Shown here piece by piece: positions 1-64,000 of a stretch of 64,000 nucleotides of DNA. Positions within the stretch are counted from its first letter, which is position 1, and each line of letters starts with the position of its first letter. A program made the translations under genes and the position numbers. The notes under the pieces were generated by a model, which had not been told where the DNA came from, searched no databases, and saw nothing but the letters and a program-made list of their open reading frames with translations. The stretch lies in the IMG/VR virus record IMGVR_UViG_3300044568_003163, positions 186,001 to 250,000 of that record; one strand, 5' to 3'.

Positions 1-329
1 TCAATTAACCCAAACAACTCAGACCAATTTTTATAATCTGTTAAGTGAGTATATGCAAAGTACATATTACCCATCATTTGCATTAAAGTTATCAAAATGA
101 AAAGTAACCAAACTAGTGATTTGCTTGTTTTATCTAAGATGATAATAGCTGCAAGAGATGCTGCTGCACCAATTTCGAAGGCAATGGCTAATGTAATAGC
201 TAGCCATTCCGGATTCGATAATCTAAAGAAATCTATTACGTGGATAGTAGATATTGCGCTAACCATTAAATATAGGCCAACAAATATGGATATTACCGAC
301 CATTTAATTATGTTATCTCTTTTACTCAT
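1..329 (-). CDS. Multi-pass membrane protein, 3' end truncated by the window edge
   Basis: Hand-translated, not in the ORF track: ATG at 329, MSKRDNIIKWSVISIFVGLYLMVSAIST..., open to position 1 with 3 hydrophobic segments. Confidence 0.75.
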   Translation of the reverse strand, partial: MSKRDNIIKWSVISIFVGLYLMVSAISTIHVIDFFRLSNPEWLAITLAIAFEIGAAASLAAIIILDKTSKSLVWLLFILITLMQMMGNMYFAYTHLTDYKNWSELFGLI

Positions 330-747
330 TTTGTAATTGTTTTTCTATTTCTTCACGAAGAATCGTAGTTGCTAATTCTACTGCATCTATGGAAGTTCCA
401 TTAGTTTTGGCATCTTCATAAATCTGTTCAGAGGTCTTAGGTAGATCAGATTCTTTAACGAATGTCCCGTTTATCATTTGACCTTTTCTCTTAGCAATTA
501 CTGCATAAGATCCATTAATACAATCTTCGATATTATAACCTTTTAGCTTTGCTAAATTAGTAAGTACTACTACACAATCGCCAATAGCATCTTGGAATTC
601 TGCTTCGTCTTTAGTTAATAAAGATTTTGCTAATTCTCCTACTTCTTCCATTAGTTTTGCATATTGAGTTAAAGGATCGCCTTTTTCGTAGATACCTTTA
701 TTTTCTGCCCAATCTCGGATTGATTGAAATTCTGTTGTTAATTGCAT
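322..747 (-). CDS. mazG: MazG-like NTP pyrophosphohydrolase
   Basis: KLMEEVGELA...DAIGDCVVVL all-alpha NTP-PPase motif (EExGE...ExxD-like). Confidence 0.85.
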   Translation of the reverse strand: MQLTTEFQSIRDWAENKGIYEKGDPLTQYAKLMEEVGELAKSLLTKDEAEFQDAIGDCVVVLTNLAKLKGYNIEDCINGSYAVIAKRKGQMINGTFVKESDLPKTSEQIYEDAKTNGTSIDAVELATTILREEIEKQLQNE

Positions 748-748
748 G

Positions 749-919
749 TTATTCTTGGATTTGAGTTTTAGATACCAAATACACCTCGTGTGCTTCGATC
801 ATAGTAATTAATTGTTTTGCCAATCTAGGATTTGGCTTGCCTTTTTTCATGGATTTAATGTATTTTTCAAAGAAATACAATAAATCTGATTCTGTGCTTA
901 AAAGTTCTTCGGCTATCAT
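749..919 (-). CDS. Small hypothetical protein (56 aa)
   Basis: Hand-translated MIAEELLSTESDLLYFFEKYIKSMKKGKPNPRLAKQLITMIEAHEVYLVSKTQIQE; exactly fills the gap between flanking genes. Confidence 0.7.
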   Translation of the reverse strand: MIAEELLSTESDLLYFFEKYIKSMKKGKPNPRLAKQLITMIEAHEVYLVSKTQIQE

Positions 920-922
920 AGT

Positions 923-1261
923 TTATATATTTTCGTTAATATTGAAGTACTTAACTACATAATTAGTTCTAGCAGCTTCTTCATGAGCTTCATTCATTAA
1001 ACGAAGAGAACCTAAATAGATGTTCTTTAATTTAAACCTAACTCGGTTATCGATAACTTTATAGCTTTCAACTTCAAATACTCCAAGTACTTCGTTTGCC
1101 TTTACCGGAAATAAGTACTTAATTGTTGACGCTGCTTCTTCGGTCATAACCCAATCTCCGGCAGCAACTCTCTTTAAATCATATAAAGGATATTTGCCAT
1201 TGATTTTTGTAATTGATAACGTAACGTTTACGAATGCTGAATTGTGTGTTGTTGTTTCCAT
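923..1261 (-). CDS. Hypothetical protein (possible PUA/SRA-like beta fold)
   Basis: ORF directly downstream of an early-type promoter; fold guess is weak. Confidence 0.7.
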   Translation of the reverse strand: METTTHNSAFVNVTLSITKINGKYPLYDLKRVAAGDWVMTEEAASTIKYLFPVKANEVLGVFEVESYKVIDNRVRFKLKNIYLGSLRLMNEAHEEAARTNYVVKYFNINENI

Positions 1262-1284
1262 TTTTTTATATGTTTATTATTATA

Positions 1285-1343
1285 TCATAAAGTAACATAA
1301 AGTTCTACAAAAAGAAAACTCTAGAACTGAAAGTTATTAACAA
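1285..1343 (-). promoter_or_regulatory. Early-type promoter: TACTTTAT box plus upstream TTGTTAATAAC box at 48-bp offset
   Basis: GTTATTAACAA at 1333-1343 (+); degenerate box at 1285-1294 in the same register as the other copies. Confidence 0.5.
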
Positions 1344-1628
1344 TTAGCTATTAATTTGTACAACTCTTTCGGATGATTCTATTTTTGAAAAATCACCAGT
1401 TTGTAAATCTACAATTAGTTCAGTAACTAATTGTTTGATGTCCATATGATCGAAGTTTTGTAAACGATTCCATGAGAGTTCATGTCTGGATTCAATTCCA
1501 TTAACATATAACTTATAAGTCTCAGTCATTTGTCCATCTTCGGTCACGAGTTTAACATCTTGACCAAATTCTTGTTTGATACGCTGAGCCACTAGGTCAA
1601 CGTATCTTTCTTGTGTTTCTTTACTCAT
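1344..1628 (-). CDS. Hypothetical protein
   Basis: ORF abutting neighbours in operon. Confidence 0.75.
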   Translation of the reverse strand: MSKETQERYVDLVAQRIKQEFGQDVKLVTEDGQMTETYKLYVNGIESRHELSWNRLQNFDHMDIKQLVTELIVDLQTGDFSKIESSERVVQINS

Positions 1629-2488
1629 TATTCTGCGCTTACTGCTCTACCTACTTGTTTAGTCCAATCTAAGTCTGTTCTAACTTCAGTATTTTTATCT
1701 ATAGTTGCACATAACATAGTAGTGCTAATATTCATACCATTTGCTAAGAATTGCAAAGCTGCAATATCTTTAGGAAAGCAATGTCCACCAAATCCAAAAT
1801 CTCCATCAGGTCCTGGAACCGACCAATGCGAGTTACCTAATCGATCATCATATCTAGCATATTCAATTACTTTGTCGTAATCAATACCTAAGCCTTGACA
1901 TATTTGATAAATTTCATTTGCATAAGAAACTTTCATTGCTAAGAATGTGTTAGTTACATACTTAATAGTTTCTGCAATTGTAGAAGAAGTTTTAATGATT
2001 GGCACTTTAGGAAATGCCTTTGCGAAAATAGCTTTTACTCTTGTACTTCCTGGCCTTTCACCACCTACAATAATTCGATTTTGATTTTTATAATCTTCGT
2101 TTGCATTTGCCTCAGTTAAGAATTCTGGATTGAAAACGATATCTAAATCTTGATAGATTGAATTTAACATATTAGTAGATCCTGGTGGAATTGTAGATTT
2201 GATAACCACTATGTAGCCTGACTTATTAAGTGCTTTCACACATTCAGCAATTTCATTTAAAGCCGAAGCTAAAATTCCTAAATCACATTCACCTGATTTT
2301 TTCATTGGAGTTGGTACACATAAGAAAGTCATTTCTGTATTTTCTACAACTTCGAAAATACTTCTTACTGTACTGTCTTTTTTAGGGTCTTTGTCGAATG
2401 CAACTATATCATAATAGTTTTTCATTCCTTCTCGAACTGCCGAGCCTACAAAGCCTTGTCCGATGATACCGATTGTTTCTTTACTCAT
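1628..2488 (-). CDS. UDP-glucose/GDP-mannose dehydrogenase family protein (short, 286 aa)
   Basis: GIIGQGFVG NAD-binding motif, FLCVPTP, IKSTIPPG, FNPEFL and catalytic GFGGHCFPKD. Confidence 0.9.
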   Translation of the reverse strand: MSKETIGIIGQGFVGSAVREGMKNYYDIVAFDKDPKKDSTVRSIFEVVENTEMTFLCVPTPMKKSGECDLGILASALNEIAECVKALNKSGYIVVIKSTIPPGSTNMLNSIYQDLDIVFNPEFLTEANANEDYKNQNRIIVGGERPGSTRVKAIFAKAFPKVPIIKTSSTIAETIKYVTNTFLAMKVSYANEIYQICQGLGIDYDKVIEYARYDDRLGNSHWSVPGPDGDFGFGGHCFPKDIAALQFLANGMNISTTMLCATIDKNTEVRTDLDWTKQVGRAVSAE

Positions 2489-2672
2489 AATTTTCTTTAT
2501 TTATAGTTCTACCAAATTTTTCATCTGTCCAAGTTTTCATTTCTTGCATAGATTCATCTCCTTCTTCAAATTCATATATGTCCATCTCATCGCATAATGA
2601 GCAAGCTTCATAAAAATTATCTAATAATTTTTGTAGAGTTTCTTTTTTGATAATTACAAATCCATTTTCCAT
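2481..2672 (-). CDS. Hypothetical acidic protein
   Basis: ORF coupled to neighbours. Confidence 0.65.
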   Translation of the reverse strand: MENGFVIIKKETLQKLLDNFYEACSLCDEMDIYEFEEGDESMQEMKTWTDEKFGRTINKENYE

Positions 2673-2673
2673 T

Positions 2674-3084
2674 TTATTTTTTATTTAGTTCTTCAATTAA
2701 TTTACCTACTTTAGTTCTACTCTTTTCTCCGATAGGAATTGGATTTCCTTCTTCGTCAATATGTACAAATTTTATATGAGTTTTCAGCACTAAAGTTTGC
2801 TTACCAGTGTAAACATTATGTGCTCTCGCTTCAAGATACATTGTAATTGATGTATGTCCTAAAGCACTTGGATGACCATATATTTTTAGCAATTGGCTTT
2901 CTTTAGCCGGCTTTTCGAATACACATTTATCGATTGATACAGTGACCATTCGAGGAGAATCACACATTTGCATGGAATAACCTGCAGCTGCAGCATCAAT
3001 CCATGCAAGTAATTTCCCACCAAATAAATTACCGTGGAATCCAAGGTCAGATTTCTTAATAGGATGTGTGTTTAATAATTCCAT
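2674..3084 (-). CDS. Acyl-CoA thioesterase (hotdog fold, YciA-like)
   Basis: HGNLFGGKLLAWIDAAA and VTVSIDKCVFEKP motifs. Confidence 0.85.
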   Translation of the reverse strand: MELLNTHPIKKSDLGFHGNLFGGKLLAWIDAAAAGYSMQMCDSPRMVTVSIDKCVFEKPAKESQLLKIYGHPSALGHTSITMYLEARAHNVYTGKQTLVLKTHIKFVHIDEEGNPIPIGEKSRTKVGKLIEELNKK

Positions 3085-3737
3085 TACGATTTTACTTCTT
3101 CTCTATCTTCTTCTGTAAAACTTAATACTGCATCTAACTCTACTTTTGAAGCATTAACATTCATTTTAGCTGATCTAAAATTAGTTAATTTGTTTGAGAA
3201 GTTCATGTACATTTTACTGTTTGAAGCATCATTTGCGTTATAAGTCATAGCGTTATTAGCAGAAATACCCATATCACCACCAGCTTTAATTGCATCTTGA
3301 TTTGCTGCTAAGAACAAGAAATTCCATCCTTCTTTCTTTTTAGCTTCAATAGACTTGAAAACTCCATCTCTGTTAAATTCTCTACTTGCATTTTCCATAC
3401 CATCTGTAATGATTACCATTACGACATCATTCTTAGTTTTAACTTCTGCAATGGTTCTACCAATTGCATCGTACAATGCAGTCATTGCTCTAGGAACAAA
3501 AGTTTCACCTAAAATCAAGTCTTTTACATGTTTGATGTCTAGATTAGAATAATCTACTTGATATTGGTTGTCAAATTGTACTAATGTAAGATTTGCTTCA
3601 CCTTCTGCGGCTCTTTGTTCTTTAATAAATGAATTGAATCCATGTACGGTAGATCGACCTATGCTTTCCATAGATCCACTTCTATCTAAAACAACGATAA
3701 TGTCAGTTGCTTTGATTTTTTGTTTTGTTTTTTTCAT
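3084..3737 (-). CDS. von Willebrand factor A domain protein
   Basis: MIDAS motif VVLDRSGSM, MTALYDAIG, VIITDGMENAS. Confidence 0.9.
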   Translation of the reverse strand: MKKTKQKIKATDIIVVLDRSGSMESIGRSTVHGFNSFIKEQRAAEGEANLTLVQFDNQYQVDYSNLDIKHVKDLILGETFVPRAMTALYDAIGRTIAEVKTKNDVVMVIITDGMENASREFNRDGVFKSIEAKKKEGWNFLFLAANQDAIKAGGDMGISANNAMTYNANDASNSKMYMNFSNKLTNFRSAKMNVNASKVELDAVLSFTEEDREEVKS

Positions 3738-5014
3738 TAGTTATTTAGTTTAGCTTCGATTTTTTCATCAGATTCATACCCTATTAAAGAGAATTGTGAT
3801 GGATCGTATTCTGAAATATCGTCTCTTTCGTCGATATAATGATTATTTTTGTCGAATTGATTAATTTTTAATTTTGGCAGTGGATGACCATATCTCGTGA
3901 TTTGTTCAGCCGCAGCTGTTATATGATTATTATACAAATGAGTATCACCTAACATTCCAATCAACTCATCTGGAATCATATTTACTTCTTTTGCAATGAT
4001 TTCTAAAAGAAGTCCATAAGATGCAATATTAAATGGCAAACCTAATAGAGTATCTACTGATCTTTGAGACCACATTAACGAAATAGCTCTTTCTGGAACT
4101 ACTCGAGTCTTAGAAAGTTTCTTTTCGAACTTAGCATAGAATTCCTTTTCTTCAGCTCTTACCTTAGCAGCTTCTTCATATCGCAAAGCCTTAACATAAG
4201 CACTTTTAATTAGTAAGATTCCTCTGAGTTCTTGTTTTTCTTCAGGTGTACCTAATCGGTCAACTAACTCGGATTCACTTAATTTACGAGTATATAATTG
4301 AAATCCAATATGACAAGGAGGTAGCACCGCTTTATCAACATCTGCTACATTCCAAGCATTAAGTAAAAGTCTTCTAGAATCAGGATTTGTTCGTAAGTCT
4401 TTAATCAAATTAGCAATTTGATCGAACGATTCAGGTTTGTAAAATAAACCTTGACGAGCATCTCTATTTTCTTCATCTAAAGCATCAGAATTAAAAAAGA
4501 AATCTTTATCAACACCTTCCCAACTTCTCCATTGCTTACCGTAGATAGGACCTAAATCACCAAACATTGAATTGAAATCGTCGTTTGCAAGAATATCTCT
4601 TTCGAATTCTTCTACTGTTAATTTAACTATCTTAGGAATTGCAACTACTTCTGCAACTTTTTGTGCATTTTCAGTAGTAGGATTTGTGTATTTTTCTTGA
4701 AGAGATTCGACCCATTTCTCATATTTCTTATAAGCGTCACCGGTCCAAATATGACAATTGTTTTCTAATAAATATCTTAAATCAGTTCTACCTTGTAAGA
4801 ACCACATTAGCTCAGTTACCATTGTTTTAAATGCTAACTTTTTAGTAGTTATTGCAGGAAAGCCATCTGTCATATCATGTCTAATCATATAACCAAATAT
4901 GCTTCGAGTTCCTACTCCAGTTCGGTCACCTTTAAAATTACCATGGTGCATGATTGTTTGCAATAAGACCTTGTATTGATGGTCTAATTTGTTTGCTGAG
5001 TTTCCTATTTCCAT
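3737..5014 (-). CDS. thyA: Thymidylate synthase with two insertions
   Basis: DRTGVGT, TTKKL, ELMWFLQG, DLGPIYGKQWR, PPCH, QRSVD..LGLPFNIASY, GDTHLYNNH. Confidence 0.95.
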   Translation of the reverse strand: MEIGNSANKLDHQYKVLLQTIMHHGNFKGDRTGVGTRSIFGYMIRHDMTDGFPAITTKKLAFKTMVTELMWFLQGRTDLRYLLENNCHIWTGDAYKKYEKWVESLQEKYTNPTTENAQKVAEVVAIPKIVKLTVEEFERDILANDDFNSMFGDLGPIYGKQWRSWEGVDKDFFFNSDALDEENRDARQGLFYKPESFDQIANLIKDLRTNPDSRRLLLNAWNVADVDKAVLPPCHIGFQLYTRKLSESELVDRLGTPEEKQELRGILLIKSAYVKALRYEEAAKVRAEEKEFYAKFEKKLSKTRVVPERAISLMWSQRSVDTLLGLPFNIASYGLLLEIIAKEVNMIPDELIGMLGDTHLYNNHITAAAEQITRYGHPLPKLKINQFDKNNHYIDERDDISEYDPSQFSLIGYESDEKIEAKLNN

Positions 5015-5015
5015 T

Positions 5016-5225
5016 TTATATAAATTGCATTTGTACAGTTTTTAATTCAGTTCCTTCAGGAAATACAGAATCTCCTAAATACATTTGTATAGTTTCCATT
5101 TCTGCTGTAGGTGCAAAAACCATTGGTAGGCTTCCATTCATCCAAATAACCTCATCGGTTATTGGTGAAAGGTCAAAATGAACGAAATATTGATGAGTTT
5201 CGTTCCATAGTGTTTTAAATATCAT
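5016..5225 (-). CDS. Hypothetical protein
   Basis: ORF abutting neighbours. Confidence 0.65.
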   Translation of the reverse strand: MIFKTLWNETHQYFVHFDLSPITDEVIWMNGSLPMVFAPTAEMETIQMYLGDSVFPEGTELKTVQMQFI

Positions 5226-6100
5226 TAGCTACAATTTTTATTAACATATTCAGTTAAGTAGTCCATTAAATCATGTTCAGCTCGCCAACCTAAAGCTTTT
5301 TGAGTTGGTTCCCAATCGCATAAAGTAGATTGACCTTCATTCTTTCTTAATGGAGTATGAATCCATTGACCACCTTCCATTGAACAAAGTTTCTTAGCAA
5401 TATCAATGATTTTAATAGGTTTACCTCTACCTAAATCAAAATTTACACCTAGAGTTGTAACGTTAGATGCAGCAATAAGTCCTTTACAAATATCTTCAAC
5501 ATGAGTAAAATCTCGAGATTGTTCACCATCACCAACAACCGTAATGTCTTCACCGTTTTTCCATTGTCTAGAAAATTTAGCAACAACAGTAGCCCATTCA
5601 CCTTCACGAGGTTCTCTGGGACCATAAACATTATAGAAAGTACACATTGACATGTTTAAACCAAAACATTGTGCATAAGTTTTAACAATTCCTTCTCCTG
5701 CTACTTTTGAGTAAGTGTATGGAGTTAAATAAGGAGTTCCGTGATTTTTAGATGATGTAGTTGCATACACTAAAGTGGCATTAGTAATTCTTGCAAGTTC
5801 ACAAACTGCAGCAGTTCCTAGGGTATTAGATTCAAAATAATCAAAAGGCCTTTCAAACGAAGGTTGTATTCGAGCTTCAGCTGCTAAATGGAATATTTTA
5901 TCAAATTTCTTATCTCCGTAATGTTTGATTACATTTTGTACATCACCTAAAATATACTCAGCAAATTGATTTTGATAATATAGGCTTGCAGATTCAGATG
6001 ATAAATTATCAATACCATAGACTTCGTGTCCTTGTGAAACCAACATATCTACTAAATTTGAGCCTACAAAACCTAATGAACCCGTGACTAATATCTTCAT
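5225..6100 (-). CDS. NAD-dependent epimerase/dehydratase (extended SDR)
   Basis: TGSLGFVGS, FHLAA, YTYSK (YxxxK), FYNVYGP, GDGEQSRDFTHVED. Confidence 0.92.
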   Translation of the reverse strand: MKILVTGSLGFVGSNLVDMLVSQGHEVYGIDNLSSESASLYYQNQFAEYILGDVQNVIKHYGDKKFDKIFHLAAEARIQPSFERPFDYFESNTLGTAAVCELARITNATLVYATTSSKNHGTPYLTPYTYSKVAGEGIVKTYAQCFGLNMSMCTFYNVYGPREPREGEWATVVAKFSRQWKNGEDITVVGDGEQSRDFTHVEDICKGLIAASNVTTLGVNFDLGRGKPIKIIDIAKKLCSMEGGQWIHTPLRKNEGQSTLCDWEPTQKALGWRAEHDLMDYLTEYVNKNCS

Positions 6101-6116
6101 ACTTACTTTTTAATAA

Positions 6117-6147
6117 TTATTATATGCAGGTTTTAGAATAAGAATTC
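6117..6147 (-). promoter_or_regulatory. Middle-type promoter RAWAC[CT]-N15-CATATAATAA (exact CATATAATAA copies also at 7281, 18385, 31615, 43788, 49546)
   Basis: TTATTATATG (+) lies just upstream of the start codons of six different genes; class assignment is inferred. Confidence 0.65.
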
Positions 6148-6156
6148 AATACAACA

Positions 6157-6180
6157 AAAGGCTAAATTAATTTAGCCTTT
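6157..6180. terminator. Intrinsic terminator hairpin
   Basis: AAAGGCTAAATT/AATTTAGCCTTT perfect inverted repeat between genes. Confidence 0.75.
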
Positions 6181-6191
6181 GTGAATGTAGA

Positions 6192-6473
6192 TTACTTAGA
6201 AAGTTGTTCAATTTCCTTATCGATTACAGATTGACGAGTAACATCTAGGATTTTTCTATCGGTAGATTGTATCATTCGCTTTTCGGTTTTAAGTCCTTCG
6301 ATTTGTAAATCTTTTTTAGTAACTGATTCGTCAACTCTTTCGGTTAATTTATCAAGTCTTTTGTTGATGCTCTTAACATCACCAGATCCACAAGTGTTAA
6401 AGAAAATTAAAACAAGAAGAATCGTTGCAATTTTGTTAAAATGAAGATCCAAAAAGTTTGTTATTTTATTCAT
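6192..6473 (-). CDS. Putative lipoprotein or membrane coiled-coil protein (possibly spanin-like)
   Basis: Hydrophobic stretch ending FFNTCGSG (lipobox-like), then coiled coil. Confidence 0.55.
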   Translation of the reverse strand: MNKITNFLDLHFNKIATILLVLIFFNTCGSGDVKSINKRLDKLTERVDESVTKKDLQIEGLKTEKRMIQSTDRKILDVTRQSVIDKEIEQLSK

Positions 6474-6709
6474 GACATTTTCTTGTTTTTTGGTTTAATT
6501 GTAGTAGATGGTCTAGGAGTTTGCTGAGATTTCTTAGCATCATAGTAATCATCAGTATAGCATTCACATGGAAGTCTAGAAGAACCACATTTAGGACAGG
6601 ATAGAGGCTCAGCCGGTGAATCCGGCTTTGGAGCTTCTATTTCTTCGATATCTTTATCTGATGGCTTTTTCTTTTCTAATATGAATTGGAAGAATTTCTT
6701 AAATGACAT
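6470..6709 (-). CDS. Small protein with CxxC...CxC zinc-ribbon-like motif
   Basis: SCPKCGSSRLPCEC; late box GATAAATA at 6725-6732 upstream. Confidence 0.65.
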   Translation of the reverse strand: MSFKKFFQFILEKKKPSDKDIEEIEAPKPDSPAEPLSCPKCGSSRLPCECYTDDYYDAKKSQQTPRPSTTIKPKNKKMS

Positions 6710-6727
6710 GGTGTCGTTTTAAGTTAT

Positions 6728-7261
6728 TTATCTTCCTTGTTGAAGTGCTTGTTCTCTTTGTGCAGCTTCTACTAAATTCTCAACAGATATACCTTGCTCA
6801 GCAGCAACTAATTCAAGAGAATGGTCTCTTAAAACTTGTCTATCGTCGTTAATTTCTTTCATTGGAAGTGCAAATTGATCGCAGATTCTTCTGAACATTT
6901 TAGCGTTTTCAACACCTTTACCTGGATAATTTTTCAAGAAGTGGAAAATAGCTTCAATGATTTCTACCTGAGTATTACCATTTAATGCTCCATCGACTAC
7001 AATTCCTTGTAATTTTTCGTAAGTTTCTGAAATTGCATAAGATTCATATCCTTTCCATTCAACTGTTTCGTAAAAATTTTCAAACAAGTATTTTGTTTCT
7101 TCTACAGTTAAAAGAACTGCGTAATTTTTAGTCTCCAGTAATTGACGGATAGCATCAAATTTTTCCTGAGCTTCAGCAACTCTTTTTGGATCGATTAGAC
7201 TAGGTCCTTGTTGGTTTTGACTTGTTGCTTCTTGAACATCGTCAGCTTTAATTACTTTCAT
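6728..7261 (-). CDS. Hypothetical protein
   Basis: ORF preceded by CATATAATAA box at 7281-7290. Confidence 0.8.
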   Translation of the reverse strand: MKVIKADDVQEATSQNQQGPSLIDPKRVAEAQEKFDAIRQLLETKNYAVLLTVEETKYLFENFYETVEWKGYESYAISETYEKLQGIVVDGALNGNTQVEIIEAIFHFLKNYPGKGVENAKMFRRICDQFALPMKEINDDRQVLRDHSLELVAAEQGISVENLVEAAQREQALQQGR

Positions 7262-7310
7262 ATTTTAGTTTTTGTTTTGGTTATTATATGCACTTAGTGT
7301 AAATTAGTTT

Positions 7311-8027
7311 TTATTGAGGTCCTTTATTAAACCATTTTTTTTCAAATACGCTAGTCTGTGCATTTGTTATTTCATATTGTTGCTCAGGTGTTAAAGTCTT
7401 ACCGGTTTTGCCTAAATTGCCATCATGATGATTTACCACAGAATCTGCAACTAAGCAATGAGGAATTTTATTTTTCTGTAATTCCATTGAATAATCATTA
7501 TCACAGAACCAGAAAGTAAATTGTTCATCTAATTCGCCTAAGATATCGTAGATTTTTCGTTGTTGAAAAATACACCATCCTGCTAATTCGCCTCTTACTC
7601 GATAACCTTCAAATACATTTCCAGTATTTGTTACATTATCTCCTTGAGTTTGTGGACACCAAGGAGAAGCAGAAAGAAATCTAGGATGTACATCCATTAC
7701 TTCGATTATTTTAGAAGCCCAATTCTTTTCGTAAGTTAAATCGGAGTTACACAAAACTACATAAGGTGAATTACCTGCTCTTCTGCCGATATTCAAGTAT
7801 CGATGATATCCAAAAGGAACTTCTGGATGGATTGTTGTACATGAATGCATCCATTTGAATTGGTTATATTCATCGTAATTAACATCTTTATTCGATTCAA
7901 TCACATAAGCATGGAATGCAATATCTCCGCTATCAGATTTGAATAAAGAATCTAAACCGTCTTTGGTTACTTGAAGAAGAGCATCGTCTTTTGCCCAACT
8001 AATTATTATTACGTCTACATGTTTCAT
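7311..8027 (-). CDS. Glycosyltransferase family 2 (GT-A fold)
   Basis: VDVIIISW, YLNIG, VLCNSD (DxD-like), FWFCDND. Confidence 0.85.
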   Translation of the reverse strand: MKHVDVIIISWAKDDALLQVTKDGLDSLFKSDSGDIAFHAYVIESNKDVNYDEYNQFKWMHSCTTIHPEVPFGYHRYLNIGRRAGNSPYVVLCNSDLTYEKNWASKIIEVMDVHPRFLSASPWCPQTQGDNVTNTGNVFEGYRVRGELAGWCIFQQRKIYDILGELDEQFTFWFCDNDYSMELQKNKIPHCLVADSVVNHHDGNLGKTGKTLTPEQQYEITNAQTSVFEKKWFNKGPQ

Positions 8028-8037
8028 TATGTTGTAT

Positions 8038-8640
8038 TTATCGAATTAATTCTATTAGTAAAGGTTTACCAATATATGTAGTAAAATGAATGTTTAGTGG
8101 ATGTGTATAATGTTTAAGAGCTTTATAAATACCGTGCATACATGAAGGGTATTCAGGTCTAGGCGGTTTTGATTGTAAATAGTGACATCCTTGAATCATT
8201 GAATCAATATGCTTTTTATTAAGCCATATTGCAAGATCTGAAACAAATTCAACTTCTAGAAAAGGGTCATGTGGCGGGTACATAAAGTTGATTTTATCAA
8301 AGTCAATAACACCAAATTCAGTAACTTTATAAAGAAACTTTGTATCAAATCTAGTGACAAAAATGAAGTCAATATCTTCGGTTTTCATCATTTCCATACA
8401 ATGAATAAATGTGGTTATTTGATCTGTTCCTTGGTAAGGTATAATTTCAAGTTTAGTAGGCGAATATGTTTCTACTAATTCTCCAATATATGGATTATCA
8501 TAAGTACAAATATATGTACTCACTTCGTGATTCTCTTTTAGAGGCTCGATTAGATTTTCTTTTATATTATCGGCACATTGTCTAAAGTCAGCTTTTCCAT
8601 GACCATGTGAAATTCCTCTAAATAATATCGCTATTTTCAT
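8038..8640 (-). CDS. Putative glycosyltransferase-like protein
   Basis: MKIAILFRG N-terminus and FIFVTRFD motif typical of polysaccharide-locus proteins; paralog-like to 9091-9744. Confidence 0.6.
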   Translation of the reverse strand: MKIAILFRGISHGHGKADFRQCADNIKENLIEPLKENHEVSTYICTYDNPYIGELVETYSPTKLEIIPYQGTDQITTFIHCMEMMKTEDIDFIFVTRFDTKFLYKVTEFGVIDFDKINFMYPPHDPFLEVEFVSDLAIWLNKKHIDSMIQGCHYLQSKPPRPEYPSCMHGIYKALKHYTHPLNIHFTTYIGKPLLIELIR

Positions 8641-9091
8641 CTCTATATTTTTTTATATGATCGCTACAGATACCTGAACAAAGAGAAACATCATCGTTAT
8701 TAATTTCTGGCATAACTGCAATTGAATTTTTGATTGGTTGATTGCCTGGATAAACCCAAACATGTTTATGGGAAGTAAGAGTCATCTGATCTTCTTGATG
8801 CCAAAAGAAATTAAATTCATATCCGGACTCAGAAAAAATTTCGACCGCTTCTATATTTTTGCAATGAATCCATAGTCTAGTCAATCGATCGCTAAACCAT
8901 CTAAAATCCACTCTATATTGAGGTTTATCATGTCCTAGAAAAAGCTGCCACCCATATTGTTCAGTTTTGATATACCAAACATCAACCTCAACCTCAAAAC
9001 CTTCATTAATAGCTTTATCGATATAATTTGGTTCATTTTCATAAGACTCAAATTTACCGTTGGTATTTCCTCGGTGTGCAATATACTTCAT
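8618..9091 (-). CDS. GDPD/PLC-like phosphodiesterase fold protein
   Basis: YIAHRGN...EN...AINEGFEVEVDVW, LFLGHD, LWIHCKN. Confidence 0.8.
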   Translation of the reverse strand: MKYIAHRGNTNGKFESYENEPNYIDKAINEGFEVEVDVWYIKTEQYGWQLFLGHDKPQYRVDFRWFSDRLTRLWIHCKNIEAVEIFSESGYEFNFFWHQEDQMTLTSHKHVWVYPGNQPIKNSIAVMPEINNDDVSLCSGICSDHIKKYRDENSDII

Positions 9092-9744
9092 TAATATCTA
9101 ACTTCGTTTTTAAGGACAAAGCTCAAATCTGGTACGGCAACAAATTGAATACCTTGTTTAGCTAAGTAATTTTGAAATACATTTTCTGCGTTAACACATT
9201 TATTGATGGTTTCTTCAGTATAAAAAGATTCGTCAGGTATACTTTCAATCATCGTTTCTCGGTCGCCGTAAAAAAATATGTCACTAGTAAAACCATTCAT
9301 CGAAGAATATCTTCCATATATTTTTCCAGGTTCTACTTCAAGGTTTATATTATATAAATGAGACAAATCAAATCTGCTTCTTACTATAATGTCGTATGTT
9401 GAGTCAACCATTGCAAAAGTTTTCTTAATCTTCTTCCACATAAGTAGAGTATTTAATACGTTTACTCGAGTATCTGATGGAAATTGATAGTCAAAATGAA
9501 AGAGATCCGAGTAGTCTGAGCGTTTTTCTATTTCTAATTTAATCGGAGAATAATTTCGAACTAAAGCTTCTATGTCAATTGGATTTTCAATTTCAATTCC
9601 ACCTTGCCAAAATAATTGACCAGTTGCTTGATATTCCCATGTAGAAATAAAGAAATCTACACCAAGATTTTTAAAGTACGCAGAAGGCATAGGTAAATTA
9701 TATTCTAAGCCTCTAGTATGTCCAGATAAACAATATGCAATCAT
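9091..9744 (-). CDS. Putative glycosyltransferase-like protein
   Basis: MIAYCLSGHTR, FFISTW, YDIIVRSRFD, SDIFFYG pattern. Confidence 0.6.
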   Translation of the reverse strand: MIAYCLSGHTRGLEYNLPMPSAYFKNLGVDFFISTWEYQATGQLFWQGGIEIENPIDIEALVRNYSPIKLEIEKRSDYSDLFHFDYQFPSDTRVNVLNTLLMWKKIKKTFAMVDSTYDIIVRSRFDLSHLYNINLEVEPGKIYGRYSSMNGFTSDIFFYGDRETMIESIPDESFYTEETINKCVNAENVFQNYLAKQGIQFVAVPDLSFVLKNEVRY

Positions 9745-9752
9745 AGGAAATA

Positions 9753-10397
9753 TTATTTTTGTATACGATATGCAATTGCTACACCATAATCGTCTTGACC
9801 TTCAAAGTGCTTTTCAACTCTAAAAATACTATTATCTATAGCTTCTACAAATACGGTAGGACCTGGATGATAATTAGAATCATGGAATATTACAATACCG
9901 TTATCAGAAAGCATATCGACATATTGCCAATCATTTATTACTGCGTTTAAAGAATGCCATCCATCGATAAATAAAATCGAGATTTTTTCTAATCCTATTT
10001 TCTTTGCATAACTTTTTACATTAGATCGATTAAATGAGTTTTCCCTTATTGTGAAGATATTCTTTTCAGCATTATCGAGATATGTTTTATCGTCTAAATC
10101 TACACCTAAGTATTTAATATGATCTGGCTTAGATTGAAATATTGCTTGAGTAAAAGAACCCATTTCATTACGAGAAATACCAATCTCTAAAATACCATGA
10201 GTCATGTAATTTTTAGTGATTGATTCAACTAATTTATAATTCTGAGATGAAACTTCAGCTGAACAGGTTTTCGTAAAAGAACTCCAATCTTCGTTATTAT
10301 CATATCCGGTCATTTGAGGGAGAAAGGAAAGACCGAATATGTCAGTTTTATCTTCTCTAACTTCAACCGGATGACCATTTATTATTAAGTTTTTCAT
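9753..10397 (-). CDS. Class I SAM-dependent methyltransferase (Methyltransf_24-like)
   Basis: ILEIG motif I, YLGVD, ILFIDGWH, GIVIFHD. Confidence 0.85.
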   Translation of the reverse strand: MKNLIINGHPVEVREDKTDIFGLSFLPQMTGYDNNEDWSSFTKTCSAEVSSQNYKLVESITKNYMTHGILEIGISRNEMGSFTQAIFQSKPDHIKYLGVDLDDKTYLDNAEKNIFTIRENSFNRSNVKSYAKKIGLEKISILFIDGWHSLNAVINDWQYVDMLSDNGIVIFHDSNYHPGPTVFVEAIDNSIFRVEKHFEGQDDYGVAIAYRIQK

Positions 10398-10406
10398 ATA
10401 TTTGTT

Positions 10407-11594
10407 TTATCGTTTACCCCATTTTTGAATAGCTTGATCGTATTCTGGTCCAAATTCGCTATCAATACTTTGTCTCATAGCTTTTGCTCCAGCAATAGTT
10501 CCACCCGGATGTCCATGTATAGCACCACCTACATTTGCCATATAATCAATACCTACTTTAGAGGTTACCCATTCGGTTAGTCCTGGTTGAAAACCACAAC
10601 TTAATGCAGGCATAACATTGTGATCGTTTAGTATTTTAACTGCATCCAATGTTTCTTGCTCATCCCATTTATAATAACCGCCAATCATACCTGCATGAAT
10701 GAAATCTACTCCCATCATACCGGCTAATTTACAAATTACTTTCCAATCAATGTGGAAATCGTGATTTTTATTAGTAAGAATTTTATCACCAGATTTTTGG
10801 AAGTGGATGAACATTGGTAGATCTAATTCTCGAATTGCACGATAAACGCCTAAACCACACCAAAAATTAACATGTACTGAATTTCCACCTAATTCGTAGA
10901 TTCGTTTAACTCGATCAATGATGTAAGGATAATCTGCGTGTATAGAAACCGAATAGATTACATTTTTATCTTTAAGATAGTCCATAATCAAAGGTACTCT
11001 TTCTTCGATAGTACAGAAAGATGGATCGCTAAGGATTTCGTCTTCTTTGATAAAATTAACACCGCCTTCAACTAATTCTTTTACCATTTCGAGTAAAGTT
11101 TGAGCTGATATTCCAGTTTTCGGTTTAACAATTGCACCAAATATAGGTTTATCATAAACTCCAGTAAATTTACGAATACCATCAATACCAAACTTAGGAC
11201 CTAAGAAAATATCTTCTATATGTTTAGGAAATTCAATATTAAGAACTTGACATTTTAATACATTATCGATATCTAATTGACCACCCATAATATTAACTAA
11301 AAGATGAGAAATACCATCAGTTTTAAAGTTAATGTTGATTACTGGAAATCCAATCTTCACAAGACCTTCGTTAGATTGTAAATCTTCTTCATTTGCAATA
11401 ACCATACATGAATGATTTTCGAAAAGTTCGTTAGTTTCCCATTGATTTCGAACATTTGGATTTCCTACGCTTTGACCTATTGCGAGATTCCAAGAGGCAT
11501 CTCTTAGAGTTGTTTGAGATTTCAAAAAGTAAGTTACAATAACGTAATCTTCCTTATTAACTTCAGGTCTAAATATGTTTACTTCGTTTTCCAT
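10407..11594 (-). CDS. RuBisCO-like protein (form IV, RLP)
   Basis: GPKFGIDGIR, AIVKPKTG, GGVNFIKEDE, DFIHAG, PALSCG, GGAIHGHPGG; lacks loop-6 Lys334 equivalent. Confidence 0.9.
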   Translation of the reverse strand: MENEVNIFRPEVNKEDYVIVTYFLKSQTTLRDASWNLAIGQSVGNPNVRNQWETNELFENHSCMVIANEEDLQSNEGLVKIGFPVININFKTDGISHLLVNIMGGQLDIDNVLKCQVLNIEFPKHIEDIFLGPKFGIDGIRKFTGVYDKPIFGAIVKPKTGISAQTLLEMVKELVEGGVNFIKEDEILSDPSFCTIEERVPLIMDYLKDKNVIYSVSIHADYPYIIDRVKRIYELGGNSVHVNFWCGLGVYRAIRELDLPMFIHFQKSGDKILTNKNHDFHIDWKVICKLAGMMGVDFIHAGMIGGYYKWDEQETLDAVKILNDHNVMPALSCGFQPGLTEWVTSKVGIDYMANVGGAIHGHPGGTIAGAKAMRQSIDSEFGPEYDQAIQKWGKR

Positions 11595-11617
11595 TGTTAT
11601 TTATTATTTGTTATATG

Positions 11618-11938
11618 TTATATGACGTATTTGTCGTTAGTTTTCGAAGGAGTTTTTACTATTACCAACGAACAATCTTCTAAAAACTCAGGATCTGCGA
11701 TTTCATATGGGTAGATAATAAATATATCACCGGAAACAAGCTTTTTATCTTGAATTATCATGGTGCCTTCGATTAGATAGTTAATTTCTGTAGCTTCTTT
11801 ATGGTAATGAGTTTCCCATTTTTCACCTTTAACATGCTTTTTATAACAAACTTCGAAATCTCCAGTCTTATATGCAGTAGGTTCAAAGTTACCAACAAAC
11901 CATCCAGCTTTCATATCTTCAATCCTAAACAGTTCCAT
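11618..11938 (-). CDS. Cupin-fold protein
   Basis: HYHKEATEINYLIEG cupin motif 1; GDIFIIYP motif 2. Confidence 0.85.
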   Translation of the reverse strand: MELFRIEDMKAGWFVGNFEPTAYKTGDFEVCYKKHVKGEKWETHYHKEATEINYLIEGTMIIQDKKLVSGDIFIIYPYEIADPEFLEDCSLVIVKTPSKTNDKYVI

Positions 11939-12611
11939 ATAAATTGAGATATTTATTTAAGTCTTCGGGAGTACCAATTGGATGATGTTGATTAAATATG
12001 TAGATTCCAACTTGCATATTTTTCTCTAATATGTAGTTATATGAAGGAGCTACATAAAATTCTCCGTTTGTTCGATCATTTCTTTTTTGCATTTCTTCGA
12101 CAGAATCAAAAAAGTATTTTGCCTTTTTCCAATAGTGAAGTCCATTTGTTGCTATATTAGAAATAACTTGCTTTTCTTTTACTTCGGTTACTAGATTTTC
12201 TTCGTTTACCTTAACATATGAATTTTTGTTATGAGTTGAAATAAAACAACCTAAAAGAGCATCATATTTTCTTGCATGAGACAAAAATAACTCTCGATTC
12301 CAATCTTGTATTACTTGATCGCAATTAGTTATTATCAATTCATCTTCCATATCTATGAAATCTTTAACTAGATATGCAGTAGAAGCAGGACCTTCGGTTA
12401 TGTAATCTATATCGAATATCTTAACATCATCGTGAGTAAAATTATGAGACTTTTGTTTGATAATTAATATTTGATCGTCTTTATGATTGAAATTATCGAT
12501 GACATGCTCAATCATCGGTTTTCCTTTCCATGAGATAATTGGTTTAGGTTCATTATACTCAGATTCGTTGAATCGTGAACCTCTACCTGCTGCAGGAATA
12601 ATTATTTGCAT
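11925..12611 (-). CDS. Sugar-phosphate nucleotidyltransferase (NTP_transferase/GT-A)
   Basis: IIIPAAGRGSRF...PKP, TEGPAST, IITNCD, EKQVIS, NGEFYV, IGTPEDL. Confidence 0.9.
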   Translation of the reverse strand: MQIIIPAAGRGSRFNESEYNEPKPIISWKGKPMIEHVIDNFNHKDDQILIIKQKSHNFTHDDVKIFDIDYITEGPASTAYLVKDFIDMEDELIITNCDQVIQDWNRELFLSHARKYDALLGCFISTHNKNSYVKVNEENLVTEVKEKQVISNIATNGLHYWKKAKYFFDSVEEMQKRNDRTNGEFYVAPSYNYILEKNMQVGIYIFNQHHPIGTPEDLNKYLNLYGTV

Positions 12612-12620
12612 TGAATTTTT

Positions 12621-13421
12621 TTATTTTTTTGGTTGAAAGATTTCCACTACCGCATGTGGCCAATTATAGTACGATATACTTGCTTCTCTAGGATATTTTT
12701 TCATAACTTCTTCTGGATATTTAAGAGTATCGAAGAAAATATCTTCTTTCTCGATTACTAATACGTAATCGACTGGCTGCCATCCTGATTCTATTCGAGT
12801 TTTAGCTCGTTTTAATGCCTGTTCTTTTGTTCGGTATGTTATGTGCTTATGGCAAAAATTTACACTAATACTATTCATTGCTTGTGGTGGAATTGTTAAA
12901 CTATGTCCATTTCCATATACAAATTCTGGCTTCATTCTAAAATATCTATGCTCAGGAAATCCAGGCATCATACAATATTCTAGCATAGGCTCAATCAAAC
13001 CACCATTATTAGTAGTATTAGTCCAAGTTTCTCGTTGTGAAATGTGTGGAAAAAAATGAAGATTTCTAATCGTAACCGAATCAACATCAAAGTGATCGAT
13101 ACTTTCTAACATAGATAATGGATTACTTTCAGGGAATTCATCAGGATGAAGTACGGCTACCCATTTTTTATTAGGTGATATTTCTTTTGCTTTCTCTAAA
13201 AGAAATCCTCTAATTGAATCGTTTGATATTCCATGTACTACGTTTTCGTCTCTTTCATAATATTTTACTTCTGGAAATCTAGAACATATTTCTCTACCAA
13301 TCTCATCATCACTACCATCTAATACTAATATTGGATCGAAATATTTAGAGACTACATTTAAGTATTCTTCGAGAATATCATTCTCGTCTCTCATTATTAA
13401 AATTCCTACTTGTTTATCCAT
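12621..13421 (-). CDS. Glycosyltransferase family 2-like protein
   Basis: RDENDILEEYL, VLDGSDD, WVAVLHPDEF (DxD-like). Confidence 0.75.
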   Translation of the reverse strand: MDKQVGILIMRDENDILEEYLNVVSKYFDPILVLDGSDDEIGREICSRFPEVKYYERDENVVHGISNDSIRGFLLEKAKEISPNKKWVAVLHPDEFPESNPLSMLESIDHFDVDSVTIRNLHFFPHISQRETWTNTTNNGGLIEPMLEYCMMPGFPEHRYFRMKPEFVYGNGHSLTIPPQAMNSISVNFCHKHITYRTKEQALKRAKTRIESGWQPVDYVLVIEKEDIFFDTLKYPEEVMKKYPREASISYYNWPHAVVEIFQPKK

Positions 13422-13960
13422 TATCGTAAAGTGTTATATGTTGAAAGTACTTTATTTATACGTAATGGTGAAGTTTTAGAAGCACATTCATATGCAAAAA
13501 TACCATCAGCTGCATATATTCCTAACTCCCATCTAGTAGTCTCAATCAAAGAGTGAGAAACCACGAAATTATGACTATCTGTGTGATTAACCCCTATAGA
13601 ATCGGCATTCAATCTTAGTGTGCCATTAGGCCATTCTTGCGGAAAAGTTAAAAAATCGAATTTTACATTTTTTATGCTTTCGTATAAATCTTTATGTAAA
13701 ATTGTATCGTCGTCATTAAAATAAACAAAGCCTTTTTCTATTTTATCGATACCAAAATTTCGTTGACCGTTTCCTGAGAAGCTAGCTGGATCTTTATGTG
13801 CATATGGCTCACAATTTTCCGGAATCAAATCAGATGATGGTAATTCTTCGGCGTCAAAAACTACGATCCATCTATAATTTTCTCTAGGAATGTTTATGCT
13901 TTTAGCTATTATGTGTAGATTTTCTGGTCTACTACAAGGGGTTATGATATTCAAAAACAT
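13421..13960 (-). CDS. Glycosyltransferase family 2-like protein
   Basis: IITPCSRPENL, WIVVFD, QRNFGID, VYFNDDD. Confidence 0.8.
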   Translation of the reverse strand: MFLNIITPCSRPENLHIIAKSINIPRENYRWIVVFDAEELPSSDLIPENCEPYAHKDPASFSGNGQRNFGIDKIEKGFVYFNDDDTILHKDLYESIKNVKFDFLTFPQEWPNGTLRLNADSIGVNHTDSHNFVVSHSLIETTRWELGIYAADGIFAYECASKTSPLRINKVLSTYNTLR

Positions 13961-14688
13961 TATATTTGGTCTTTTATTGTTGCGTGATATTGTACTACTT
14001 TGTCATGAAACATCTCAAAGTATTTTTTAATTTCTGATCGATTCATTTCAAACATTTGAACTTCTCCAGTTTCACAAGAAATCCAAATTTCACAAGTATC
14101 AGGAAATATTCCATGTCTCTCTTTAAGAGCTACTGAATAACCTGCAGTTTGCATTTTGTAATTATTAATCCATTCTTCGAGTTTAGGTTTTTTACTTGAT
14201 TTAAAATCAATTACTCTAGGAGTTTTTGGCTTACCCCAAATAGATAAATCCATTCTACCAGCATAACCTCCACCTTTCAACGACCAAAGAGGAATTTCCT
14301 GAAACATAACAGATTCTATACGTTCATAAAATTCAGAATTATTATGGAATTGTAAGAATAAATTTTTACCACACTCAATTTCTTCAGGTGTCAAATGTTG
14401 ACATTCTTGTCTAGCTTTAATAAATGCTTGTTGAAGAGGGTTTTCTTCTGGATATACAAATCTAGAATTGAGGTAATGCTCATGTAAACAATGCATATAA
14501 GTTCCTCGATTTGCCGAAAATTTAGAAATTCTATCAGCTTCAGCTTGACCTACTCGAGTAACCCAATTATCCAATCCAGTTTTATCTCCTGTTGCCGATA
14601 AAATTGTTGTTACTGAAGGCAAATATAATTTAGTGCTTTCATCTACTACATAATATCTACCTCCGGTTTTACCTGTTATAGTTTTCAA
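13960..14688 (-). CDS. PD-(D/E)XK exonuclease
   Basis: PSVTTIL, RGTYMH, YAGRMD, VIDFKSS, QTAGY. Confidence 0.85.
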   Translation of the reverse strand: MKTITGKTGGRYYVVDESTKLYLPSVTTILSATGDKTGLDNWVTRVGQAEADRISKFSANRGTYMHCLHEHYLNSRFVYPEENPLQQAFIKARQECQHLTPEEIECGKNLFLQFHNNSEFYERIESVMFQEIPLWSLKGGGYAGRMDLSIWGKPKTPRVIDFKSSKKPKLEEWINNYKMQTAGYSVALKERHGIFPDTCEIWISCETGEVQMFEMNRSEIKKYFEMFHDKVVQYHATIKDQI

Positions 14689-15170
14689 GAAAATAGAGAG
14701 ATTATAAAGTTAATAATCGAATCTCCTGCAATTTTAATACAAATCTTATTAAGTAGAAATAAAGATCCTGCAACTAAACTACATCTAAATAACCAACTAA
14801 TAAATTTCCATAACGAAATAGATTCTGATGAAGGAGAAAGAATTACTAAATAAGCAGGTTGACCCTCTAATCGAGTTACATCCGGATAAACTAATTCATT
14901 TAAACGTAGAGACATCAAAACCTCATCTAATTCTCTCAATTGTTCTAACATCCAAGGCCATGCTTGGTCTTGATATTCTAAAGGCCAAAGCTCTTCAGGG
15001 ATATTGATTACCGTATAGATTCTACCTATTTTATCGACTCTCAATTCATACTTAAACGACTTGAATTTCTCGATAGTTTCAGATTCTTTTAATGCTTCTC
15101 TAATAACGAACCATATTCGGATATCGTCATAAAGTTCTTTAGGCCATTGCCAAATATTATACCATTTCAT
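14685..15170 (-). CDS. Hypothetical protein with C-terminal membrane segment (start corrected to MKWYN at 15170)
   Basis: Longer track ORF overlaps the 15178-15477 gene; the ATG at 15170 removes the overlap. Confidence 0.7.
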   Translation of the reverse strand: MKWYNIWQWPKELYDDIRIWFVIREALKESETIEKFKSFKYELRVDKIGRIYTVINIPEELWPLEYQDQAWPWMLEQLRELDEVLMSLRLNELVYPDVTRLEGQPAYLVILSPSSESISLWKFISWLFRCSLVAGSLFLLNKICIKIAGDSIINFIISLFS

Positions 15171-15177
15171 ATTGTGA

Positions 15178-15477
15178 CTATATTTCAAAATCTTCGATAT
15201 CTTCGTCTCCGAGGGCTTTCGTGAAGATTGATTCTTTTTGTTTAACAATTTTATTTTGTGCGATAATTGCCTGCTTAAGCTCTTCTCTTGTAGTCGGATT
15301 TTCTTTTGCTGTTTTGACAAATTCATTTTGTAGTTGTTGTAATTTTAACTGAGCATCATGATAATCTTCAGTAGCTTTTTGTAATTTCTTAGAAGCTTTC
15401 CCAGATGCTTCATCTACTTTTTTAAGTTCGAATTCTTTGCTGAATTTTTTAAATGTAGGTAGTGAATCTTTTTTCAT
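15178..15477 (-). CDS. Coiled-coil protein, possible internal head protein
   Basis: Late box GATATATA at 15496-15503; N-terminus LPTFKKF resembles the shared targeting motif. Confidence 0.7.
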   Translation of the reverse strand: MKKDSLPTFKKFSKEFELKKVDEASGKASKKLQKATEDYHDAQLKLQQLQNEFVKTAKENPTTREELKQAIIAQNKIVKQKESIFTKALGDEDIEDFEI

Positions 15478-15545
15478 TATGGGTTGATTTTCTTTTATAT
15501 ATCCGTTACACTATTCTATAATCTATTATATGCAAGAAACGCAAA

Positions 15546-15577
15546 AAGGACTCAATCAACTTAATGAAAGAGTCCTT
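15546..15577 (-). terminator. Intrinsic terminator after sigma factor
   Basis: AAGGACTC/GAGTCCTT stem followed by a T-run on the minus strand. Confidence 0.65.
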
Positions 15578-15597
15578 AATACATCTAATTAAAAATA

Positions 15598-16200
15598 TTA
15601 CATTTCGTATTGTTCTTTAAGAATACGTTTTCCACGAGAAATACGATTCTTAACAGTATGAAGTGGTATTTCAAGTTTTTCTGCAATTTCTTCATATTTC
15701 AAATCATTGAAGATTTTTTCTTCGATTACAACTCGATAATCTTCAGGCAATGTACTGAATAAAGTTCGTAAACGAGTTAAATTATCTTCATGTTCTCGTT
15801 TGTCTTCGATTGCAACTAAATCATCAACGTAACTATCGATTGAATCGAATTCGATTTTAGAAAGTAAGTTTTTGTTTTCTGAGTTTTCGACATCAGTCAT
15901 AAAAGTTACTTTTCTCTTTTTACGATTTCGCAATTCCATACAAGAATGAGTGTATGCAATTCGATAGATCCATGTTGAAATATGCCATTTTGGATCGTAT
16001 GTGTCGATTTTATTGTAAGCAACGGTCATTACTTCAGACACAAGGTTTTCTACGTCATCAGTATTTTTTACGATGCTGTAGATGTAATTGTAAAGTCCTG
16101 GTCGAATCCTATCGTACAATTCTTTGAATGATTTCTCGGAACGAGTGGTTTTGAATTTGAATCCTAAGTCTTTTAATGAATCTGCTTTTACTTTCGCCAT
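15598..16200 (-). CDS. ECF-type RNA polymerase sigma factor
   Basis: Region 2 (DDVENLVSEV...YDPKWHISTWIYRIA) and region 4.2 (LKYEEIAEKLEIPLHTVKNRISRGK). Confidence 0.9.
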   Translation of the reverse strand: MAKVKADSLKDLGFKFKTTRSEKSFKELYDRIRPGLYNYIYSIVKNTDDVENLVSEVMTVAYNKIDTYDPKWHISTWIYRIAYTHSCMELRNRKKRKVTFMTDVENSENKNLLSKIEFDSIDSYVDDLVAIEDKREHEDNLTRLRTLFSTLPEDYRVVIEEKIFNDLKYEEIAEKLEIPLHTVKNRISRGKRILKEQYEM

Positions 16201-16230
16201 GTTTATCTTTATTTTTGTTTTTATTTATAG

Positions 16231-16289
16231 TACAAATATAATAAAAGTTTCTTTGAAATGAAACTTTATTAGTGATTAGTTATTAACAA
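16231..16289 (-). promoter_or_regulatory. Early promoter TATATTTGTA with upstream TTGTTAATAAC box (48-bp offset)
   Basis: Matches Bacteroidota -7 consensus TAnnTTTG; upstream box at 16279-16289. Confidence 0.7.
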
Positions 16290-16691
16290 CTATCTTAGCT
16301 TGGTTACAAATCGACCTTCCATTCTTTCTAATGCTTCTTCTGGTACATTGTGAACATTGACACCTCCATGACGGTTTTCTACAATGATAGAGAATACCAA
16401 ATATCCATACTTTTCTGCTAATTCATAGTAAGGTTGCATTTCCCATTCCTGAGTAAATGTGTTTGAAACTACTACGGTATGTTCGTACTTCATAAGGAAT
16501 TCGACATCGGATTGGCACCATGCATGGGCTTCTTTAATCAAAGAAAAATCAAATTTGTAGTTTCCTTTTGTATCAATAAAGTACATATCAGCTTCTTTAT
16601 GGCAATAATCTTTATCACCAATTAATTGTTTAGCTAATGTAGATTTACCAGATCCTGGCAATCCTCGTAATAAGAATAAATGTTTTTTCAT
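16290..16691 (-). CDS. AAA_33-type P-loop kinase
   Basis: LLRGLPGSGKSTLA, EADMYF, AHAWCQ, VVSNTF, HNVPEE. Confidence 0.85.
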   Translation of the reverse strand: MKKHLFLLRGLPGSGKSTLAKQLIGDKDYCHKEADMYFIDTKGNYKFDFSLIKEAHAWCQSDVEFLMKYEHTVVVSNTFTQEWEMQPYYELAEKYGYLVFSIIVENRHGGVNVHNVPEEALERMEGRFVTKLR

Positions 16692-17017
16692 TATGCGAAT
16701 AAGTTAAAGAATAAATAGGCAAAACCCCATATTACTAAATAATTAACAATCTTCAGTGCAATTTGTTGCCATGCACTATAATCGCCTTCCTTAGTTTTTT
16801 GTGGCAATCTAGAAACTAAAATACCTACACATACAGCTAAACCGAATGTTTGTAAGAATGATAACTCTTTGATAAATGGTACATTGTACAATCTAGACAC
16901 ATCACATAAGATATAAGCCTCTAAAGCTCCAATTGCAAAGATAGTTGTAAGGATAACAAATATTCCACCAACTAATGCTAATAATGCGGTTCCTAATTCT
17001 GATTCTGATTTTGACAT
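16691..17017 (-). CDS. Membrane protein (start corrected to MSKSES at 17017)
   Basis: Three hydrophobic segments; the track start runs through the promoter. Confidence 0.75.
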   Translation of the reverse strand: MSKSESELGTALLALVGGIFVILTTIFAIGALEAYILCDVSRLYNVPFIKELSFLQTFGLAVCVGILVSRLPQKTKEGDYSAWQQIALKIVNYLVIWGFAYLFFNLFA

Positions 17018-17039
17018 TTTATTAAGTTTTAAATTATAA

Positions 17040-17098
17040 GACAAATATAACAAATTTAAGTGATAATTAAAAATTTTAGAGACTGAAGTTATTAACAA
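17040..17098 (-). promoter_or_regulatory. Early promoter TATATTTGTC with upstream TTGTTAATAAC box (48-bp offset)
   Basis: GACAAATATA at 17040-17049 and GTTATTAACAA at 17088-17098 (+). Confidence 0.7.
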
Positions 17099-17114
17099 TT
17101 TTTTGAAGGCAACA

Positions 17115-17143
17115 AAAACCAGGAGTAGCGAATTCCTGGTTTT
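17115..17143 (-). terminator. Intrinsic terminator
   Basis: AAAACCAGGA/TCCTGGTTTT stem. Confidence 0.75.
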
Positions 17144-17207
17144 CTTTATAGCCGTAACTATACCGGTCCTAAAATGGAGACCTCTAAGAAGTCTCGCCGG
17201 TTAATCT

Positions 17208-17873
17208 TTATTCAGTGATAAATTCTTCGAATTCTCCTGCTTTGTATTTTTCATTAAGAGCTTTCCACATTTGGTAGTTATTCTCAATGATAGTTTTCTT
17301 TCTCGATCTTTCTGTTTCTTGTGCAATAAGGATATTTGCCTTTCTAATTTCCGAAGCTCTTTTTACCATATCGTCGAATAGAGGATTAGATTTTAATTGA
17401 GATTCTATTTCATCTGATTCCATAATTACGGTATTAGATATTTGAACTTGATGTTTCGACCAAGCATGCTCAGTATTAAGTTCATCAATCGCTAATGTCA
17501 TAAAAATTCTTTCAACGATTTGAAATTTATAAAGTTTCTCATATGCCGGATCCGGACATTCTATATCATCAATCCAATTCATCATAGAATCTTCATCTTG
17601 TAAAAATTGTTCAATTAATTCTTCTGGTGTAGATTTATATTCTTCGAATTTAATGTTTAATGGAATCTTATTGAAAGTTCTAGCAGATTGGTAAGGAGTT
17701 ACTAATTGATAAGATTTTTCAATAGGACAAGTAAATACATCATCTTCGATTTTATATTTCTTAACTATTCGTTGTTCTTTCTCGGCAAAATCCCATACTC
17801 CTTTCGGAAACATGTTACGAGTAATGTTAATTCCATCTAAGATGTTTTGTGTTTTTTCTATGGTATCAATCAT
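17208..17873 (-). CDS. Hypothetical protein
   Basis: 221-aa ORF in operon. Confidence 0.8.
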   Translation of the reverse strand: MIDTIEKTQNILDGINITRNMFPKGVWDFAEKEQRIVKKYKIEDDVFTCPIEKSYQLVTPYQSARTFNKIPLNIKFEEYKSTPEELIEQFLQDEDSMMNWIDDIECPDPAYEKLYKFQIVERIFMTLAIDELNTEHAWSKHQVQISNTVIMESDEIESQLKSNPLFDDMVKRASEIRKANILIAQETERSRKKTIIENNYQMWKALNEKYKAGEFEEFITE

Positions 17874-17877
17874 AAAT

Positions 17878-18381
17878 TTAAGGTGTTTGTGTGTCTATTA
17901 ATTCTTTAAAAAATTCGAATTCTATAGGTGAGCCATTCCAATTGTGAATATTGGCATTAAATCTTTTTTCGTCTAAATCCATTGGTAGACTTCCTCCATG
18001 TACATGAATAGCACCTTCGGCTTTTCCTGGCCAATCTCGTAATGGCCAATGAGATATTACAACATTTTCTTCAGGAAGTACTGCAATTGCACCATACAAT
18101 ACATGATGTCTTTTTAATTTGATTAGAGACATTTCCGGTAAATGTGAATCATATTGTCCACCTAGAAAAGTTATTTTGCCATTAAGAAGAGCCATCGCAG
18201 CTTCGCATGAAAGAGGATCCCAACTGAAATTTCCTAAATGATAGACGACATCGTTTTTACCTACACGAGAATTCCAATTCTGTACATAAGAATCCATCAT
18301 GGCATCTTCATCTTCAAATTCTCTTTCTATTGCAGTAAGTTTGCGACCAAAGTAACAGTCGCTTGTAAAGAATATCTTCAT
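17878..18381 (-). CDS. Calcineurin-like metallophosphoesterase fold with degenerate catalytic motifs
   Basis: FFTSDCYFG, WNSRVGKNDVVYHLGNF, LGGQYD, ISHWP, HVHG layout. Confidence 0.8.
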   Translation of the reverse strand: MKIFFTSDCYFGRKLTAIEREFEDEDAMMDSYVQNWNSRVGKNDVVYHLGNFSWDPLSCEAAMALLNGKITFLGGQYDSHLPEMSLIKLKRHHVLYGAIAVLPEENVVISHWPLRDWPGKAEGAIHVHGGSLPMDLDEKRFNANIHNWNGSPIEFEFFKELIDTQTP

Positions 18382-18414
18382 AGTTTATTATATGAGAGAT
18401 TAATAAATAAGTTT

Positions 18415-18987
18415 CTAAATTATTTCTAAAAAGGTTTTGTCAGGTACTACTGCAGATATACTTCCTTCGTCTTCTGCAATATTCGTATAATAGAATCCTG
18501 ACTTTGCATTTCCGGCTTTAAGGGCTCTCATCATCATACCATTAGCTCTCATATCACTATGTGGTTTATTAGGAGTATTAGACATAGAACCTATTATTTT
18601 AACAGGAAATACTATAGGCTTGCATTTCATAGAAACCTTTGTACGATCAGAATAAGTTGCAACTTCTCCTCTTTGAGTAGGATAATAATCTTCTTCTGGT
18701 ACATCACTACCTGCATTATAACCAGTTATACACCATTTGCCTTGTTTTTGTAAAGCTCTTAGTGTAGCTTTACCGGCTAATAAAGTTTTACCGTATTCAG
18801 TTTTTCCTTCCCATCCACCAATTGCTGGAACTCCTATTCTAGCTTCTAAGGCTTCTGTTGCTGCCAATTTAGTTCCAATATGAATTCCATTCTTACCTTC
18901 AAGGTTTTTGTCGGTAGATCCATGATAGTATTGAGTTACATTATATGATTCGTTGATGAATTGGTTATATGTAGGTAAATTTTTCAT
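18415..18987 (-). CDS. Putative ADP-ribosyltransferase-like protein (ART-PolyVal-like) with capsid-targeting-like N-terminus
   Basis: YYHGS, GIHIGT, GFYYTNIAEDEGSISAVV; N-terminus MKNLPTYNQFINE. Confidence 0.6.
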   Translation of the reverse strand: MKNLPTYNQFINESYNVTQYYHGSTDKNLEGKNGIHIGTKLAATEALEARIGVPAIGGWEGKTEYGKTLLAGKATLRALQKQGKWCITGYNAGSDVPEEDYYPTQRGEVATYSDRTKVSMKCKPIVFPVKIIGSMSNTPNKPHSDMRANGMMMRALKAGNAKSGFYYTNIAEDEGSISAVVPDKTFLEII

Positions 18988-19724
18988 TATGCTTGTAATT
19001 CGTTGAAAACTTGTTCTATTTTTTTGATTAAAGGATTTCTTACAATATCTTCATCAGAAAGTGCAATACATCCGAATTCTTCTACTTTAGAAAATTTCTC
19101 CATTATCATAGGTAGTGATGAATTTTTCTTCATCTTAAGGTCAATCTGTCCGGTGTCTCCTAGGAAAATCATCTTACAATTAGAACCTATACGGGTCATA
19201 ATAGTACGCATGTTGTCATGAGTGATATTTTGACATTCGTCTATTAATACTATACAATCATCGAAATTAATTCCTCTAAGGAATGCTATTGGCATCACTT
19301 CGATTGAGCCATTATCTCTAAGAGTTTTAGTTATAGAACGACCAACAATTTTTTCAAAGTTGTGAATGAATGAGTAAATATAAGGCTCCATCTTTTCATC
19401 AAGAGTTCCTTTTAAGAAACCAATCTCTTCATCTTTTAATGTAGTAACCGACTTAACGATATAAATCTTTTTGTATCTTTGATCGTTTTTAAACAGCTTA
19501 AGAGCTTGAGCGCAAGCAACATAAGTTTTTCCAGTTCCAGCAGGACCTGAACAGATTACTATTTCTTTATCTTCAATATATGAAGCAAACAGTTTTTGGT
19601 TTGGGTTTTTTGCCTTTAGTTCGACTTTTACTTTAGTAAGTGTGCCGTTTTTAGGTGCAGTCATAATAGATTCTAGAACTTGTTGTTCTTCCTCTTCAGT
19701 CAATTTCTTTCTACGATTACTCAT
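18987..19724 (-). CDS. phoH: PhoH family ATPase
   Basis: GPAGTGKT, MPIAFLRGINF, IDECQN, RIG, GDTGQID, DIVRNP. Confidence 0.93.
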   Translation of the reverse strand: MSNRRKKLTEEEEQQVLESIMTAPKNGTLTKVKVELKAKNPNQKLFASYIEDKEIVICSGPAGTGKTYVACAQALKLFKNDQRYKKIYIVKSVTTLKDEEIGFLKGTLDEKMEPYIYSFIHNFEKIVGRSITKTLRDNGSIEVMPIAFLRGINFDDCIVLIDECQNITHDNMRTIMTRIGSNCKMIFLGDTGQIDLKMKKNSSLPMIMEKFSKVEEFGCIALSDEDIVRNPLIKKIEQVFNELQA

Positions 19725-19737
19725 AAATTTTTGTTTT

Positions 19738-22700
19738 TTAGAACATAGATACTTTAGTCTTAACTGTAACTTGAGATAAAGCAGCTACCATAGCAGTTTC
19801 TATATCTCTTGCGGATATAGAAGCTCCTGGTTTAGAAGATGCATGAACTATTGGTTTTTCTTTCATAGCTTTTCCTGCAGGAGTAGCAGCAGTAGGAGTA
19901 GAAGCAGTTTCTGTACCACCAGTTGCACCAGCACTTGAACCTGAATCTTCATTAAGTTTCTTAAGTCCATTTAATAAATCTTCAAAAGCCTTTTCAATAG
20001 ATTCTGCAATTTTTTCACCAATAACTTCAGGCGATTTAGACATAATAGCTAATGATTTCATCATTGAGTCGGTTGTTGTAAGTTTTTCTAAGTCCATGCC
20101 ATTAACATGACCTTTGAATAACTGCATAGATTTTTGAATTTTGTCGAAATTCACTGCTACTTTGTCTAATGAATTTTTAGGAGAAGCCATCGTAACAATG
20201 TTAGATGTAAACTTGTCCATATATTCTAATTTCTTAGGTAAACCTTTATTTAATGCAGGATCGAATACTTTAAATATCGAACTTGTGAAATTTTGGAAAT
20301 TTAATGTGGCTTTATCGGTAGATTCTAATTTAGAAAATGTATTAATTCCAGTCGACAAAGATGACATTATTTTAATCATACTAGGTAAATTATTAAGAGC
20401 TCCATTAATAACGTCTTGATTTTTATTATAGAAATCTCCTACATTATAAACTTCAGTACCAAATAAAGAAAATCCCTTTAAATTATTATTAGCCTTTTCG
20501 AATATTGCTAAATCGGAAAATTTAACAATAGACTTAGACATATCTAATAATATCTTAATCATATTAGGTAGAGTACTAAGAGCTCCGTTGATAATACCTT
20601 TGTGAGTTTCGAAATATCCTCCTATTTTATAGATTCCTGTACCGAACGTAACTAATTTAGGTATAGTTTCAATTGCTTTATCGATACTATCTAATTTAGA
20701 AAATGTTGTAACTGATTCTGCTAATGAAGACATAGATTTTACCATTTTAGGTATAGAACTTATACCACCATCAATGGTTTCAGCATGTTGCTTATAAAAA
20801 ACTCCGACATTATAGATTCCTTTACCTATAATCATCATTACTGAATTGATAGTTGTTCCTGCCTTTTTAAGCATAGCATCTGTTATAGCTACTGGAGTTC
20901 CTGGTACTAATTTAGTATTTGTGCCTGTACCTACTGCAGTCATTGGAGTAATTGTACCAGTAGCAATTTTTATTACAGAATCAGTAACTTTAGCAACTAC
21001 ATCTCCAACTCCAGAGATAGCCTTTATACCTTTTGCGATATATCCATCTCCCCAGAAAGAAGAAGAATCATCCTCTTTTTTACCTATATCATAAAATCCA
21101 GTAGCTATAACTTTAAGGATATCCATTATTGTAGTAGCAGCATTAGTTAAATCTTTATCTGAAAGTATTTTTGGTTTTCCTGGTACTAGTTTAGCTTTAG
21201 AGGTTCCACCATCAATTAAATCAAAAGTGGGAATTTCTCGTTTAGCCATCATTAGAACTGAATCTACTATGTTTTTAAGATTTTCTCCTACTCCGGCTAA
21301 AGCTTTAACACCTCTAGCAATAAAACCACCAGCGAAAACTCCTTCAGAAGCTGCTTCATCTTTACCAATATCACTAAACGCTTTAGCTACAACTCCGATA
21401 ACAGTAGCTATACTTTTACCAGCAGATTCAATTTCCTTTTCACCTATTTTGGTTACACCTTTAGGTACTAATTTAGCTTTCGAAGTACCAGCATTAACAA
21501 CCTCAAATTCAACAAATTGCATAGTAGCAAATTGCTTTACACCTGCTGCAAGAGAAACAATAGTATCTCCTGAATTTTTAAGAGATGCAACACCAGCAGA
21601 AACAAAACCTCCGCCGAATACCATATCATATAAAGGATTTCCTGATGGTTGTCCTTTATCGAGTCTTCCTACTAATGCAAATGGTTCAGCTATTGCAGTA
21701 ATAACTTTTGCCATTCCGTTAGCCGCATTAGTAAAATCAGATTCACCTAATTTTCTTCTTGATTTTATAACTAACTTAGCTTTTGAAGTTCCTGCTCCAA
21801 TAACTTCATATTCATTTACTTCTAAATTTGCCCATGCTTTAACTCCTTCGGCTAATGACGATAGCACATTACCTGCCATACTAAGTGAAAGTATACCAGT
21901 CATCAAATCAATTGGATCTATATTAATTCCTAATTTTTTCTGTCTTTCTTTATCTGTAACTATTGTAAATGCTTTTGCAATAGAACCTATAGTTGATTCC
22001 AAAGCAACTCCATCTTCTGGAGTAAAACCAGAAGTTTTAAATATAGTTAGTCCTTTAGATATTGCAATTAATGCAATACCTGCACCTACCATTGCTGGAA
22101 CGGTTATGGTTAATAAGGCTGCTCTAGCTGCTGCTTGGCCAGCAAATTTAAGTCCTTCGAGAACTCCTCCAGGGAATCTACCTCCTAAGAATCCGTTAAT
22201 TATTGAACTTAATCCATATTCTAAATTATCTCCATCTTCTTTATTAAATCCAGCACTTTTAAATATCGCTAATGCACCAGTTATAGGTAATAAAGCTACC
22301 GATGCAGCTGTCATTGCAAGTGAACCTAATAGTATAAGAGGAGAACCTAAACCAGCAAGTGCCATAGAACCTGCCAAACTTTTAACTGATGCACCTAATG
22401 CATCTGCATCAGGAATTGTCATTCCGGCAGTTTTAAATACGGCAAGAGCACCGGTTATAGGTAATAGGGCTACTGAAGCTACTAACATCGCAGCTGAACC
22501 TAAAAGAATAAGTGGAGAACCTAAACCAGCAAGTGCCATTGAACCAGCTAAACTTGAAATAGATAAACCTAATGCTATCGCATCATCTTTTGTTACTCCT
22601 ATAGTTTTAAATACTGCAAGTGCTCCAGATATAACTAATAGAGAAACTCCAGCTAAAATCATCGAGGCTGAACCTAATGCAATAAATATAGCACCAGCAC

Positions 22701-25566
22701 CAGCAGCAGCCATTGCAAGTCCTAAACCTACAACAATTGCACCTAATATTAAAGCATCTTCAGTAGTAACACCTGCTTTTTTAAATACTAAAACTCCTGC
22801 AGCAATAACAACTAATGCAATTCCAGCAAGAATCATTACTCCAGCACCAAGACCAATTTCTACGAAATTATCTCCGGCTATTTTCATTGCTAGTCCTAGA
22901 CCTGCAACAATAGCACCTAATAAAATGGCATCGCCAACTCCTACACCGGATTCTTTAAATTTAGTAAGAGCGTATGCTAATATTAATATTGCAATAGAAG
23001 CAAATCCTAATACCATAGAACCTAATCCTATTTCTTTCCAATATTGACCGAAAAGATACATCGCCATTCCAGTTACGGCTAAAATTCCTCCTAGTAATAA
23101 AATATCTGTTACCTGTAAGTTTATTGATTGAAACATCGCTAAACTATATGTAAAGAATAAAATAGAAAGAGCCATAAAAGATAAAGCCAATGTTCCCATT
23201 GCAATAGTTTTCCAATTCTTACCTATTTCATATGCAATAAATGCAAGTAATCCTATTGCCAATCCAGTAAATAAAACTGCCATAGGTGTGACCGAAGCTG
23301 CAAATAACATTACAACTGATCCTATAATTAATGCACCGAGTGCAAATAAAGTTAATCCAATTACTGCTTTTGCAATATTTCCTAAGCTTTTATTTAACAT
23401 TTCTCCTACTTGTTTAGCAATCCAAGCAATAAGTCCAATCATTATACCAAAAGCTATTACTTGTAAAACTCCTGCTGCTCCTACTGATTGTGCAAAATGA
23501 ATAACTAATTGAGTTATCAATACAAGTCCTAACATAAATAAGGACATAGCTATTAGAGTAGATCCTTTCATATTAGCGCCACCCATAGCTTCAATAACCA
23601 TTGTAGTAGTTTTTGCTAATATATAAGTCATCAAACCAAATAATAATATAGATTTAAGAGACTGAGGTGGATTTTGCATTGCCTTTGAAATAACAACTAA
23701 AGATACTGCTTGTATTAAACCTGTCACTGCCGCAGATAAAAGATCCATATTAGTTAAATCAGTCTTAGACTCACCTACCTTTTTAGCTAACATAAGGGTT
23801 ATTTGAGATAGGATAAAAATAGCTCCAGTAAATAAAACAATATTTAATGCGACTGTCGTCAAATCGTTTTGAGTATTAAATGCCATAATTGTTGCTGCAG
23901 CAGTAACTAACACTCCAAGTATAGTAGCTATAACCATTACGGTTTGAACATCACCTTCAGTAACACCAGCATCTTTTATTCCTTGATTAACTGCAGTAAT
24001 TCGTTTAACCATAAATCCAAGAACCATAGCACCAACTAATACAAATGGAGCTAATAATCCGGCAATCACACACATAGTTAATAAAGTACCAATAGAAAAA
24101 CTTAATGCAACTACAAATACTGCAGCAGCTAAAATATTTTCTGAATCTTTAACTACTTCCGAAATACCTCCTATTAAAGTTTTAATTGCAATATTAGTGA
24201 TTTTCACACCTAATATAATAAAAGGATTCCAAATAGCAGCTCTCCTTAAAGCACTTATAAGAATATCGACACCATATGCTAATAATGTAAATGAAAGTAC
24301 ACTCTTAATCGCAGTTTCATTATCAATTCCTTTAGAAGTAAGTAACATTGCTCTAACTGCTCCAGATAGATCTTCAGCTCTTCTAGTTAACACATTAGGT
24401 TTACTAAATAGGCCAGAAAGAAATCCAGGAGTTAAGGCTTTTATTAATTTGCCTATATTAGAAGCCGATAATACATTAATAGCAAAAACAGATTTTATAA
24501 TAGTTTCTGGTATTAATCTTGAACCTGTCTTAAGTAAAATATTTACAGCCTTAGATAAATCTTCGGCTCTTCCAACCATAGATCCACCACCAAAAAGTTT
24601 AGATAAAAACGATTCAGAAAGAACTTTTATCAATTTACCAATATTAGAAGCCGATAACATTGCATATGCAGTTATAGATACTGCAGCAGTTTTAAGATTG
24701 ATTCGATTTCCTGCTTTTAATAAGATATTTGTTGCATCTGAAATATTTTGAGCTAATCTAGACCAAAAACGACTTAAAATAAAATTCTTTATCGTCATAT
24801 TCTTATTAAAGAATTCAACAAATTCACCTAGTTTCGAAGCTACTATTAAATTATATGCAGCAATAGAAACTGCCGCTTGAGTTAAATCTATTCCTTTACC
24901 GGCATTAAGTAATATTCGAGTCGTATTTGATATAACAATTGCAAAATCCTCATACATTGAACCGAAAATCATATTCTTAATAGTCAATGTAGAACCTAGA
25001 AAATCAACAAATTCTTTTAATTTAGACGAACTAATTAATCCATATATTAGTAATGAATTTGCCGCAGTTCCCATATCCACTTCTTCAGACACAGAAAGTA
25101 ATTTAATCATTGCTTGATTAAGATAACCTGCACCTTCTACTAGGAAATCTCCAAACAAATAAGAAACTGCTAATACTTTAACTAATTTCATTAATGCTTC
25201 GGGAATTGAACCTATGGCAGCAGCTAATCCACCATCATTGGCTGCACCTCCACCACCGACTGAGTCGCTTTTAGATAGTTTAGCAACTTTAATTTCAATA
25301 GATGATAATAAAGAGTTTTGTATAACCGAATGTTGTTCTATTCGATTCATAAGTTCTGCACTTATTCCAAATACGGATTTAAGGTCAGATAAAAGAGTTG
25401 TATGCTTCTTTAGCTCGAGAGAAACGTCATTTTTTACAACGGTTTCTATCGAGCCAAGAAGTATTAAGGAATTGTCTTCTGCTAGTTTAGTAGCACTTAC
25501 CATTGCATCCATCTTCTTAAGAATGGATAACATTGCTTGATTTACACCTTCTGCCCTAACAGCCAT
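19738..25566 (-). CDS. Tail tape measure protein (1942 aa)
   Basis: Very long Ala/Gly/Leu-rich helical protein with internal repeats, directly downstream of tail chaperone genes. Confidence 0.8.
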   Translation of the reverse strand: MAVRAEGVNQAMLSILKKMDAMVSATKLAEDNSLILLGSIETVVKNDVSLELKKHTTLLSDLKSVFGISAELMNRIEQHSVIQNSLLSSIEIKVAKLSKSDSVGGGGAANDGGLAAAIGSIPEALMKLVKVLAVSYLFGDFLVEGAGYLNQAMIKLLSVSEEVDMGTAANSLLIYGLISSSKLKEFVDFLGSTLTIKNMIFGSMYEDFAIVISNTTRILLNAGKGIDLTQAAVSIAAYNLIVASKLGEFVEFFNKNMTIKNFILSRFWSRLAQNISDATNILLKAGNRINLKTAAVSITAYAMLSASNIGKLIKVLSESFLSKLFGGGSMVGRAEDLSKAVNILLKTGSRLIPETIIKSVFAINVLSASNIGKLIKALTPGFLSGLFSKPNVLTRRAEDLSGAVRAMLLTSKGIDNETAIKSVLSFTLLAYGVDILISALRRAAIWNPFIILGVKITNIAIKTLIGGISEVVKDSENILAAAVFVVALSFSIGTLLTMCVIAGLLAPFVLVGAMVLGFMVKRITAVNQGIKDAGVTEGDVQTVMVIATILGVLVTAAATIMAFNTQNDLTTVALNIVLFTGAIFILSQITLMLAKKVGESKTDLTNMDLLSAAVTGLIQAVSLVVISKAMQNPPQSLKSILLFGLMTYILAKTTTMVIEAMGGANMKGSTLIAMSLFMLGLVLITQLVIHFAQSVGAAGVLQVIAFGIMIGLIAWIAKQVGEMLNKSLGNIAKAVIGLTLFALGALIIGSVVMLFAASVTPMAVLFTGLAIGLLAFIAYEIGKNWKTIAMGTLALSFMALSILFFTYSLAMFQSINLQVTDILLLGGILAVTGMAMYLFGQYWKEIGLGSMVLGFASIAILILAYALTKFKESGVGVGDAILLGAIVAGLGLAMKIAGDNFVEIGLGAGVMILAGIALVVIAAGVLVFKKAGVTTEDALILGAIVVGLGLAMAAAGAGAIFIALGSASMILAGVSLLVISGALAVFKTIGVTKDDAIALGLSISSLAGSMALAGLGSPLILLGSAAMLVASVALLPITGALAVFKTAGMTIPDADALGASVKSLAGSMALAGLGSPLILLGSLAMTAASVALLPITGALAIFKSAGFNKEDGDNLEYGLSSIINGFLGGRFPGGVLEGLKFAGQAAARAALLTITVPAMVGAGIALIAISKGLTIFKTSGFTPEDGVALESTIGSIAKAFTIVTDKERQKKLGINIDPIDLMTGILSLSMAGNVLSSLAEGVKAWANLEVNEYEVIGAGTSKAKLVIKSRRKLGESDFTNAANGMAKVITAIAEPFALVGRLDKGQPSGNPLYDMVFGGGFVSAGVASLKNSGDTIVSLAAGVKQFATMQFVEFEVVNAGTSKAKLVPKGVTKIGEKEIESAGKSIATVIGVVAKAFSDIGKDEAASEGVFAGGFIARGVKALAGVGENLKNIVDSVLMMAKREIPTFDLIDGGTSKAKLVPGKPKILSDKDLTNAATTIMDILKVIATGFYDIGKKEDDSSSFWGDGYIAKGIKAISGVGDVVAKVTDSVIKIATGTITPMTAVGTGTNTKLVPGTPVAITDAMLKKAGTTINSVMMIIGKGIYNVGVFYKQHAETIDGGISSIPKMVKSMSSLAESVTTFSKLDSIDKAIETIPKLVTFGTGIYKIGGYFETHKGIINGALSTLPNMIKILLDMSKSIVKFSDLAIFEKANNNLKGFSLFGTEVYNVGDFYNKNQDVINGALNNLPSMIKIMSSLSTGINTFSKLESTDKATLNFQNFTSSIFKVFDPALNKGLPKKLEYMDKFTSNIVTMASPKNSLDKVAVNFDKIQKSMQLFKGHVNGMDLEKLTTTDSMMKSLAIMSKSPEVIGEKIAESIEKAFEDLLNGLKKLNEDSGSSAGATGGTETASTPTAATPAGKAMKEKPIVHASSKPGASISARDIETAMVAALSQVTVKTKVSMF
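22260..22620 (-). repeat. Roughly 58-aa tandem repeat within tape measure
   Basis: SLAGSMALAGLGSPLILLGS occurs twice; DNA GAGAACCTAAACCAGCAAGTGCCAT at 22341 and 22515 (174 bp apart). Confidence 0.8.
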
Positions 25567-25574
25567 TTACGTTT

Positions 25575-25865
25575 TTATAATTTTAGAGAAGAGGGGATTC
25601 CAGGGAATGCTGCCGGAGAATATGATGGCATTTTTGGCATTTTAACTCCAGAATTTTTCATCATCTGATTAGGATTCATATCTGCGTGGGACTTAGTTTG
25701 TCCTTCTTCAGCTTCCTGTTTCTCTTTTAGTATATATATCAAGTTTTGGACGATGTACTCAAACTCATAAAAGGGCAGCCTTTCCACTTCAGAAGGCTGC
25801 AACCTAAGATGATATAGAAGATACGTTTTAGTCTTAAAGAAGTTCTCCAGAGATATCTGAAACAA
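25575..25865 (-). CDS. Tail/baseplate assembly chaperone, T4 gp51-like; no ATG near the start, possibly a frameshift extension of the upstream gene
   Basis: SLENFFKT...LYHLRLQPSEVERLPFYEFEYIV resembles gp51-like proteins; track start is TTG inside the upstream gene. Confidence 0.7.
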   Translation of the reverse strand: MFQISLENFFKTKTYLLYHLRLQPSEVERLPFYEFEYIVQNLIYILKEKQEAEEGQTKSHADMNPNQMMKNSGVKMPKMPSYSPAAFPGIPSSLKL

Positions 25866-26805
25866 CGAAAAGACCTTTGATGCCTCCGGGAAAGCTGATC
25901 GGGGTTGTCACCTCCGAATGACACTTTTCACAGATTGTATTAAATTTTTCTTTAACTCCAATTCTACACATATCAGTTAATGAATATAGAGTTTGGTATT
26001 TTGTAGTTGACCATGACATAGCTTCTATTTCTAAATTGTTAATAGCAGCTTCATTAAATCCTCGCCAGTCTTGAGACATATATGGCAAGATTTTAATAAA
26101 TGATTGGTCAATCTTTTTACCTTCTTGCTGACGTTTTTGAATATATTTAGTTACTTCCATCATAACTCCAATTGATGGCGGTACTAATTTTATAGTTCCA
26201 CTAGATTTTGTAGTTACATGAAACATTCTTGAATCATAATCGTAGTACTTCATTAGTTTATCATCTATCTCGGTAGCTTCGAAAACATCATTTTTGATTT
26301 TAATTTCGTTTTCATGATTACATTCTCCGCATGGAGCTTTAATAATTAATTGATTTTCTCCATTAGGGAAAGTTAATTCTCTGATAGCTAATATCAGGTG
26401 GATTCTATCTTCTTCTCGTAAATCCTTAAACGAAGATTGTCTACCTGGTTGTCTAGTCATCATACAAGATTTTAAAATCTCATTTAATGCTTCATCAATA
26501 GAAAATGGATCCTGTTCGTTGATAGTAGAGAAATGTCTAATTTCTTTTACTTCTGCGGCACGAATAAAAAATCTCGTATTTTCTGGATAGAATAAACCTT
26601 TTGATGGAAAGTTTTCTGCCCATATTTCATGATAACCTGGTAATAATGCCGGTTCATCACTTCTGTCATTTTCGTAACCTGCTGCTTTACCAAGCGATGT
26701 AGGTTTAACGTCTATTTTTATTGTTTCTGGTTTTTGAGTTTCCTCAGCTTGAAATTCTCTTTGTTGTAAATCTCTTTCAGCAGCTTCTTCGAAGTTTGTG
26801 TCCAT
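25834..26805 (-). CDS. Baseplate hub/tail assembly chaperone, T4 gp26-like
   Basis: LPSKG-like FPSKGLFYP, AAEVKEI, DRIHLILAIRELTFP, CxxC motifs; position upstream of tape measure. Confidence 0.75.
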   Translation of the reverse strand: MDTNFEEAAERDLQQREFQAEETQKPETIKIDVKPTSLGKAAGYENDRSDEPALLPGYHEIWAENFPSKGLFYPENTRFFIRAAEVKEIRHFSTINEQDPFSIDEALNEILKSCMMTRQPGRQSSFKDLREEDRIHLILAIRELTFPNGENQLIIKAPCGECNHENEIKIKNDVFEATEIDDKLMKYYDYDSRMFHVTTKSSGTIKLVPPSIGVMMEVTKYIQKRQQEGKKIDQSFIKILPYMSQDWRGFNEAAINNLEIEAMSWSTTKYQTLYSLTDMCRIGVKEKFNTICEKCHSEVTTPISFPGGIKGLFVVSDISGELL

Positions 26806-26806
26806 A

Positions 26807-27046
26807 TTATGTTGTTTTTTGGAAATTTGTTTGTTTGATTATATCCTTTATCTTTGCATCGACAAAGGAACATTGTTCACCCTCATACTCTTTAATGTGA
26901 TTAAGTATTAGCTCTCGAACATAAGCCGAAGATGTCATAAGTCTATCATTCACCATGGAATAATTCAATATGATATTTTTCAATTTATGATTGTCAGTGC
27001 TAGAGAGAAGAACTTGGATCTTTTCGCCTTTGTTCTCTTTGCTCAT
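26807..27046 (-). CDS. Small protein, possible ribbon-helix-helix DNA-binding fold
   Basis: IQVLLS strand then helices, SSAYVRELI; late box at 27065-27072. Confidence 0.55.
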   Translation of the reverse strand: MSKENKGEKIQVLLSSTDNHKLKNIILNYSMVNDRLMTSSAYVRELILNHIKEYEGEQCSFVDAKIKDIIKQTNFQKTT

Positions 27047-27187
27047 TAGTACTTGATTTTCTATTATATATCCAGGAAAGATAATAAAATAATATAAAAA
27101 TCAAATAATATTTTATCTAAAAAGTTGATGATATATGTGACATCTAAGGAACGGTATTATGAGATATAAGATATCATGTCAAACAAC

Positions 27188-27222
27188 AAAAGGTCCACTA
27201 GATTTATTCCAGTAGACCTTTT
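27188..27222 (-). terminator. Intrinsic terminator after topoisomerase
   Basis: AAAAGGTC/GACCTTTT stem with inner pairing. Confidence 0.65.
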
Positions 27223-27238
27223 TATTGAGTAGGTAAGT

Positions 27239-28615
27239 TTATTTAGCTAACTTTTTTCTTAGCTCTTTTAAATCGTCTCGGTACATATCTTTAGGTAAGA
27301 TAGATTTGATTCTTGTCAATTCAATTTCGTTTTCAGCTATTTGTTTTAATAACTCTTCATAACGTTCTTTCGTCATTGAGTAAATAGACATATTAAGTAA
27401 GTAATCAAAAGCATCTTCTTTCTTTTCGAATTTAGCCTTTTCCATATCTTCAATAATATCGGCTTTCGGTCTATTACTAACTTTTAATTTGCCATCAATA
27501 ATCATTTTGATGAATTTGGCTCTATTAGACATTGTTTTGTGTTGTTCTAATAAAATTTCTATCAATTTTGCTTTTCGTTTATCGTAAAAAGATAGACGGA
27601 ATTTTACAAAATAATTAATAAGCTCAGTTGTAGATTTGAAAATTATTAACTTACCATTTTCATCTAAACAAGTAAGATTTTCAGTTTCATTTTCAACTAA
27701 TTTTAGTAAACCTTCTAATTGACCTTTCTCAATTCGAGAAGCTAATTCTGCTCTTTGAAATTTAATATTGATAGTAAATTCTTTCTTGGTACTTACATCA
27801 TCATATTGTTGAATGTAACCTTTGTCTTGTAATGAATTAAGATGTGCTTCATATTTTTGATATGTCATTGATGGTGGCAACTCGGTAATTTTTACTGTAG
27901 TTGTATTGACAACTTCAAATTTACCTCGGATTTGAAATGATGAAGTTTCACCTTCGTTTTTAGTTACGATACCATTGAAAGCTGACCACCATGGAAGAGG
28001 TTCGCTGAATTTTTTACCTTCTAAAGATTTCATCGAAGCATCAATCAAATCGATTGCATTTCTATTTAAGATGTTAGTTGAGAAACCAACTGCAATTCCT
28101 GATGAACCATTAAGCAAAACTGCAGGTATAATTGGCAAGAAATATTTAGGTTCAATTTCATAGCCTTCTTCAAATTGAGATTCTAGTAAATTGAAGTCTT
28201 TATAAAGCAATCTAAAGTTACCATTTAGCTTTGTTGAAATATATCTAGCAGCACCTGGTTCTGGTGACCGTAGTGAACCGAATTGACCAATACCGTCAAG
28301 TAAAGGCATAGAGTTCTTAAATGTTTGAGCCATACTGATAATACCAGAATTTAGAGAAGTATCACCATGATGGTATTGAGCATCAGATGCAATTTTACCA
28401 CCTAATTGAAAAACTTTAAGAGGTTTATCATTACCACCTTTCCAAACTTGATTTGCAATGTAAATAATCTTACGTTGAGTAGGTTTGAATCCATCGATTA
28501 CCGAGGGAATTGCTCGATTTTCGATTGTGTACATACCATATGCAGCATAATCTTTATCTAAGAATTCAGTAATAGATTTCTCGGTTATTTGTTTGGTTTT
28601 ACTAGATATAGACAT
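27239..28615 (-). CDS. gp52: Type IIA DNA topoisomerase breakage-reunion subunit (T4 gp52/GyrA-like)
   Basis: RAIPSVIDGFKPTQRKI, YHHGD, GAARY catalytic Tyr, LLNGSSGIAVGF, ITELP. Confidence 0.95.
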   Translation of the reverse strand: MSISSKTKQITEKSITEFLDKDYAAYGMYTIENRAIPSVIDGFKPTQRKIIYIANQVWKGGNDKPLKVFQLGGKIASDAQYHHGDTSLNSGIISMAQTFKNSMPLLDGIGQFGSLRSPEPGAARYISTKLNGNFRLLYKDFNLLESQFEEGYEIEPKYFLPIIPAVLLNGSSGIAVGFSTNILNRNAIDLIDASMKSLEGKKFSEPLPWWSAFNGIVTKNEGETSSFQIRGKFEVVNTTTVKITELPPSMTYQKYEAHLNSLQDKGYIQQYDDVSTKKEFTINIKFQRAELASRIEKGQLEGLLKLVENETENLTCLDENGKLIIFKSTTELINYFVKFRLSFYDKRKAKLIEILLEQHKTMSNRAKFIKMIIDGKLKVSNRPKADIIEDMEKAKFEKKEDAFDYLLNMSIYSMTKERYEELLKQIAENEIELTRIKSILPKDMYRDDLKELRKKLAK

Positions 28616-28630
28616 ATAATTTTTGTTGTT

Positions 28631-28771
28631 TTAATTATTGAACATCTCAACATATATTTTAGCCTGAGATTTAATATTTGTTATTTGACTTTTTGTACGT
28701 CTAAATTTTTTAGGAGTGTTATCAAAAATTGTTTGATATTGCATTTTCCAAGTAATTGTAGAATTTGACAT
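28631..28771 (-). CDS. Small basic protein (46 aa) between topoisomerase subunits
   Basis: Hand-translated MSNSTITWKMQYQTIFDNTPKKFRRTKSQITNIKSQAKIYVEMFNN; own early box at 28793-28802. Confidence 0.7.
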   Translation of the reverse strand: MSNSTITWKMQYQTIFDNTPKKFRRTKSQITNIKSQAKIYVEMFNN

Positions 28772-28792
28772 AATGTAGTTGTTTAATTATAA

Positions 28793-28802
28793 TGTAAATA
28801 TA
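28793..28802 (-). promoter_or_regulatory. Early box TATATTTACA
   Basis: Same box as at 31085, 50202, 51315, about 22 bp upstream of an ATG. Confidence 0.6.
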
Positions 28803-28842
28803 ATCATAATTCCCGAAAGAAAAAAATAAAATGTAACTTATT

Positions 28843-30672
28843 TTATGCTAAAAGTTTCTTTTTTCTTAATCCAGAATCACCACCAAACCAAGCATTTAAG
28901 GATTCCTTACCTAATTTATCGTTTGTAATTTTGATAGTCTTAGGATTTTGAATGATTTGCTCATATTCAGCATCTTCAAGTGCGGCAAGTCCTTTCTTAT
29001 ATTCTGAATTCCAACCTTTAGTATTTGTTTTAGATTCCCATTCTTGATATTCCTCTTTTGAATAGAATGATAACCAATCTTTGCCTTTTTGTGACACCAC
29101 GATTGGTGTGAGTACTCTATAGATTCTGCCTTGGTCAAATAGTTCAGGCCAATATTTTGCAAGAAAGTTTATTAATAAACCTGCAATTGCATCACCATCA
29201 GGATCGGCATCGGTGTAAATTAAAATCTTACCGTATCGTAGGTTGTTAGGTTCTTCACCTAAACGAAGTCCTAATGAACCCATTAGGTTGATTACCTCTT
29301 CGTTCTTAATTACTTCAGTGTTTTTCATTTCTGAAACATTTAAGAACTTACCTTTAAGAGGAAAGGCACCAAATAATTGAGGGTCTCTAAATTGTCGAAC
29401 TGCAGATTTAGCTGAATCACCTTCAAATATTCCTAATGTACAGCCTTCTCGATTGTCTTTTGATTTTGCATCGATTAGCTTAAGAATTTTAGAAGTATTT
29501 AAGTCTTTATTTAATTTTCTTAATTGAGCTCTTTCTTCTGCTTGTTTTTTACTTTCAATCCAATCTAAAATAGAGGCAACGATTTCAGATCCAAAGATTT
29601 GCTTAATCATTTTCTCACTAACTTCATGAGTTGAACCGAAATCTTTAGGTTCAGTAATTAATTTTTCTTTTGTTTGTGAAGAGAAGGCTGGATTAATGAT
29701 AGTAGAATTGATAAACACCATCATATGATTTTTAATATCTGCAGGTCGAATATCTACTTTATGTTTTTTCTTAATCATAATACGTAGCTTATCGATAATT
29801 TGATTTGCTATGTAATTTACATGATTACCGCCTTCTTTAGTTTCAATAGAGTTAACAAATGATATTGAGGTGTAACCTAAATTGGTAGGTGCAATGGCAA
29901 CTTCCCAATTATTTGAACGTTCATAGAAACATGAATCAACATAAAGTTCTGCGTAATCTTTGAATGTTCTAAATTTAAACTTTTCGTTATTGTATTGTAT
30001 TTTCACATTTGGATTACAAGCAGCAATGTCCATTAGACGTTTTCTCATCATATTGATGTGAACTTGGTCAACGCCATCCATTCCAAATTGTTTGTAATCT
30101 ACGATGTAAGATAATTCAGTAAAGTTTTTATCTGAAGGTGTAATTTTAGGTTCTGTACGTTTTGACATATTGTCTGAAAATACTTGAACAAATTGATTTT
30201 TACCATCAGAAGTTTTGATAGTAAATTTTTGTGAAAATATATTAGTAAGTGAAGCACCTACTCCATTAGTTCCTGCAACTGTTCGGTCTTGAGTATCGTC
30301 GAAATTAGAACCAGCTCGAAGATTTGAGAAAATTAATTCTGGAATCCAAATTCCATGGTCAGTGTGTTTTATTACAGGAATTCCACCATTATCCCATACG
30401 GATATTTCACCATTCTTAGGATTAAAAGTAACATGAACTTGATTTAACTTAGGATTTCTTTTCGATTCATCAATTGAATTTGAAACAATTTCATCAAATA
30501 ATTTCAGGAATCCTGGATTGTAAGTAACTTCTTCTTGATGGAATTTTTCGCCATCAAATAAAAATTCTTTTGAATTATGTGGTTTTGTTGAACCAACATA
30601 CATACCTGGCCTTTTAAGGACATGTTGTATCTCGTCTAATAATTCATATTTCTTACTTATTTCTTTTGACAT
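28843..30672 (-). CDS. gp39: Type IIA DNA topoisomerase ATPase/TOPRIM subunit (T4 gp39+60/GyrB-like)
   Basis: RPGMYVG, DEIVSNSID, GTNGVG, EGDSA, PLKGK, YTDADPDG. Confidence 0.95.
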   Translation of the reverse strand: MSKEISKKYELLDEIQHVLKRPGMYVGSTKPHNSKEFLFDGEKFHQEEVTYNPGFLKLFDEIVSNSIDESKRNPKLNQVHVTFNPKNGEISVWDNGGIPVIKHTDHGIWIPELIFSNLRAGSNFDDTQDRTVAGTNGVGASLTNIFSQKFTIKTSDGKNQFVQVFSDNMSKRTEPKITPSDKNFTELSYIVDYKQFGMDGVDQVHINMMRKRLMDIAACNPNVKIQYNNEKFKFRTFKDYAELYVDSCFYERSNNWEVAIAPTNLGYTSISFVNSIETKEGGNHVNYIANQIIDKLRIMIKKKHKVDIRPADIKNHMMVFINSTIINPAFSSQTKEKLITEPKDFGSTHEVSEKMIKQIFGSEIVASILDWIESKKQAEERAQLRKLNKDLNTSKILKLIDAKSKDNREGCTLGIFEGDSAKSAVRQFRDPQLFGAFPLKGKFLNVSEMKNTEVIKNEEVINLMGSLGLRLGEEPNNLRYGKILIYTDADPDGDAIAGLLINFLAKYWPELFDQGRIYRVLTPIVVSQKGKDWLSFYSKEEYQEWESKTNTKGWNSEYKKGLAALEDAEYEQIIQNPKTIKITNDKLGKESLNAWFGGDSGLRKKKLLA

Positions 30673-30718
30673 AGATTTAATGATTTTACGTTTTATGCAA
30701 GTTTTTCAATTTTGATTA

Positions 30719-31063
30719 TTATAGTTTAGTTACTGAAACGAATCCATCAAAACCTTTACATTTACCATCTTTGCATGTAGTAAAAGAAACGTGATAATTA
30801 TCAGTTGCTTCTTTAAGAGTTTTACGTTCATCTGATACTGACCATTCGTCGATCAAAGTAACCATAATGTCTGCATTTGTACGATTAGAATTTACTACCT
30901 TAGTAGTTTTATCACCATACCATTCAGTAAGTTGTTTCGTTAGATTCCATATTGAATCTCCTTTTTTGCAAGGTACACCATAGTCACATGCATCTGAATA
31001 AATTTGAATTGATTGAGATTCGATTTCTGAAATTGCGTAGTAACCTTCTTTATAAACTGACAT
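30719..31063 (-). CDS. Hypothetical early protein
   Basis: ORF following early promoter. Confidence 0.75.
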   Translation of the reverse strand: MSVYKEGYYAISEIESQSIQIYSDACDYGVPCKKGDSIWNLTKQLTEWYGDKTTKVVNSNRTNADIMVTLIDEWSVSDERKTLKEATDNYHVSFTTCKDGKCKGFDGFVSVTKL

Positions 31064-31084
31064 AATTTGAGTTTTTAATTATAG

Positions 31085-31153
31085 TGTAAATATAACAAAA
31101 AAACTCGATACTTAAAAATATCGAGTTAGAAAGTTTCAAAAAGTTATTAACAA
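31085..31153 (-). promoter_or_regulatory. Early promoter TATATTTACA, intervening hairpin, and TTGTTAATAAC box (58-bp offset)
   Basis: Boxes at 31085-31094 and 31143-31153; CTCGATA/TATCGAG hairpin between. Confidence 0.7.
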
Positions 31154-31612
31154 TTATTTTGCAAATGTTAGAGTATAATATTTTTTGCCGTTTACGTTAG
31201 TTGTTATAGACACTCCTACGTCAGTAAAATCTCCTCGTAATATTTGTTGAGTTTCAATATTAGTATTAATTGCATTTAATGCGCTTTGATTTGTGCTATA
31301 ATTATAGCAAACTATAGCACTAACTCGTTGATAGCCTAGTCTTTTTAGATTTTCTACTCTATCGTGAAAGTGATAATGTTTAATGTCATTATAAGAAATC
31401 ATATAGTTATTACTCTGTTCGCAAAGAGCACTTATATGTTGAACTTCATTTAGTGAAGTTACTAAGTTAGATGTTCGATATTGATTTATGAGTTGTATCA
31501 TCTCTAACTCTTGAATATTATATTCGTAAGGTAGTAAAATAATAGGTGGCTCGTCGTTAGTTGAACAACTAAAAGACAATAAAAGAGTTAGTATTAATAT
31601 AATTTTCTTCAT
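31154..31612 (-). CDS. CAP/SCP-domain lipoprotein (degenerate); start corrected to 31612
   Basis: Signal peptide ending LSFSC; LINQYR, HYHFHDR, GDFTDVGV. Confidence 0.8.
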   Translation of the reverse strand: MKKIILILTLLLSFSCSTNDEPPIILLPYEYNIQELEMIQLINQYRTSNLVTSLNEVQHISALCEQSNNYMISYNDIKHYHFHDRVENLKRLGYQRVSAIVCYNYSTNQSALNAINTNIETQQILRGDFTDVGVSITTNVNGKKYYTLTFAK

Positions 31613-31641
31613 TATTATTATATGCAATAGAGATAAAAAGG

Positions 31642-32103
31642 TTATCTACTTATTAGAATAAGAGTTATGTAATTTCTTTGATTGGAGCTTCGAGTTATAG
31701 ATAATCCAAAGTCAGTGTAATCGCCTTCAATATTTCTTTTATGTCCAGGACTATTTAACCATGCATTTAATGTCGATGAAGGATTTTGATAATTATAAGC
31801 TATATTTTCACCGACTCTTACTGCACCTAAAGTATTTTGTAAATTATTTACTCGTTGTTGAAAATAGTCATGATTTACAACATTATTTTCTATCATATAG
31901 ATATTGTGCTCATAACATACATACGATATATGTTGATTAGGTTGAAGCTCATTAAGACCTATGTTATTTCGATAGGCATTTATTACATCAAATAATTCTA
32001 TTTCCCTTTCAGAATATTGATAACTATATACTTGTGGTATAATCGATTCATCATTTTTAGTACACGATAAAATCAAAATCATTAAAATTAAAAATTTTCT
32101 CAT
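31642..32103 (-). CDS. CAP/SCP-domain lipoprotein
   Basis: Lipobox LILSC; INAYR, HNIYM, NHDYF, GENIAY, WLNSPGHKRNI. Confidence 0.9.
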   Translation of the reverse strand: MRKFLILMILILSCTKNDESIIPQVYSYQYSEREIELFDVINAYRNNIGLNELQPNQHISYVCYEHNIYMIENNVVNHDYFQQRVNNLQNTLGAVRVGENIAYNYQNPSSTLNAWLNSPGHKRNIEGDYTDFGLSITRSSNQRNYITLILISR

Positions 32104-32135
32104 GAGAATCGATATTTAGAATATTTATTCAACAC

Positions 32136-32163
32136 AAAAGGTCCGAATTAATTCGGACCTTTT
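32136..32163. terminator. Intrinsic terminator hairpin
   Basis: AAAAGGTCCGAATT/AATTCGGACCTTTT perfect inverted repeat. Confidence 0.8.
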
Positions 32164-32180
32164 TAAATGTATAAGTTTTA

Positions 32181-32357
32181 TTATTTTGTTGCTGGTTTCT
32201 GTTTATCTACAATTGACCATACAACACCTACTAATGTTAAAGCTGCACCAGAAAGTTCAGCCCAAGCTCCATCAGCAATAAAGCCTTTAGCGATTAGGAT
32301 TCCACCAACTGCAGTCATAGTGTGTCTTAGTACTCCAAAAATTTGTTCTTTTGTCAT
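32181..32357 (-). CDS. Putative holin (58 aa, two TM segments, Pam3-gp28-like)
   Basis: Hand-translated MTKEQIFGVLRHTMTAVGGILIAKG...WSIVDK; exact TATAAATA at 32400-32407 upstream. Confidence 0.75.
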   Translation of the reverse strand: MTKEQIFGVLRHTMTAVGGILIAKGFIADGAWAELSGAALTLVGVVWSIVDKQKPATK

Positions 32358-32429
32358 GATATTAAATTTGTTTTTTCGTGTGTGGTATTACACACATTTT
32401 ATTTATAAATGCTTCACGTCGACATAAAA

Positions 32430-32450
32430 AAAGGACTCAGTGAGTCCTTT
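32430..32450 (-). terminator. Intrinsic terminator after tail tube
   Basis: AAAGGACTCA/TGAGTCCTTT stem with T-run. Confidence 0.75.
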
Positions 32451-32469
32451 GTAATTACTTTTAGTAAGA

Positions 32470-33021
32470 TTAAACGATGTTTTCTTCCCACCAGTCGCTT
32501 CTCCATTTAACGGCAAGCACTTGTGCATCTCCTGAACCATAATCTCCACCATAATCTGGCATATCTCCTGTAGGGAAACAATCATGGAAAGTACGTTGCC
32601 AGAATATATCTCCTTTACGGTTATAGTTGGTAACGATAATAGTTCCTACGTAATCTTTCTTAAGACCTTGTTCACCGGTTAAAGGGTTATAAATAAGTCT
32701 CTGCCAATTACGAAGAGTTTTGTATACATAAAGTTCGTTAGCGTCATTTAAGTTAAGAGAAAATTCAACCTCAATATCATTGATAGTATCAGTTGGATCT
32801 CCTTTAGCATAAGAACGTTTTGCGAATTTATATTTTTGTTCGATAACTTCTGAACCTCTATCTTGAGTAAGACCAGAAATCTTATTTACGTGTTCAAGTA
32901 GGATAGACCCACCAGCAACAGTATTTGGAGGAAGTATTGTTACTTCAAATAAGTTTTGGTAAAATGGTTCGTAATATTTGGTAGAAGCTTTTGCGTTTAA
33001 AAAATGTGGTAAACCTGGCAT
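32470..33021 (-). CDS. gp19: Tail tube protein (gp19-like)
   Basis: FEVTILPP, YKTLRNW, DYVGTIIV, FHDCFP; follows sheath. Confidence 0.85.
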   Translation of the reverse strand: MPGLPHFLNAKASTKYYEPFYQNLFEVTILPPNTVAGGSILLEHVNKISGLTQDRGSEVIEQKYKFAKRSYAKGDPTDTINDIEVEFSLNLNDANELYVYKTLRNWQRLIYNPLTGEQGLKKDYVGTIIVTNYNRKGDIFWQRTFHDCFPTGDMPDYGGDYGSGDAQVLAVKWRSDWWEENIV

Positions 33022-33092
33022 GTTCTAATATTCTTTTTTATTTTCAATTTTTTAATTGAGATTTAGTTATTTATCTACGTGATGATAAAAAA

Positions 33093-33117
33093 TAAGCCGA
33101 CCGATTAGATCGGCTTA
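33093..33117 (-). terminator. Hairpin terminator after sheath
   Basis: TAAGCCGA/TCGGCTTA stem. Confidence 0.6.
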
Positions 33118-33124
33118 ATTTATA

Positions 33125-36100
33125 TTAAATGTAGTTACCTGTTGCGATAGTACCAGTTCTAAGAATTGTAGTTCTATGAACTAATACACCCATTCCTCTT
33201 ACTGGTTCGATGTAAGTATCAAGAATACCGATGTTGTTATCAATAATCTCGTTAGTATTATTAGTCGAATCCATGATGTTGTTGAAATCGTAAAGACCTC
33301 CATCAGAAAGGATTTGAGATAAGAAATTATCTGCAAGAGTTTTAATTTCTAATCTATTTTGAGCTGTGTTAAATTCCCAACGGTAATTTTTAAGAATAGC
33401 TTCGATACCATCTTGAATGTATATCAATAATTCTCTTACGTGAATTTGAGAAAGTGCAGATTTAACTGTTTGTTGAGCAGTTTGGTTAGCATTAATAGTT
33501 AATCCAAAACCTCTCTTGTTAACTATTGCGTTATATCCGAATGGTTCGATCCAATCTAAATCAACTCTATCGAATGCGTATTCAACTCCAACTAATCCGG
33601 CTCCAGTTACAACACCTCTACGAGGACCAGCAACTATTGAATATGGAAGAGCTAAGTTATATTTGTCAATGTACAAGTTAGAAACATGTGCAGCACATGG
33701 AACTGATGTATTACTTCCATTTTCTCTTATTACTAAGTTAGGACCATAGAATGCTCCATAATTAGCACCATCAGCAATACCTGGTAAGGTAAATACATTA
33801 GATGGGTTAGATGCTAAATTACCTCCAGTAGATACATATTGAGTGTCAAATGAAGTAGTTGAATCCATTTTAAATAATGGATTAGTACTTTCTTTAAGTT
33901 GCTTAACCGATGGCATATTTAAGATAGCTAAAGCTGATTGACGATTCTTAGCTAACTTAGTTAATCTAATTTTTGAAGCTGGTTCAATTAATCCTTCGAA
34001 TGAATCGACGATATAACGGAACGTAATAGTTTCTCTATCAACTAATCCTTGAGCAATGTTTGTATCGGTCATTACATCTAAGATAGCGTTTTGTCTGTCT
34101 CCTGAACCGTTAGGTACTTGAGCATCTCTTAAAGTATAACCATTAAGAGCCGAGAATCTATAATATTGAACGAAGTTTCTAATATCTTTATATCTTTCTA
34201 CTTCATTAGTAGGAGAAATGTATATCGGATCATTAGTTGTTACTTTAATATAACCATAGTTAGCAGAAAGTGGATCAGAGATTTTAACTACTGAGATAAT
34301 TCTAGTTAAACGAGATTTTCCAGTATGAAGTTTACCATCATTTGGAGTAGGTACTAAATCTAATTTAGAAGGAGTTCCTGTACCACCAAAGTTTTGTACT
34401 AAGTATTGTCCTTTAGCAATTTGACCAGTAAATCCTGAAGCTCCTAATGGACCAGTTACAGTATCATTCAACCAAATAACGTTAGTTGGATTAGCAGTTC
34501 CAGTTCTAGCAACATCAATCAATAAAGATTCGTTAATGTCTCCAGTATATGTTTTAAAATCAAAAGTTGCAGTAGCACCAATCGAAGTAGCACCTGTTAC
34601 TAAATCTACATTTTCAAAAGCTGAAACAGTAACATAATTAACTTTGTCACTTAATGTTGGAGTTGTTGAAGCAAATGCAGATGTAAATGTAGCTCCAGTG
34701 AAATCATTAGTACTAAATCTATCGAATTGAACATATGAATATACTGCAGTAGAACCAGTAGCTGAGATATTAATTCTATCTCCATCGGTAATGATACCTG
34801 AAAGATTAGTCTGATAAACATCAGAATCTTGACCGGCATAAACAATTTTAGGAGATGCACTAGTATCAGCAAATTCCCATTTATTTGAACGGATTATTTT
34901 AAGACTAGCAGTTCCACCACCAGCGGTAGTTCCAGTTCCACCAACGAATAAGAATCCATTAGAAGTACTAGTAGGACCGGTTACACCATCACCTACAACT
35001 AATTTAACTTTAAGAGTTAAGATGTCGTTAGTATCATCGTATATTTTAGAGTTAATAGAAATATAATTAGCCGAACTTGTTGGACCGGTAGTTACGTTAG
35101 ATGAACCTTGAACGAATGTTTTATTAACTGCAAGTGAATCAATAAATTCAGTAAATAATGCACGAGTAGCAAAACCAGTAACTAATGAACCTGTAGCAGC
35201 AGCTGAAGGACCGTAAATAGTTATCGTGTCATAAAAACCAGTAGCACCAGTTGATGTATAACCAGTAGCACCTTGGATTGCAGAAGATGCAGAATAAAGT
35301 GCATTAGCAACAACTCCATTAGTAGCACCTACTGTTAAGGTAAATACTACTGCAGTAGCACCAGAAACTTTTGCGTAAGATAAATCTTCTTGAATTCCAC
35401 CAAAATATGATAGGAAATTAAGAGCGCCAGGTTGTTCTGATTCTAAGGTGTGACCTACAGTATCAATTAAATCTCCAGAAATCAATCTTGAAACTCCACC
35501 TAAATTATAAGGTTGATCGTCATAAGCTGCTGGATTAAGTGCCATTAAAACTCCAGTTCTAGAAGTTTCAAGGTTAACTAAATCTTGAATATAAATGTTA
35601 TTACCGTTTTTGTCTTGGAAATCAGGAATCATAGCACCAGTATAAACACCAAGTACATTAACTTGAGGTAATGCAAGGAATTCGGTTAGACCATCTCTCA
35701 CAAAACCATATTGGTCAGTGAATACTTTTCTAAGTCCAGTATTAGTAAAATAAGGACCGAAAATAGGATCGATTGCTAATGTTGTGTAATTAGAGAAATC
35801 TCCTTCTACAATAATTACATCTATAAGATAATCTGAGATATAATCATTTTCATTCATCCAGAATGGTACTTGACCAACACCAAACCAATCTTTAGCAATT
35901 ACATCAAATCCAAGAGTATCAGATTTTCTAGTAACCACAGAAACAGGTCTTCTACCAACGTTTGCATAATTAAGTAAACGTTGAGTTGCTGGTGAAGCAT
36001 TGTTGGTTGGTAGATCAGTTGCAGCTGATTGAACTAATGCAGCAGGATCAGTGAACCAGAATTTATCTTTATTAAAGAAAGAAGAAACTGGAGCAGAATC

Positions 36101-36457
36101 TACTAATGCGTTATTATTAGTAGCACAAGTTGAGACAGATTGGAAATTAGATGTATCTAATGTGTCATTTAATTTAAGTAAGTTAAGAACGATCACTGGT
36201 CCTCTATCCAAACAAGTTAAAACTGTTCGGTGGAAATATGAACCTTTTCTTTCTAATACTGCGTCGATTTCACCGAATACAGATTTAAAAAATACTGAAT
36301 CCTGTACAAATACTGGTGTATTAAAAGGCCCTTTTTTAGAGAATCCGATTATAAGACGAATAGTCTCAGAAGGGATGTTAGTGATTTGGCTCTTGTCGAA
36401 TTCAAGTCGGTAAACACCCGAAGATTTGAATTGTTGTAATGATGGTGATAGTGCCAT
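33125..36457 (-). CDS. gp18: Tail sheath protein (gp18-like, 1110 aa with large Thr/Gly-rich insertion)
   Basis: SSGVYRLEFDKS, GFSKKGPFNTP, VAGPRRG, SQIHVRELLIYI, YRWEFNT, DSTNNT. Confidence 0.93.
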   Translation of the reverse strand: MALSPSLQQFKSSGVYRLEFDKSQITNIPSETIRLIIGFSKKGPFNTPVFVQDSVFFKSVFGEIDAVLERKGSYFHRTVLTCLDRGPVIVLNLLKLNDTLDTSNFQSVSTCATNNNALVDSAPVSSFFNKDKFWFTDPAALVQSAATDLPTNNASPATQRLLNYANVGRRPVSVVTRKSDTLGFDVIAKDWFGVGQVPFWMNENDYISDYLIDVIIVEGDFSNYTTLAIDPIFGPYFTNTGLRKVFTDQYGFVRDGLTEFLALPQVNVLGVYTGAMIPDFQDKNGNNIYIQDLVNLETSRTGVLMALNPAAYDDQPYNLGGVSRLISGDLIDTVGHTLESEQPGALNFLSYFGGIQEDLSYAKVSGATAVVFTLTVGATNGVVANALYSASSAIQGATGYTSTGATGFYDTITIYGPSAAATGSLVTGFATRALFTEFIDSLAVNKTFVQGSSNVTTGPTSSANYISINSKIYDDTNDILTLKVKLVVGDGVTGPTSTSNGFLFVGGTGTTAGGGTASLKIIRSNKWEFADTSASPKIVYAGQDSDVYQTNLSGIITDGDRINISATGSTAVYSYVQFDRFSTNDFTGATFTSAFASTTPTLSDKVNYVTVSAFENVDLVTGATSIGATATFDFKTYTGDINESLLIDVARTGTANPTNVIWLNDTVTGPLGASGFTGQIAKGQYLVQNFGGTGTPSKLDLVPTPNDGKLHTGKSRLTRIISVVKISDPLSANYGYIKVTTNDPIYISPTNEVERYKDIRNFVQYYRFSALNGYTLRDAQVPNGSGDRQNAILDVMTDTNIAQGLVDRETITFRYIVDSFEGLIEPASKIRLTKLAKNRQSALAILNMPSVKQLKESTNPLFKMDSTTSFDTQYVSTGGNLASNPSNVFTLPGIADGANYGAFYGPNLVIRENGSNTSVPCAAHVSNLYIDKYNLALPYSIVAGPRRGVVTGAGLVGVEYAFDRVDLDWIEPFGYNAIVNKRGFGLTINANQTAQQTVKSALSQIHVRELLIYIQDGIEAILKNYRWEFNTAQNRLEIKTLADNFLSQILSDGGLYDFNNIMDSTNNTNEIIDNNIGILDTYIEPVRGMGVLVHRTTILRTGTIATGNYI

Positions 36458-36476
36458 ATTGCTATTATTTTTTTAT

Positions 36477-36484
36477 TATATATC
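36477..36484 (-). promoter_or_regulatory. Late box GATATATA, family [GTA]ATA[TA]ATA (also 6725, 15496, 27065, 32122, 32400, 33068, 39652, 40417, 42702, 53524, 56707, 58482, 61141, 62815)
   Basis: T4-late-like (TATAAATA) octamer shortly upstream of sheath, tube, capsid, protease, portal and terminase genes. Confidence 0.7.
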
Positions 36485-36505
36485 ATCAGATAGATGAAAT
36501 TTGGT

Positions 36506-38305
36506 TTAAAACATAGAACTATAAAAATCTTCTTCTTCTCCAGGATCAGAATTTTCTAAGATAGAATCTATTTTATCTTGTAAGTCTTCGTCGATATTAT
36601 CAAAATATTCTTCGATGATTTCGTTGTAATCTAAGGTTTCAAAAAATGAAGAAGCGGTAACACAAGTCATTACACAATCATCATTTCCGGTTTGAGCTGA
36701 ATATGTGCCATTAGGATTTCTAGAAAACATCTTAGCCTCTAAGATAGTTCGAGGATCTTTAATAATTAATTGACCTTTTTGTACACATTGCTTTAACTTT
36801 TCACAGTATAGCATCTTATTCTCTCTATTTATCCTTACACCAAATTCTTTTGTTTTATTACCTAAACGGTGAGCATATTTCACTAAAGTTTCTTCATCGA
36901 AATCATTACTTGAAGGATATAATGTAGTTAAGTGTTTAATTAGAGTAGATCCGTATGTATTATATTCAATAATTAGTCGTAAATTGTCTTGAAAGAAATA
37001 TTTAACTGACAGGCAATAGAGTATTTTTGCAAATTCTCCTAAATTATGAATATTCGATCTAAATATTCCTATTTGTTCTAGACCAAAGAAATCAGAAACG
37101 TGACCTGGTGCAATTAATGCATCCATATCGAATTCTCGTAAAGGAACTACCTTAAAAATATTCAAAATAGTATAATCTCTACCAATTCCTTCTGCTAAAT
37201 CGATTGTACAAATAAAGAAATTTGATTTATCTTCTATTTCATCAACGTCAAAGTCTGGATCCCATTTTAACTGAGAATAATCAATACATAAATCATCTAA
37301 CGTATCTATTTCTCGAAATTCAAATTCTTTCTCTTCTTTTACTAACTTATTTATCTGTTCAGATGTAAGTAATAATGAAGATGATGATAAGAATTGGCAA
37401 CCATATTGTTGATTAAATGCTTCTTCAGAACCTAAGTTACCAATTTCTCTAGCTCTCCATGCTTCATCTCTTCCAGGAACATCCCACCAATCTACTCTTA
37501 ATGGAGTATATTCGTTAGCTCCATCAATAGCTCCTTGATATAGTTCTTGAAACAAATCAAATCCGTTAGGAGTTGATGTAATAATCATTCTTGAAATTTT
37601 CGATGAGGACAGCGTAGGATAAACGTTCTCATAAAATGGTCGTTTAATTCCTTCAGGAATATGAGCAAACTCATCTAAAAATAGAAGGTGGATAGTAAAA
37701 CCAATACCACCGGTTTTTGTAGTATTTTGACCAATGATTCGACATCGATTATCGAACATCATTGTCATTACGTCCTTTTTAAGTACACCTGGTTTAAGGA
37801 AAAATGGAAGTCCTTCCATAATCGCCTTAATTTTATCCATAATTTCCTTTGTTGTAGCACCTTTATTTGACATAAGAAGTACGTTTTTATCAAAGTGAAA
37901 TAGCAGATACCAAGTCAAAAATATAGACGAAGTAATTGTTTTACCTATCTGACGTGGTGCAACAAATATGCTCCATCGATTGTCTTGATAGGATTTAAGT
38001 ACTGTTTCTTGATATGGACGAAGTTGTATTTTCATATAACCTTCATCTGTCATTACTTGACAATAAGTATTTGCAAAGTGAATGATGTCCCTAGCACATA
38101 ATTTAATTTCCTCATACTCCATATCGGTGTATTCGTAAACTATATTGCCTTTTTTATAATTTGGATCTCCTTCATAAAATGGATGATCCGAAGCTTGATA
38201 ACCTTCTTCCATGGCATCAAGTAATTTATAGACCTTTTCAGTTGTCCAAATTACTCTACCGTCATCTTTTTGTTTATCTTCTTTGTATTCTTTTACTTTA
38301 AACAT
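36506..38305 (-). CDS. gp17: Terminase large subunit (gp17-like); ATG at 38305, upstream TTG at 38344 possible
   Basis: APRQIGKT Walker A, FLDEFAH Walker B, TSTPNG, WWDVPGRD, IDLAEGIGRD, DDCVM. Confidence 0.95.
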   Translation of the reverse strand: MFKVKEYKEDKQKDDGRVIWTTEKVYKLLDAMEEGYQASDHPFYEGDPNYKKGNIVYEYTDMEYEEIKLCARDIIHFANTYCQVMTDEGYMKIQLRPYQETVLKSYQDNRWSIFVAPRQIGKTITSSIFLTWYLLFHFDKNVLLMSNKGATTKEIMDKIKAIMEGLPFFLKPGVLKKDVMTMMFDNRCRIIGQNTTKTGGIGFTIHLLFLDEFAHIPEGIKRPFYENVYPTLSSSKISRMIITSTPNGFDLFQELYQGAIDGANEYTPLRVDWWDVPGRDEAWRAREIGNLGSEEAFNQQYGCQFLSSSSLLLTSEQINKLVKEEKEFEFREIDTLDDLCIDYSQLKWDPDFDVDEIEDKSNFFICTIDLAEGIGRDYTILNIFKVVPLREFDMDALIAPGHVSDFFGLEQIGIFRSNIHNLGEFAKILYCLSVKYFFQDNLRLIIEYNTYGSTLIKHLTTLYPSSNDFDEETLVKYAHRLGNKTKEFGVRINRENKMLYCEKLKQCVQKGQLIIKDPRTILEAKMFSRNPNGTYSAQTGNDDCVMTCVTASSFFETLDYNEIIEEYFDNIDEDLQDKIDSILENSDPGEEEDFYSSMF

Positions 38306-39002
38306 TTGGGAGTTTATCGAAAGTATATCCTCGTTCTTGAGCAATTTTATTTAATTCTTCAAGTATTTCAAGGGTATCAATACCGGTGCCGTTTGCATGT
38401 AAAATCAGCAAATCTCCGGATCTTAAACTAAGATCGAAGAAAGTTCGGTATTCTTTCTCATTTTTTTGTGATATTTCTTTAACTTCTCTATCAAGAACTG
38501 GTCCTGACCAAGAGGCACATTTTAAGCCTAATTTAGAAAGTTCTTTAAATGTAGTTTCAGTTGGATGTCCAAAAGGAACTCGATACCATTTAATAGGTTC
38601 TTTAAATCTTTTACTTAAATCGTCATAACATGCATGAATATCTAATGCCTGTTGAAAATTGGATTGCTTTAGTGTATCGACATGTTTAAAACCATGTCCA
38701 CCTATTGTAAATTGAGGATTAGTTAAGAACGAAAGATCTTCATCTTTATTTACATTAAGCCAATCAACATTAACAAAAAATGTTGCACCTGCTTTATTAT
38801 CTTCTAACCACTTAATTACTTTCATGTCTAAACTATGAGAAGGACATAAATCAAAAGTTAAGTAAATCGAAGAGGATTTATAAGCTGAATTTTCGTCATT
38901 AATTCTAGTTATTTGTCGAGAATCTAGCTCTTTTTCCATATGGCCTTTTCTTTGAAAATCTCCAAATTTAAGAAAAGTGCTAGCAATATCTAAGTTTTTC
39001 AT
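38298..39002 (-). CDS. Polysaccharide deacetylase (CE4/NodB fold)
   Basis: IYLTFDLC, ATFFV, IGGHGFKH, WYRVPFG, LLILHANG. Confidence 0.85.
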   Translation of the reverse strand: MKNLDIASTFLKFGDFQRKGHMEKELDSRQITRINDENSAYKSSSIYLTFDLCPSHSLDMKVIKWLEDNKAGATFFVNVDWLNVNKDEDLSFLTNPQFTIGGHGFKHVDTLKQSNFQQALDIHACYDDLSKRFKEPIKWYRVPFGHPTETTFKELSKLGLKCASWSGPVLDREVKEISQKNEKEYRTFFDLSLRSGDLLILHANGTGIDTLEILEELNKIAQERGYTFDKLPNV

Positions 39003-39631
39003 ATTTCGTTTTGTGCTTCAGAATCAAAATCGTAAGGATCTTCTTCAGGCTCTTCGTTTCCTAATTCAGCTTGAATTTCTCTCATTAAATTTCGAGTACC
39101 TCTAGATGTTTGACTTCCTTGTTGTTCTATTTTTGCAGTGGTAGTATTGATCGTATTTTGATAGATATCGATGTCTCTTCTCATTTTTTTCATATTTTCC
39201 TCAGCAGCCATCATATGAAGAGTTTGATGCTTCATAATGTCTAAAAGAGTCTTTTGTAAGCCTCCTAAAACTTCAAACATACGAGGTGAGGTTTCTCCGG
39301 TATCGATACTTCTCATCAAAATGGTAATTGCTCTTTCCGACATTTCCATTTGTTGTATTAATGAAGATAGAGTAGTTATTTCTAAATTAGCTTTTGCTCT
39401 GATGTATTCGTTTTTATCTATCAATTCTTGTGAAAGATAAAATTTAAGTAGTGAACCCATTACCTTTTTCGATTTGGTCATTGAAGAAGTTTTCAATTCA
39501 TCATAGTCCATAGGTTCTGAAGGTAAAAATGCAGGAAGCCCTACAGATGGAGCCGGTAGCCCTTGAGTGCTATCTTCTCTTAATAAATCTTCTATTGATT
39601 TTCTAATAGGGTCTTGGTTGTTTTCTTCCAT
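38999..39631 (-). CDS. Probable terminase small subunit
   Basis: Helical protein upstream of large terminase; SPRMFEVLGGL resembles the gp16 PRAYEV motif. Confidence 0.65.
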   Translation of the reverse strand: MEENNQDPIRKSIEDLLREDSTQGLPAPSVGLPAFLPSEPMDYDELKTSSMTKSKKVMGSLLKFYLSQELIDKNEYIRAKANLEITTLSSLIQQMEMSERAITILMRSIDTGETSPRMFEVLGGLQKTLLDIMKHQTLHMMAAEENMKKMRRDIDIYQNTINTTTAKIEQQGSQTSRGTRNLMREIQAELGNEEPEEDPYDFDSEAQNEI

Positions 39632-39670
39632 ATAATCTTGTAGTATTGTATTATATATCCTTTATACAAA

Positions 39671-39758
39671 CCTCGGTTGGGTCCTTGGCTCGGCTGGGCT
39701 TTCCTCGGAACTAGATATATCATTTTCCTCGAATCCAAGTAATCGTTATATGACCTCG
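39671..39758. repeat. Cluster of CCTCG pentamers in a GC-richer intergenic region
   Basis: CCTCG at 39671, 39703, 39727, 39754 and GCTCG at 39688, same orientation. Confidence 0.6.
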
Positions 39759-39841
39759 AGAGTGGCCAAGTTTCATCTAAGCAAAAAATGTGCAAAAAAC
39801 CTAAAAAGTTTCTCGCACATCATTATATGGCTTATATGTGG

Positions 39842-40069
39842 TTATTTTATATTGCAAATAGCTTTAAATTCTTCATAGTCAAAATTAATTCCTTCTCTTT
39901 TAAAATCTTCAATTGATGCATCTACCATTTCTCTTTTATTTGCAGGATCTTTTACTCGATTAATAATTTCAGCAATTCCTTTAATCATAGGTTGTTCATC
40001 TCTAGTAGATAAATCAGATATAGATTTAGCTTCATTTAAGAATTCGTTAAATGTTAGTATGTGTCTCAT
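39842..40069 (-). CDS. Putative internal head protein
   Basis: N-terminus MRHILTFNEFLNE. Confidence 0.7.
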   Translation of the reverse strand: MRHILTFNEFLNEAKSISDLSTRDEQPMIKGIAEIINRVKDPANKREMVDASIEDFKREGINFDYEEFKAICNIK

Positions 40070-40401
40070 TATATAAGTTTAAATACAACTACAAAGTTGC
40101 TATCTTTAGGCCAAGGTTTAAAATCATCGTATGAATCAACAATTTCTATTTCAATTCCTTGACTACTTAAAGCTCCTTTTAATCTATCGGCAACACTTTG
40201 AGGAGATTGACCATGTCTGTAAAAATATCCACGTTTACCTACAATCGTACCATCTTTTTTAAATGTTAATTTATCTACTCCGGTTACAACAGATTCAAAA
40301 GCGTTTTTAAGTTTTTTCTTTTCGGCAGATGTTAAAATTTTATCAACCGACACTTCATCGGCTTCATTTATAAATTCGTTAAATTTTGGTATATGATTCA
40401 T
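40069..40401 (-). CDS. Putative internal head protein
   Basis: N-terminus MNHIPKFNEFINE; late box at 40417. Confidence 0.7.
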   Translation of the reverse strand: MNHIPKFNEFINEADEVSVDKILTSAEKKKLKNAFESVVTGVDKLTFKKDGTIVGKRGYFYRHGQSPQSVADRLKGALSSQGIEIEIVDSYDDFKPWPKDSNFVVVFKLI

Positions 40402-40419
40402 AATTATTTCTTTTTATAT

Positions 40420-42288
40420 TTATCTTACGTATTCTCTTACTAATTTAATTGGTGGTACTGCATTATCTACTATCAATCCGAAATCATTGTCTTTAACCAC
40501 ATATTGATTTAACATAATAGGTTGTTTTTCTTCTTCGATAGATTCTTTCCAAACTCTAATATTTGTTTGATATATTGTACCAGCTCTTAATATGTAAGGT
40601 GTGTTAGTTGGATCGATAGCTTCTTTATAATTGATGTCAATTACTTCGGAATACATCAATTGTAGATTAGTAGTTTTTTGTTGTCCTTTCGGTGGCATTG
40701 TAGAATCATAACCCATCTTCCAAATATAAACTGCAACCTGTCCAAATTCATTCATATGATTAACACAAAGTCCATACCAATCGTTATTACTTAATGTAGG
40801 GAAATTCTTACCGAATTTTAATATATGAGCATTTGATTTGACCGTTATTCCTGATGCAGATTGTCCAGTATAATCTAAGTTAATTTGAATACCTTTACTT
40901 TCAGTAGAATTAAATCCGTCAATCAAAGTATCATAAGTATTAGAGCTTGTTGATAGATGTTGAGGTTTAAACCACATAGTAAACGAAGTATTGTCATTAT
41001 CACCTCTATTAACTAATTGTTTGTATTGAACTGCGATATCTTGCCATGTCATTCCTTTCGTCATATCATACAAATATTTACCAACTACCGTAAAGTAATT
41101 AGTTAAGTCTTTTGTTTCGATTATTAACTTTTCGTTGATATGACTTCTAATATGATCGTATCCACCAATAGCTATTGTTTGATAATGTTGAGGTTTTGTG
41201 ATTTCGATGTATTCTTTTTGTATCTCTTCATCTAATGCTTCATCTAAACTAACATGTATGCTATCAACATATTGATCGATTTCTGGATTGTCTCTCATTA
41301 CATTCAATTTATCTTGCCATTTATATAAGCTCAATTTGTAATAAACTTGATCGGCCATGAAATCTCTAAATAGGTAACATGAATGAACTTCAAATATTCT
41401 ATCTAATAGAGGAAAGTAAATGTAATCTTTTTGTTCAGGTAAATTATCATCACCAAAAGCTCGGTGGAAGTGTTCTCTAACAATATGAACTTCTAAAGAC
41501 TCGCCAAAATCCATATCATAAGGCAAGAAGTTAATTGCATTATCTGGAATATTGTTATCCGGGAGTAATATTTTGATGTCCTTAACATCATTTACTGTAT
41601 ACAACGAATATTCTTTAAGTATAGGATCTGCTGATTCTAATTTAGCTTCGGTTTTAAAGTACCTAACACAATGACCAAACATTTCAGAAACTGAACAAGC
41701 CATTTCGTGATATAATTTGATAGCAGGACCCATCATATCGTATGGTCTAAATAAATTAGAATCACATGCAATAGTAACACCTGAACCAAAATTGGTAGTA
41801 GGACATGAATTGGCTTTGCAACCATTCTTAGTTATTACAGGTATTGCCGGATTTTCAGGGATGTAACCATCAACTACATCAATAGTAATGTTAGTTAATT
41901 GTCTACCTCCACTCGAAGTTCCTCTTCTAACTAATCTAACTTGTAAGTCAAATGAATCTGAATTTCTTTCAGTATAAGGATTCGTTTGTCTAATTATTTT
42001 ATCAAATATTCTTCTAGAAAATTCTCCTTGAACTCCGTTTTCGGTTATTTGTTCCCAAGCAGACCATACCACATGAGGCTTTCCTACTGCTCTATCTAAT
42101 TGTTGAATATCATAAGTCCATCTAATAAAAATGTCATGACCATTGTCAATAGTTTCTAGAGGAGATAAATCAAACTTAATTGATTCAATAGATTTAACGT
42201 AAGGAAAGTAATTTGTGAAGTCTACTAACAGAGTATCACCGGCATTATATGTAAGGTTATTAGAGGTAAACTCGTAGCTATAACGCAT
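40420..42288 (-). CDS. Neck protein (gp14-like core) with extra N- and C-terminal domains
   Basis: EMFGHCVRYF, DFGESLEVHIVREHF, PEQKDYIYFPLLDRIFEV core; C-terminal LamG-like beta domain is inferred. Confidence 0.7.
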   Translation of the reverse strand: MRYSYEFTSNNLTYNAGDTLLVDFTNYFPYVKSIESIKFDLSPLETIDNGHDIFIRWTYDIQQLDRAVGKPHVVWSAWEQITENGVQGEFSRRIFDKIIRQTNPYTERNSDSFDLQVRLVRRGTSSGGRQLTNITIDVVDGYIPENPAIPVITKNGCKANSCPTTNFGSGVTIACDSNLFRPYDMMGPAIKLYHEMACSVSEMFGHCVRYFKTEAKLESADPILKEYSLYTVNDVKDIKILLPDNNIPDNAINFLPYDMDFGESLEVHIVREHFHRAFGDDNLPEQKDYIYFPLLDRIFEVHSCYLFRDFMADQVYYKLSLYKWQDKLNVMRDNPEIDQYVDSIHVSLDEALDEEIQKEYIEITKPQHYQTIAIGGYDHIRSHINEKLIIETKDLTNYFTVVGKYLYDMTKGMTWQDIAVQYKQLVNRGDNDNTSFTMWFKPQHLSTSSNTYDTLIDGFNSTESKGIQINLDYTGQSASGITVKSNAHILKFGKNFPTLSNNDWYGLCVNHMNEFGQVAVYIWKMGYDSTMPPKGQQKTTNLQLMYSEVIDINYKEAIDPTNTPYILRAGTIYQTNIRVWKESIEEEKQPIMLNQYVVKDNDFGLIVDNAVPPIKLVREYVR

Positions 42289-42292
42289 AGAA

Positions 42293-42676
42293 TTATTTTG
42301 TTTTTACCGTAATAAGAGAAAATATAAGAGCGATAACTAAACCAGCAATAGAAGTAAATACAAACCAAAGAGCTTTATTAACTCCTCCTTGCCATTTTTC
42401 TAAATTATCTACTCGGTTACTTATTGTATCGATTTTATCAATATCCTCTTCGTATCTAGCAATAGATTCGGTGTTTTTGTTTATTCTAACAATAACTCCA
42501 TCGTCAGGATTAAAAAGTCTCTTTTTGAAATATTCAAGATCCTCTTTAATCTCGGATTGAGTGTTAGAAAAGGAATCCATTACACGTTTGATGCTTTCTA
42601 ATTCACCATTTGGTAATTTCTCAGTAATTAATTTAAGAGAATTTAAGATTTCCTCTATTTTAGGATCTGTTGCCAT
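42293..42676 (-). CDS. Coiled-coil protein with C-terminal TM helix (holin/XhlA-like)
   Basis: RVDNLEKWQ then LWFVFTSIAGLVIALIFSLI; TATAAATA at 42702. Confidence 0.6.
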   Translation of the reverse strand: MATDPKIEEILNSLKLITEKLPNGELESIKRVMDSFSNTQSEIKEDLEYFKKRLFNPDDGVIVRINKNTESIARYEEDIDKIDTISNRVDNLEKWQGGVNKALWFVFTSIAGLVIALIFSLITVKTK

Positions 42677-42722
42677 ATCGAAAATAAGATTTTTGTTTAG
42701 TTATTTATACTAAAAGTTCCTC

Positions 42723-43385
42723 TTATTTTTGCAATATTAACAGGCAAGTAGCATTATCTCGTTCTAATTTGTTTCCAAACATCATCATGATGTCTACTAT
42801 GTCTAGGTACTCATCGTCGTCTTTGTCAAATTCTTCTCGATAATCGATAAGTTTATAAAATAAATCTCTAACAGGGATTTCTAAGTAAGGTTGTGGATAG
42901 AATGTAGAGGTATGATAGACTCCTATTTTTTTAAAGACGCTAACGCACATTTCTAAAAACTCTTCGTCAACTGAATTAGCCAAGTCCATTTTAGAATGAA
43001 TGACCTTATATTCAAATAAATTCGTTGTATCTCTGGATATGCTCTTGTCTGATACGTTAACCTTAAAGTACTTTAATGAATCAAATTCTCTTAAAATAGC
43101 TTCAATATAAAATACAGAATTTGCCGATTCAGCGAAAGTAGATACTGGTGTAGATTGAAAATTCTTAATGTCCTTTCGATATTTCTCATACAGAATATCA
43201 CTAACTTCTTCGGCTTTTACATAAAAAGCAGAATCATCAATCATATGCATTTTTACGATATGTGCCTTCTTTCTTAGATCGGTTATTAGTAAACGATCTT
43301 TGTAGTTGTTACTGTTTAGGTAAATTTCAAGAATAAGCGGTTCAATCATTTCGTCAATATCGGTAAAATCAAGTTTATCTGACAC
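42723..43385 (-). CDS. Hypothetical protein
   Basis: 220-aa ORF in operon. Confidence 0.8.
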   Translation of the reverse strand: MSDKLDFTDIDEMIEPLILEIYLNSNNYKDRLLITDLRKKAHIVKMHMIDDSAFYVKAEEVSDILYEKYRKDIKNFQSTPVSTFAESANSVFYIEAILREFDSLKYFKVNVSDKSISRDTTNLFEYKVIHSKMDLANSVDEEFLEMCVSVFKKIGVYHTSTFYPQPYLEIPVRDLFYKLIDYREEFDKDDDEYLDIVDIMMMFGNKLERDNATCLLILQK

Positions 43386-43785
43386 TAGTATCGATCTGTT
43401 TTTCGATCAAAGTAAAAGTACGTTTCATTTCTTCTGGATTGAATTTGATTGCGAGATTTAATTCTCGTTCACCAAGTCCATTTCTTTCCATCCATAGCTT
43501 TGCAACTTCTGGATTAGGTTTCCATATTTTTTCAGTCGGAGCTTTCTTTGTTTTAGTATATATCCAACCTGGAACCCTTTGAAATCGAGAACCTACGATT
43601 TGCCATAAATCTACGACAGCCCAGCCGGTGATGCCATTTCGATTTAACGATTGTGCAGTAGTAGGATGTTTGATTGCCATAAATCTTTGAGTCATAAAGA
43701 AATGACGTTCTTTCTCAGAATTCTTAATTGTAGAATATTGCTTAGGGTTTGAGAAGACCACCTTCATAAAATCGAATAGTTCCAT
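43375..43785 (-). CDS. Hypothetical protein, possibly clamp-loader small subunit (gp62-like)
   Basis: Size and FFMTQRFM...WIYTKTKK pattern; shares middle promoter type with the gp44 gene. Confidence 0.45.
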   Translation of the reverse strand: MELFDFMKVVFSNPKQYSTIKNSEKERHFFMTQRFMAIKHPTTAQSLNRNGITGWAVVDLWQIVGSRFQRVPGWIYTKTKKAPTEKIWKPNPEVAKLWMERNGLGERELNLAIKFNPEEMKRTFTLIEKQIDTSVR

Positions 43786-43805
43786 GTTTATTATATGAAG
43801 ATTAT

Positions 43806-44624
43806 CTATATTTGTATTTGAGGAACCCAGTGAGTTGTTCTTCCATCTCGAGTTAATTCTCTCACTACTTCAAATCCATTTTCGCAGGTTTCTCTGCCAT
43901 ATACTTTAAATGAAAATACAAAATCACCATCTTCGCCATCCATACTTTTATAGGTTTTGATTGATGCTCCTCGATTAGCAAATGAACTTTGTACAACTTC
44001 TTTAGTTGCTTTATTTAGATTTGTAAAATCTTGAAGAGACAAAGAATCTACGATTCGGTTTGGTGATAATTTAGCTCGATATAAAATTTCGGCTTTGATG
44101 TAATTGCCTATACCACCTATCAATCCTTGATTCATTAGTACTTCTGGCAAAGTTTTATTTTTATATTTCATTAGACGAGTTTTAAATAAATCGTCTGAAA
44201 TTTCATCGGCTAAATGATTAGGTCCTATCGAAGATTTTTTCTTTGTAGTTTCTACTTCGCTATCGACAAATTTCATTGTGCCAAAATTACGAGCATCAGT
44301 AAAGAAAACTGATCCATTAGCAGTTTTAAATTCGACATGTCCATGCTTTGAATGTTGGTATCGCCATCCACCTGACATTCCTAGAGTATTCCAAACCCAC
44401 CATTTCTTGCCAGTCTTTCCGGTAAATTCAAATACTATGAGTTTACCGCAAAATTCAACTTTATCTACGTTTGCAGGTAAGTCTTCTTGGAATTGGTCTA
44501 AGCCAACAGGATTACCATGCTTAGCATATCGACCAGAGTGAACTATTACTTCATTTAATTGTTTTCCTTGAATTGCGCTATTTAATGATAATGCAGTTCT
44601 TGCTACTTCTGGTAATTCTGGCAT
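43806..44624 (-). CDS. Fpg/Nei family DNA glycosylase with zincless finger
   Basis: MPELPEV, GK, LGMSG, FTDARNFG, H2TH LMNQGLIGGIGNYIKAEILY. Confidence 0.92.
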   Translation of the reverse strand: MPELPEVARTALSLNSAIQGKQLNEVIVHSGRYAKHGNPVGLDQFQEDLPANVDKVEFCGKLIVFEFTGKTGKKWWVWNTLGMSGGWRYQHSKHGHVEFKTANGSVFFTDARNFGTMKFVDSEVETTKKKSSIGPNHLADEISDDLFKTRLMKYKNKTLPEVLMNQGLIGGIGNYIKAEILYRAKLSPNRIVDSLSLQDFTNLNKATKEVVQSSFANRGASIKTYKSMDGEDGDFVFSFKVYGRETCENGFEVVRELTRDGRTTHWVPQIQI

Positions 44625-44628
44625 ATTT

Positions 44629-44940
44629 TTAAAGTTTATCGTATTCTGTTAAATTTAATTCAGTTCCATCAGCGCATTTAGCTACAACAAATTCACCAAT
44701 TCCGGTAACCATAAATTCTACTGAAAAATGACCACCTATAGCACCGATATATTTTAGTTTTTTAGTTCTTTGCCAAGCAACAAACTTAGCATTTTGTTCA
44801 GGCGACAAATAGAAATTTCTTTCAGTTTCGATTTCATCAATTACTTCTGGCAAACATTTTTCACTACAAGTTTTACCATTGCATAAAGTGCAACTATTTG
44901 TTCGACCAGTTTTCTTGAAGAGATTCAGTATTTTTAGCAT
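44629..44940 (-). CDS. Hypothetical protein with Cys cluster
   Basis: CTLCNGKTCSEKC. Confidence 0.65.
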   Translation of the reverse strand: MLKILNLFKKTGRTNSCTLCNGKTCSEKCLPEVIDEIETERNFYLSPEQNAKFVAWQRTKKLKYIGAIGGHFSVEFMVTGIGEFVVAKCADGTELNLTEYDKL

Positions 44941-45112
44941 TTGAATTTCGTTTTTCGTTTAAGAATCTTTTTTGTTCTAATACTAATTTCTTTTCTTCGA
45001 TTTTATTAGATTCAGTCATAGCTTCGGCTAGTCTTTCTAGCGCATCGGCTAATTTAGGAATGTCCATTTCTAAGAACTTTTTTCCTGCTCGGGTTTTTGC
45101 AAAGTCTTCCAT
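44894..45112 (-). CDS. Hypothetical coiled-coil protein
   Basis: ORF in operon. Confidence 0.7.
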   Translation of the reverse strand: MEDFAKTRAGKKFLEMDIPKLADALERLAEAMTESNKIEEKKLVLEQKRFLNEKRNSNAKNTESLQENWSNK

Positions 45113-45113
45113 A

Positions 45114-45383
45114 TTAATTTGTGTATTTTTTTATTTTATTTACGAGACTAGTATATGAGAAATAGATTATATGAAAAGGAATGTAAATAGGCCAAGCAAA
45201 AGACCACGAAATATAGGCTTCTGCATTGCTATCATAATCATCGTAATCGGAATAGCCTCGAATTCTGTTAGAATCATATTTGTCAAATCCAAATTTCTTA
45301 CCAAAGGTAATTAAAAATCCAAGCATCGAAACATATCCTAAAATATAGATGCCAACTATAATTGCTAAATTTACGTAATTCAT
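45114..45383 (-). CDS. Membrane protein (start corrected to 45383)
   Basis: Two hydrophobic segments; ATGA coupling with upstream gene. Confidence 0.7.
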   Translation of the reverse strand: MNYVNLAIIVGIYILGYVSMLGFLITFGKKFGFDKYDSNRIRGYSDYDDYDSNAEAYISWSFAWPIYIPFHIIYFSYTSLVNKIKKYTN

Positions 45384-45775
45384 TGTTCTATTTTTGTTAA
45401 TTCCCAGCAAACATCGGTTAAGAACCTATGATTTTCCGGTAGTTTTAATAATTCGTTTTTATGTAGTATACAATGTTTTTTTGCTTCTTCGAGCAAATTA
45501 GAGTTAGTCCATCGATCAATTAAATCGTAATGATTGAGATATGCCAATCTAACAAGCTCATTATAATCTTCGTTTCGTAAATAACCTTTGAGTGGCATAA
45601 TTGGACCAACACAGGTATTCCATTTGAATTTTCTACCGTCGTAAGTAATCCAATAGTAATCCATATCATCTTCACCAACTGCTACTAATCTTTGAATTTC
45701 CCAACAACCATTAATAACGAATTGACCTTTTAGTTCTTCAAACTTCCGAATGATGAGTGTTTTATTATCTTCCAT
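45380..45775 (-). CDS. Hypothetical protein (start corrected to 45775)
   Basis: Start at MEDNK removes the overlap. Confidence 0.7.
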   Translation of the reverse strand: MEDNKTLIIRKFEELKGQFVINGCWEIQRLVAVGEDDMDYYWITYDGRKFKWNTCVGPIMPLKGYLRNEDYNELVRLAYLNHYDLIDRWTNSNLLEEAKKHCILHKNELLKLPENHRFLTDVCWELTKIEQ

Positions 45776-45776
45776 C

Positions 45777-46013
45777 TTATACTTTAAATAATTTATAAAA
45801 AACGCTTCTATCAATACGTTTACTTAGATAAGCTGCATTTATTGCAGGAAAACCTGTAATCCCTTCAGACTCGATGATGGCATAAACTTCTTTATCCCAC
45901 TGTGAGATTTCTAAGTCTGTCATTTTGTTCATCCATTCCTCATCAAAATCTTCTCGGATGATAGGACGTTTGATTAATTCTGGAATGGTTATTGAGTATG
46001 TAATGTTATTCAT
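45777..46013 (-). CDS. Hypothetical protein (start corrected to 46013)
   Basis: Start at MNNITY gives an 8-nt overlap with upstream gene. Confidence 0.65.
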   Translation of the reverse strand: MNNITYSITIPELIKRPIIREDFDEEWMNKMTDLEISQWDKEVYAIIESEGITGFPAINAAYLSKRIDRSVFYKLFKV

Positions 46014-46359
46014 ATCGATAGATTGCAGTTTTGTCTTTATATGTGAGCGTATAGAAGTTTTTTGGTGTAGTTTCTTTAGCAATCTCTTCTACAATATAAA
46101 GATTTTCTAATTCAACATCGGTATTTCTCATAACCCATTGAACTTGCTCTTCCCATGTCATTGCTTGTTTTCCTAAAATAACATTGTGCTTCTTACCAAA
46201 ATATTCCGGTTGTATTTTGCACATATAAGCGAATTCACTCTCGGAAAGCATTCGCATTAGGTATGGTCCTCCAAAGGGTGGATTTTCTAAATTCCATTCA
46301 ATCACATAATCTTTATATGCTTCTTCAAATAAAATATCAAGTTCAGTTTTAGTATTCAT
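46006..46359 (-). CDS. Hypothetical protein
   Basis: ORF in operon. Confidence 0.7.
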   Translation of the reverse strand: MNTKTELDILFEEAYKDYVIEWNLENPPFGGPYLMRMLSESEFAYMCKIQPEYFGKKHNVILGKQAMTWEEQVQWVMRNTDVELENLYIVEEIAKETTPKNFYTLTYKDKTAIYRYE

Positions 46360-46723
46360 TTACTTCTAAATTAAATTTTTCAAATATTTTTAAGGCTTCT
46401 TCAATGGTAACTTTTATCCAAATGAAAACTTCACCATAGGCATTTTCACCTATATTACAGCCACCAAATTCCCAATAATCATCTTCTCTGCTCACATAAG
46501 AAGCATTTCGAAAGGAAACTACCCAATGAGGTTTGTTTGCTTCTATAATATTATATGCTTCTTCGTAGGTTAAGTCACTTGGTTGTCTTTGCCAAACCGA
46601 AGGATGCTTTGCAGTTCCTTTCTCATCAACCCAAAAGTCAAAAGATTTACTCAGTGCATAATCAAAAATCTCCTTAGGGTTGCTAGGGAGATTCTTTATA
46701 TTTGCATGTTTATAGTGTGACAT
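46349..46723 (-). CDS. Hypothetical protein
   Basis: ORF in operon. Confidence 0.75.
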   Translation of the reverse strand: MSHYKHANIKNLPSNPKEIFDYALSKSFDFWVDEKGTAKHPSVWQRQPSDLTYEEAYNIIEANKPHWVVSFRNASYVSREDDYWEFGGCNIGENAYGEVFIWIKVTIEEALKIFEKFNLEVNEY

Positions 46724-46724
46724 A

Positions 46725-47993
46725 TTATTTCATTAGGTCTTCCCAAAATGATGGATTGAATCCATCACCTGCCGGAGTTGAAGTTATTACTACATCCTTA
46801 TTTACCATTGGATCGGCTTTTGGCATTGCCGAACGGAAAATTCCAGATTCATTAAATGATTCGGCTTTTTCTTTTGTGTATGTGGTACCTTCAAGAATTT
46901 TATCTTTGCTCATAAGCGAATGTAAAGCCATTGCAGAAAACGAACTTAATGGAATAGATTCGATGTGTTCGAACATATCGCTAATAACCTTTTCCGGAAT
47001 GCAACGTTTATGTAGCATCATTAAATCTCGATTCAATAACCAACGTTCTTTGATTTCGGCTAATGGTTTGTCGATTTTAATTACTCGTTGAGCAATTGAA
47101 ACGATTTGGTCGATATATTCTTCGTTAAAGAAATGTGATTGATTGATGTAAATTTTATCATCTTTAAATTCGGACATAATTGCAGCAGCATGAGTATCAG
47201 TTACTTTGAATGTGCGTTCTTTACCAGATTTATCAGTTTTAATTGTAGTGTGTAATGGTGGAACGTTATCGCCTGAATCGCCTACTAAGATTTTTCTAAA
47301 GACAAATTCATTGACATTGACTTCGTCTAATTTCATTTTATTTAAGCGTACAATATCCTTAAGGTGAGATTTTGCATTTGATACAATATCCTTAGGTAAG
47401 TTAAAGATATCGGTAGGCATTTCTTCGACTTCAATCCATTGTTTAAATCCTGGAAAAACATGAAGGTCTTTGTCGAATTTATTGTAATAAACAGTATTTG
47501 CACCTGATGAATTGTCCTTATTTACTAATTGAAGTAAATCATTATCGCCTGAGATAATTAAAGCATTTTGACCATTTTGATTTAAGTAAGAAGACCAAGC
47601 AAATATTAAATCATCGGCTTCGGCACCTTTAACTCGAGAAATAATAACACCTAGTTTTTCAAGTGCTTTAGCAAATTCATCGTGAACTTCATAAATCATA
47701 GACCAATTGATTTCATTGGTTTTGATGCGATTTGCTTTGTATTCGGCAGCTGGATGATAAGATTTACGCCATGAGCTTGAATCGACGGTATATACGATTC
47801 GATGAGTAATTCCTTCGAAACGTTTTATTTCGGCAGCAAAATCGACAGCTAATTTCCATAGCAATAGATTTTTATCTTCTTCAGGTTCGTCAATAAAATT
47901 AAAAGGTTTTCCTTGTTTAATTTTTTGACCGATATGAAAAGTTTTATGAAGCCAAAAATTGGCATCGAATTCCAAGGTATATTTACCTGTCAT
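46725..47993 (-). CDS. rnh: 5'-3' exonuclease / RNase H (T4 rnh-like flap nuclease); start corrected to 47993
   Basis: FDAN, VDSSSWRK...YKANR, GAEADDLI, ISGDNDLLQL, LVGDSGDNVP. Confidence 0.88.
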   Translation of the reverse strand: MTGKYTLEFDANFWLHKTFHIGQKIKQGKPFNFIDEPEEDKNLLLWKLAVDFAAEIKRFEGITHRIVYTVDSSSWRKSYHPAAEYKANRIKTNEINWSMIYEVHDEFAKALEKLGVIISRVKGAEADDLIFAWSSYLNQNGQNALIISGDNDLLQLVNKDNSSGANTVYYNKFDKDLHVFPGFKQWIEVEEMPTDIFNLPKDIVSNAKSHLKDIVRLNKMKLDEVNVNEFVFRKILVGDSGDNVPPLHTTIKTDKSGKERTFKVTDTHAAAIMSEFKDDKIYINQSHFFNEEYIDQIVSIAQRVIKIDKPLAEIKERWLLNRDLMMLHKRCIPEKVISDMFEHIESIPLSSFSAMALHSLMSKDKILEGTTYTKEKAESFNESGIFRSAMPKADPMVNKDVVITSTPAGDGFNPSFWEDLMK

Positions 47994-48015
47994 AATGATT
48001 TTGTTTAATGTGTTA

Positions 48016-48074
48016 TACAAATATAACAAAATTAAGTGTTATATAAAAATGTTTTAATGGAAAGTTATTAACAA
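48016..48074 (-). promoter_or_regulatory. Early promoter TATATTTGTA with TTGTTAATAAC box (48-bp offset)
   Basis: Boxes at 48016-48025 and 48064-48074. Confidence 0.7.
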
Positions 48075-48553
48075 ATAACAACTGCTCTAGTTCGTGTAGA
48101 GTTTACTAAACGATAGGTTAAGTCAATATAAATAGCTCCAGTATCTCCATTTATGTTTACAATATAATCAGTAGGTCTAATTAATTCCCAGAAGATCGAA
48201 GTATTTTCTTCGGTTTCAGGATCTATGAACGCGGAATTAACTCTCCATAATTGAATTTGAACATCCGCTAAGGAAGGAGCCATCCTTCTACCGATTAAAA
48301 ATCCTGGAGTATATAGAGATATTTCTGCCGCTTCGATTATAAGTCTTTGATTTCCTGCAGAAATCCATTCCTTAATAAATTTTGATGTTGCTGCAGTGGA
48401 TCCAGTAGGTCCAGTAATTCCAGGTAATCCATTTATACCGGTTGCTCCTTGCGGACCAGTAGGTCCTTCTGATGATGGTAAGTATACCGGATTTCCAAAA
48501 AAATCTACTAGGATTCCATTTATTAAATATACTTGTTGACTACTTGTAGGCAT
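48068..48553 (-). CDS. Small protein with short collagen-like G-x-x stretch
   Basis: GPTGPQGATGINGLPGITGPTGST. Confidence 0.75.
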   Translation of the reverse strand: MPTSSQQVYLINGILVDFFGNPVYLPSSEGPTGPQGATGINGLPGITGPTGSTAATSKFIKEWISAGNQRLIIEAAEISLYTPGFLIGRRMAPSLADVQIQLWRVNSAFIDPETEENTSIFWELIRPTDYIVNINGDTGAIYIDLTYRLVNSTRTRAVVIC

Positions 48554-48576
48554 ATGTTTCTTTTCTTATATCTATC

Positions 48577-49530
48577 TTACGAACGAACTATATGCTGAAT
48601 TTTATAAACTAATGAAAGCATACAAATTACCGGATCGATAACAAATCGAAGTTCATATGAATGTCGATTAACTTCATAACATATTTCACCGGCTTTTCTC
48701 ATTAATTGAGGACGTTCTAATTGAATGTATTCGATGAAATCTGTACCTAAAGATTGAACCACATCATCGACTTTTGATGAGTAATTAGAAACTAAGTATT
48801 GATAGTTTTTAACTTCATCATTTGAAGGATTGAAGATGTGTTCGTAAAGGTCTTTGAAAACTCCGTGGAATTTTTTGACATCTTCGGCAGTAATTTTAGT
48901 TTTGCCTTCAGCATGATAACCTTGTAAGATATTGATAATTGAACGCAAATCTGGAAACTTACGCTTAACTAATTCAACTAAAGCTTCTTTCTCAATATCC
49001 ATACCTTCGGTTTTGATGATATCGTAAACTCGCTTATAGTATTTCTTTTCAATTTCAGCTTCTTCCTCTTCGGAGAAATCAAAATTAAAGCATTCAAAAC
49101 GAGATTGAATGTTGTCTGGAATTTTATTGATGTAATTGCAGGTAGCAATAAAACGAGCAGTTTTTTCAAATTGTTCAATTGTGCCACGTAAAGCTTTCAT
49201 GTATGCATCAGAGACACCATCGAACTCATCTAATATAACCACTTTTAATTTTCTTTCGCCATCAATAACAGATAACGTAGAACAGAATTCAGATATTTTT
49301 GTACGAACAGTATCTACACCGGTTTCAACTGAACAGTTGATGTACATAGTTGGATTATCTTTTGAAATAGCTTTTGCAGTCGATGTTTTACCTGTGCCTG
49401 GAGAACTATGAAATAAGAAATTCATATACAAACCATTTCTAAGTTTGGTTGCAATTCTTTCAGGTAATATCAATTCATCTAATGTGGATGGACGATATCT
49501 TTCGGTCCATAGAGCTTTTTTAGGATTCAT
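48577..49530 (-). CDS. gp44: Clamp loader large subunit (gp44/RFC-like)
   Basis: LWTERYRP, SSPGTGKT, VILDEFD, FIATCN, IQSRF, FPDLR. Confidence 0.93.
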   Translation of the reverse strand: MNPKKALWTERYRPSTLDELILPERIATKLRNGLYMNFLFHSSPGTGKTSTAKAISKDNPTMYINCSVETGVDTVRTKISEFCSTLSVIDGERKLKVVILDEFDGVSDAYMKALRGTIEQFEKTARFIATCNYINKIPDNIQSRFECFNFDFSEEEEAEIEKKYYKRVYDIIKTEGMDIEKEALVELVKRKFPDLRSIINILQGYHAEGKTKITAEDVKKFHGVFKDLYEHIFNPSNDEVKNYQYLVSNYSSKVDDVVQSLGTDFIEYIQLERPQLMRKAGEICYEVNRHSYELRFVIDPVICMLSLVYKIQHIVRS

Positions 49531-49583
49531 ATAAATAGTTTAGAGTTATTATATGATAGTAATCCTAAAAGGTATTAACAAAT

Positions 49584-49985
49584 TTATGAGTTCAGCTCTT
49601 GTAAAACTTCCTTAAGATTTCTAGCAGTTCGATCATTGTATTTTTGTTGAGAGATTCTATCTCTTTTTTCAATTACTCTATTGAAAAGAGCTTTGACTTC
49701 GTCCACTTTTTTCTCTGGTAAATCTACATGATAGGAAAATTTACCATTTTGAAGAATAATGAATTTGTCGAAAATTTGAACATAGTATTTTGAAGTTTCT
49801 ACCGTGTATTTTTTCTTGTCGAAGATATAACGTAAAGCAGTATTAGGTTCACAAATCAATTTATTGACGATCCGCAAACAATCAATTTGTTTATCTTCGG
49901 TTAATTCATTATTAGAAACCGTTAATAATTTTACAATTTTTCTCTTTACTCTTCGTGCTCTTACTTGTAATCTTACCGGTCTCAT
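49584..49985 (-). CDS. Hypothetical basic protein
   Basis: ORF in early operon. Confidence 0.7.
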   Translation of the reverse strand: MRPVRLQVRARRVKRKIVKLLTVSNNELTEDKQIDCLRIVNKLICEPNTALRYIFDKKKYTVETSKYYVQIFDKFIILQNGKFSYHVDLPEKKVDEVKALFNRVIEKRDRISQQKYNDRTARNLKEVLQELNS

Positions 49986-50179
49986 TATTTGTTAATTTTT
50001 TCAAATGAGCAAAATAATAAGAAAGCACCTATCAAAGTAGTGCACATTGCAGTTGCAAGTTCATTAAGGGTACCAGCGAACGGTATGTATTTTTGAGCGG
50101 TTCCAGTTAATAAGGAATATGTAACCCAAAACGCGATTAATGAACCTAAGGCCGGAAAGATGTTGATGGTGATTTTCAT
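49985..50179 (-). CDS. Small membrane protein
   Basis: Two hydrophobic helices; early box at 50202-50211. Confidence 0.7.
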   Translation of the reverse strand: MKITINIFPALGSLIAFWVTYSLLTGTAQKYIPFAGTLNELATAMCTTLIGAFLLFCSFEKINK

Positions 50180-50263
50180 AGTTCTTTGTTTTAATTAGAT
50201 ATGTAAATATAATCAATATTGCGGAAACTAAAAAACTTTAAATGTTAAAAATCTGTTAAAGTT

Positions 50264-50740
50264 TTATGCAGCCTTTTCATATTGGAACAATGCTTTACCC
50301 CATATAGGAGCAATTTTCTGGGCAATTCTCTTACCGTAAGCTGAGTACAAAATACCTTGATTCCAAAGAAAGTGCTCATAATCATAACCGTATTGTTCTA
50401 CCGCTCCTTCAGCGATCCAACGTAAGGCAGTAATCTCATCATTAGCACCCATTTGGATAGTATTAGTAATAAGGGTTTGGAAGGCTTTATCAGCTTCAAA
50501 TTCAGCAGCCAATTCCTCTTCACGATTATCAGCACAAACCTGTTCGAAACGATCAAAATCAGCCTCTAACTCCTCAGTGGTTAATGCATGTACATTAATA
50601 GTACGAGGACGGAAACCATAAGCATCTTTATGGAAATCCGAATATAAGAGAAGCATATTCTCTCGATGAGACAACTCATAGTTATGAGCTAATTTAGATT
50701 CAAGTTCTTTTTGTTCGTGGATTTGTGATTCTGTCATCAT
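50264..50740 (-). CDS. Hypothetical early protein
   Basis: YSDFHKDAYGFRPR motif; early promoter at 50763. Confidence 0.8.
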   Translation of the reverse strand: MMTESQIHEQKELESKLAHNYELSHRENMLLLYSDFHKDAYGFRPRTINVHALTTEELEADFDRFEQVCADNREEELAAEFEADKAFQTLITNTIQMGANDEITALRWIAEGAVEQYGYDYEHFLWNQGILYSAYGKRIAQKIAPIWGKALFQYEKAA

Positions 50741-50762
50741 AATGTGTAGTTTTAATTAGATA

Positions 50763-50821
50763 TGTAAATTTAATCAAATAATTAGAAACAAGGAAATTTA
50801 TTTCAATAAAGTTATTAACAA
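50763..50821 (-). promoter_or_regulatory. Early promoter TAAATTTACA with TTGTTAATAAC box (48-bp offset)
   Basis: Boxes at 50763-50772 and 50811-50821. Confidence 0.65.
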
Positions 50822-50822
50822 T

Positions 50823-50996
50823 TTATAGACACCATTTTATGCTTTTAACTTCGGATTCATACGAAAGCCTATATTCAAGTTCTTTCCAAATCTTAGTAAG
50901 TGAAGGACATTTGCAATACTTAGTAGCAATAAGTGTTTCTACGTTGTTTATTGTAATGTAAAAATTCCAATTTTTAGGTTCGTTAAATCCTTTCAT
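50823..50996 (-). CDS. Small hypothetical protein (57 aa)
   Basis: Hand-translated MKGFNEPKNWNFYITINNVETLIATKYCKCPSLTKIWKELEYRLSYESEVKSIKWCL; fills the gap. Confidence 0.65.
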   Translation of the reverse strand: MKGFNEPKNWNFYITINNVETLIATKYCKCPSLTKIWKELEYRLSYESEVKSIKWCL

Positions 50997-51001
50997 AATA
51001 C

Positions 51002-51292
51002 TTAGTATATGTAGTTAAGAGCAATATTCATAGAAGTTGAATTGAAATCTGATGGTATTGGTTTGATTACTTCCCAAACTCCATATTTAACGTTTTTGAT
51101 AAATTCTAATCTTCGTAAATTTGATAGATATTGACGAGTACGATATCCAGGATTATTGTTCCATCTCTTCCAATTAGTAACATTTTCGATACCAGTGGTA
51201 TGTTCGATTAAATCTGATACCTTAAATTGTTGACCGTTACGTTCGTTTAAAAATGTTTTAACTGACGTGAATAATGAATTTTGATTTGACAT
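51002..51292 (-). CDS. Hypothetical early protein, possible winged helix
   Basis: TRQYLSNLRRLEFIKNVKYGVWEV pattern. Confidence 0.65.
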   Translation of the reverse strand: MSNQNSLFTSVKTFLNERNGQQFKVSDLIEHTTGIENVTNWKRWNNNPGYRTRQYLSNLRRLEFIKNVKYGVWEVIKPIPSDFNSTSMNIALNYIY

Positions 51293-51314
51293 AATGTGTA
51301 GTTTTAATTAGTTA

Positions 51315-51383
51315 TGTAAATATAAGCAAAAAATCCGACACTAGGAAATGTCGGATTAATTATTTTCAAAAAGTTATTAACAA
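51315..51383 (-). promoter_or_regulatory. Early promoter TATATTTACA, hairpin, and TTGTTAATAAC box (58-bp offset)
   Basis: Boxes at 51315-51324 and 51373-51383; CCGACA/TGTCGG hairpin between. Confidence 0.7.
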
Positions 51384-51384
51384 T

Positions 51385-51612
51385 TTATTGTTCGTTAGTA
51401 AAGAATTTTGTTACTTGGTCTAAGTTTTCGTTTGCTACTGAGATGTGGTCTTCTGCCCAATCATGTCCATTCTTTAAGATTTCGTCCATTTTAATAGGAT
51501 CCATAGCTAAAAGAATTTCAACATTTCTTTTGATGGTTTTAAGATTTCCAATTGTCATATAGTTTTCAGCCTTTTCGTTTACAAATTCACTGAATGTAGG
51601 TAAGTGTTCCAT
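51385..51612 (-). CDS. Putative internal head protein
   Basis: N-terminus MEHLPTFSEFVNE; GHDWAEDH motif. Confidence 0.75.
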   Translation of the reverse strand: MEHLPTFSEFVNEKAENYMTIGNLKTIKRNVEILLAMDPIKMDEILKNGHDWAEDHISVANENLDQVTKFFTNEQ

Positions 51613-52020
51613 TTACTTCAATAATTTTCTAATATTTTCAATAACTATTGATCGATGATTGATAACTGCCTGAGCTTCTTTAGGATGTCTTTGCATAAGT
51701 TTTATCGTTTCTCTTGCCCAATTTTCTATTTCCTTTGTTAGCTCAAGAGTTTTAGGCCAGGTTGAATCGTTAACGACATCAAAATCTGGATTACCTTCTA
51801 GTGATTCAATTCCAGTTTCTACGCTTTTATCGATGTTCGACCAATATCCACCTCCTTTAGAACTTATGATAGTTCCAACTGATACTTTTACTTTTCTAGT
51901 TCCTCTGATATTTTTAACTTCAGTGTCTTTATTAGCAATATATACATTCCAATATTCTCCACCTTTATCTAAAAATGTAGATTCATTTAAGAATTCTTCG
52001 TATGTAGGTAGTTTACTCAT
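51613..52020 (-). CDS. Putative internal head protein
   Basis: N-terminus MSKLPTYEEFLNE. Confidence 0.75.
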   Translation of the reverse strand: MSKLPTYEEFLNESTFLDKGGEYWNVYIANKDTEVKNIRGTRKVKVSVGTIISSKGGGYWSNIDKSVETGIESLEGNPDFDVVNDSTWPKTLELTKEIENWARETIKLMQRHPKEAQAVINHRSIVIENIRKLLK

Positions 52021-53516
52021 TATTTCTTTGTTTTCTTATTTTCAAATGTTATTCCAGCATGTGCACTTCCTTTAGCTTCACCTGGATGATATTCACCATC
52101 AAATGAAGTTACTACGAAAGTTTTATATGGCGATACTGAACAACCAATTCTTTCCATAAATTTACGATTAACTAAAAATTTAGTAGATTTATCTGTTCTA
52201 TTAACTAATGAAACCTGAACCTCTTTGTAAGTTTTACCTGCAAATGCAATATCCATTTCAATTATAGGCCTTTCATCTATATCGTTACCAACTTCTGCGT
52301 TAGAAATTCCAATTATCTGATGTACGTATTTTTTGCCGTTCAATTCCCAATTACACTGTTTACCATCTTCGCTAATTTTCATTTTATCATAAGTCATAGA
52401 ACATGAAAGTGAACCGTTTCCAGTATCAAATTTAGCAACAACATCACCAATTCCAGGAATTGTAATTACTTCTCTAAATCCAATAACTCTACGAGAACGA
52501 ATCCAATTTTGTCTATCTGATAGAAAATCGATGATGTCTTTAATAACATCTACACCAGTAGCTTTTTTTAATCCTTGTGTACCTGGAGATGAGTTAACTT
52601 CCAGTACATAGTTTTTACCTGTTTTCTCATCAACGATAATATCAACTCCACACCAATTACAACCTACTGCCTTAGCCGATTCGATTGCAATTCTTTCTTG
52701 TTCTGGTGTTAATTTAGTTTTTTCAACAGAACCACCTAATGAATAGTTAGTTCTAAAGTCTTTATCGACTTTGTTTCTTCTCATATAACCTAAAAGTACC
52801 GAGTCAGTATCTTCTGGTTTAGGCGAATTGAAACGTTTAGTTAAAACGTGAATACGTAAGTCATATTCTGATTCGATTTTTTCTTGTATAAGAGTTTCTA
52901 CAGTTGGATCTACTTTCCATAAAGTTTGTAATACTGATTTAAGAGATGCCAATGAATCTATAATAGAAACTCCAATTCCTTGAGAACCAGAAAGCATTTT
53001 AAGAATTACAGGAAATTGTCCGCCGATTTGTTCAACTGCCGGTTCGATAGAATCTTCTCCATCGACCATTGCCATTTTAGGAACTGGAAGACCAGCATCC
53101 ATAAGCATTTTCGAAGTAACGTATTTGTTTTCGCATGCTAAAACTGAACTTAGTGTGTTTACTACAAAAAAGTTATTGTCTTCTAATTGAGATACAATAT
53201 CTCGAGTATAAGTATTTCTAACGATTCCTCTACGAGTTAAAATCGCAGTATCTTCGGAATCAATTTTAAAGGGTTTCTTGGTTTTATCAACGATAGTAAA
53301 ATAATCTCCATCAGTACTTTTAGTTAACGAACATGTGTTAACGTCAATGATACGGAATTCAATTCCACGTTTTTTACATTCTTTCTCAACTGCAGGAACG
53401 GTATATGATTCCTCACTGATATTTGAAAGGAGTACAACCTTAACAGGATTTTTAGGTGTTGATTTTGTAGCCTCATTAATTACAAATTCGTTAAAGTATG
53501 CGAGACGGTTTTTCAT
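52020..53516 (-). CDS. rimK: RimK-family ATP-grasp ligase fused to RimB-like retropepsin protease
   Basis: CENKY...GLPVPK, FPVILKMLSGSQGIGV, LIQEKI, DLRIHV, DFRTNYSLGG, CGVDI, VLEVNSSPG; then VIGFREVI, AKFDTGN, FLVNRKFM. Confidence 0.9.
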   Translation of the reverse strand: MKNRLAYFNEFVINEATKSTPKNPVKVVLLSNISEESYTVPAVEKECKKRGIEFRIIDVNTCSLTKSTDGDYFTIVDKTKKPFKIDSEDTAILTRRGIVRNTYTRDIVSQLEDNNFFVVNTLSSVLACENKYVTSKMLMDAGLPVPKMAMVDGEDSIEPAVEQIGGQFPVILKMLSGSQGIGVSIIDSLASLKSVLQTLWKVDPTVETLIQEKIESEYDLRIHVLTKRFNSPKPEDTDSVLLGYMRRNKVDKDFRTNYSLGGSVEKTKLTPEQERIAIESAKAVGCNWCGVDIIVDEKTGKNYVLEVNSSPGTQGLKKATGVDVIKDIIDFLSDRQNWIRSRRVIGFREVITIPGIGDVVAKFDTGNGSLSCSMTYDKMKISEDGKQCNWELNGKKYVHQIIGISNAEVGNDIDERPIIEMDIAFAGKTYKEVQVSLVNRTDKSTKFLVNRKFMERIGCSVSPYKTFVVTSFDGEYHPGEAKGSAHAGITFENKKTKK

Positions 53517-54000
53517 TTTTGCGTATATATTTTATGAATGATTTCTGATTATCTATCATCATTCTCTTACATTTTTCAGTAAAAGCTAATGAAGATTCAA
53601 TAACTCGTTGGTCTATTTTTTCGTTACCTTTAAGGTAGTATTTAAAACATTTTTCACAAGTAAAATTACTTGGAATGTATGTATCTATTCGAGATTGAAT
53701 CTCTTTATTGCAATAAGCACAGTTCCAATCAAATATCTTATACGAATCTTTTACTAATGAATAAGAAGATATGTCTTTTGACCCTGGTTGAACAAATGGC
53801 CTATTCAAATGAGATACTCTTATTCTTCCATCTTCGATCCTAAAGATGGCATTTATAAAAAGGTCATCATCAGCATATTTCTTAACTACTGGATTTTCCT
53901 TTAGTATTCGTTGATGCCTAGGTGGAAGTCCTTTAAGTACGATTCCATATTTAGTAGGAGTTTTACCTAAGTTCTGTCTTTTTATATGATAATTAGCCAT
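53491..54000 (-). CDS. Zinc-finger-containing hypothetical protein
   Basis: CAYC...CEKC. Confidence 0.7.
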   Translation of the reverse strand: MANYHIKRQNLGKTPTKYGIVLKGLPPRHQRILKENPVVKKYADDDLFINAIFRIEDGRIRVSHLNRPFVQPGSKDISSYSLVKDSYKIFDWNCAYCNKEIQSRIDTYIPSNFTCEKCFKYYLKGNEKIDQRVIESSLAFTEKCKRMMIDNQKSFIKYIRKNEKPSRIL

Positions 54001-56104
54001 TTATAGGATATTCATTCCATAAATTATTTAATCGTTCCTCTGCTAATGAAAGTATTGCGGATATTGTCCATAAATCAGTAGAATTACCTTCTTCGGCAGT
54101 TTCTTTATATTTATCGATAGCTGCTTTAGCTATATCTAAATTAGCTTGAATTTTATCTACTTCAGTTTGTAGGATTTCCTTTTTAGCTTCATCGGTTTCA
54201 TTCTTAAGCTCTTCTTTCTTTGAATCTAATCCGGTTTTGATTGCATCGTACTTTTCAGTTGCAGTACGAAGTTTAAATTCTTCGATAGTTTCTGTTTGTT
54301 CTTCTTCAGGAGCTTCTTTAGGAGATTCACTAGTAGCTTTCTCTAATTTTTCTGGATCAGTCTTTTTTGCTGATGCTTCACCTTGCTTTTCTGCTTCGTC
54401 TGACTTTTTTTCTAAGTCCTTCATCATTTCTATAGCCTTGTCTAATTGACCTTTAAGAGCTTTTTTCTTTTTATCACTAGGAATTAAAGTAGCAAGTTGA
54501 GTAAGAAATTCAACACGATTTTTAGCACGTTGTTTCGATATGTACAACCACGAAAAGAAATTAGCTTTACCTAATAGACCTCCAACTAATTCGTTGGTAG
54601 CATCTTTTTGATTTTCTACTGCTGAATCAATATCTTTCAATTGAGAAACATATGAATCGGTAGCAATTTCTACTTGTTCTCTAAAAGCTTCAAGTTTTTC
54701 TTCGTCAGTCATATCCGTATCTTCGCTTTTGAAATTATCTTTAACGTCATCAACTTCTACTTGTGCCTTTCTTTTAGCAGTAGCCGCATCAGATATTTCC
54801 TTTTCTAGAGCTCTAATTTCAGCAGCATCTTCTTTTGGATCTAAATTAGCCTTTTCTTTTCTAAGTCTATTAAGTTTTTTATCGGCATTAGATAAATTAG
54901 ACTTAGCTTGCTCTAATTTTTCTTTTGTCTTTTCGTTAGACTTTTTAATGTTTTTAAGTTCTTCTTCGTCTGAATCTTCTTCCTCTTCGGCATTTATATC
55001 GTCAGCAGTATCATCAGTTGCAGTTGCACCAGTAGGTCCAGTAGTTCCTTCTGGTTCTTTTTCGGTCGATGTAGTTGATCCGGTAGGACCTGTAGTTCCA
55101 TCAATTGCAGTAGTTCCTTCTGGTTCCCTTTCAGAAGATGAAGTTGCACCAGTAGGTCCAGTAGTTCCTTCTGGGTTTTTAACTTCTGGCTCTTCTGCTG
55201 GAGTTTCTTCTTGCTTTAATTTTTCTATTTCGGCTTTAAGATTATCATAAGCTTCTTTTGCAGATTGTTTACCTTCAACAGATGAATTATCTAATTCTAA
55301 TTTAAGTCGATCTAAATCAGCTAATTTAGACGCAAGTAAAGCTTCTTTTGCTTTTTTCTCTAATTCGGCTTTATCTAATTGGTCTTCTCCATCTTCTTTA
55401 AGATTAGAAATTTCCTTTTTGATTTTAGCAAATTTTTCATAGTTAACATAAGATTCCTGTCTTGCTTTTGCTATTTTCTTAGCGTCATTAGCATCGTCAG
55501 CCTTCTTAATGTCTTTCTGTTCAGCAGATAATTTAGCATTTTCTGCTTGATATTTTTTATGAGTTACTTCTAATTCTCGTCTCTTTTCTGGATCGTCGAC
55601 AACAGAAGTTATTTTTTTCTTAATTGATTGAATTTCGTCTTTAACCTTAGCCTTAATTTTACTAATCTTTTCTAATTTATCAGTATCTGAAGCACCTTTA
55701 GGTTGTGGAGTAGTTTTAGGTTCAGTTGGTTTAGGAGTTTCCTTTGCCTTAGGTTCTACCTTAGGCTTAGGTGCATCTTTTTTCTTTGGTTCAACTTTGG
55801 CTTTCTTTGCAGGAGTTTTATCCGGTGCTTTAGGTTTAACTTTTTTAGATACCTTCCTAGCTTGTTTTCTTGCTGCTCTTTTTTGTGCAGCAGTTTGAAC
55901 TTCAACTAAAGCAATATATTGTGGTAGACTTGAAAAGTCATATTCTTTTAATGATTCAAATACATCTCCTAATGTGGCATCCTCATCGACAAAAATATCG
56001 AAATCTTCACATATCGTTTCAAAAAGAGATTCTAACAGATCTAAGTATATTTGATCGTTTACTTCTTCTTCGTATTTTTCTAATAAATAGTTGTTTAATT
56101 TCAT
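53993..56104 (-). CDS. Highly charged coiled-coil protein, probable prohead core/internal protein, with GTTGPTG repeats
   Basis: Lys/Glu/Asp-rich; acidic N-terminus with L-x-E sites; co-transcribed downstream of the capsid gene region. Confidence 0.7.
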   Translation of the reverse strand: MKLNNYLLEKYEEEVNDQIYLDLLESLFETICEDFDIFVDEDATLGDVFESLKEYDFSSLPQYIALVEVQTAAQKRAARKQARKVSKKVKPKAPDKTPAKKAKVEPKKKDAPKPKVEPKAKETPKPTEPKTTPQPKGASDTDKLEKISKIKAKVKDEIQSIKKKITSVVDDPEKRRELEVTHKKYQAENAKLSAEQKDIKKADDANDAKKIAKARQESYVNYEKFAKIKKEISNLKEDGEDQLDKAELEKKAKEALLASKLADLDRLKLELDNSSVEGKQSAKEAYDNLKAEIEKLKQEETPAEEPEVKNPEGTTGPTGATSSSEREPEGTTAIDGTTGPTGSTTSTEKEPEGTTGPTGATATDDTADDINAEEEEDSDEEELKNIKKSNEKTKEKLEQAKSNLSNADKKLNRLRKEKANLDPKEDAAEIRALEKEISDAATAKRKAQVEVDDVKDNFKSEDTDMTDEEKLEAFREQVEIATDSYVSQLKDIDSAVENQKDATNELVGGLLGKANFFSWLYISKQRAKNRVEFLTQLATLIPSDKKKKALKGQLDKAIEMMKDLEKKSDEAEKQGEASAKKTDPEKLEKATSESPKEAPEEEQTETIEEFKLRTATEKYDAIKTGLDSKKEELKNETDEAKKEILQTEVDKIQANLDIAKAAIDKYKETAEEGNSTDLWTISAILSLAEERLNNLWNEYPING
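55022..55174. repeat. 33-bp exact direct repeat (55022-55054, 55142-55174) with a degenerate middle copy
   Basis: AGTTGCACCAGTAGGTCCAGTAGTTCCTTCTGG twice, encoding PEGTTGPTGAT. Confidence 0.9.
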
Positions 56105-56105
56105 T

Positions 56106-56675
56106 TTAGTTTTCTGAGTTTAATGATGGAGCTGATGGTTTTTCTAATTCAGTCGAAGGAGGAGTCATTGAAGGTATAATACTTCCTAATTCAGGAATTT
56201 CTTTATTTTCTAATTCAGCTAATTTAACTTGCAATTTAACCACTTTCTTAAAGCCTTTTAGTTTTTCTAGCTCTAATTTACGTTCTTGTTCTAAAGATGA
56301 TTTAATTTTTCCTTTTTTAAATAAGAATGCAATGTAAATTCCAGTAAGTGCTGCACCGACGGCTAATCCTTTAACAATACCTTTAGCTGTACTAATTGCA
56401 GTTCCTGCAGCAGTATCAAATTCAGCTTCACCTCCGGCTTCAGCATAAGCTTCGTTTAAATCTTCTAAAAAAGATTCATATAGATAATCGTATGAGGATG
56501 AACTTTCGTTTATTACTGATTCACTAATTCCATCACCAGAAAATAATAACAAAAATCTAACGATCTCTTCATATTCTTTTTGTGCCGGTGTATAATTATA
56601 CTGAGTGCATAATTTTCGGTAATCTTTCATCTCGTTTTGAATTCCGAGAACGTTTGTAGGTAGGATAAAAGTCAT
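56106..56675 (-). CDS. Putative prohead core or virion protein
   Basis: Multiple I/L-x-E sites (VINE, LYE, LNE); late box at 56707. Confidence 0.6.
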   Translation of the reverse strand: MTFILPTNVLGIQNEMKDYRKLCTQYNYTPAQKEYEEIVRFLLLFSGDGISESVINESSSSYDYLYESFLEDLNEAYAEAGGEAEFDTAAGTAISTAKGIVKGLAVGAALTGIYIAFLFKKGKIKSSLEQERKLELEKLKGFKKVVKLQVKLAELENKEIPELGSIIPSMTPPSTELEKPSAPSLNSEN

Positions 56676-56733
56676 AATATGATGTAGGGTTACTATTCAA
56701 TTTAATTATATATCTCTAAAATTTGTGACAAAA

Positions 56734-56761
56734 AAAGAGCTCTTCGTAAGAAGAGCTCTTT
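56734..56761 (-). terminator. Strong terminator after major capsid gene
   Basis: AAAGAGCTCTTC-GTAA-GAAGAGCTCTTT 12-bp stem followed by a T-run. Confidence 0.85.
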
Positions 56762-56782
56762 GAAATATATGAAGTATAAAGA

Positions 56783-58405
56783 TTATACTAAAGAACCAAG
56801 AAGGTTAGACATAAATACACCTGAAGTGATATACATAGTTTCTGGTTTGAAACCTGCTTCAACTAAAGCGTATCTTGATTTAACAGCTACTTTAGGAGCC
56901 ATAGTTCCTTCAGCAATTGTTTGTACTGATTCAGCCATTAAGTAAGGCATGAATACTAAACCTGGAGAGTTACCATCACCTTTACGTCCAACTAAGAAAC
57001 GAGTATCGTTCCAAGCCATGTTAGGATCGTTGTAGATAGCAAGACCTGCAACAGTTCCAATTGGGTAAAGTGAACCACTCATTTGGTTAATAGTATTAGC
57101 CATAGGAGCAGGAACGAAACCAGCTATATCTTGTAGGGCAGAACATACTTGACCGTTTGTAACGATGAAAGTAGCTGGACCTCTACGACCTCTAATTGCA
57201 ATAAGGTTAGCGATTGCAAGGATCTTAGACATAATTTTTCTCTGACGAGTTGAAAGATTCTCAGAAGCTGAGTTTGTAACCTCAGAAGCAAGAATAGTTG
57301 CAGCTCTAAGAGTAGTATCTTGGATGTAAGCACCAAAGTTAGTTTGAGTGTTAGCAGATGTACCAGATACAACAATTGAAGTAGCACCAATGTTCAAGAA
57401 GAAGTTGATTCCTTGAGAGTTAACAACATTTTTGTGGTTAGTTTCTCCAAGAGCAAATAATCTAGAAAGGATGTTTTTGTTGATTGATTGAGTCAATTCA
57501 TTGATAAGTACTGATTCTACTTGAGATACAGCATCTACTCCGAATTGTTTCAAATCTTGAACTTGCTCTCTAGTAACAGCAGCTGCAACTTGGAAAGTTT
57601 TAGCTTCAACTGATTTGTTGAAAAGACTTAAGTTCATTACGTTGTCTGGAGTAGACTCACCTAAAGATCTAGAATATGGATCGTTAATATCATCTCCAGT
57701 ATAATCGTTGTTAGTTAAAGCTTGACCTGAGAATCCAGTGATGTGGTCTTCTAAAGCTTTTACTAATTCTACGTTTAATCCAGAAGTAGCACCAGTTACA
57801 CCTGAGATACCTGAAGCACCTAAGATAGTAGTAAAAGTTGAAAGGATAGTAGCACCAGAAAGAGTACCTCTAACGTGGAAGATTGGATAACCATCTAAAC
57901 GAGAAGATCCTACATAAGCAAGAGTAACTCCATTAGTTGAAGCAGAAGTTCCACCAACTACAAACGAAGGAACTGTAGCAGAACCATAGTTTACTTTGAT
58001 TAATAATGGAGAATTTGTAGTAGAAGCAGTTTGACCACCAGCATATACGAAGTCTAAGTAAGTTAATACTCCCATTGGACCAGGCATTGGTACAACAGGT
58101 ACTAAGTCAAGACCAATAGTTTGAGCAGCAACTTGCATTGCTAATGGAAGAAGTGTGTGAGCTTTATCACCTGAACCAGCTTCTTGACCTGGGAAACCAG
58201 CTTGAGTACCTGGATCTCCAGGGAAACGAGTTGCACCCATACCGTTTACAGAACCTAATTGAGCTAAGCTATTGTTTTCATACAATTCATGATAATGACA
58301 GTATTTAGACATCCACTCTACTCTATTACGCTCTTGAATTCCTGTAGTAGACTCAATGATTGGAGCCCATTTACCGAATATTTCTTGTTCGTTAATTAAA
58401 TACAT
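56783..58405 (-). CDS. gp23: Major capsid protein (gp23-like)
   Basis: KWAPII, LVPVVPMPGPMG, VEAKTFQVAAAVTREQVQDL, SVLINELTQSIN, FIVTN, GLVFMPY, KSRYAL. Confidence 0.95.
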   Translation of the reverse strand: MYLINEQEIFGKWAPIIESTTGIQERNRVEWMSKYCHYHELYENNSLAQLGSVNGMGATRFPGDPGTQAGFPGQEAGSGDKAHTLLPLAMQVAAQTIGLDLVPVVPMPGPMGVLTYLDFVYAGGQTASTTNSPLLIKVNYGSATVPSFVVGGTSASTNGVTLAYVGSSRLDGYPIFHVRGTLSGATILSTFTTILGASGISGVTGATSGLNVELVKALEDHITGFSGQALTNNDYTGDDINDPYSRSLGESTPDNVMNLSLFNKSVEAKTFQVAAAVTREQVQDLKQFGVDAVSQVESVLINELTQSINKNILSRLFALGETNHKNVVNSQGINFFLNIGATSIVVSGTSANTQTNFGAYIQDTTLRAATILASEVTNSASENLSTRQRKIMSKILAIANLIAIRGRRGPATFIVTNGQVCSALQDIAGFVPAPMANTINQMSGSLYPIGTVAGLAIYNDPNMAWNDTRFLVGRKGDGNSPGLVFMPYLMAESVQTIAEGTMAPKVAVKSRYALVEAGFKPETMYITSGVFMSNLLGSLV

Positions 58406-58515
58406 TTAAAATGTTTTATTTTGTTTTATGTTTTGATTTACGCTGATGCTTTTTGTGTTTTAGCAGTATTTAGCGTTTAAGTATATATCTAAGTCTCCTT
58501 AGATTTTTATCTATT

Positions 58516-59136
58516 TTATAATAAGTTAACCTTTTCTAAAGATTCTAAGTTAGATTCAATTCCGTCTATTAGATTCGATATTAAAGTTTCGTATTGTTTA
58601 ACATATTCATCAGTTAATATAGAAGCTCTTTCTGGATTATTTGCAAACATACTCCAATCAATACCTGAAGGTTTTAATAAAGGAGAATTTTCATCTGCAG
58701 CCGGTTTAGAATTTACTGAACCTTTTCTCATTTCTAACCCAAAATCATTATACCAGAAAGTCATTGCATTTCTTACATCAGTTATGTCTAACCTTGGTTC
58801 TTTTGATCGGTTTAAATTAGGAGCAAGAGTTCCGTAATTTTGATGTTCTTTGACAATTACTTTACGAATTTTAATAAGTTTTGAATATCCCATCATTGGT
58901 GAATATTCGATACAAAAAAGAGCTTGACCCTTAGAATTGTAAAGTTGTACACTTTCATAAGAAGGAGCTGTTTGTATACCATATTTAGAAAATATTCTTT
59001 TCAAATCTTTTCCTAGAAAATCTTTTGTGATTTTCGAAACTTGTTTGGCTATATCTAATTGATTAGGTTCTAACGAAGCTTTTTCATTAAGAATGGATTC
59101 ATTAATAAATTCAGCAAATGTTAATAAATTCTTCAT
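58516..59136 (-). CDS. Putative internal head protein
   Basis: N-terminus MKNLLTFAEFINESILNE. Confidence 0.7.
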   Translation of the reverse strand: MKNLLTFAEFINESILNEKASLEPNQLDIAKQVSKITKDFLGKDLKRIFSKYGIQTAPSYESVQLYNSKGQALFCIEYSPMMGYSKLIKIRKVIVKEHQNYGTLAPNLNRSKEPRLDITDVRNAMTFWYNDFGLEMRKGSVNSKPAADENSPLLKPSGIDWSMFANNPERASILTDEYVKQYETLISNLIDGIESNLESLEKVNLL

Positions 59137-59162
59137 TTATGTTGTTTTTTTTTACTTAGCAC

Positions 59163-59190
59163 AAAAACTCACTCTTTCAAATGAGTTTTT
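59163..59190 (-). terminator. Intrinsic terminator
   Basis: AAAAACTCA/TGAGTTTTT stem. Confidence 0.65.
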
Positions 59191-59207
59191 ATAAATTTTA
59201 ATATTTA

Positions 59208-61121
59208 TTATCTGTTAAATCTTCTTCTTAATTCAGCTTCTACGGTTTCCATGTAATTAGCCGGAGTTTTATATTCTGCAGTTTCATTAACAATTGCTGG
59301 TGCAGCACCTTCATTTAATGGAGCATCAATTTTAACTGATCTTAAATCTCTAGTAGCCCAGAAATCATCGATTTTATATTGATTATCTAAAACTTTTACT
59401 GAAGCTTGAGCCTTAATTGAATTTCTTTGAGATTCATTTAAGTTATTCCAAGAGTCTTTGTATTTAGCTGGCATATTAGTTAACCAATTTGTAACTGGTC
59501 TAAATGCAATAAATGCAGATTCATATAATCTTTCAGCATCAACTGAACCATAGAATTTGTTATTTTCAAAAACTGCAATAACTTCGTCTTTTTTCTCAGG
59601 AGTTAATGCATCAAATTGATTTCTCTTGTTTTCTGATAGGAAATTCAAGAAGTGTAATTTGTTAGCATCTACTGATTCATTAACAGTTTTTGCATTTTCT
59701 AAAATAGTATTTAATTTGTCGGTTAATGTCTTTTGGAAAGCATCTTCTTCATTACCTTCAATTTTATCTACGATAGTTCTTTTTGGATTTGAATGTAATA
59801 CTAAGTTTTCGTCGATTGATTGAGTACCTTCTAAACCAGTAACTTTACCTTCATTAATTTCTTTAACGATGTGATTAAGATAACCTGCAAGATTTTGTGT
59901 ATTTTCTTTTAAGTACTCAGTATATTCAATGATTGATGATGTACCTTCAACAATATAATCGTTATGAGAAATTACATTATCTAATTGCTCATTCATATGT
60001 TGTTGATAAGCCCAACGTGAGTTAGATTCATTAGCAAGATATTTACTAAATTCAATATTTTGATCTGCCTTTTCTGCAACAACTTTAGTATATTCAATAC
60101 CTCTATCGCTCATTTCAGCAACTAATTTAGTATACTCAATTAAGTGGTCAACCGATTCAGAAAGTTTTTCTGAGTAGTTAATTCCTTGATTAGATTTTTC
60201 ACCAACTAATTCTGCATAATTTTTAACTCTTTCAAGATTTTCAATGATATAATCATTATGAGAAATTAAGCCATCAACTGATTCTGCTAGTTTTTCAACA
60301 TAAGAATTAATTTGATTAACTCTTTTTGCAGTTTCTTCGGTGTAACGTATCAATCCTTCATTAACAGATGAAGAATCTTTAGCTGATGATTCGGTTAAAG
60401 ACTTTTTAAGATTTTCTACTTCGTTTTTAACATGTTTAGTATATTCGTTAAAATCTTCAACGGTAATGTATTTTTTAGGATCCATTTTGTCGTTTTTTGT
60501 TTCGTTTATTGGGTTTGGGGTTGGTTCTTCTTGTTGATAGATTAAAACAGGCATATCAGATTCGCTCAAATCAGACTCTATTTCATAGATCTGTGTTAAT
60601 GAATCGTTGTCTAATCCAAAAGATTCGTTTACTCTTTTCAATTCGGCATTAGCAAATCCAGGATCTGCAACTAAATCGTAAGTAAACATTTTTTTAATTT
60701 TAACATGGCCATTAGATTCAACAACACCGGCAGCTCTAGAAGAAATATGAAGAGGTACACCAGCATCTACTAATGCCATTGCTTGTTTTCCAGCATCAGT
60801 ATTAAGTAATCTGATTCTACCAGTAACTTTTTTGCTAGCTTTATCGTATTGAATGTCTTCAATAATATGTGAAGCATTCTTTAACGATATATCAAAAGAT
60901 TTAGGGTGGTCAAGTTCTCCAAGAAGTTTATTACCTTTAAGTTTTTCTTGTAAGTCTTGTATGTGTGGCATTAACTCAGCTTCATCGTAAATACGATTAT
61001 TCTTGTTTCTAATGCCTATTTCGGTGAAAACACCTTCCAACACATATTTATCTCCATCCTTAGAAGATGTAAGATTTCCTTCCGATCTTTCTAATACAAG
61101 TAGATATTTATTATTGCTCAT
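59208..61121 (-). CDS. gp21: Prohead protease (gp21-like) fused to coiled-coil scaffold (gp22-like)
   Basis: LEGVF, NKNNRIY, LGELDHP, SHII, ISSRAAG, YDLVADP; followed by about 420 aa of helical repeats. Confidence 0.88.
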   Translation of the reverse strand: MSNNKYLLVLERSEGNLTSSKDGDKYVLEGVFTEIGIRNKNNRIYDEAELMPHIQDLQEKLKGNKLLGELDHPKSFDISLKNASHIIEDIQYDKASKKVTGRIRLLNTDAGKQAMALVDAGVPLHISSRAAGVVESNGHVKIKKMFTYDLVADPGFANAELKRVNESFGLDNDSLTQIYEIESDLSESDMPVLIYQQEEPTPNPINETKNDKMDPKKYITVEDFNEYTKHVKNEVENLKKSLTESSAKDSSSVNEGLIRYTEETAKRVNQINSYVEKLAESVDGLISHNDYIIENLERVKNYAELVGEKSNQGINYSEKLSESVDHLIEYTKLVAEMSDRGIEYTKVVAEKADQNIEFSKYLANESNSRWAYQQHMNEQLDNVISHNDYIVEGTSSIIEYTEYLKENTQNLAGYLNHIVKEINEGKVTGLEGTQSIDENLVLHSNPKRTIVDKIEGNEEDAFQKTLTDKLNTILENAKTVNESVDANKLHFLNFLSENKRNQFDALTPEKKDEVIAVFENNKFYGSVDAERLYESAFIAFRPVTNWLTNMPAKYKDSWNNLNESQRNSIKAQASVKVLDNQYKIDDFWATRDLRSVKIDAPLNEGAAPAIVNETAEYKTPANYMETVEAELRRRFNR

Positions 61122-61177
61122 TATGGCTTCTATTTTTAGTTATATATCAATGACGTTTGGAAACAATTGAAATTCAA

Positions 61178-62791
61178 TTACATTCCTGTTGCTTCGGCAT
61201 CCTTTTTGGCTGCTTCTCTTCTTTCTACATCTTCGATGTCTTTTAGTTTCTTGTTAAGACGTAAATCGTCATTAGATAAACCTAAGAATCTTTGTATTAA
61301 GAATTCAGAAGCAAAGTATTTTACTTCGTTCATGTTTGCATCAGTATCAACAAGACCATCTTTCATCGAAGTTACGAAGTCTAATCTTTTCTGTAAGATT
61401 TCAATTTCTTTCATCTCTTCAAAGATGTTCATTGTGTTATATTTTACACCGATTTGGGCTTTAAACGCATCGTCTTCTTTTATTTCAGGAAAGTCTAAAC
61501 ACATTTGAATCCAAAGTGGTTTTGTAAGTATTTCTTGGAAAACTGAACGTAAACGAGTAACAAAACGTCCAAATTTAATCTCGTCTCTAGTCATACCCTC
61601 GGCATTCATTTCCCATGAAGGTGGGGATTCCATATCAAAACGGGAAAGTGGAATTTTAGATACTTTAATTAATTTCTCTCTGAAGTATTTAAGAGCATCA
61701 GTATCTGAAAGGTCTGGACCATCGTTTCCAATAGTCTCTATTGTAGGTTCACCAGCATCACCTGATGGCAACCAATATTCTTTGTTAAATGGCATCATTG
61801 CTTTACCATTAACTTTTAATTCACCAGATTCAGTATCAAAATCTATTTGCTCTCGGTAGTTTTGCATTAAAACTCCAAGAGATTGTTTTGCTCTAGTTTT
61901 TGATTTACCACCAACCGGAATTACAAATTTAGTTTTAAACGAAGCATTAACAGTAGCCCAAATAACTCTTGAGTGTTCCATAATTCTAAGTAAGTTAAAA
62001 GAACGAATAAGTCTTTCAACATAAGAAACTCGATTTACAGTATTAACGTTAGCATAAGAGATGTAAATAACTTGAGAATCATAAACAACTCTTTCCTTAT
62101 TTGGCATACCTTTAAATTGTTTCCAAATTTTCTTACCTTCTTTATCGATTCCAGGTTCAAGATTTATTGGATCTAATTCTTTAAATCCTATAATTCTTGA
62201 TTGTTCTTTGTCGTAAATTATCTCAAATGCAAGATAACCATCAACTAACCATTTTCTAAAGTAAGACCAAGCGGCAATATCATTATTGAATCCAAAGTAT
62301 TGATAGATTCTTTTAAAATTAGTATCTAAAGCGATTTTAACTGCTTCTAATGTTGTAGGTTCTAATGTATCATCATCAAAAGATAATGGCATACAAAAGT
62401 AATTTTTATCATCATAAACTACACATTCATCACAAAGAGTATCAAGAATATCTTCTATCTCATCTTGGATAGCGAATTTTCTAAGGTCTTCTCTTTTCTT
62501 AGGATATGATTTATCAAAGATGGAAATTGATTTACGAAGATTGATATCGGTCATCGATAGATTAGCGAAAAGTGCATAATCATCGTATTCTCCTCCAGCA
62601 ACATTTCTCGGATCAAGTCTCCAACCATATTGGTCTTCGTTGATACCGATAGCTTTGGAATTCTTCAGCACCATATCATCATACATCATTCCAAAGGAAG
62701 ATAATGATTTAAGTGCTTTGCTGACGATATTTCTCGAAGCCGGTGTTGGTTTACCGTTTGAGGTTTCGTCTCTATTTACAAATCCTGGCAT
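61178..62791 (-). CDS. gp20: Portal protein (gp20-like)
   Basis: IEDILDTLCDEC, FRKWLVDG, SYVERLI, LRIME, KEYWLPS, DALKYF, ITRDE-like MTRDEIKF. Confidence 0.95.
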   Translation of the reverse strand: MPGFVNRDETSNGKPTPASRNIVSKALKSLSSFGMMYDDMVLKNSKAIGINEDQYGWRLDPRNVAGGEYDDYALFANLSMTDINLRKSISIFDKSYPKKREDLRKFAIQDEIEDILDTLCDECVVYDDKNYFCMPLSFDDDTLEPTTLEAVKIALDTNFKRIYQYFGFNNDIAAWSYFRKWLVDGYLAFEIIYDKEQSRIIGFKELDPINLEPGIDKEGKKIWKQFKGMPNKERVVYDSQVIYISYANVNTVNRVSYVERLIRSFNLLRIMEHSRVIWATVNASFKTKFVIPVGGKSKTRAKQSLGVLMQNYREQIDFDTESGELKVNGKAMMPFNKEYWLPSGDAGEPTIETIGNDGPDLSDTDALKYFREKLIKVSKIPLSRFDMESPPSWEMNAEGMTRDEIKFGRFVTRLRSVFQEILTKPLWIQMCLDFPEIKEDDAFKAQIGVKYNTMNIFEEMKEIEILQKRLDFVTSMKDGLVDTDANMNEVKYFASEFLIQRFLGLSNDDLRLNKKLKDIEDVERREAAKKDAEATGM

Positions 62792-62835
62792 AAGTTTATT
62801 ATTATGGGTTTAAGTATATATTCGTGTTGAAATGA

Positions 62836-63579
62836 TTACTTTATAAATTTGAATTTATTACTACTTTTTGATTTTTCTCTAGTAATTTTAACTTCGGATA
62901 CGTTAGATTTTTGATATATGATATATTTCTTATAGTCTTCGTAAATACTATTTAAACTTGTCCCAGCAGCATTTATCCTAAGTTCTGGAAAAATTCTAGG
63001 CTGATCTAATTTTATTGCTTTATCCCAATCTTCGTAACAAACGCAAACTTTTGGTGAGAGTACTCTAGATGGTATATATTGTCTTAAGGCAAAAGATAAC
63101 CCAAACTGATCTAAAGCTACTTTTAATTGATATAAATCTAACATAACTGGACCTTGTTCTTTAGCATTAAAAGATTTACCCTTTATGTTTTTTTCGTAAC
63201 TAGATTTGTATAAATGCCTAATCTTTTCTACAATATATTTTCTAGCAGCTGGAGGATACCAACTAATGTTAAGGCCTACCATTAGTTTTCCTTTATTTGC
63301 TTGAACCATACCTAAACATAAAACAATAGGATGTTTATCCCAATAATCTAATGTAGTTTTTCCTTTAGCATCGTATTTAAAAATATAAATCTTACCAGGT
63401 TGAAAATTAGGGTCTCGGTCTACTTGTACTCGAGTACTCTTTTTATTATTAGATTCATCAAGAAACCATTGATATGCTGCCTTAGAATCTAAAACCGTCT
63501 TTGGTTCTTCTGAACCCATTTTAGATTGAAGGTTCAGTAACTTAATAATGTCTTGTAAAAAATCTAAAACTAAGCTCAT
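62836..63579 (-). CDS. gp2: DNA end protector (gp2-like)
   Basis: PGKIYIFKYDAK...YWDKHP, GLNISWYPP, RQY. Confidence 0.8.
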   Translation of the reverse strand: MSLVLDFLQDIIKLLNLQSKMGSEEPKTVLDSKAAYQWFLDESNNKKSTRVQVDRDPNFQPGKIYIFKYDAKGKTTLDYWDKHPIVLCLGMVQANKGKLMVGLNISWYPPAARKYIVEKIRHLYKSSYEKNIKGKSFNAKEQGPVMLDLYQLKVALDQFGLSFALRQYIPSRVLSPKVCVCYEDWDKAIKLDQPRIFPELRINAAGTSLNSIYEDYKKYIIYQKSNVSEVKITREKSKSSNKFKFIK

Positions 63580-64000
63580 GATTTACCGGCAAAAAAATCT
63601 TCCGTAACATACATAAATTTCCAACCTCTAGCTTTAGAATAGGCTTCAGCGGCATTCTTTTTACTTAGATTAGTAATCCAAGTTTCGTAACTCCATTTAT
63701 AGGAATTTAATGCCTTAGCGGTTTTTCTAATAGGTAAAGTTGGCTTTAGTAATTGAGATTTTGGTTTAATTTCTACGATGATAATTTCACCACTAGAAAG
63801 CCTCAATATGTAGTCAGGGAAGTATTTATGATATTTGTTGTCCAATGGAAGGAAATAAGGTATCGAAAAAGATTCCGAAGACCAACTAAGTATCTCCGGA
63901 TTTCTTTCACAATATAGACAAAATTTCTTTTCCCAAGAAGATCGGTATATGATAGGACCACTTCCTGAATATTTCTTGCATTCATTAATAGGAAAATATC
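63576..64000 (-). CDS. gp4: Head completion nuclease (gp4/TnsA-like), 5' end beyond the window
   Basis: Hand-extended frame: IYRSSWEKKFCLYCERNPEILSWSSE...YFPDY...VEIKP; track start at 63845 is an internal TTG. Confidence 0.9.
   Translation of the reverse strand, partial: YFPINECKKYSGSGPIIYRSSWEKKFCLYCERNPEILSWSSESFSIPYFLPLDNKYHKYFPDYILRLSSGEIIIVEIKPKSQLLKPTLPIRKTAKALNSYKWSYETWITNLSKKNAAEAYSKARGWKFMYVTEDFFAGKS

Follow-up and report, generated by a model that had tools for sequence, protein, structure and literature searches.

A phased DnaA-box-like site upstream of host-type promoters in a lake-water phage of Bacteroidota

Sites and promoters in the 64-kb window

We analyzed a stretch of 64,000 nucleotides (hereafter referred to as the window; positions 186,001 to 250,000 of IMG/VR record IMGVR_UViG_3300044568_003163) from a 294-kb lake-water phage of Bacteroidota. 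The window contains a 200-aa phage sigma-70-family factor (15598-16200, − strand; Pfam Sigma70_r4_2, E 2e-14, and Sigma70_r2, E 2e-9; phrog_1740) and a 5'-3' exonuclease gene (46725-47993), and the word GTTATTAACAA occurs in it exactly seven times, at 1333, 16279, 17088, 31143, 48064, 50811 and 51373. All seven copies are on the + strand, which is the non-coding strand; 0.11 occurrences are expected by chance and none of 100 shuffles reached seven. On the coding (−) strand, the word reads TTGTTAATAAC (hereafter referred to as the 11-mer), and it is followed by a TAnnTTT(G/A) box, corresponding to the Bacteroidota sigma-A -7 element, at a start-to-start distance of 49 nt (16279, 17088, 48064 and 50811) or 59 nt (31143 and 51373), the box at 49 nt from the 1333 copy being degenerate.

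All the features described below are on the − strand. The 11-mer at 1333-1343 lies directly after the stop codon of ORF 1344-1628, and its degenerate -7 box, TACTTTAT (1287-1294), is overlapped by a late-type word, GATATAATAA (1279-1285). The 11-mer at 16279-16289 is the distal element of the promoter of the sigma-factor gene, which lies directly downstream of this module, with a -7 box, TATATTTG, at 16233-16240. The same box sequence is found at 17042-17049, 49 nt from the 11-mer at 17088-17098, in which case a terminator-like hairpin lies upstream of the 11-mer, and at 48018-48025, 49 nt from the 11-mer at 48064-48074. The internal TAA of this last copy is the stop codon of ORF 48068-48553, and the gene downstream is that of the exonuclease. 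The 11-mer at 50811-50821 is followed by TAAATTTA (50765-50772). In the 59-nt class, the 11-mers at 31143-31153 and 51373-51383 are followed by TATATTTA (31087-31094 and 51317-51324, respectively), and a hairpin plus a T run lies between the two elements at 31102-31127 (dG -13.0, z -4.3), where it is likely to be the intrinsic terminator of the upstream gene, and at 51332-51357 (dG -15.3, z -5.2). A sister promoter at 50204-50260 lacks the 11-mer but carries two TTTAACA words 11 nt apart (50243-50260), the first of which is again 49 nt before the -7 box (50204-50211). A one-mismatch copy of the 11-mer, TTGTTAATACC (49571-49581), has no -7 box and is followed by a late-type word at 49548-49554.

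The observation made in an earlier sequence-only reading, which listed these seven sites with boxes at offsets of 48 bp (five cases) or 58 bp (two cases), is therefore confirmed. Its offsets are the same two classes, measured on the + strand with a box delimited 2 nt wider (we obtained 46 and 56 for the 8-mer itself), and the 10-nt step is correct.

Spacing across the genome and in diverged relatives

Random spacing over the whole genome had been named in advance as an outcome that would count against a phased site. The 294-kb genome contains 37 TTGTTAAYAAC sites, all on the coding strand, and 34 of these sites have a TAnnTTT(G/A) box 48, 49 or 59 nt downstream (binomial P about 3e-73). In eight diverged relatives, 65 of 68 sites fall at 39, 48/49 or 58-61 nt and none falls at 40-47 nt; the 11-mer and the -7 box were fixed by that search, but the rest of the spacer differs widely between copies. 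The site is thus phased with the core promoter in 10-nt steps (39/49/59), at 4, 5 or 6 helical turns, both in this phage and in its diverged relatives, and the spacing varies only by whole helical turns, as at class I activator sites, although contact with RNA polymerase and promoter output were not measured. The extra 10 nt always lies next to the 11-mer, whereas the distance from the middle element of the module to the -7 box remains fixed.

On the coding strand, the module consists of the stop codon of the previous gene, the 11-mer, with its core TGTTAATAA centred near -56 (or -46 / -66), a filler of 0, 10 or 20 nt, a fixed middle element (ATTTyy..TGTC), often widened into the terminator hairpin of the previous gene, TTG-n-TTAnATTTG, which is the sigma-A -7 box, a short A-rich leader and the ATG. 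The consensus at the -33 position is ATTTyy, without the G of the TTTG element. In 16 of the 34 modules, a hairpin with a G+C-rich stem, a dG of -11.9 or lower and a z of -4 or lower is followed by a T run, as in an intrinsic terminator. The sequence-only reading associated the hairpins with the extra helical turn, but this link does not hold genome-wide: hairpins are just as common in the 48/49 class (13 of 26) and are missing from five of the eight sites in the 59 class, so they do not explain the additional turn.

A megablast search of GenBank phages with 22 kb of the sequence gave no match. Among the cultured or huge relatives identified by capsid similarity, Tenacibaculum PTm1 and pT24, Chryseobacterium MA9V-2, Flavobacterium MaF61, Prevotella Lak-A2, LR756500.1 and Sphingomonas PAU show no enrichment of the module, and no cultured relative carries it. 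The stretch is present in 24 sequencing runs, nearly all labelled as lake-water or freshwater metagenomes and none on record as RNA; no binding or expression data exist. A literature search for the 11-mer returned only primers and unrelated hits, and searches on Bacteroidetes DnaA boxes and on jumbo-phage promoters yielded nothing specific.

Host replication genes and a phage DnaA domain IV protein

The word is not specific to phages. With the same orientation and register, it precedes dnaN in Chryseobacterium, Epilithonimonas, Aquimarina and Flavobacterium, and also gyrB and dnaX. Of 102 bacterial matches to the 11-mer + N36-38 + -7 box with a downstream ORF, 66 precede dnaN, four gyrB and one dnaX, placing the word at promoters of the dnaA/dnaN replication regulon. 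Flavobacterium-type dnaN promoters have the core at 39 nt, and box pairs lie upstream of hup and dprA. The word is no commoner in three host genomes than the control word; it is therefore a specific site rather than a common host promoter element, and its invariant G and C positions also distinguish it from an UP element.

The core of the word belongs to a TTATNAACA box family, and in Bacteroidia these boxes sit where other lineages have canonical DnaA boxes. An orthologous dnaN-upstream box is TTATCCACA in one lineage and TTATCAACA in its sisters, and TGTT-type boxes pair with TGTG-type boxes at about 11 nt. Nevertheless, relative to the experimentally defined consensus TTATNCACA, the phage site TTATTAACA matches at only eight of nine positions, with A rather than C at position 6 in all 37 phage sites, and this position matters in E. 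coli. The same hosts use C-type boxes over their dnaA promoters, yet none of the 37 exact phage sites carries one, and conservation covers 11 nt plus TTT, which is more than the 9-nt DnaA footprint. All sampled Bacteroidia DnaA read DHATV where E. coli has DHTTV, and in those genomes TGTT-type boxes outnumber TGTG-type boxes 17:1 upstream of dnaN; however, this link between the DnaA helix and the box type comes from a single clade, and Chryseobacterium (DHSTV) breaks it.

Comparison with the origin boxes of the host had also been suggested beforehand. A syntenic AT-rich spacer next to rnr, at the GC3-skew minimum of Aquimarina and F. mekongense, holds four strict TTWTN[AC]ACA boxes in each genome, plus several matching at eight of nine positions, and nearly all are A-type. 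This spacer is a putative oriC only, as the assignment rests on GC3 skew and synteny in two Flavobacteriaceae genomes, and the true host of the phage is not known, so the comparison does not settle whether such boxes cluster in the origin of the host clade. Raw GC skew and gene-strand bias in 20-kb samples were too noisy, whereas GC3 skew split by gene strand was informative. Two earlier origin candidates, Aquimarina 742.9 kb and F. mekongense 1.362 Mb, proved to be ordinary promoter regions or a long gene, with no Rfam hit, and a nine-box cluster at Aquimarina 3.70 Mb lies on the terminus side and is therefore not the origin. The canonical TTATCCACA has 33 copies in F. mekongense, with no cluster and none next to dnaA.

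Outside the window, the phage encodes a 97-aa stand-alone DnaA domain IV protein (Pfam Bac_DnaA_C, 63.8 bits against a cut-off of 31.5, covering profile positions 3-66 of 69). It aligns over its full length to domain IV of solved DnaA structures (residues 355-444 of B. subtilis DnaA, 8btg), and its recognition helix differs from that of host DnaA (D433N). The promoter of its gene has the same layout as the sister promoter at 50204-50260, lacking the 11-mer and carrying two inverted partial boxes in the same register. Homologues occur in three phage sub-lineages, although a search for related loci with this protein found only near-identical copies. Records encoding the protein have 0.06-0.13 box sites per kb, whereas three complete 271-kb relatives with no Bac_DnaA_C match have 0.02 per kb. 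These three relatives nonetheless have six typical modules each, so the phage protein cannot be the universal reader of the site.

Interpretation and relationship to known systems

The explanation that we favor, with moderate confidence, is that TTGTTAAYAAC is the distal element of a composite promoter about 75 nt long, used by the phage for its pre-late genes, which include a sigma factor, nucleases, tRNAs and many small ORFs. The weak -33 region leads us to infer that host sigma-A RNA polymerase needs help from a protein bound to the 11-mer on one face of the helix. In this view, the core is the Bacteroidia form of the DnaA box, and its reader is most likely a protein with a DnaA domain IV: host DnaA, which appears to use the same layout at its own dnaN promoter, and/or the phage protein, which could take over, tune or shut these promoters and at the same time compete with DnaA at host boxes. 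The sequence architecture, the phasing, its conservation, the host parallels and the presence of the phage gene rest directly on the analysis, whereas binding, activation, timing and the choice between the two proteins are inferences; it has not been shown that DnaA, or anything else, binds the site or that binding activates transcription. The sequence-only reading, which proposed a phased activator site bound by host DnaA or another host or phage factor and boosting early transcription, including that of the sigma factor, is thus supported in part. The phasing, the identity of the -7 box and the position of the sigma-factor gene are borne out, and the kinship with DnaA boxes is better founded than the window alone could indicate, but the "early" status of these promoters is inferred only from their host-type -7 box and from the use of a different promoter word by structural genes. 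Its remark that coupling to host DnaA would be unusual is overstated, given the partial precedent in lambda.

Other explanations are less likely, but are not excluded. The phage protein might be the only relevant reader, with box-less promoters, including its own, firing first and the protein then switching on the box promoters, like a MotA-type middle-gene activator, in which case the resemblance to host dnaN promoters would be due to ancestry or mimicry. The layout of the gene's own promoter, the greater stringency of the phage 11-mer than of host boxes, the divergent recognition helix and the density of box sites are consistent with this possibility, but it is rendered doubtful by the three relatives with modules and no such gene, by the identical layout of host dnaN promoters in the absence of any phage protein, and by the lack of a known activation surface in a 97-aa DNA-binding domain. 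It is also possible, though somewhat less likely, that an unidentified host transcription factor other than DnaA, controlling replication genes (dnaN, gyrB, dnaX and hup), binds the word, and that the phage has copied its site. The word marks a small host regulon, deviates from the classical DnaA box at position 6 and has partial dyad symmetry (GTTA-n-TAAC; the variant TTGTTAACAA is a perfect palindrome), as do sites for dimeric factors. However, the same boxes crowd the AT-rich spacer at the skew minimum in two genera and replace or sit beside canonical DnaA boxes, the fixed orientation relative to the promoter fits an asymmetric site, and a DnaA domain IV gene in the phage is hard to explain otherwise.

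We consider it very unlikely that the boxes serve mainly as a datA-like sink titrating host DnaA and stopping host initiation, or as operators for shutting off early genes. About 37 boxes per genome, multiplied by the phage copy number, would bind much DnaA, DnaA represses as well as activates in model bacteria, and Aquimarina has a nine-box cluster away from the origin; but a sink requires neither a fixed orientation nor exact 10-nt phasing, a repressor site 40 nt upstream of the core promoter would be unusual, and the weak -33 region argues for a need for activation. The least likely possibility is that no protein factor is involved, the word being an UP-like contact for the RNA polymerase alpha subunit or an RNA-level signal in the 3' end of the upstream transcript, with spacing inherited by duplication of one cassette. 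The word does lie at -61 to -51, where UP elements act, directly follows stop codons (supplying the stop codon itself in four cases) and often precedes terminator hairpins. Against this, G and C positions are invariant, the word is not a common host promoter element, spacers have diverged freely while spacing and word are kept across lineages, the terminator at 17088 lies upstream of the word, and host dnaN sites are not in 3' UTR contexts of this kind. An IHF site was rejected because the TTR part of the consensus WATCAANNNNTTR is not conserved next to the sites. A phage RNA polymerase as the reader was not supported, as no Pfam beta or beta-prime match was found in the genome, although very divergent enzymes cannot be excluded.

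If a DnaA-type protein reads these sites, phage gene expression would be tied to the host's replication initiator, giving the phage a direct gauge of whether the cell is replicating, or a handle to stop it. A more far-reaching possibility, compatible with the data but unlikely on present evidence, is that a clade of freshwater Bacteroidota jumbo phages runs its whole pre-late programme through DnaA boxes, copying the architecture of the host dnaN promoter and encoding a DNA-binding-domain-only DnaA protein that both drives or tunes these promoters, as a MotA-like switch, and blocks host DnaA at oriC. This would also show that Bacteroidia DnaA, with Ala in place of Thr435, recognises a shifted box, TTATNAACA, and that the Flavobacteriaceae origin lies next to rnr, far from dnaA. 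The analysis yields three predictions for a poorly studied phylum: this box variant, this origin location and a DnaA regulon including dnaN, gyrB, dnaX and hup. The compact 75-nt module, in which stop codon, box, terminator and promoter overlap, could also serve as a strong and tunable promoter part for Flavobacteria.

DnaA boxes, and DnaA as a transcription factor (E. coli dnaA and nrdAB; the B. subtilis DnaA regulon), are already known, and the site described here resembles them in being an asymmetric 9-nt site found at replication-gene promoters, in pairs about one or two helical turns apart and in an origin-like AT-rich spacer. It differs at position 6 and in the presence of a single box per promoter, at a fixed upstream position and orientation, in about 37 phage promoters; binding has not been tested in any Bacteroidota. 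At phage lambda pR/ori-lambda, a host replication initiator is likewise used by a phage to boost its own transcription, with DnaA contacting RNA polymerase (Szalewska-Palasz et al. 1998, listed in PMC3985674). Lambda has a few weak boxes downstream of one promoter, whereas one strong box lies upstream, helically phased, at dozens of promoters here, and this phage also encodes a DnaA-domain protein. Class I activator-dependent promoters (CRP at -61.5, -71.5 and -82.5) have an upstream site that works only on one face of the helix and tolerates whole-turn shifts, as inferred here, together with a core promoter that, as here, has a weak upstream hexamer, but the centres here are near -46, -56 and -66, the site is asymmetric rather than a dyad, and the polymerase is of the Bacteroidota sigma-A type. 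In the T4 MotA/AsiA middle promoters, a small phage DNA-binding protein and a short box redefine a class of host-polymerase promoters, and a separate phage sigma factor reads late promoters of the TATAAATA kind; the MotA box replaces the -35 element at -30, whereas the box described here is 25-35 nt further upstream and also exists in host promoters. Finally, the Bacteroidota sigma-A promoter (TAnnTTTG at -12 to -5 and TTTG near -33; PMC9723704) shares its -7 box with 34 of the 37 modules, at a distance of 25-33 nt from the ATG, the modules differing in the absence of the G at -33 and in the presence of an added distal element.

Phage genome and organization of the promoter module

The window (bases 186001-250000) belongs to a 294,034-bp virus record rated 91% complete by CheckV. 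It has a GC content of about 32%, and 431 of 445 ORFs lie on the - strand. It encodes a sigma-70-family factor, a 5'-3' exonuclease, a tail sheath, both topoisomerase II subunits, a terminase, a head protease, a portal and the major head protein. A 1942-aa ORF (window 19738-25566) had no Pfam and no PHROG match. The head protein is 56% identical to that of an uncultured 462-kb phage, and 32-36% identical to those of the Prevotella Lak phages, Tenacibaculum PTm1/pT24 and Chryseobacterium MA9V. The DNA recurs in many lake-water metagenomes. This is therefore a freshwater jumbo phage of Bacteroidota.

The word GTTATTAACAA occurs seven times in the window (1333, 16279, 17088, 31143, 48064, 50811 and 51373), always on the + strand, against 0.11 occurrences expected, and the observation made in the sequence-only reading is confirmed. 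The genes run on the - strand, on which the word reads TTGTTAATAAC and is followed by TAnnTTT(G/A) at a start-to-start distance of 49 nt (four sites) or 59 nt (two sites). The distances of 48 and 58 bp initially proposed correspond to the same two classes, with a constant 2-nt difference in the way the box was delimited. The site at 1333 has a degenerate box at 49 nt (TACTTTAT), overlapped by a late-type word, GATATAATAA (the two together at window 1279-1294), and looks like an early promoter turned into, or doubled by, a late one.

The whole genome holds 33 exact copies of the word, with none on the other strand and no copy of the control word; the addition of the variant TTGTTAACAAC gives 37 sites. 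Random spacing genome-wide had been named beforehand as an outcome that would count against a phased site. We found that 34 of the 37 sites have the box at 48 (5 sites), 49 (21 sites) or 59 nt (8 sites), with a binomial P of about 3e-73 for a box word present at 0.0019 per nt. Seventeen of the 34 lie within 2 nt of the stop codon of the upstream ORF, and in four of these the ORF ends inside the word and uses its TAA. At least one phage tRNA gene lies just downstream of a box module (site 70859, in the 63-73 kb region of the genome), and the 11-mers at 70859 and 73493 directly follow tRNA 3' ends. A handful of sister promoters carry only the 9-nt core, two TTTAACA words in the same register, or nothing. 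In three promoters (window 50204-50260; genome 121272 and 104578), the 11-mer is replaced by TTTAACA-N4-TTTAACA, consisting of inverted partial boxes one helical turn apart, the first copy again lying 49 nt before the -7 box.

The anatomy of the module was anchored on the -7 box, which lies at -12 to -5 in Flavobacterium psychrophilum (PMC9723704). The consensus comprises the 11-mer at -61 to -51, followed by TTT; a filler; ATTTyy at about -37 and TGTC at about -28; TTG at -17; TTAnATTTG; and a TAtAA.TTAAA leader, with the ATG 25-33 nt after the start of the box. In the 59-nt class, the extra 10 nt (typically TTTTTGAAAATAAT) lies right after the 11-mer, and the middle element stays fixed to the -7 box. 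In 16 of the 34 modules, the middle element is widened into a strong hairpin followed by a T run, which looks like the terminator of the upstream gene. Thirteen of these modules are in the 48/49 class and three in the 59 class, so hairpins do not account for the extra turn, contrary to the association initially proposed. Structural genes (sheath, protease and others) use a different word, (G/C)ATATAA(T/C), 11-39 nt before the ATG (window 36475-36481, 61139-61145, 56705-56711, 39650-39656, 27063-27069 and others), and this is the only basis for calling the box promoters pre-late. This second word resembles T4 late promoters, and the phage sigma factor (window 15598-16200) is its candidate reader.

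Occurrence of the module in phage relatives and bacterial genomes

A scan of IMG/VR for the 11-mer, N36-38 and TTATATTTG returned 94 stretches from about 40 contigs. In 23 of these records, the word is abundant, strongly strand-biased and absent as a control word. In eight diverged records, 68 sites were read from the match coordinates, with distances of 39 nt (3 sites), 48 nt (7 sites), 49 nt (37 sites) and 58-61 nt (18 sites), together with three ambiguous early matches; none fell at 40-47 nt. Outside the two searched words, the spacer sequences differ widely between copies and records. Selection therefore keeps the word and whole-turn spacing. Among the cultured relatives examined, none was found to carry the module.

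The same scan, performed on one genome per prokaryote species, returned at least 120 stretches, nearly all from Bacteroidota. Of 102 stretches with a downstream ORF, 66 precede dnaN (Chryseobacterium, Epilithonimonas, Aquimarina and others), eight precede a Lon-like protein (by its N-terminus) in Tidjanibacter, four precede gyrB and one precedes dnaX. In F. mekongense and two further Flavobacteriales genomes, the core TGTTAATAA lies 39 nt before the dnaN -7 box. The 9-mer and the 11-mer are no commoner than control words in three host genomes; the word is therefore a specific site and not a general promoter part. Across Bacteroidia, dnaN is preceded by TGTT(A/G)A(A/T)AA, often followed about 11 nt later by a TGTG-type box, and one orthologous box reads TTATCCACA in one genome and TTATCAACA in its sisters. 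Pairs of TTAT(T/C)AACA about 20 nt apart precede hup in four genomes, and TTATTCACA next to TTATTAACA precedes dprA. The dnaA promoters of F. mekongense and Aquimarina (host loci L224 and L223) carry a C-type box, TT(A/G)TTCACA, fused to the -7 region, which suggests autorepression and shows that both box types coexist in one genome.

Probable kinship with DnaA boxes and a phage-encoded DnaA domain

We investigated whether the word belongs to the DnaA boxes of the host clade. In Aquimarina sp. SS2-1, GC3 skew, computed separately for genes on each strand, changes sign between 841 and 843 kb. At that point, an AT-rich spacer between divergent genes (contig C1, 841.3-842.7 kb; locus L428) holds four strict boxes (TGTTAATAA, TGTGAATAA, TGTTTATAA and TGTTGAAAA) and further copies at 8 of 9 positions. 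In F. mekongense, the cumulative corrected skew has a broad minimum near 696 kb, and a 77% AT spacer (contig C1, 686.3-686.9 kb; locus L513) holds TTTTCAACA, TTATAAACA, TGTTGAAAA, a tandem of TTATTAACA and TTGTTAACA 10 nt apart, and more near-copies. The flanking genes, which encode RNase R (rnr) and a cation-efflux protein, are orthologous between the two genera at 69% and 60% identity. Both spacers are far from dnaA and dnaN. This syntenic spacer, which lies at the GC3-skew minimum, is a candidate Flavobacteriaceae oriC, built mostly of TTATNAACA boxes. A comparison of the word with the origin boxes of the host had been suggested in advance; the host of this phage has not been identified and the origin is not proven in either genome, so that the clustering observed does not decide the matter. 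Nine further TTATNAACA-type boxes lie within 250 bp of a 1.15-kb spacer on the terminus side of the Aquimarina chromosome (contig C1, 3700590-3700850; positions 2097-2347 of locus L369), and may constitute a datA-like DnaA sink. Bacteroidia DnaA domain IV reads DHATV in the recognition helix where E. coli has DHTTV. In those genomes, TGTT-type boxes outnumber TGTG-type boxes 17:1 upstream of dnaN, whereas in lineages with DH(S/T)TV the ratio is 6:8. This fits a shifted box specificity, but rests on one clade, with Chryseobacterium as an exception.

Outside the window, a 97-aa ORF on the - strand of the phage genome (104285-104578) matches Pfam Bac_DnaA_C (63.8 bits, E 4e-18) and aligns over its whole length with domain IV of solved DnaA proteins. 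It is 34-39% identical to the closest Bacteroidia domains. Its recognition helix reads RDNHATV, sharing the Bacteroidia Ala and having Asn for Asp433; homologues with N/Q at 433 and G at 435 occur in two other sub-lineages of the phage clade. Weak relatives occur in gut phage contigs, a 282-kb Staphylococcus phage record (OR844989.1, 151331-151612, unannotated) and a Bradyrhizobium phage, none with a named function. Unannotated short frames (142-183 aa) matching only the C-terminal part of DnaA also occur in Bacteroidia genomes (genome G065, C8:109159-109416 and C42:8613-8816; genome G071, C3:404213-404416). The promoter of the phage gene lacks the 11-mer and has two TTTAACA words starting at the same 49-nt register. 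Records that encode the protein carry three to six times more sites per kb than three complete 271-kb relatives that lack such a gene, although the sample is small and not phylogenetically independent. Each of these three relatives nevertheless has six typical modules within 8 kb.

Possible mode of action and comparison with known systems

The sequence-only reading, which proposed a phased activator site bound by host DnaA or another host or phage factor, is partly supported. The analysis itself demonstrates a conserved composite promoter with a distal word phased in whole helical turns, the same layout at host replication genes, and a DnaA-domain gene in the phage; the box family also appears to behave like DnaA boxes in the host clade. 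From these findings, and in the absence of binding, start-site or timing data, we infer that host sigma-A polymerase initiates 5-7 nt after the -7 box, that the weak -33 region makes it depend on a protein bound at the word, and that this protein carries a DnaA domain IV. In this view, host DnaA could serve from the first minute, as it seems to do at dnaN, and the phage protein may later replace, boost or silence it, and would compete with DnaA at host boxes. We consider a DnaA-domain reader, with host DnaA involved, to be somewhat more likely than not. It is possible, but less likely, that the phage protein alone reads the word, and slightly more doubtful that another host factor does so. A role of the sites as a sink or operator appears improbable, and the absence of any protein factor more improbable still.

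In the literature searched, we found no description of this word, of a Bacteroidota DnaA-box variant, or of phage DnaA-domain-only regulators. The site differs from the strict DnaA-box consensus at position 6, and the promoter departs from the -33 rule of Bacteroidota promoters. In the reading favoured here, the word works like a class I activator site, and the system resembles the use of DnaA by lambda at pR (cited in PMC3985674) and the MotA scheme of T4.

Follow-up and report, generated by a model that had tools for sequence, protein, structure and literature searches.

We find that the RuBisCO-like protein (RLP) of a jumbo phage, which is not a carboxylase, is encoded inside a conserved, mobile four-gene cassette that sits in sugar-coat gene clusters of phages, giant-virus bins, bacteria and archaea. 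The cassette consists of a nucleotidyltransferase (NT) of the sugar-1-phosphate type, a small cupin, the RLP and a miniature GDPD-like protein. This points to a building, not a recycling, role for this RLP, although the chemistry is inferred from sequence, predicted structure and gene context alone. The window analysed here is a stretch of 64,000 nucleotides (positions 186,001 to 250,000) of IMG/VR record IMGVR_UViG_3300044568_003163, a 294-kb jumbo myovirus contig. RLPs have been reported in phages before, in about 80 cases and with no function assigned (Jaffe et al. 2018, PMC6389311). What is new is the linkage.

Gene content of the cluster and residues of the RLP

Ten abutting or overlapping minus-strand ORFs make up the cluster (Table 1), and none of them needs read-through of a stop codon. 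The observation made in the sequence-only reading, a co-oriented run of glycosyltransferase (GT), NT, cupin, RLP, methyltransferase (MT) and GDPD-like genes, is therefore confirmed, and its residue calls for the RLP are essentially right. An epimerase and a UDP-sugar dehydrogenase had been placed downstream. The first is an SDR epimerase/dehydratase, but the next large gene is a thymidylate synthase and the NDP-sugar dehydrogenase, a short form, lies further on.

Table 1. Features of the RLP gene cluster and its downstream region (positions in the window)
Position	Strand	Length (aa)	Feature	Status
13421..13960	-	179	Short GT2-like glycosyltransferase	Variable accessory gene
12621..13421	-	266	GT2-like glycosyltransferase	Variable accessory gene
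11925..12611	-	228	Nucleotidyltransferase of the sugar-1-phosphate type	Core gene of the module
11618..11938	-	106	Small single-domain cupin, probably a metal-dependent sugar(-phosphate) isomerase	Core gene of the module
10407..11594	-	395	RuBisCO-like protein, not a carboxylase	Optional within the module
9753..10397	-	214	SAM-dependent methyltransferase of the TylF/Methyltransf_24 type	Frequent accessory gene
9091..9744	-	217	DUF7796/phrog_13607 protein, predicted GT-A-like fold
8618..9091	-	157	Miniature GDPD/PLC-like phosphodiesterase-fold protein	Core gene of the module
8038..8640	-	200	Diverged paralogue of the DUF7796 GT-A-like protein
7311..8027	-	238	GT2-like glycosyltransferase	Variable accessory gene
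6157..6180	-		Terminator-like hairpin	Possible end of the transcription unit
5225..6100	-	291	Extended-SDR NDP-sugar epimerase/dehydratase	Frequent accessory gene
3737..5014			Thymidylate synthase
1628..2488	-	286	Short NDP-sugar dehydrogenase with no C-terminal domain

Three of the ten proteins clear curated Pfam cut-offs: the RLP (PF00016, E 1.9e-33, 116 bits against a cut-off of 30), the NT (PF00483 over residues 4-180, 39.8 bits against 21.2) and the MT (PF13578, 27.5 bits against 26.3). The NT also matches phrog_3980 at 3.5e-52 and, over its full length, the NCBIfam models for the archaeal GlmU N-domain, AglF, RmlA and HddC, all below their cut-offs; its best solved relative is 4evw, an NDP-sugar pyrophosphorylase. 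The cupin has no Pfam hit, but it carries the G-x5-HxH-x4-E-x6-G motif, hits phrog_24762 at 7.5e-37, and has profile hits to cupin_2 and to small phosphomannose isomerase (PMI) structures. H44, E51 and G58 are invariant in its family, and H46 and E79 nearly so. Its AF2 model (pLDDT 97.4) matches best the Thermococcus ~110-aa PMIs 7zvm/7zvy and KdgF. The GDPD-like protein also has no Pfam hit. Its N-terminal HRG..EN..ExD..HD motif matches Pyrococcus furiosus GDPD at E 8e-5 in a family profile search, and H6, R7, N19, E35, D37, H54, H76, K78, H98 and D144 are invariant. The top fold hits of its AF2 model (pLDDT 96.8) are GDPDs (TMq 0.52, probability 0.96), and Atlas structure matches to bacterial GDPD clusters reach TM 0.74-0.78.

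The GT assignments are weaker. The 266-aa protein matches PF13704 (Glyco_tranf_2_4) at E 1.1e-5 and 26.3 bits, just under the cut-off of 27.5, and has no relative among solved structures. The 238-aa protein matches PF00535 at 21.6 bits against 23.3, but hits the PHROG family 'glycosyltransferase' (phrog_22332) at 3e-15. The 179-aa protein has a weak Pfam GT43 hit (20 bits) and is GT2-like only by Atlas features: 77 of its 100 nearest clusters carry PF00535, and the fold of the nearest cluster matches GT2. The 217-aa protein hits phrog_13607 at 8.6e-12, and its Atlas structure matches viral GTs and the GT92, GT8 and WavE families at TM 0.6-0.83. The 200-aa protein hits the same family at 3.7e-4 over residues 74-186 and falls in the same BLAST family. 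None of the ten proteins has a TM-like segment, and no Wzx, Wzy or PGT-type gene is found nearby. The hairpin downstream of the cluster has a 10-bp stem followed by a T-rich tail; such sites are no more numerous in the region than in shuffled sequence, so this is weak evidence for a terminator. The epimerase matches PF01370 at 1.5e-44, and its nearest NCBIfam models, LegB, RmlB and GalE, are all far below their cut-offs. The dehydrogenase passes TIGR03026 (207.5 bits against 189.8) and has the PF03721 and PF00984 domains; its family has a median length of 286 aa across 10 RLP loci.

The best PDB matches of the RLP are 8dht (7.7e-40) and the MtnW structure 2oek (1e-37). In an alignment to 8dht and 12 family members, the following RuBisCO positions are kept and invariant: K175/K177 (as K157/K159), K201-D203-E204 (K183/D185/E186), H327 (H300), S379/G381 (S332/G334) and G403/G404 (G356/G357). 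The Mg/carbamate site and the P1 phosphate site are retained. N123 is changed to G105, H294 to Q266 and R295 to K267, and loop 6 is shortened and has no conserved Lys. E60, which had been read as replaced by Q, aligns to G40 with Q41 next to it, an error of one position. A functional RuBisCO that fixes CO2 or drives AMP salvage, as form III enzymes do, is very unlikely. Although the best NCBIfam and PDB matches by score are form III-type RuBisCOs, the protein scores 184 bits against a cut-off of 497, the E60, N123 and H294 equivalents are replaced and loop 6 with K334 is lost family-wide, and no AMP phosphorylase, R15P isomerase or PRK gene lies in the neighbourhood. The RLP falls below every NCBIfam cut-off, including those of the MtnW and OiaX equivalogs, and forms a clade of its own with SH-aLRT 99.

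Linkage and distribution of the module

In a tblastn search of the window proteins against 80 viral RLP loci, the NT was found in 79, the cupin in 73 and the GDPD-like protein in 70. The MT was found in 19, usually directly after the RLP, and the SDR epimerase in 28, often next to the GDPD-like gene. No other window gene outside the core was found in more than 9 loci; each window GT was found in 6 or fewer, and the 179-aa GT only in the window's own locus. In a profile search restricted to loci with at least 4 kb of flank, the NT, the cupin (free or fused) and the GDPD-like protein were found in 64, 58 and 58 of 65 viral loci, and in 22, 10 and 18 of 23 cellular loci, the NT lying next to the RLP. 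The order NT > cupin > RLP > (MT) > GDPD-like is conserved across dozens of diverse loci, which rules out a chance association, and members of the DUF7796 family lie beside the GDPD-like gene in many of them. The NT and cupin are fused in at least 22 loci, and in others the NT is fused to a HAD_2 domain. The cupin is missing from a phage clade and from the SAR11 and DPANN loci. Many loci are near-copies of one another, so these counts overstate the number of independent observations, and viral bins can hold cellular fragments and vice versa.

The module also occurs on contigs labelled as giant-virus MAGs and in Pelagibacter, Patescibacteria, DPANN archaea, Nonomuraea and Azospirillum, always among glycosyltransferase and sugar-tailoring genes. 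The variable neighbours are FkbM and TylF methyltransferases, a DegT aminotransferase, a UDP-GlcNAc 2-epimerase, GT2, GT1 and an NDP-sugar dehydrogenase. The Nonomuraea operon reads RLP-cupin-NT-GT2-dehydrogenase, and the SAR11 island reads GT17-GDPD-x-RLP-NT..GT61. Culturable carriers include Nonomuraea rosea JCM 17326, Azospirillum oleiclasticum and Pelagibacter sp. Uisw_094.

One result argues against a pathway centred on the RLP. In a scan anchored on the cupin, the NT was present in 63 of 63 loci and the GDPD-like protein in 50, but the RLP in only 36; HAD was present in 16. The module thus exists without the RLP in 27 of the 63 loci, and RLP-less gene orders are NT>CUP>GDPD and HAD.NT>CUP>NT>GDPD. 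On the NT tree the presence or absence of the RLP needs only 2 changes, against 19.2 in shuffles. No position conserved in both classes differs between the sets with and without RLP, for the cupin, the GDPD-like protein or the NT. These unchanged partner residues fit an upstream feeder and a downstream tailoring role for the RLP equally well.

A proposed sugar-activation role and its alternatives

The gene content, residue pattern, linkage, fusions and distribution are shown by our analysis, while every chemical step, the order of the steps, the role of the GDPD-like enzyme and the acceptor are inferred. With moderate confidence, we propose that the RLP belongs to a horizontally mobile module for the activation of a nucleotide sugar (or sugar phosphate), plugged into variable sets of soluble GTs, MTs and NDP-sugar tailoring enzymes. 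In this view the RLP would use its intact carbamyl-Lys/Mg2+ site and P1 phosphate site to enolise a phosphorylated keto-sugar, releasing an isomer or epimer without carboxylating it. The cupin would carry out a metal-dependent aldose/ketose-type isomerisation, and the NT would couple the resulting sugar phosphate to an NMP, giving an NDP-sugar. The neighbouring GTs and MTs would then build a glycan on a soluble acceptor in the infected cell, most likely virion proteins. The RLP would be an optional feeder or tailoring step and not the heart of the pathway, as sister modules lack it and some of those carry a HAD_2 phosphatase/mutase domain fused to the NT. The NT, cupin and GDPD-like proteins fall below every curated family cut-off, so their specificities are guesses. 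The role of the GDPD-like enzyme does not fit a textbook NDP-sugar route, and the loci that lack the cupin make the step order uncertain.

The interpretation given in the sequence-only reading, a biosynthetic RLP pathway to a rearranged or branched sugar that is isomerised, activated, methylated and transferred by phage GTs, is partly supported. The RLP is not a carboxylase, and its tight and repeated linkage to the NT, cupin and GDPD-like genes inside glycan gene clusters of viruses and cells argues for a biosynthetic, glycan-related role and not methionine salvage. However, nothing in our results speaks to a rearranged or branched sugar, the RLP is not the core of the pathway, and the MT and GTs are variable additions.

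It is possible, though less likely, that the module produces a teichoic-acid-like phosphodiester decoration. The NT would make a CDP/NDP-activated ketose or alditol phosphate, as TarI, AbpA and LicC do, and the GDPD-fold enzyme would transfer or trim the sugar-phosphate, with the RLP, cupin and HAD enzymes only shaping the phosphate ester that is activated. The NT and GDPD-like protein are the most constant pair across the module variants, and in one arrangement HAD.NT>GDPD stands as a separate pair beside NT>CUP>RLP. In addition, the NT starts with a PAAG-x-G-x-R motif and has N-terminal IspD/TarI-like hits, the GDPD catalytic residues are invariant, and a GT-A-like DUF7796 gene usually follows the GDPD-like gene. 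However, the full-length NT matches are to sugar-1-P enzymes and not to IspD or TarI, no GDPD-fold enzyme is known to use an NDP-activated donor, and no reductase is consistently present.

A role in the salvage of SAM by-products seems unlikely. Here the RLP and cupin would act on 5-methylthio- or 5-deoxy-ribulose-1-P derived from MTA or 5'-deoxyadenosine, as in the MTA-isoprenoid shunt or methionine salvage, either detoxifying these compounds or turning them into an activated 5-thio/5-deoxy pentose. An adjacent RLP and cupin are the defining pair of the Rhodospirillum rubrum and Rhodopseudomonas palustris shunt (RPA2169/RPA2170), MtnW is among the best RLP matches, and a HAD enolase-phosphatase replaces the RLP enolase in other methionine salvage pathways, while HAD domains appear in the RLP-less modules here. 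However, the MtnW models score 131-157 bits against cut-offs of 409-514. The P2-side residues of the phage RLP are polar (Q266, K267, D270), and where MtnW has A and F facing the methylthio tail this family has invariant Q and K. No MtnA, MtnP, MtnK, MtnB or Dxr gene was seen in the modules, the source names for the cupin family are only generic, and the conserved NT and the glycan context are left unexplained.

Similarly doubtful is DNA hypermodification, in which soluble GTs of the phage would attach an unusual NDP-sugar supplied by the module to modified bases of phage DNA as an anti-restriction measure. All the GTs are soluble, and the cluster lies among DNA-metabolism genes: a PD-(D/E)XK exonuclease, a thymidylate-synthase homologue with a large insertion, MazG and topoisomerase II. 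However, the ThyA homologue passes the thymidylate synthase equivalog cut-off (276 bits against 108) and is found near the RLP only in this phage (1 of 80 loci), the same module sits in cellular surface-glycan islands, and no base-hydroxymethylase, DNA kinase or DNA-GT family was detected.

Comparison with related systems

The RLP very probably belongs to the form IV-like clade of Jaffe, Castelle, Dupont and Banfield (PMC6389311), a divergent clade on large Myoviridae-like phage contigs from many environments that groups with Beckwithbacteria sequences. In our tree, Beckwithbacteria and Patescibacteria rows nest among the viral rows. That study left the function open and did not analyse the neighbours; the module, the fusions, the RLP-less sister modules and the presence in SAR11, DPANN, actinomycete and Azospirillum genomes are added here. 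In the MTA-isoprenoid shunt, a DeepYkr RLP (5-methylthioribulose-1-P 1,3-isomerase) that isomerises by enolisation without carboxylation is encoded beside a small cupin methylsulfurylase. In our module the cupin precedes the RLP, the polar P2 pocket argues against a methylthio substrate, and the obligatory partners are an NT and a GDPD-fold protein in a glycan context. In methionine salvage, MtnW + MtnX, or the HAD enolase-phosphatase MtnC, is followed by the cupin dioxygenase MtnD, so that the same three folds work on one phospho-keto-sugar and a HAD enzyme stands in for an RLP. Here no other salvage genes are present, the cupin is half the size of ARD, and an NT is always present.

The NT followed by a cupin, as adjacent genes or fused, is the architecture of bifunctional type II phosphomannose isomerase/GDP-mannose pyrophosphorylases (ManC, AlgA, WbpW). 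In the GDP-mannose route a mutase acts between the two activities, and an RLP, a HAD domain or neither sits in the corresponding genomic position here. There is, however, no hit to the PF01050 or ManC models, the cupin is a minimal domain with an H/H/E(+E) site, and no α-phosphohexomutase gene is present. The apiose-catabolic OiaX and OiaT, form IV RLPs acting on a phosphorylated keto-sugar acid, are the closest annotated plasmid homologues, but identity is only 25-31% and the OiaX model scores 142 bits against a cut-off of 700. They are linked to four-carbon acid sugar kinases and regulators, not to NT or GTs, and are separated from this family by a long stem in the tree.

In the glycosylation machineries of chloroviruses, mimiviruses and glycosylating mycobacteriophages, soluble viral GTs and virus-encoded nucleotide-sugar enzymes act in the cytoplasm on virion components, but none of these systems is known to contain an RLP, this cupin or a mini-GDPD. 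The recurrence of the cassette in the sugar-coat gene clusters of viruses and cells points to a first building role, as opposed to a recycling role, for the RLP family, in which the RLP may act as an optional enolising isomerase that either feeds a sugar-activation pathway or tailors its intermediate.

Gene content of the cluster and its surroundings

The window belongs to IMGVR_UViG_3300044568_003163, a viral contig of 294,034 bp. It has 31-35% G+C and nearly all its genes lie on the minus strand. It encodes a myovirus-type tail sheath, large terminase, major head protein and prohead protease, together with both topoisomerase II subunits, PhoH, MazG, a sigma-70 family protein and a PD-(D/E)XK exonuclease, so it is a jumbo tailed phage. 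A megablast search with 12.5 kb and a tblastn search with the RuBisCO-like protein (RLP) against 50,697 GenBank phage records found no close relative, and no isolate phage in that set carries this RLP.

The cluster described in the sequence-only reading is present: between 13960 and 7311 there are ten abutting or overlapping minus-strand ORFs, none of which requires a stop codon to be read through. That reading also placed a UDP-sugar dehydrogenase downstream. This gene is real, but it lies about 5 kb away and is not the 425-aa gene. The cluster is followed by an extended-SDR epimerase/dehydratase and a thymidylate synthase homologue, then by a VWA protein and a thioesterase, and only then by a short NDP-sugar dehydrogenase.

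Features of the window and of one related locus, with the evidence on which each assignment rests
Feature	Position	Strand	Evidence	Strength of assignment
GT	13421-13960	-	GT2-like by Atlas	weak
GT	12621-13421	-	just below the Pfam cut-off	weak
NT (nucleotidyltransferase)	11925-12611	-	PF00483, 39.8 bits	above cut-off
Cupin	11618-11938	-	no Pfam hit; exact cupin motif 1; profile hits to cupin_2 and small PMI structures; AF2 model, pLDDT 97.4, matching Thermococcus ~110-aa phosphomannose isomerases and KdgF	good
RLP	10407-11594	-	PF00016, E 1.9e-33, 116.4 bits against a cut-off of 30.1, residues 136-381	above cut-off
MT (methyltransferase)	9753-10397	-	PF13578, 27.5 bits	above cut-off
DUF7796/phrog_13607 protein	9091-9744	-	predicted GT-A-like fold	moderate
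GDPD-like protein	8618-9091	-	no Pfam hit; N-terminal HRG..EN..ExD..HD block aligns to P. furiosus GDPD at E 8e-5; AF2 model, pLDDT 96.8, best fold hits GDPDs at TMq 0.52; Atlas structure links to bacterial GDPD clusters	good, but distant and miniaturised
DUF7796/phrog_13607 protein	8038-8640	-	predicted GT-A-like fold	moderate
GT	7311-8027	-	just below the Pfam cut-off; PHROG glycosyltransferase family at 3e-15	moderate
Extended-SDR epimerase/dehydratase	5225-6100
Thymidylate synthase homologue, 425 aa	3737-5014	-	passes the TIGR03284 cut-off
4HBT-family thioesterase (136 aa) and VWA-domain protein (217 aa)	2674-3737	-	phrog_7371 for the VWA-domain protein
Short NDP-sugar dehydrogenase, 286 aa	1628-2488	-	Rossmann and central domains; no recognisable C-terminal domain
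94-aa ORF abutting the dehydrogenase	1344-1628	-	matches no family
Sigma-70 family (ECF-like, regions 2 and 4) protein and small AAA_33 P-loop kinase-like protein	15598-16200 and 16290-16691	-
1,942-aa ORF	19738-25566	-	no Pfam or PHROG hit
174-bp repeat in the 1,942-aa ORF, 2.5 copies	22249-22677
Example of a long ORF opposite the 1,942-aa ORF	21227-23047	opposite to the 1,942-aa ORF
600-aa GHMP-kinase/NTP-transferase fusion of the Woesearchaeota locus L098	8064-9866 of L098	-

The thymidylate synthase homologue is about 140 residues longer than usual, and its match is split into 2-4 stretches, which implies a large internal insertion. Its position might suggest that the cluster serves DNA hypermodification. 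This possibility is weakened because the protein passes the thymidylate-synthase equivalog cut-off and is not linked elsewhere to the genes discussed below, and because those genes also occur in cellular glycan islands. The short length of the NDP-sugar dehydrogenase is conserved in 10 viral loci, and the abutting 94-aa ORF starts with the same MSKET residues. The sigma-70 family protein and the AAA_33 protein lie just upstream of the cluster, where a regulatory link to the glycan genes is possible. A promoter scan showed no enrichment over shuffled sequence. The 1,942-aa ORF has about 25 hydrophobic 19-residue segments and coincides with a switch to positive AT skew; the long ORFs on the opposite strand are probably shadows of it. 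It may encode a tape-measure-like or membrane-active giant protein.

The RuBisCO-like protein and its predicted partners

The RLP is a member of the RuBisCO large-subunit superfamily, with 99 RuBisCO/RLP matches in the PDB. Its best solved relatives are 8dht (E 7.7e-40) and the G. kaustophilus MtnW enolase 2oek (1e-37). It is, however, a member of none of NCBI's curated families: the type III RuBisCO model (rubisco_III) scores 184 bits against a cut-off of 497, the MtnW models NF007095 and TIGR03332 score 157 and 131 bits against cut-offs of 409 and 514, and the OiaX model scores 142 bits against a cut-off of 700. No four-carbon acid sugar kinase gene of the kind linked to OiaX is found beside it. 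A search of plasmids returned only distant OiaX-type, form I and other RLPs at 31% identity or less, which we used as outgroups.

We compared catalytic residues in spinach numbering, using the alignment to 8dht and an alignment of 12 family members at 53-81% identity. The residues K175/K177 (K157/K159 in the phage protein), K201, D203 and E204 (K183, D185 and E186), H327 (H300), S379/G381 (S332/G334) and G403/G404 (G356/G357) are invariant in the family. In contrast, E60 is replaced family-wide by G40 within an invariant GQSxGNP motif, T65/W66 by N45/P46, N123 by G105 within GGQxD, and H294, R295 and H298 by Q266, K267 and D270 within HFQKSGD, while loop 6 is shortened and has no conserved lysine. 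The residue calls of the sequence-only reading, which had E60, N123, H294 and K334 lost and the lysine, metal-site, H327 and S379 equivalents kept, are therefore right apart from an off-by-one at E60. The protein lacks the full catalytic set of form I-III enzymes but keeps the carbamyl-Lys/Mg site, as form IV RLPs do, and the residue pattern excludes CO2 fixation. We infer that the enolisation machinery (carbamyl-Lys, Mg2+ and K175) and the P1 phosphate cradle are intact and that the carboxylation and hydration residues are gone. We also infer that the far (P2) end of the pocket is polar or cationic, with Q266 and K267 standing where MtnW has A and F, and is not hydrophobic as in MtnW. The short loop 6 suggests a more open site.

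The small cupin carries the G-x5-HxH-x3,4-E-x6-G motif of its superfamily, and 205 PDB cupin matches have E at or below 1e-3. A profile search with the cupin against 5.8 billion proteins, made to find a methylsulfurylase or PMI name among its relatives, returned only generic source names. The NT followed by a cupin recalls type II PMI/GMP (ManC-like) enzymes, and the predicted cupin fold is nearest to small PMIs, although there is no hit to PF01050 or to a ManC model, and any specificity can only be inferred. In the GDPD-like protein H6, R7, E35, D37 and H54 are invariant, but its best fold hits, which are GDPDs, reach only TMq 0.52, and the protein is about 100 residues shorter.

Conserved linkage and distribution of the module

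We retrieved 80 viral loci carrying relatives of the RLP at 52-100% identity and compared every window protein with them. A homologue of the NT was found in 79 loci, of the cupin in 73, of the GDPD-like protein in 70, of the epimerase in 28 and of the MT in 19, while every other window gene had a homologue in 9 or fewer. The order NT > cupin > RLP > (MT) > GDPD-like recurs again and again. With profile HMMs, and only in loci with at least 4 kb on both sides, the counts are NT 64, cupin 58 and GDPD-like 58 of 65. The variable genes around this core are glycan genes, namely FkbM- and TylF-type methyltransferases, a DegT aminotransferase, a UDP-GlcNAc 2-epimerase, GT2 and GT1 enzymes and the short NDP-sugar dehydrogenase. 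Pfam searches with six frequent accessory families (f9, f10, f16, f20, f21 and f22) gave no hits.

In at least 22 loci the NT and the cupin form one polypeptide with the NT at the N-terminus, which is the domain order of bifunctional PMI/GDP-mannose pyrophosphorylases. The module with this fusion occurs on contigs that IMG/VR labels as giant-virus MAGs (GVMAG; viral loci L041-L046, L049-L051, L055-L061, L065, L068 and L076). These contigs have mixed gene orientation and may be either Nucleocytoviricota or misbinned jumbo phages. In other loci a HAD_2 domain, the family of β-phosphoglucomutases and sugar phosphatases, is fused to the NT. Such HAD_2-NT proteins of about 455-465 aa, and one NT-HAD fusion, are found in loci L151, L154, L179, L187-L193, L005/L006, L008, L014, L054 and L026, either in RLP-less modules or as a second NT next to RLP modules.

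The RLP family is large, with 2,651 hits at 90% clustering, many of them from Tara and other aquatic metagenomes. A scan of one genome per species found 42 cellular loci, in Candidatus Pelagibacter (one complete genome and many single-cell genomes), in Patescibacteria including Beckwithbacteria and Saccharibacteria, in Woesearchaeota, Nanoarchaeota and Micrarchaeota, in Verrucomicrobiota, Elusimicrobia and Bacteroidota, and in the cultured Nonomuraea rosea and Azospirillum oleiclasticum. Among 23 well-flanked cellular loci the NT is adjacent in 22, the GDPD-like gene in 18 and the cupin in 10. The contexts are again glycan islands. In Nonomuraea rosea JCM 17326 (loci L116/L123, contig BAABDQ010000069) the genes GDPD / RLP-cupin-NT-GT2-dehydrogenase sit on an island crowded with phage-integrase and transposase genes, next to a radical SAM gene and an SDR, which suggests recent mobility in an actinomycete. 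In a SAR11 single-cell genome the island after lepA reads GT17, GDPD-like, a 246-aa protein without a Pfam hit, RLP, NT ... GT61. The Woesearchaeota locus L098 has RLP-NT-FkbM with the GHMP-kinase/NTP-transferase fusion lying divergently beside it, and this fusion looks like a second, salvage-type sugar-activation enzyme in the same archaeal island.

In a maximum-likelihood tree all 119 viral and cellular sequences form one clade (SH-aLRT 99), separated by a very long stem from OiaX-type RLPs and form I RuBisCO. The deepest branches are cellular, first Azospirillum, then Nonomuraea with Elusimicrobia, then a SAR11 and DPANN clade, although the long branches make this rooting tentative. The viral sequences form a crown with cellular rows scattered inside it, including the Beckwithbacteria locus L089. 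By its description this matches the phage RLP clade of Jaffe et al. 2018, a divergent form IV-like clade on large phage contigs that groups with Beckwithbacteria. It may also correspond to the unassigned GOS RuBisCO groups, but the equation with 'IV-GOS' remains a guess.

A search that started from the cupin instead of the RLP changes this picture. At least 558 viral stretches encode the cupin, and among the best 80 loci the 63 with good flanks have the NT in 63, the GDPD-like gene in 50, the RLP in 36 and a HAD domain in 16. The RLP-less loci read NT > cupin > GDPD-like or HAD.NT > cupin > NT > GDPD-like, that is, the RLP slot is simply closed up. In the sister modules reading NT > cupin > GDPD-like (viral loci L137, L165, L171, L182, L185, L194, L197, L198, L201 and L204) the cupins are as similar to that of the window (58-67% identity) as those of RLP-bearing loci. 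On a tree of the NT domains, rooted at the midpoint only, RLP presence needs two changes, against 19.2 in shuffles, and the two RLP-less clades nest among RLP-bearing lineages. The RLP and HAD occur together in 5 cases, the RLP alone in 30, HAD alone in 10 and neither in 15, which is suggestive of alternation, but near-identical loci inflate these counts. No position conserved in both classes differs between RLP-bearing and RLP-less versions of the cupin, the GDPD-like protein or the NT. This argues against the idea that the RLP changes what its partners handle, and the three partners seem to do the same chemistry whether or not it is there. The RLP is therefore an add-on, which either feeds the module from an additional metabolite pool or tailors the product afterwards. 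A cupin-less variant, NT > RLP > GDPD-like, also exists in one phage clade and in SAR11 and DPANN.

Possible roles of the module

The gene content, the residue pattern, the linkage, the fusions and the distribution are direct observations, whereas it is our inference from them that the module makes a nucleotide-activated sugar or sugar phosphate for the neighbouring transferases. The closest formal analogy is the GDP-mannose route, with an isomerase (here the cupin), a phosphate-shifting step and a pyrophosphorylase (here the NT); the middle step would be supplied by the host, by a HAD-type enzyme or by the RLP. The only chemistry documented for RLPs is enolisation-based isomerisation, enolase or (trans/de)carboxylase action on phospho-keto-sugars. 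The R. rubrum enzyme effectively swaps which end of the chain carries the phosphate relative to the carbonyl, which makes a mutase-equivalent RLP conceivable, but this is speculation. The GDPD-fold enzyme has all the catalytic residues of a phosphodiesterase and might release the entry substrate from a phosphodiester, open a cyclic phosphate, or transfer or trim a sugar-phosphate. A teichoic-like phosphodiester decoration is a variant of the same idea and cannot be excluded. A role in salvage of SAM by-products fits the pairing of RLP and cupin, but it does not fit the polar pocket, the sub-threshold MtnW scores, the absence of salvage genes or the constant NT. The one feature seen to be shared with the DeepYkr RLPs (MTRu-1-P 1,3-isomerases) of R. 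rubrum and R. palustris, which have an adjacent cupin methylsulfurylase, is the RLP-cupin adjacency. None of the ten cluster proteins has a TM-like segment, and there is no flippase, polymerase or phosphoglycosyl-transferase nearby. The acceptor in the phage is therefore probably soluble, meaning virion proteins or, less likely, DNA.

A more far-reaching possibility, which we consider unlikely although the evidence does not rule it out, is that the RLP is the first anabolic member of its superfamily and acts as a mutase-equivalent. By successive enolisations, the reverse of the R. rubrum 1,3-isomerase logic, it would walk the carbonyl of a pentulose-5-phosphate, or of a related ketose phosphate or bisphosphate, along the chain, leaving the phosphate next to the carbonyl. 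The cupin would then close this ketose-1-phosphate to an aldofuranose-1-phosphate, which the NT would activate. This would be a phosphomutase-free route to an unusual NDP-pentofuranose or related sugar, shared by jumbo phages, giant viruses, SAR11, CPR bacteria and DPANN archaea, with HAD-type mutases or host enzymes filling the same slot in the RLP-less modules.

The sequence-only reading proposed that the RLP works biosynthetically in making an activated sugar for phage glycosyltransferases. This is supported in part: a biosynthetic, glycan-linked RLP is well supported by context, but the specific chemistry remains conjectural and the RLP is less central than was proposed. Phage RLPs and virus-encoded sugar-nucleotide pathways are both known. 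In full-text literature searches we found no paper linking an RLP to an NT, a cupin, GDPD or nucleotide sugars, and no description of the conserved NT-cupin-RLP-GDPD module, its fusions, its RLP-less sisters or its spread through SAR11, CPR, DPANN and cultured bacteria. The finding is a strong, directly testable lead and not a solved pathway.

Every RLP function known so far is catabolic or salvage, namely methionine salvage, the MTA shunt, and the breakdown of apiose, hamamelose or tetronate, and the large phage clade has had no function assigned since it was reported in 2018. The linkage found here brings that question within reach of the bench, as it involves four small soluble proteins and a short list of sugar phosphates and NTPs, with culturable carriers and with natural RLP-bearing and RLP-less versions of the same module as controls. 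If the module makes a new activated sugar, a biosynthetic branch would be added to the evolution of the RuBisCO superfamily, and a widespread glycan building block would be identified that is used by abundant ocean bacteria (SAR11), by ultra-small CPR and DPANN cells and by their viruses. It would also become clearer how jumbo phages and giant viruses decorate themselves or their hosts.

Follow-up and report, generated by a model that had tools for sequence, protein, structure and literature searches.

Why would seven apparently unrelated proteins of an uncultivated phage begin with nearly the same peptide? The question arose in a window of 64,000 nucleotides (positions 186,001 to 250,000 of IMG/VR record IMGVR_UViG_3300044568_003163; coordinates below are those of this window unless stated otherwise), which belongs to a 294-kb lake phage with a T4-like head. 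The initial annotation listed seven such N-termini, and proposed that they are a portable capsid-loading tag comparable to the capsid-targeting sequence of phage T4. The observation holds, all seven N-termini being found on the minus strand where they had been reported, and it is larger than was first seen, since these are only seven of roughly 50 copies in the genome. The tagged ORFs are as follows, a slash marking the putative cut site here and below.

18415..18987 (minus strand), ORF of 190 aa, leader MKNLPTYNQFINE encoded at 18949-18987, no family match
39842..40069 (minus strand), ORF of 75 aa, leader MRHILTFNEFLNE encoded at 40031-40069
40069..40401 (minus strand), ORF of 110 aa, leader MNHIPKFNEFINE encoded at 40363-40401
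51385..51612 (minus strand), ORF of 75 aa, leader MEHLPTFSEFVNE, last gene of the late operon that follows the capsid gene
51613..52020 (minus strand), ORF of 135 aa, leader MSKLPTYEEFLNE, same operon
52020..53516 (minus strand), RimK-fold ATP-grasp ligase of 498 aa, leader variant with a one-residue insertion (MKNRLAYFNEFVINE/A), a Lys-rich linker to residue ~25, the RimK fold at 26-335 and an extra beta-rich domain at ~345-450; conserved across the clade, nearly always with a leader
58516..59136 (minus strand), ORF of 206 aa between the protease and capsid genes, leader MKNLLTFAEFINE/SILNE/K with a double site; a relative has a positional equivalent with the same double site

Genome-wide, 48 ORFs carry the 13-residue leader M-K-N-[IL]-P-T-[FY]-E-[ED]-F-[ILV]-N-E, or 55 of 452 when seven variants with insertions of one or two residues are included, and the Glu is at residue 13 in 38 of the 48. 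To see whether this could be due to chance, we built an 11-column profile from the strict copies of the genome. At 12 bits or more it finds 47 hits with the Glu within the first 20 residues and 3 internal hits, one of which is a mis-called start. N-terminal positions make up only 7.6% of the 89,512 positions scored, and from the internal rate about 0.25 N-terminal hits would be expected. A strict DNA pattern gives 31 hits on the coding strand and 0 in the reversed-pattern control. Three partial versions had also been listed in the initial annotation. The one at 15477 (..LPTFKKFSKE) has the aromatic core but no [ILV]NE, and its ORF overlaps the neighbouring one, while the one at 39002, a polysaccharide deacetylase, is not convincing. 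The third is a plausible T4-style variant:

6470..6709 (minus strand), ORF of 79 aa starting MSFKKFFQFILE, possible T4-style variant of the leader, below the profile cut-off

One conceivable explanation is that the shared start is a nucleotide-level feature, either a translation-initiation enhancer or the conserved edge of mobile gene cassettes that recombine at gene 5' ends. Codons 2-3 are A-rich (AAA AAC), which can favour initiation, and the genes sit in cassette-like arrays that turn over. However, mean pairwise nucleotide identity in the leader is 0.72, 0.75 and 0.49 at codon positions 1, 2 and 3, compared to 0.38 upstream of the ATG and 0.31 downstream of the Glu codon, against a random expectation of 0.32. 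Synonymous codons are used almost evenly (Asn codons split 17 AAT to 16 AAC), and the best-conserved residues are 7-13 rather than the first codons. Conservation is thus in the peptide and not in the DNA, and we regard this explanation as very unlikely.

With the leader removed, no two tagged proteins hit each other by BLASTP at E<1e-3, in agreement with the proposal that the proteins are otherwise unrelated. The tagged genes do occur in tandem arrays, for example 19 of 21 consecutive genes at genome 165-181.5 kb, and one might therefore suppose an old paralogous family whose bodies have diverged beyond recognition, with only the N-terminal segment retained. Lengths nevertheless range from 67 to 498 aa, the members include a RimK fold and a cytidylyltransferase-like domain, so the folds are unrelated, and a RimK homologue without the leader exists. 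Even under this view, which also appears very unlikely, the leader would need its own selective explanation.

The head module of the phage is T4-like, and the features relevant here are the following.

61178..62791 (minus strand), portal protein (T4 gp20 family), with ..GINE/DQ at residues 50-52, which is IAE/DQ in the relative LR756500.1
59208..61121 (minus strand), prohead protease (S77/T4 gp21 family, residues ~12-160) fused to a helical scaffold-like tail of ~470 residues, with 8-10 [ILVM]NE sites, the first at 164-166 just after the protease domain
56783..58405 (minus strand), major capsid protein (T4 gp23 family), N-terminus MYLINE/ conserved as (x)LINE in relatives; the likely propeptide site ..HELYE/N aligns with ..TINE/N of phage PTm1
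56706..56713 (minus strand), late-type promoter box ATATATAA, 30 nt before the next feature; similar boxes lie at 58481-58488 (capsid gene), 61140-61147 (protease) and 62814-62821 (portal)
56106..56675 (minus strand), ORF of 189 aa heading the late operon after the capsid gene, with two internal sites (VINE/S, DLNE/A), candidate core protein

The portal, protease and capsid protein match PF07230, PF03420 (47.8 bits) and PF07068, respectively, and the protease aligns to the T4 gp21 structure 5JBL (E 7.8e-6) across the His (..LDHP) and Ser (..SSR) motifs. The protein encoded between the protease and capsid genes is not demonstrably the scaffold; the scaffold-like part is the C-terminal 470 residues of the protease protein. 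The initial annotation had noted LINE in the capsid protein and INE, VNE and LNE in the scaffold, and both hold: the capsid protein starts MYLINE and VNE, INE and LNE sites are found in the protease-scaffold protein.

The leader closely resembles that of T4. In NC_000866 both ipII and ipIII start MKTYQEFIAE, as had been stated, and this sequence scores 15.9 bits on the profile of the present phage, against the 12-bit cut-off. One local copy reads ..KKLPTYEEFIAE/A, and T4 gp67 starts MLLEFKQFLYE/A. The Glu that ends the leader is invariant, P3 is I, L or V, and P1' is Ser in 20 and Ala in 11 of 48 leaders. The pattern [ILV]NE[SAGNKD] occurs 3.29 times per 1000 aa in tagged bodies and 0.61 times in untagged proteins, a 5-fold enrichment, and 9 of 49 tagged proteins have a second [ILV]NE within 15 residues (4-9 residues later), compared to 1.85% of background windows. 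The only untagged protein with three or more [ILV]NE is the protease-scaffold fusion. These are sequence patterns only, and not every [ILV]NE need be cut; the LINE site of the capsid protein, for instance, would give a propeptide of only 6 residues. The protease-scaffold of PTm1 also has 9 such sites, and PTm1 appears to share the [ILV]NE specificity, yet it has no tagged proteins. The cut site alone therefore does not imply a cargo system.

As the strongest evidence concerns the cut site, docking and injection are inferred, and PTm1 has the site in its scaffold but no tagged cargo, it is possible that the leader is a protease-removed propeptide that controls activity or assembly but is not an address. 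The tagged proteins would then be head-assembly or head-decoration factors, or enzymes kept inactive until cleaved, most of them not delivered into the host. A cut site, however, needs only 3-4 residues, whereas here 7-12 residues upstream are conserved in the same [FY]xxF[ILV] register as the T4 leader, whose targeting role was shown experimentally (PMC9958956). Moreover, fifty unrelated, fast-turnover and mostly orphan proteins do not look like assembly factors. We consider this alternative unlikely.

The cargo behaves like the internal proteins of T-even phages, and it turns over between relatives while the leader stays. Only 2 of 48 tagged proteins have even a weak hit in the nearest genome, LR756500.1, which shares 102 of 452 ORFs overall, and the ORFs after the RimK gene differ between this genome and the related genome L179. 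Only three of 49 (RimK, a cytidylyltransferase-like domain and KTSC) match a Pfam family and a few more have weak PHROG hits, while most match nothing; there are weak links to "internal head protein" families.

The leader is an appended module in the RimK-fold protein. Orthologues at 53-97% identity nearly all keep a leader ending NE/A before a variable linker. In the AlphaFold model residues 1-20 have pLDDT below 50, with a helix at 8-17, detached from a confident RimK fold (TM 0.90 to 7QYS). The homologue of cyanophage S-CAM8 starts at the equivalent of residue 25 and so lacks the leader, while that of pelagiphage Mosig starts MQVQPFKNYLEE/A. The only hint that such cargo is present in virions is that a homologue 33.5% identical to the RimK-fold protein was detected by LC-MS/MS in YerA41 particles, in a list that also holds many likely contaminants.

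The initial annotation stated that several tagged genes follow late boxes. This holds only at the level of operons, and only on a rough promoter model: tagged genes sit in operons headed by the same ATATA[TA]A box as the portal, protease and capsid genes, and 41 of 49 are late-type compared to 193 of 430 overall. Part of the biggest array (8 of 49 tagged genes) lies nearest to host-type (early-type) promoter boxes, so timing is not uniformly late.

The leader is not restricted to this genome. At least 119 IMG/VR stretches carry it, and about 135 of 150 matches are true ORF starts and show conservation at residues 2-6 that the pattern did not impose. Strict copies number 6-17 per genome in seven relatives and 1-2 in four others, with none in PTm1, while reversed-pattern controls give 0-1. 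Of 17 large tag-bearing contigs, 11 encode S77 in frames of 606-730 aa, including all six estimated at 74% complete or more, though the match of the 74% record is below the Pfam cut-off.

Another alternative is that the leader addresses proteins to some other destination or partner, such as a phage-built compartment, a chaperone or an unfoldase-protease, or an export route, and that its resemblance to the T4 leader is convergent. The link between leader and capsid is indirect, and a complex prediction of the protease domain with the leader gave no answer either way. The leader is, however, acidic and amphipathic, without the hydrophobic core of 10 or more residues after a basic N-region expected of Sec, Tat or lipoprotein signals, and no hydrophobic stretch was found in the mature parts. 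It co-occurs with S77 protease-scaffold fusions, its terminal tripeptide is concentrated in that scaffold, and tagged genes are embedded in the head gene module. This alternative therefore seems improbable.

We conclude with fair confidence that the peptide is a capsid-targeting leader of the phage T4 type, and the capsid-loading interpretation of the initial annotation is well supported in silico, as every sequence-level prediction that could be examined held. In this view residues 7-11 ([FY]-x-x-F-[ILV]) would form one face of a short amphipathic helix, which during head assembly would dock the protein onto the scaffolding core, here largely the C-terminal tail of the protease protein. Once the shell closes, the S77/gp21-family protease would cut after the invariant Glu ([ILV]-N-E/S or A), and the same enzyme would chop the scaffold tail and trim the capsid and portal proteins. 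The matured cargo would stay among the DNA and most likely enter the host with it, as the internal proteins of T4 do. What the sequences themselves establish is the presence of the leader on about 50 unrelated proteins, its strictly N-terminal position, its conservation as a peptide, its match to the T4 leader, its co-occurrence with the S77 protease-scaffold fusion and the enrichment of its terminal tripeptide in that scaffold; docking, cleavage, packaging and injection are all inferred, for a phage known only from lake metagenomes. About 50 putative cargo species is also far beyond the 3-10 known for T-even phages, and perhaps not all are packaged.

The closest known system is the capsid-targeting sequence of T4 IPII and IPIII (Mullaney and Black 1996). 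T4 leaders direct unrelated internal proteins and foreign proteins into the core and are removed by gp21 (PMC9958956, PMC5694885, PMC3012670, PMC12373910). Both leaders are N-terminal, are shared by otherwise unrelated proteins, have the same register of aromatic-x-x-Phe-aliphatic-x-Glu followed by Ala or Ser, and go with the same family of protease, portal and capsid protein. The present leader has 13 residues instead of 10, with an extra N-[IL]-P after Met-Lys, P2 is almost always Asn, protease and scaffold are one polypeptide, and the host is probably Bacteroidota and not Enterobacteria. What is new is above all the scale, which is unprecedented, with about 50 carriers per genome compared to 2-3 in T4. 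The hypervariable internal-protein (ip) loci of T-even phages likewise hold small, mostly orphan proteins that share only the leader, sit in arrays and turn over quickly between related genomes. Ip1-3 are injected inhibitors of GmrSD type IV restriction enzymes (PMC12373910, PMC3012670), whereas no target or anti-defence role is known for any member here, and the present set also includes large proteins and enzymes, namely the RimK-fold ligase and a cytidylyltransferase-like protein. The giant phages phiKZ, 201phi2-1 and SPN3US also have many head-internal proteins processed by a related protease that cuts after Glu (PMC5694885, PMC10052503). Their propeptides, of ejection and inner-body proteins, are mostly over 100 residues, are not one shared short peptide and are cut at S/A/G-x-E, so that P3 is small and not aliphatic as here, and only about 8 of 50 head proteins are cleaved in SPN3US. 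The cargo-loading peptides of encapsulins are also short and portable and load unrelated enzymes into an HK97-fold shell, but the likeness is of mechanism only: they are usually C-terminal, bind the shell protein directly and are not cleaved, and there is no evolutionary link.

A more far-reaching possibility, which we put forward tentatively and hold to be somewhat less likely than not, is that the T4 leader is an ancient cargo address. It appears to be shared by T4-like heads from Enterobacteria phages, through pelagiphages and cyanophages, to lake jumbo phages that probably infect Bacteroidota. One freshwater clade may have expanded it so that about 12% of the genes of a phage (roughly 50 unrelated proteins, 10 kDa to 55 kDa) are packaged and injected, including a clade-conserved RimK-type poly-glutamate ligase that would act on host or phage proteins at the moment of entry. 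If so, the "injectome" of thousands of uncultivated phages could be listed by a regular expression.

Proteins that phages inject with their DNA are the first phage products the cell meets; in T4 all three are anti-restriction factors, and such proteins are normally found only by virion proteomics of cultured phages. If the leader works as in T4, it gives a sequence-only list of packaged proteins for a large group of uncultivated jumbo phages, running from 6 to about 50 proteins per genome in the genomes examined here. Nearly all are orphans, so they form a concentrated pool of candidate anti-defence or host-takeover factors. It would also offer a second, naturally validated loading tag for engineering protein delivery by phage heads, define the likely specificity of the protease in this clade ([ILV]-N-E/S or A), flag a conserved RimK-fold ligase as an unexpected capsid passenger, and show that the T4 leader is much older and more widespread than the T-even phages.

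The single contig of 294,034 bp, of which the window covers bases 186,001-250,000, has a GC content of 32.8%, carries about 95% of its genes on the minus strand and is rated 91% complete by CheckV. It belongs to a jumbo phage known only from lake-water metagenomes, and it is present in many lake-water DNA runs. The only RNA run covers just the 3' part of a relative's capsid gene and so says nothing about tagged genes. A T4-type head module lies within the window, composed as follows:
61178-62791, portal protein of the gp20 family
59208-61121, a 637-aa protein whose first ~160 residues are a prohead protease of the S77/gp21 family and whose remainder is a helical scaffold-like tail
58516-59136, a small tagged ORF
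56783-58405, capsid protein of the gp23 family

The large terminase, a sheath-like protein and topoisomerase II are also encoded in the window, and the protease aligns to the T4 gp21 crystal structure 5JBL across the His and Ser motifs. A megablast search of the head region against GenBank phages returned no match. The nearest capsid proteins are from an uncultured 462-kb phage, LR756500.1 (56% identity), the Lak Prevotella phages (36%) and Tenacibaculum phages pT24 and PTm1 (32-34%), which, together with host-type promoter boxes of the TAnnTTTG kind, points to a Bacteroidota host. Identity with the bS21 phages (PMC9723584) was rejected because no S21 gene is present in this genome. Among other genes of the window, a 395-aa ORF (10407-11594, minus strand) matches the RuBisCO large-chain catalytic domain (PF00016, E 1.9e-33), which is unusual for a phage and could represent a RuBisCO-like (form IV) protein. 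An Fpg/Nei-type DNA glycosylase (43806-44624, minus strand; PF01149 and PF06831) and a polysaccharide deacetylase (38298-39002, minus strand; PF01522) are also encoded, the N-terminus of the latter only loosely resembling the leader. A 1942-aa ORF without a Pfam match (19738-25566, minus strand) lies immediately upstream of the tagged ORF at 18415-18987.

All seven N-terminal peptides listed in the initial annotation were confirmed in place, so that its observation holds, but they are only the visible part of a much larger set. A profile built from the strict copies finds 48 tagged ORFs genome-wide, including one (g405) that was first scored as internal because of a mis-called start. Seven more, among them the RimK-like protein at 52020-53516, carry the same leader with one to four extra residues before NE, giving 55 of 452 ORFs with 10,280 residues of mature protein. 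The hits are overwhelmingly N-terminal, 47 against 3 internal (the latter including g405), although N-terminal positions make up only 7.6% of those scored, and Glu is at residue 13 in 38 of the 48. The tagged genes cluster in arrays, one of which comprises 19 of 21 consecutive genes at genome 165-181.5 kb, just upstream of the window. Leader-like peptides also occur inside proteins or frames. One, ..KVPTFKKFINE/S (a slash marks the putative cut), has its Glu at residue 256 of a tagged 395-aa protein (genome 171723-172910; positions 5726-6910 of stretch L046). The other, ..HESFDEFVNE/S, starts near codon 93 of a stop-free frame of 258 codons at genome ~183.9 kb and scored below the 12-bit cut-off in the called 256-aa ORF. 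These could be fused cassettes, long propeptides or internal processing sites.

The conservation is in the peptide rather than in the DNA. Mean pairwise nucleotide identity within the leader is 0.72 and 0.75 at first and second codon positions but 0.49 at third positions, whereas the 30 nt upstream of the ATG score 0.38 and the 30 nt after the Glu codon 0.31, against a random expectation of 0.32. Synonymous codons are used almost evenly (AAT 17 to AAC 16, and TTC 22 to TTT 12). This excludes a DNA repeat, a recombination edge or a nucleotide-level translation signal as the main explanation. A signal peptide was likewise rejected.

The carriers are unrelated, in that no tagged protein hits another at E<1e-3 once the leader is removed. 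This, together with the existence of a RimK homologue without the leader (see below), led us to reject a single paralogous family. Of the 49 tagged proteins scanned (the 48 plus the RimK-like one), very few match any family in Pfam or PHROGs: the RimK-type ATP-grasp protein, one protein with a cytidylyltransferase-like domain, one KTSC domain and a few weak PHROG hits, including a weak hit (E 6e-4) to a PHROG called 'internal head protein'. Structure-atlas look-ups for two large tagged orphans gave low-confidence models (pLDDT 0.48-0.54) without trustworthy structural matches, and an 'IpIV internal head protein' neighbour scoring 0.74 is a lead only. Only 2 of 48 have even a weak hit in LR756500.1, which shares 102 of 452 ORFs overall, and both hits are to larger, untagged proteins.

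The T4 genes ipII and ipIII, read from NC_000866, both begin MKTYQEFIAE, which scores 15.9 bits on this phage's own profile, above the 12-bit cut-off. The shared register is aromatic-x-x-Phe-aliphatic-x-Glu followed by Ala or Ser, and one local copy reads ..LPTYEEFIAE/A. The T4 ORF at the position of gp67, a core protein, near position 114210 of the same record, starts MLLEFKQFLYE/A and fits the same pattern, with Ala after the Glu. In T4 this leader directs otherwise unrelated internal proteins, and foreign proteins such as GFP, into the scaffolding core and is then removed by gp21; the internal proteins are injected, and Ip1-3 block type IV restriction enzymes (PMC9958956, PMC5694885, PMC3012670, PMC12373910).

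The leader ends [ILV]-N-E, and the next residue is Ser in 20 and Ala in 11 of 48 leaders, against background frequencies of 6.9% and 5.7%. Nine of 49 tagged proteins have a second [ILV]NE within 15 residues, for example ..FVNE/SIINE/G, whereas only 1.85% of background 15-residue windows contain the tripeptide. [ILV]NE followed by a small or polar residue is 5.4-fold denser in tagged bodies than in untagged proteins. The only untagged protein with three or more [ILV]NE is the protease-scaffold protein, which has 8-10, the first at residues 164-166, exactly where the protease domain ends. The capsid protein begins MYLINE, and this LINE is kept in LR756500.1 and in the relative L179, while the portal has GINE/DQ, which is GIAE/DQ in LR756500.1. 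The protease-scaffold protein of PTm1 has nine such sites too, but PTm1, considered as a cultured model, shows no N-terminal enrichment (3.7% against 4.3% background). A complex prediction of the protease domain (residues 1-200) with a leader peptide (residues 1-30) gave a score of 0.00, which is no evidence either way.

A DNA pattern specifying only Met1, [FY]7, [DE]9, Phe10, Asn12 and Glu13 hit at least 119 IMG/VR stretches. About 135 of 150 matches are true ORF starts and show conservation at residues 2-6 (K-[HNK]-[IV]-[KPQ]-[LT]) that the pattern did not impose, with up to six tagged ORFs in 3 kb. Strict counts are 31 in this genome and range from 0 to 17 in the 12 other records searched: seven relatives have 6-17, four relatives have 1-2 and PTm1 has none, while reversed-pattern controls give 0-1. 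With a looser pattern that also fits T4, T4 has 3, pelagiphage Mosig 1, cyanophage S-CAM8 1 and PTm1 0, compared with 27 in this genome and 9 in LR756500.1. Each lineage has its own flavour of residues 2-6, for example MKYIKxY.. in LR756500.1, while residues 7-13 are constant. Eleven of 17 large tag-bearing contigs encode S77 in open frames of 606-730 aa. These include all six estimated at 74% complete or more, although the match of the 74% record scores below Pfam's cut-off, and the six without a match are 25-69% complete. The IMG/VR record IMGVR_UViG_3300044568_006268, classed as a provirus and considered for an analysis of micro-diversity, is 100% identical to bases 1-129,487 of this genome and is thus a duplicate fragment rather than an independent relative. 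In the DNA run that best holds the phage, several contigs break or diverge at the 3' end of the last tagged ORF (window ~51346-51387), and one weak joint skips 51385-55019. This may be strain variation at the cassette boundary, but the support is thin.

The leader behaves as an appended module in the RimK-like protein, which has more than 850 homologues at 53-97% identity, many on contigs over 200 kb. It is a core gene of the clade and sits four genes after the capsid gene in conserved synteny. Nearly all homologues begin with the leader or an insertion variant ending NE/A, followed by a variable Lys-rich linker and then the first strand of the RimK fold. In the AlphaFold model (mean pLDDT 82.6), residues 1-20 are below 50, with a predicted helix at 8-17, whereas the body superposes on RimK crystal structures (TM 0.90 to 7QYS) and is followed by an extra C-terminal beta domain. 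The cyanophage S-CAM8 homologue begins at the equivalent of residue 25 and therefore has no leader, while the pelagiphage Mosig homologue begins MQVQPFKNYLEE followed by Ala. The YerA41 homologue was detected in purified particles, but that proteome also lists many replication enzymes, so this is weak support.

Two promoter-like classes recur in the genome. One is a host-type box, T[TA]ATATTTG, preceded by a hairpin and a GTTAATAACTT element; the other is a late-type box, ATATA[TA]A, found before the portal, protease, capsid, sheath and other structural genes. The first class occurs in repeated intergenic cassettes made of GTTAATAACTT, a hairpin and a box of the form T[TA]ATATTT[GA][TC] about 25-35 nt before the start codon, reminiscent of the promoter-stem-loop regulatory cassettes of T4-type phages (PMC2839356), at these window positions and about 25 more genome-wide:
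50180-50263, intergenic cassette
50741-50822, intergenic cassette
51293-51384, intergenic cassette

The late box at 56706-56713 heads an operon that runs through the RimK gene and the two tagged ORFs at 51385-52020, and another late box heads a run of six tagged ORFs just upstream of the portal. Since 41 of 48 tagged genes lie 25 nt or less from the upstream gene, promoters could be inferred only at the level of operons, and a first motif set missed the capsid gene's own promoter. On a refined but rough nearest-promoter model, 41 of 49 tagged genes are late-type against 193 of 430 overall, while part of the largest array is nearest to host-type boxes. This count rests on a low-information AT-rich box and is only suggestive.

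The reading of the shared peptide as a capsid-loading tag, put forward in the initial annotation, is supported. We consider, with fairly high confidence, that the best explanation is a T4-type capsid-targeting leader removed by the S77 protease. The existence of the leader, the selection on its peptide, its match to T4, its association with the protease-scaffold and its portability are established at the level of sequence, whereas docking, cleavage, packaging and injection are inferred. No version of the peptide string searched was found in the literature, and none of the papers on T4 heads, huge phages or moraphages that we examined mentions such a leader outside the T-evens, so that we found no description of this system in the searchable literature. 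Compared with known systems, it is the T4 CTS/internal-protein system in a distant, uncultivated lineage, differing in leader length and P2 residue, in the protease-scaffold fusion and, above all, in scale. In this view, the leader marks a very large, fast-evolving set of head-internal proteins that are probably injected.
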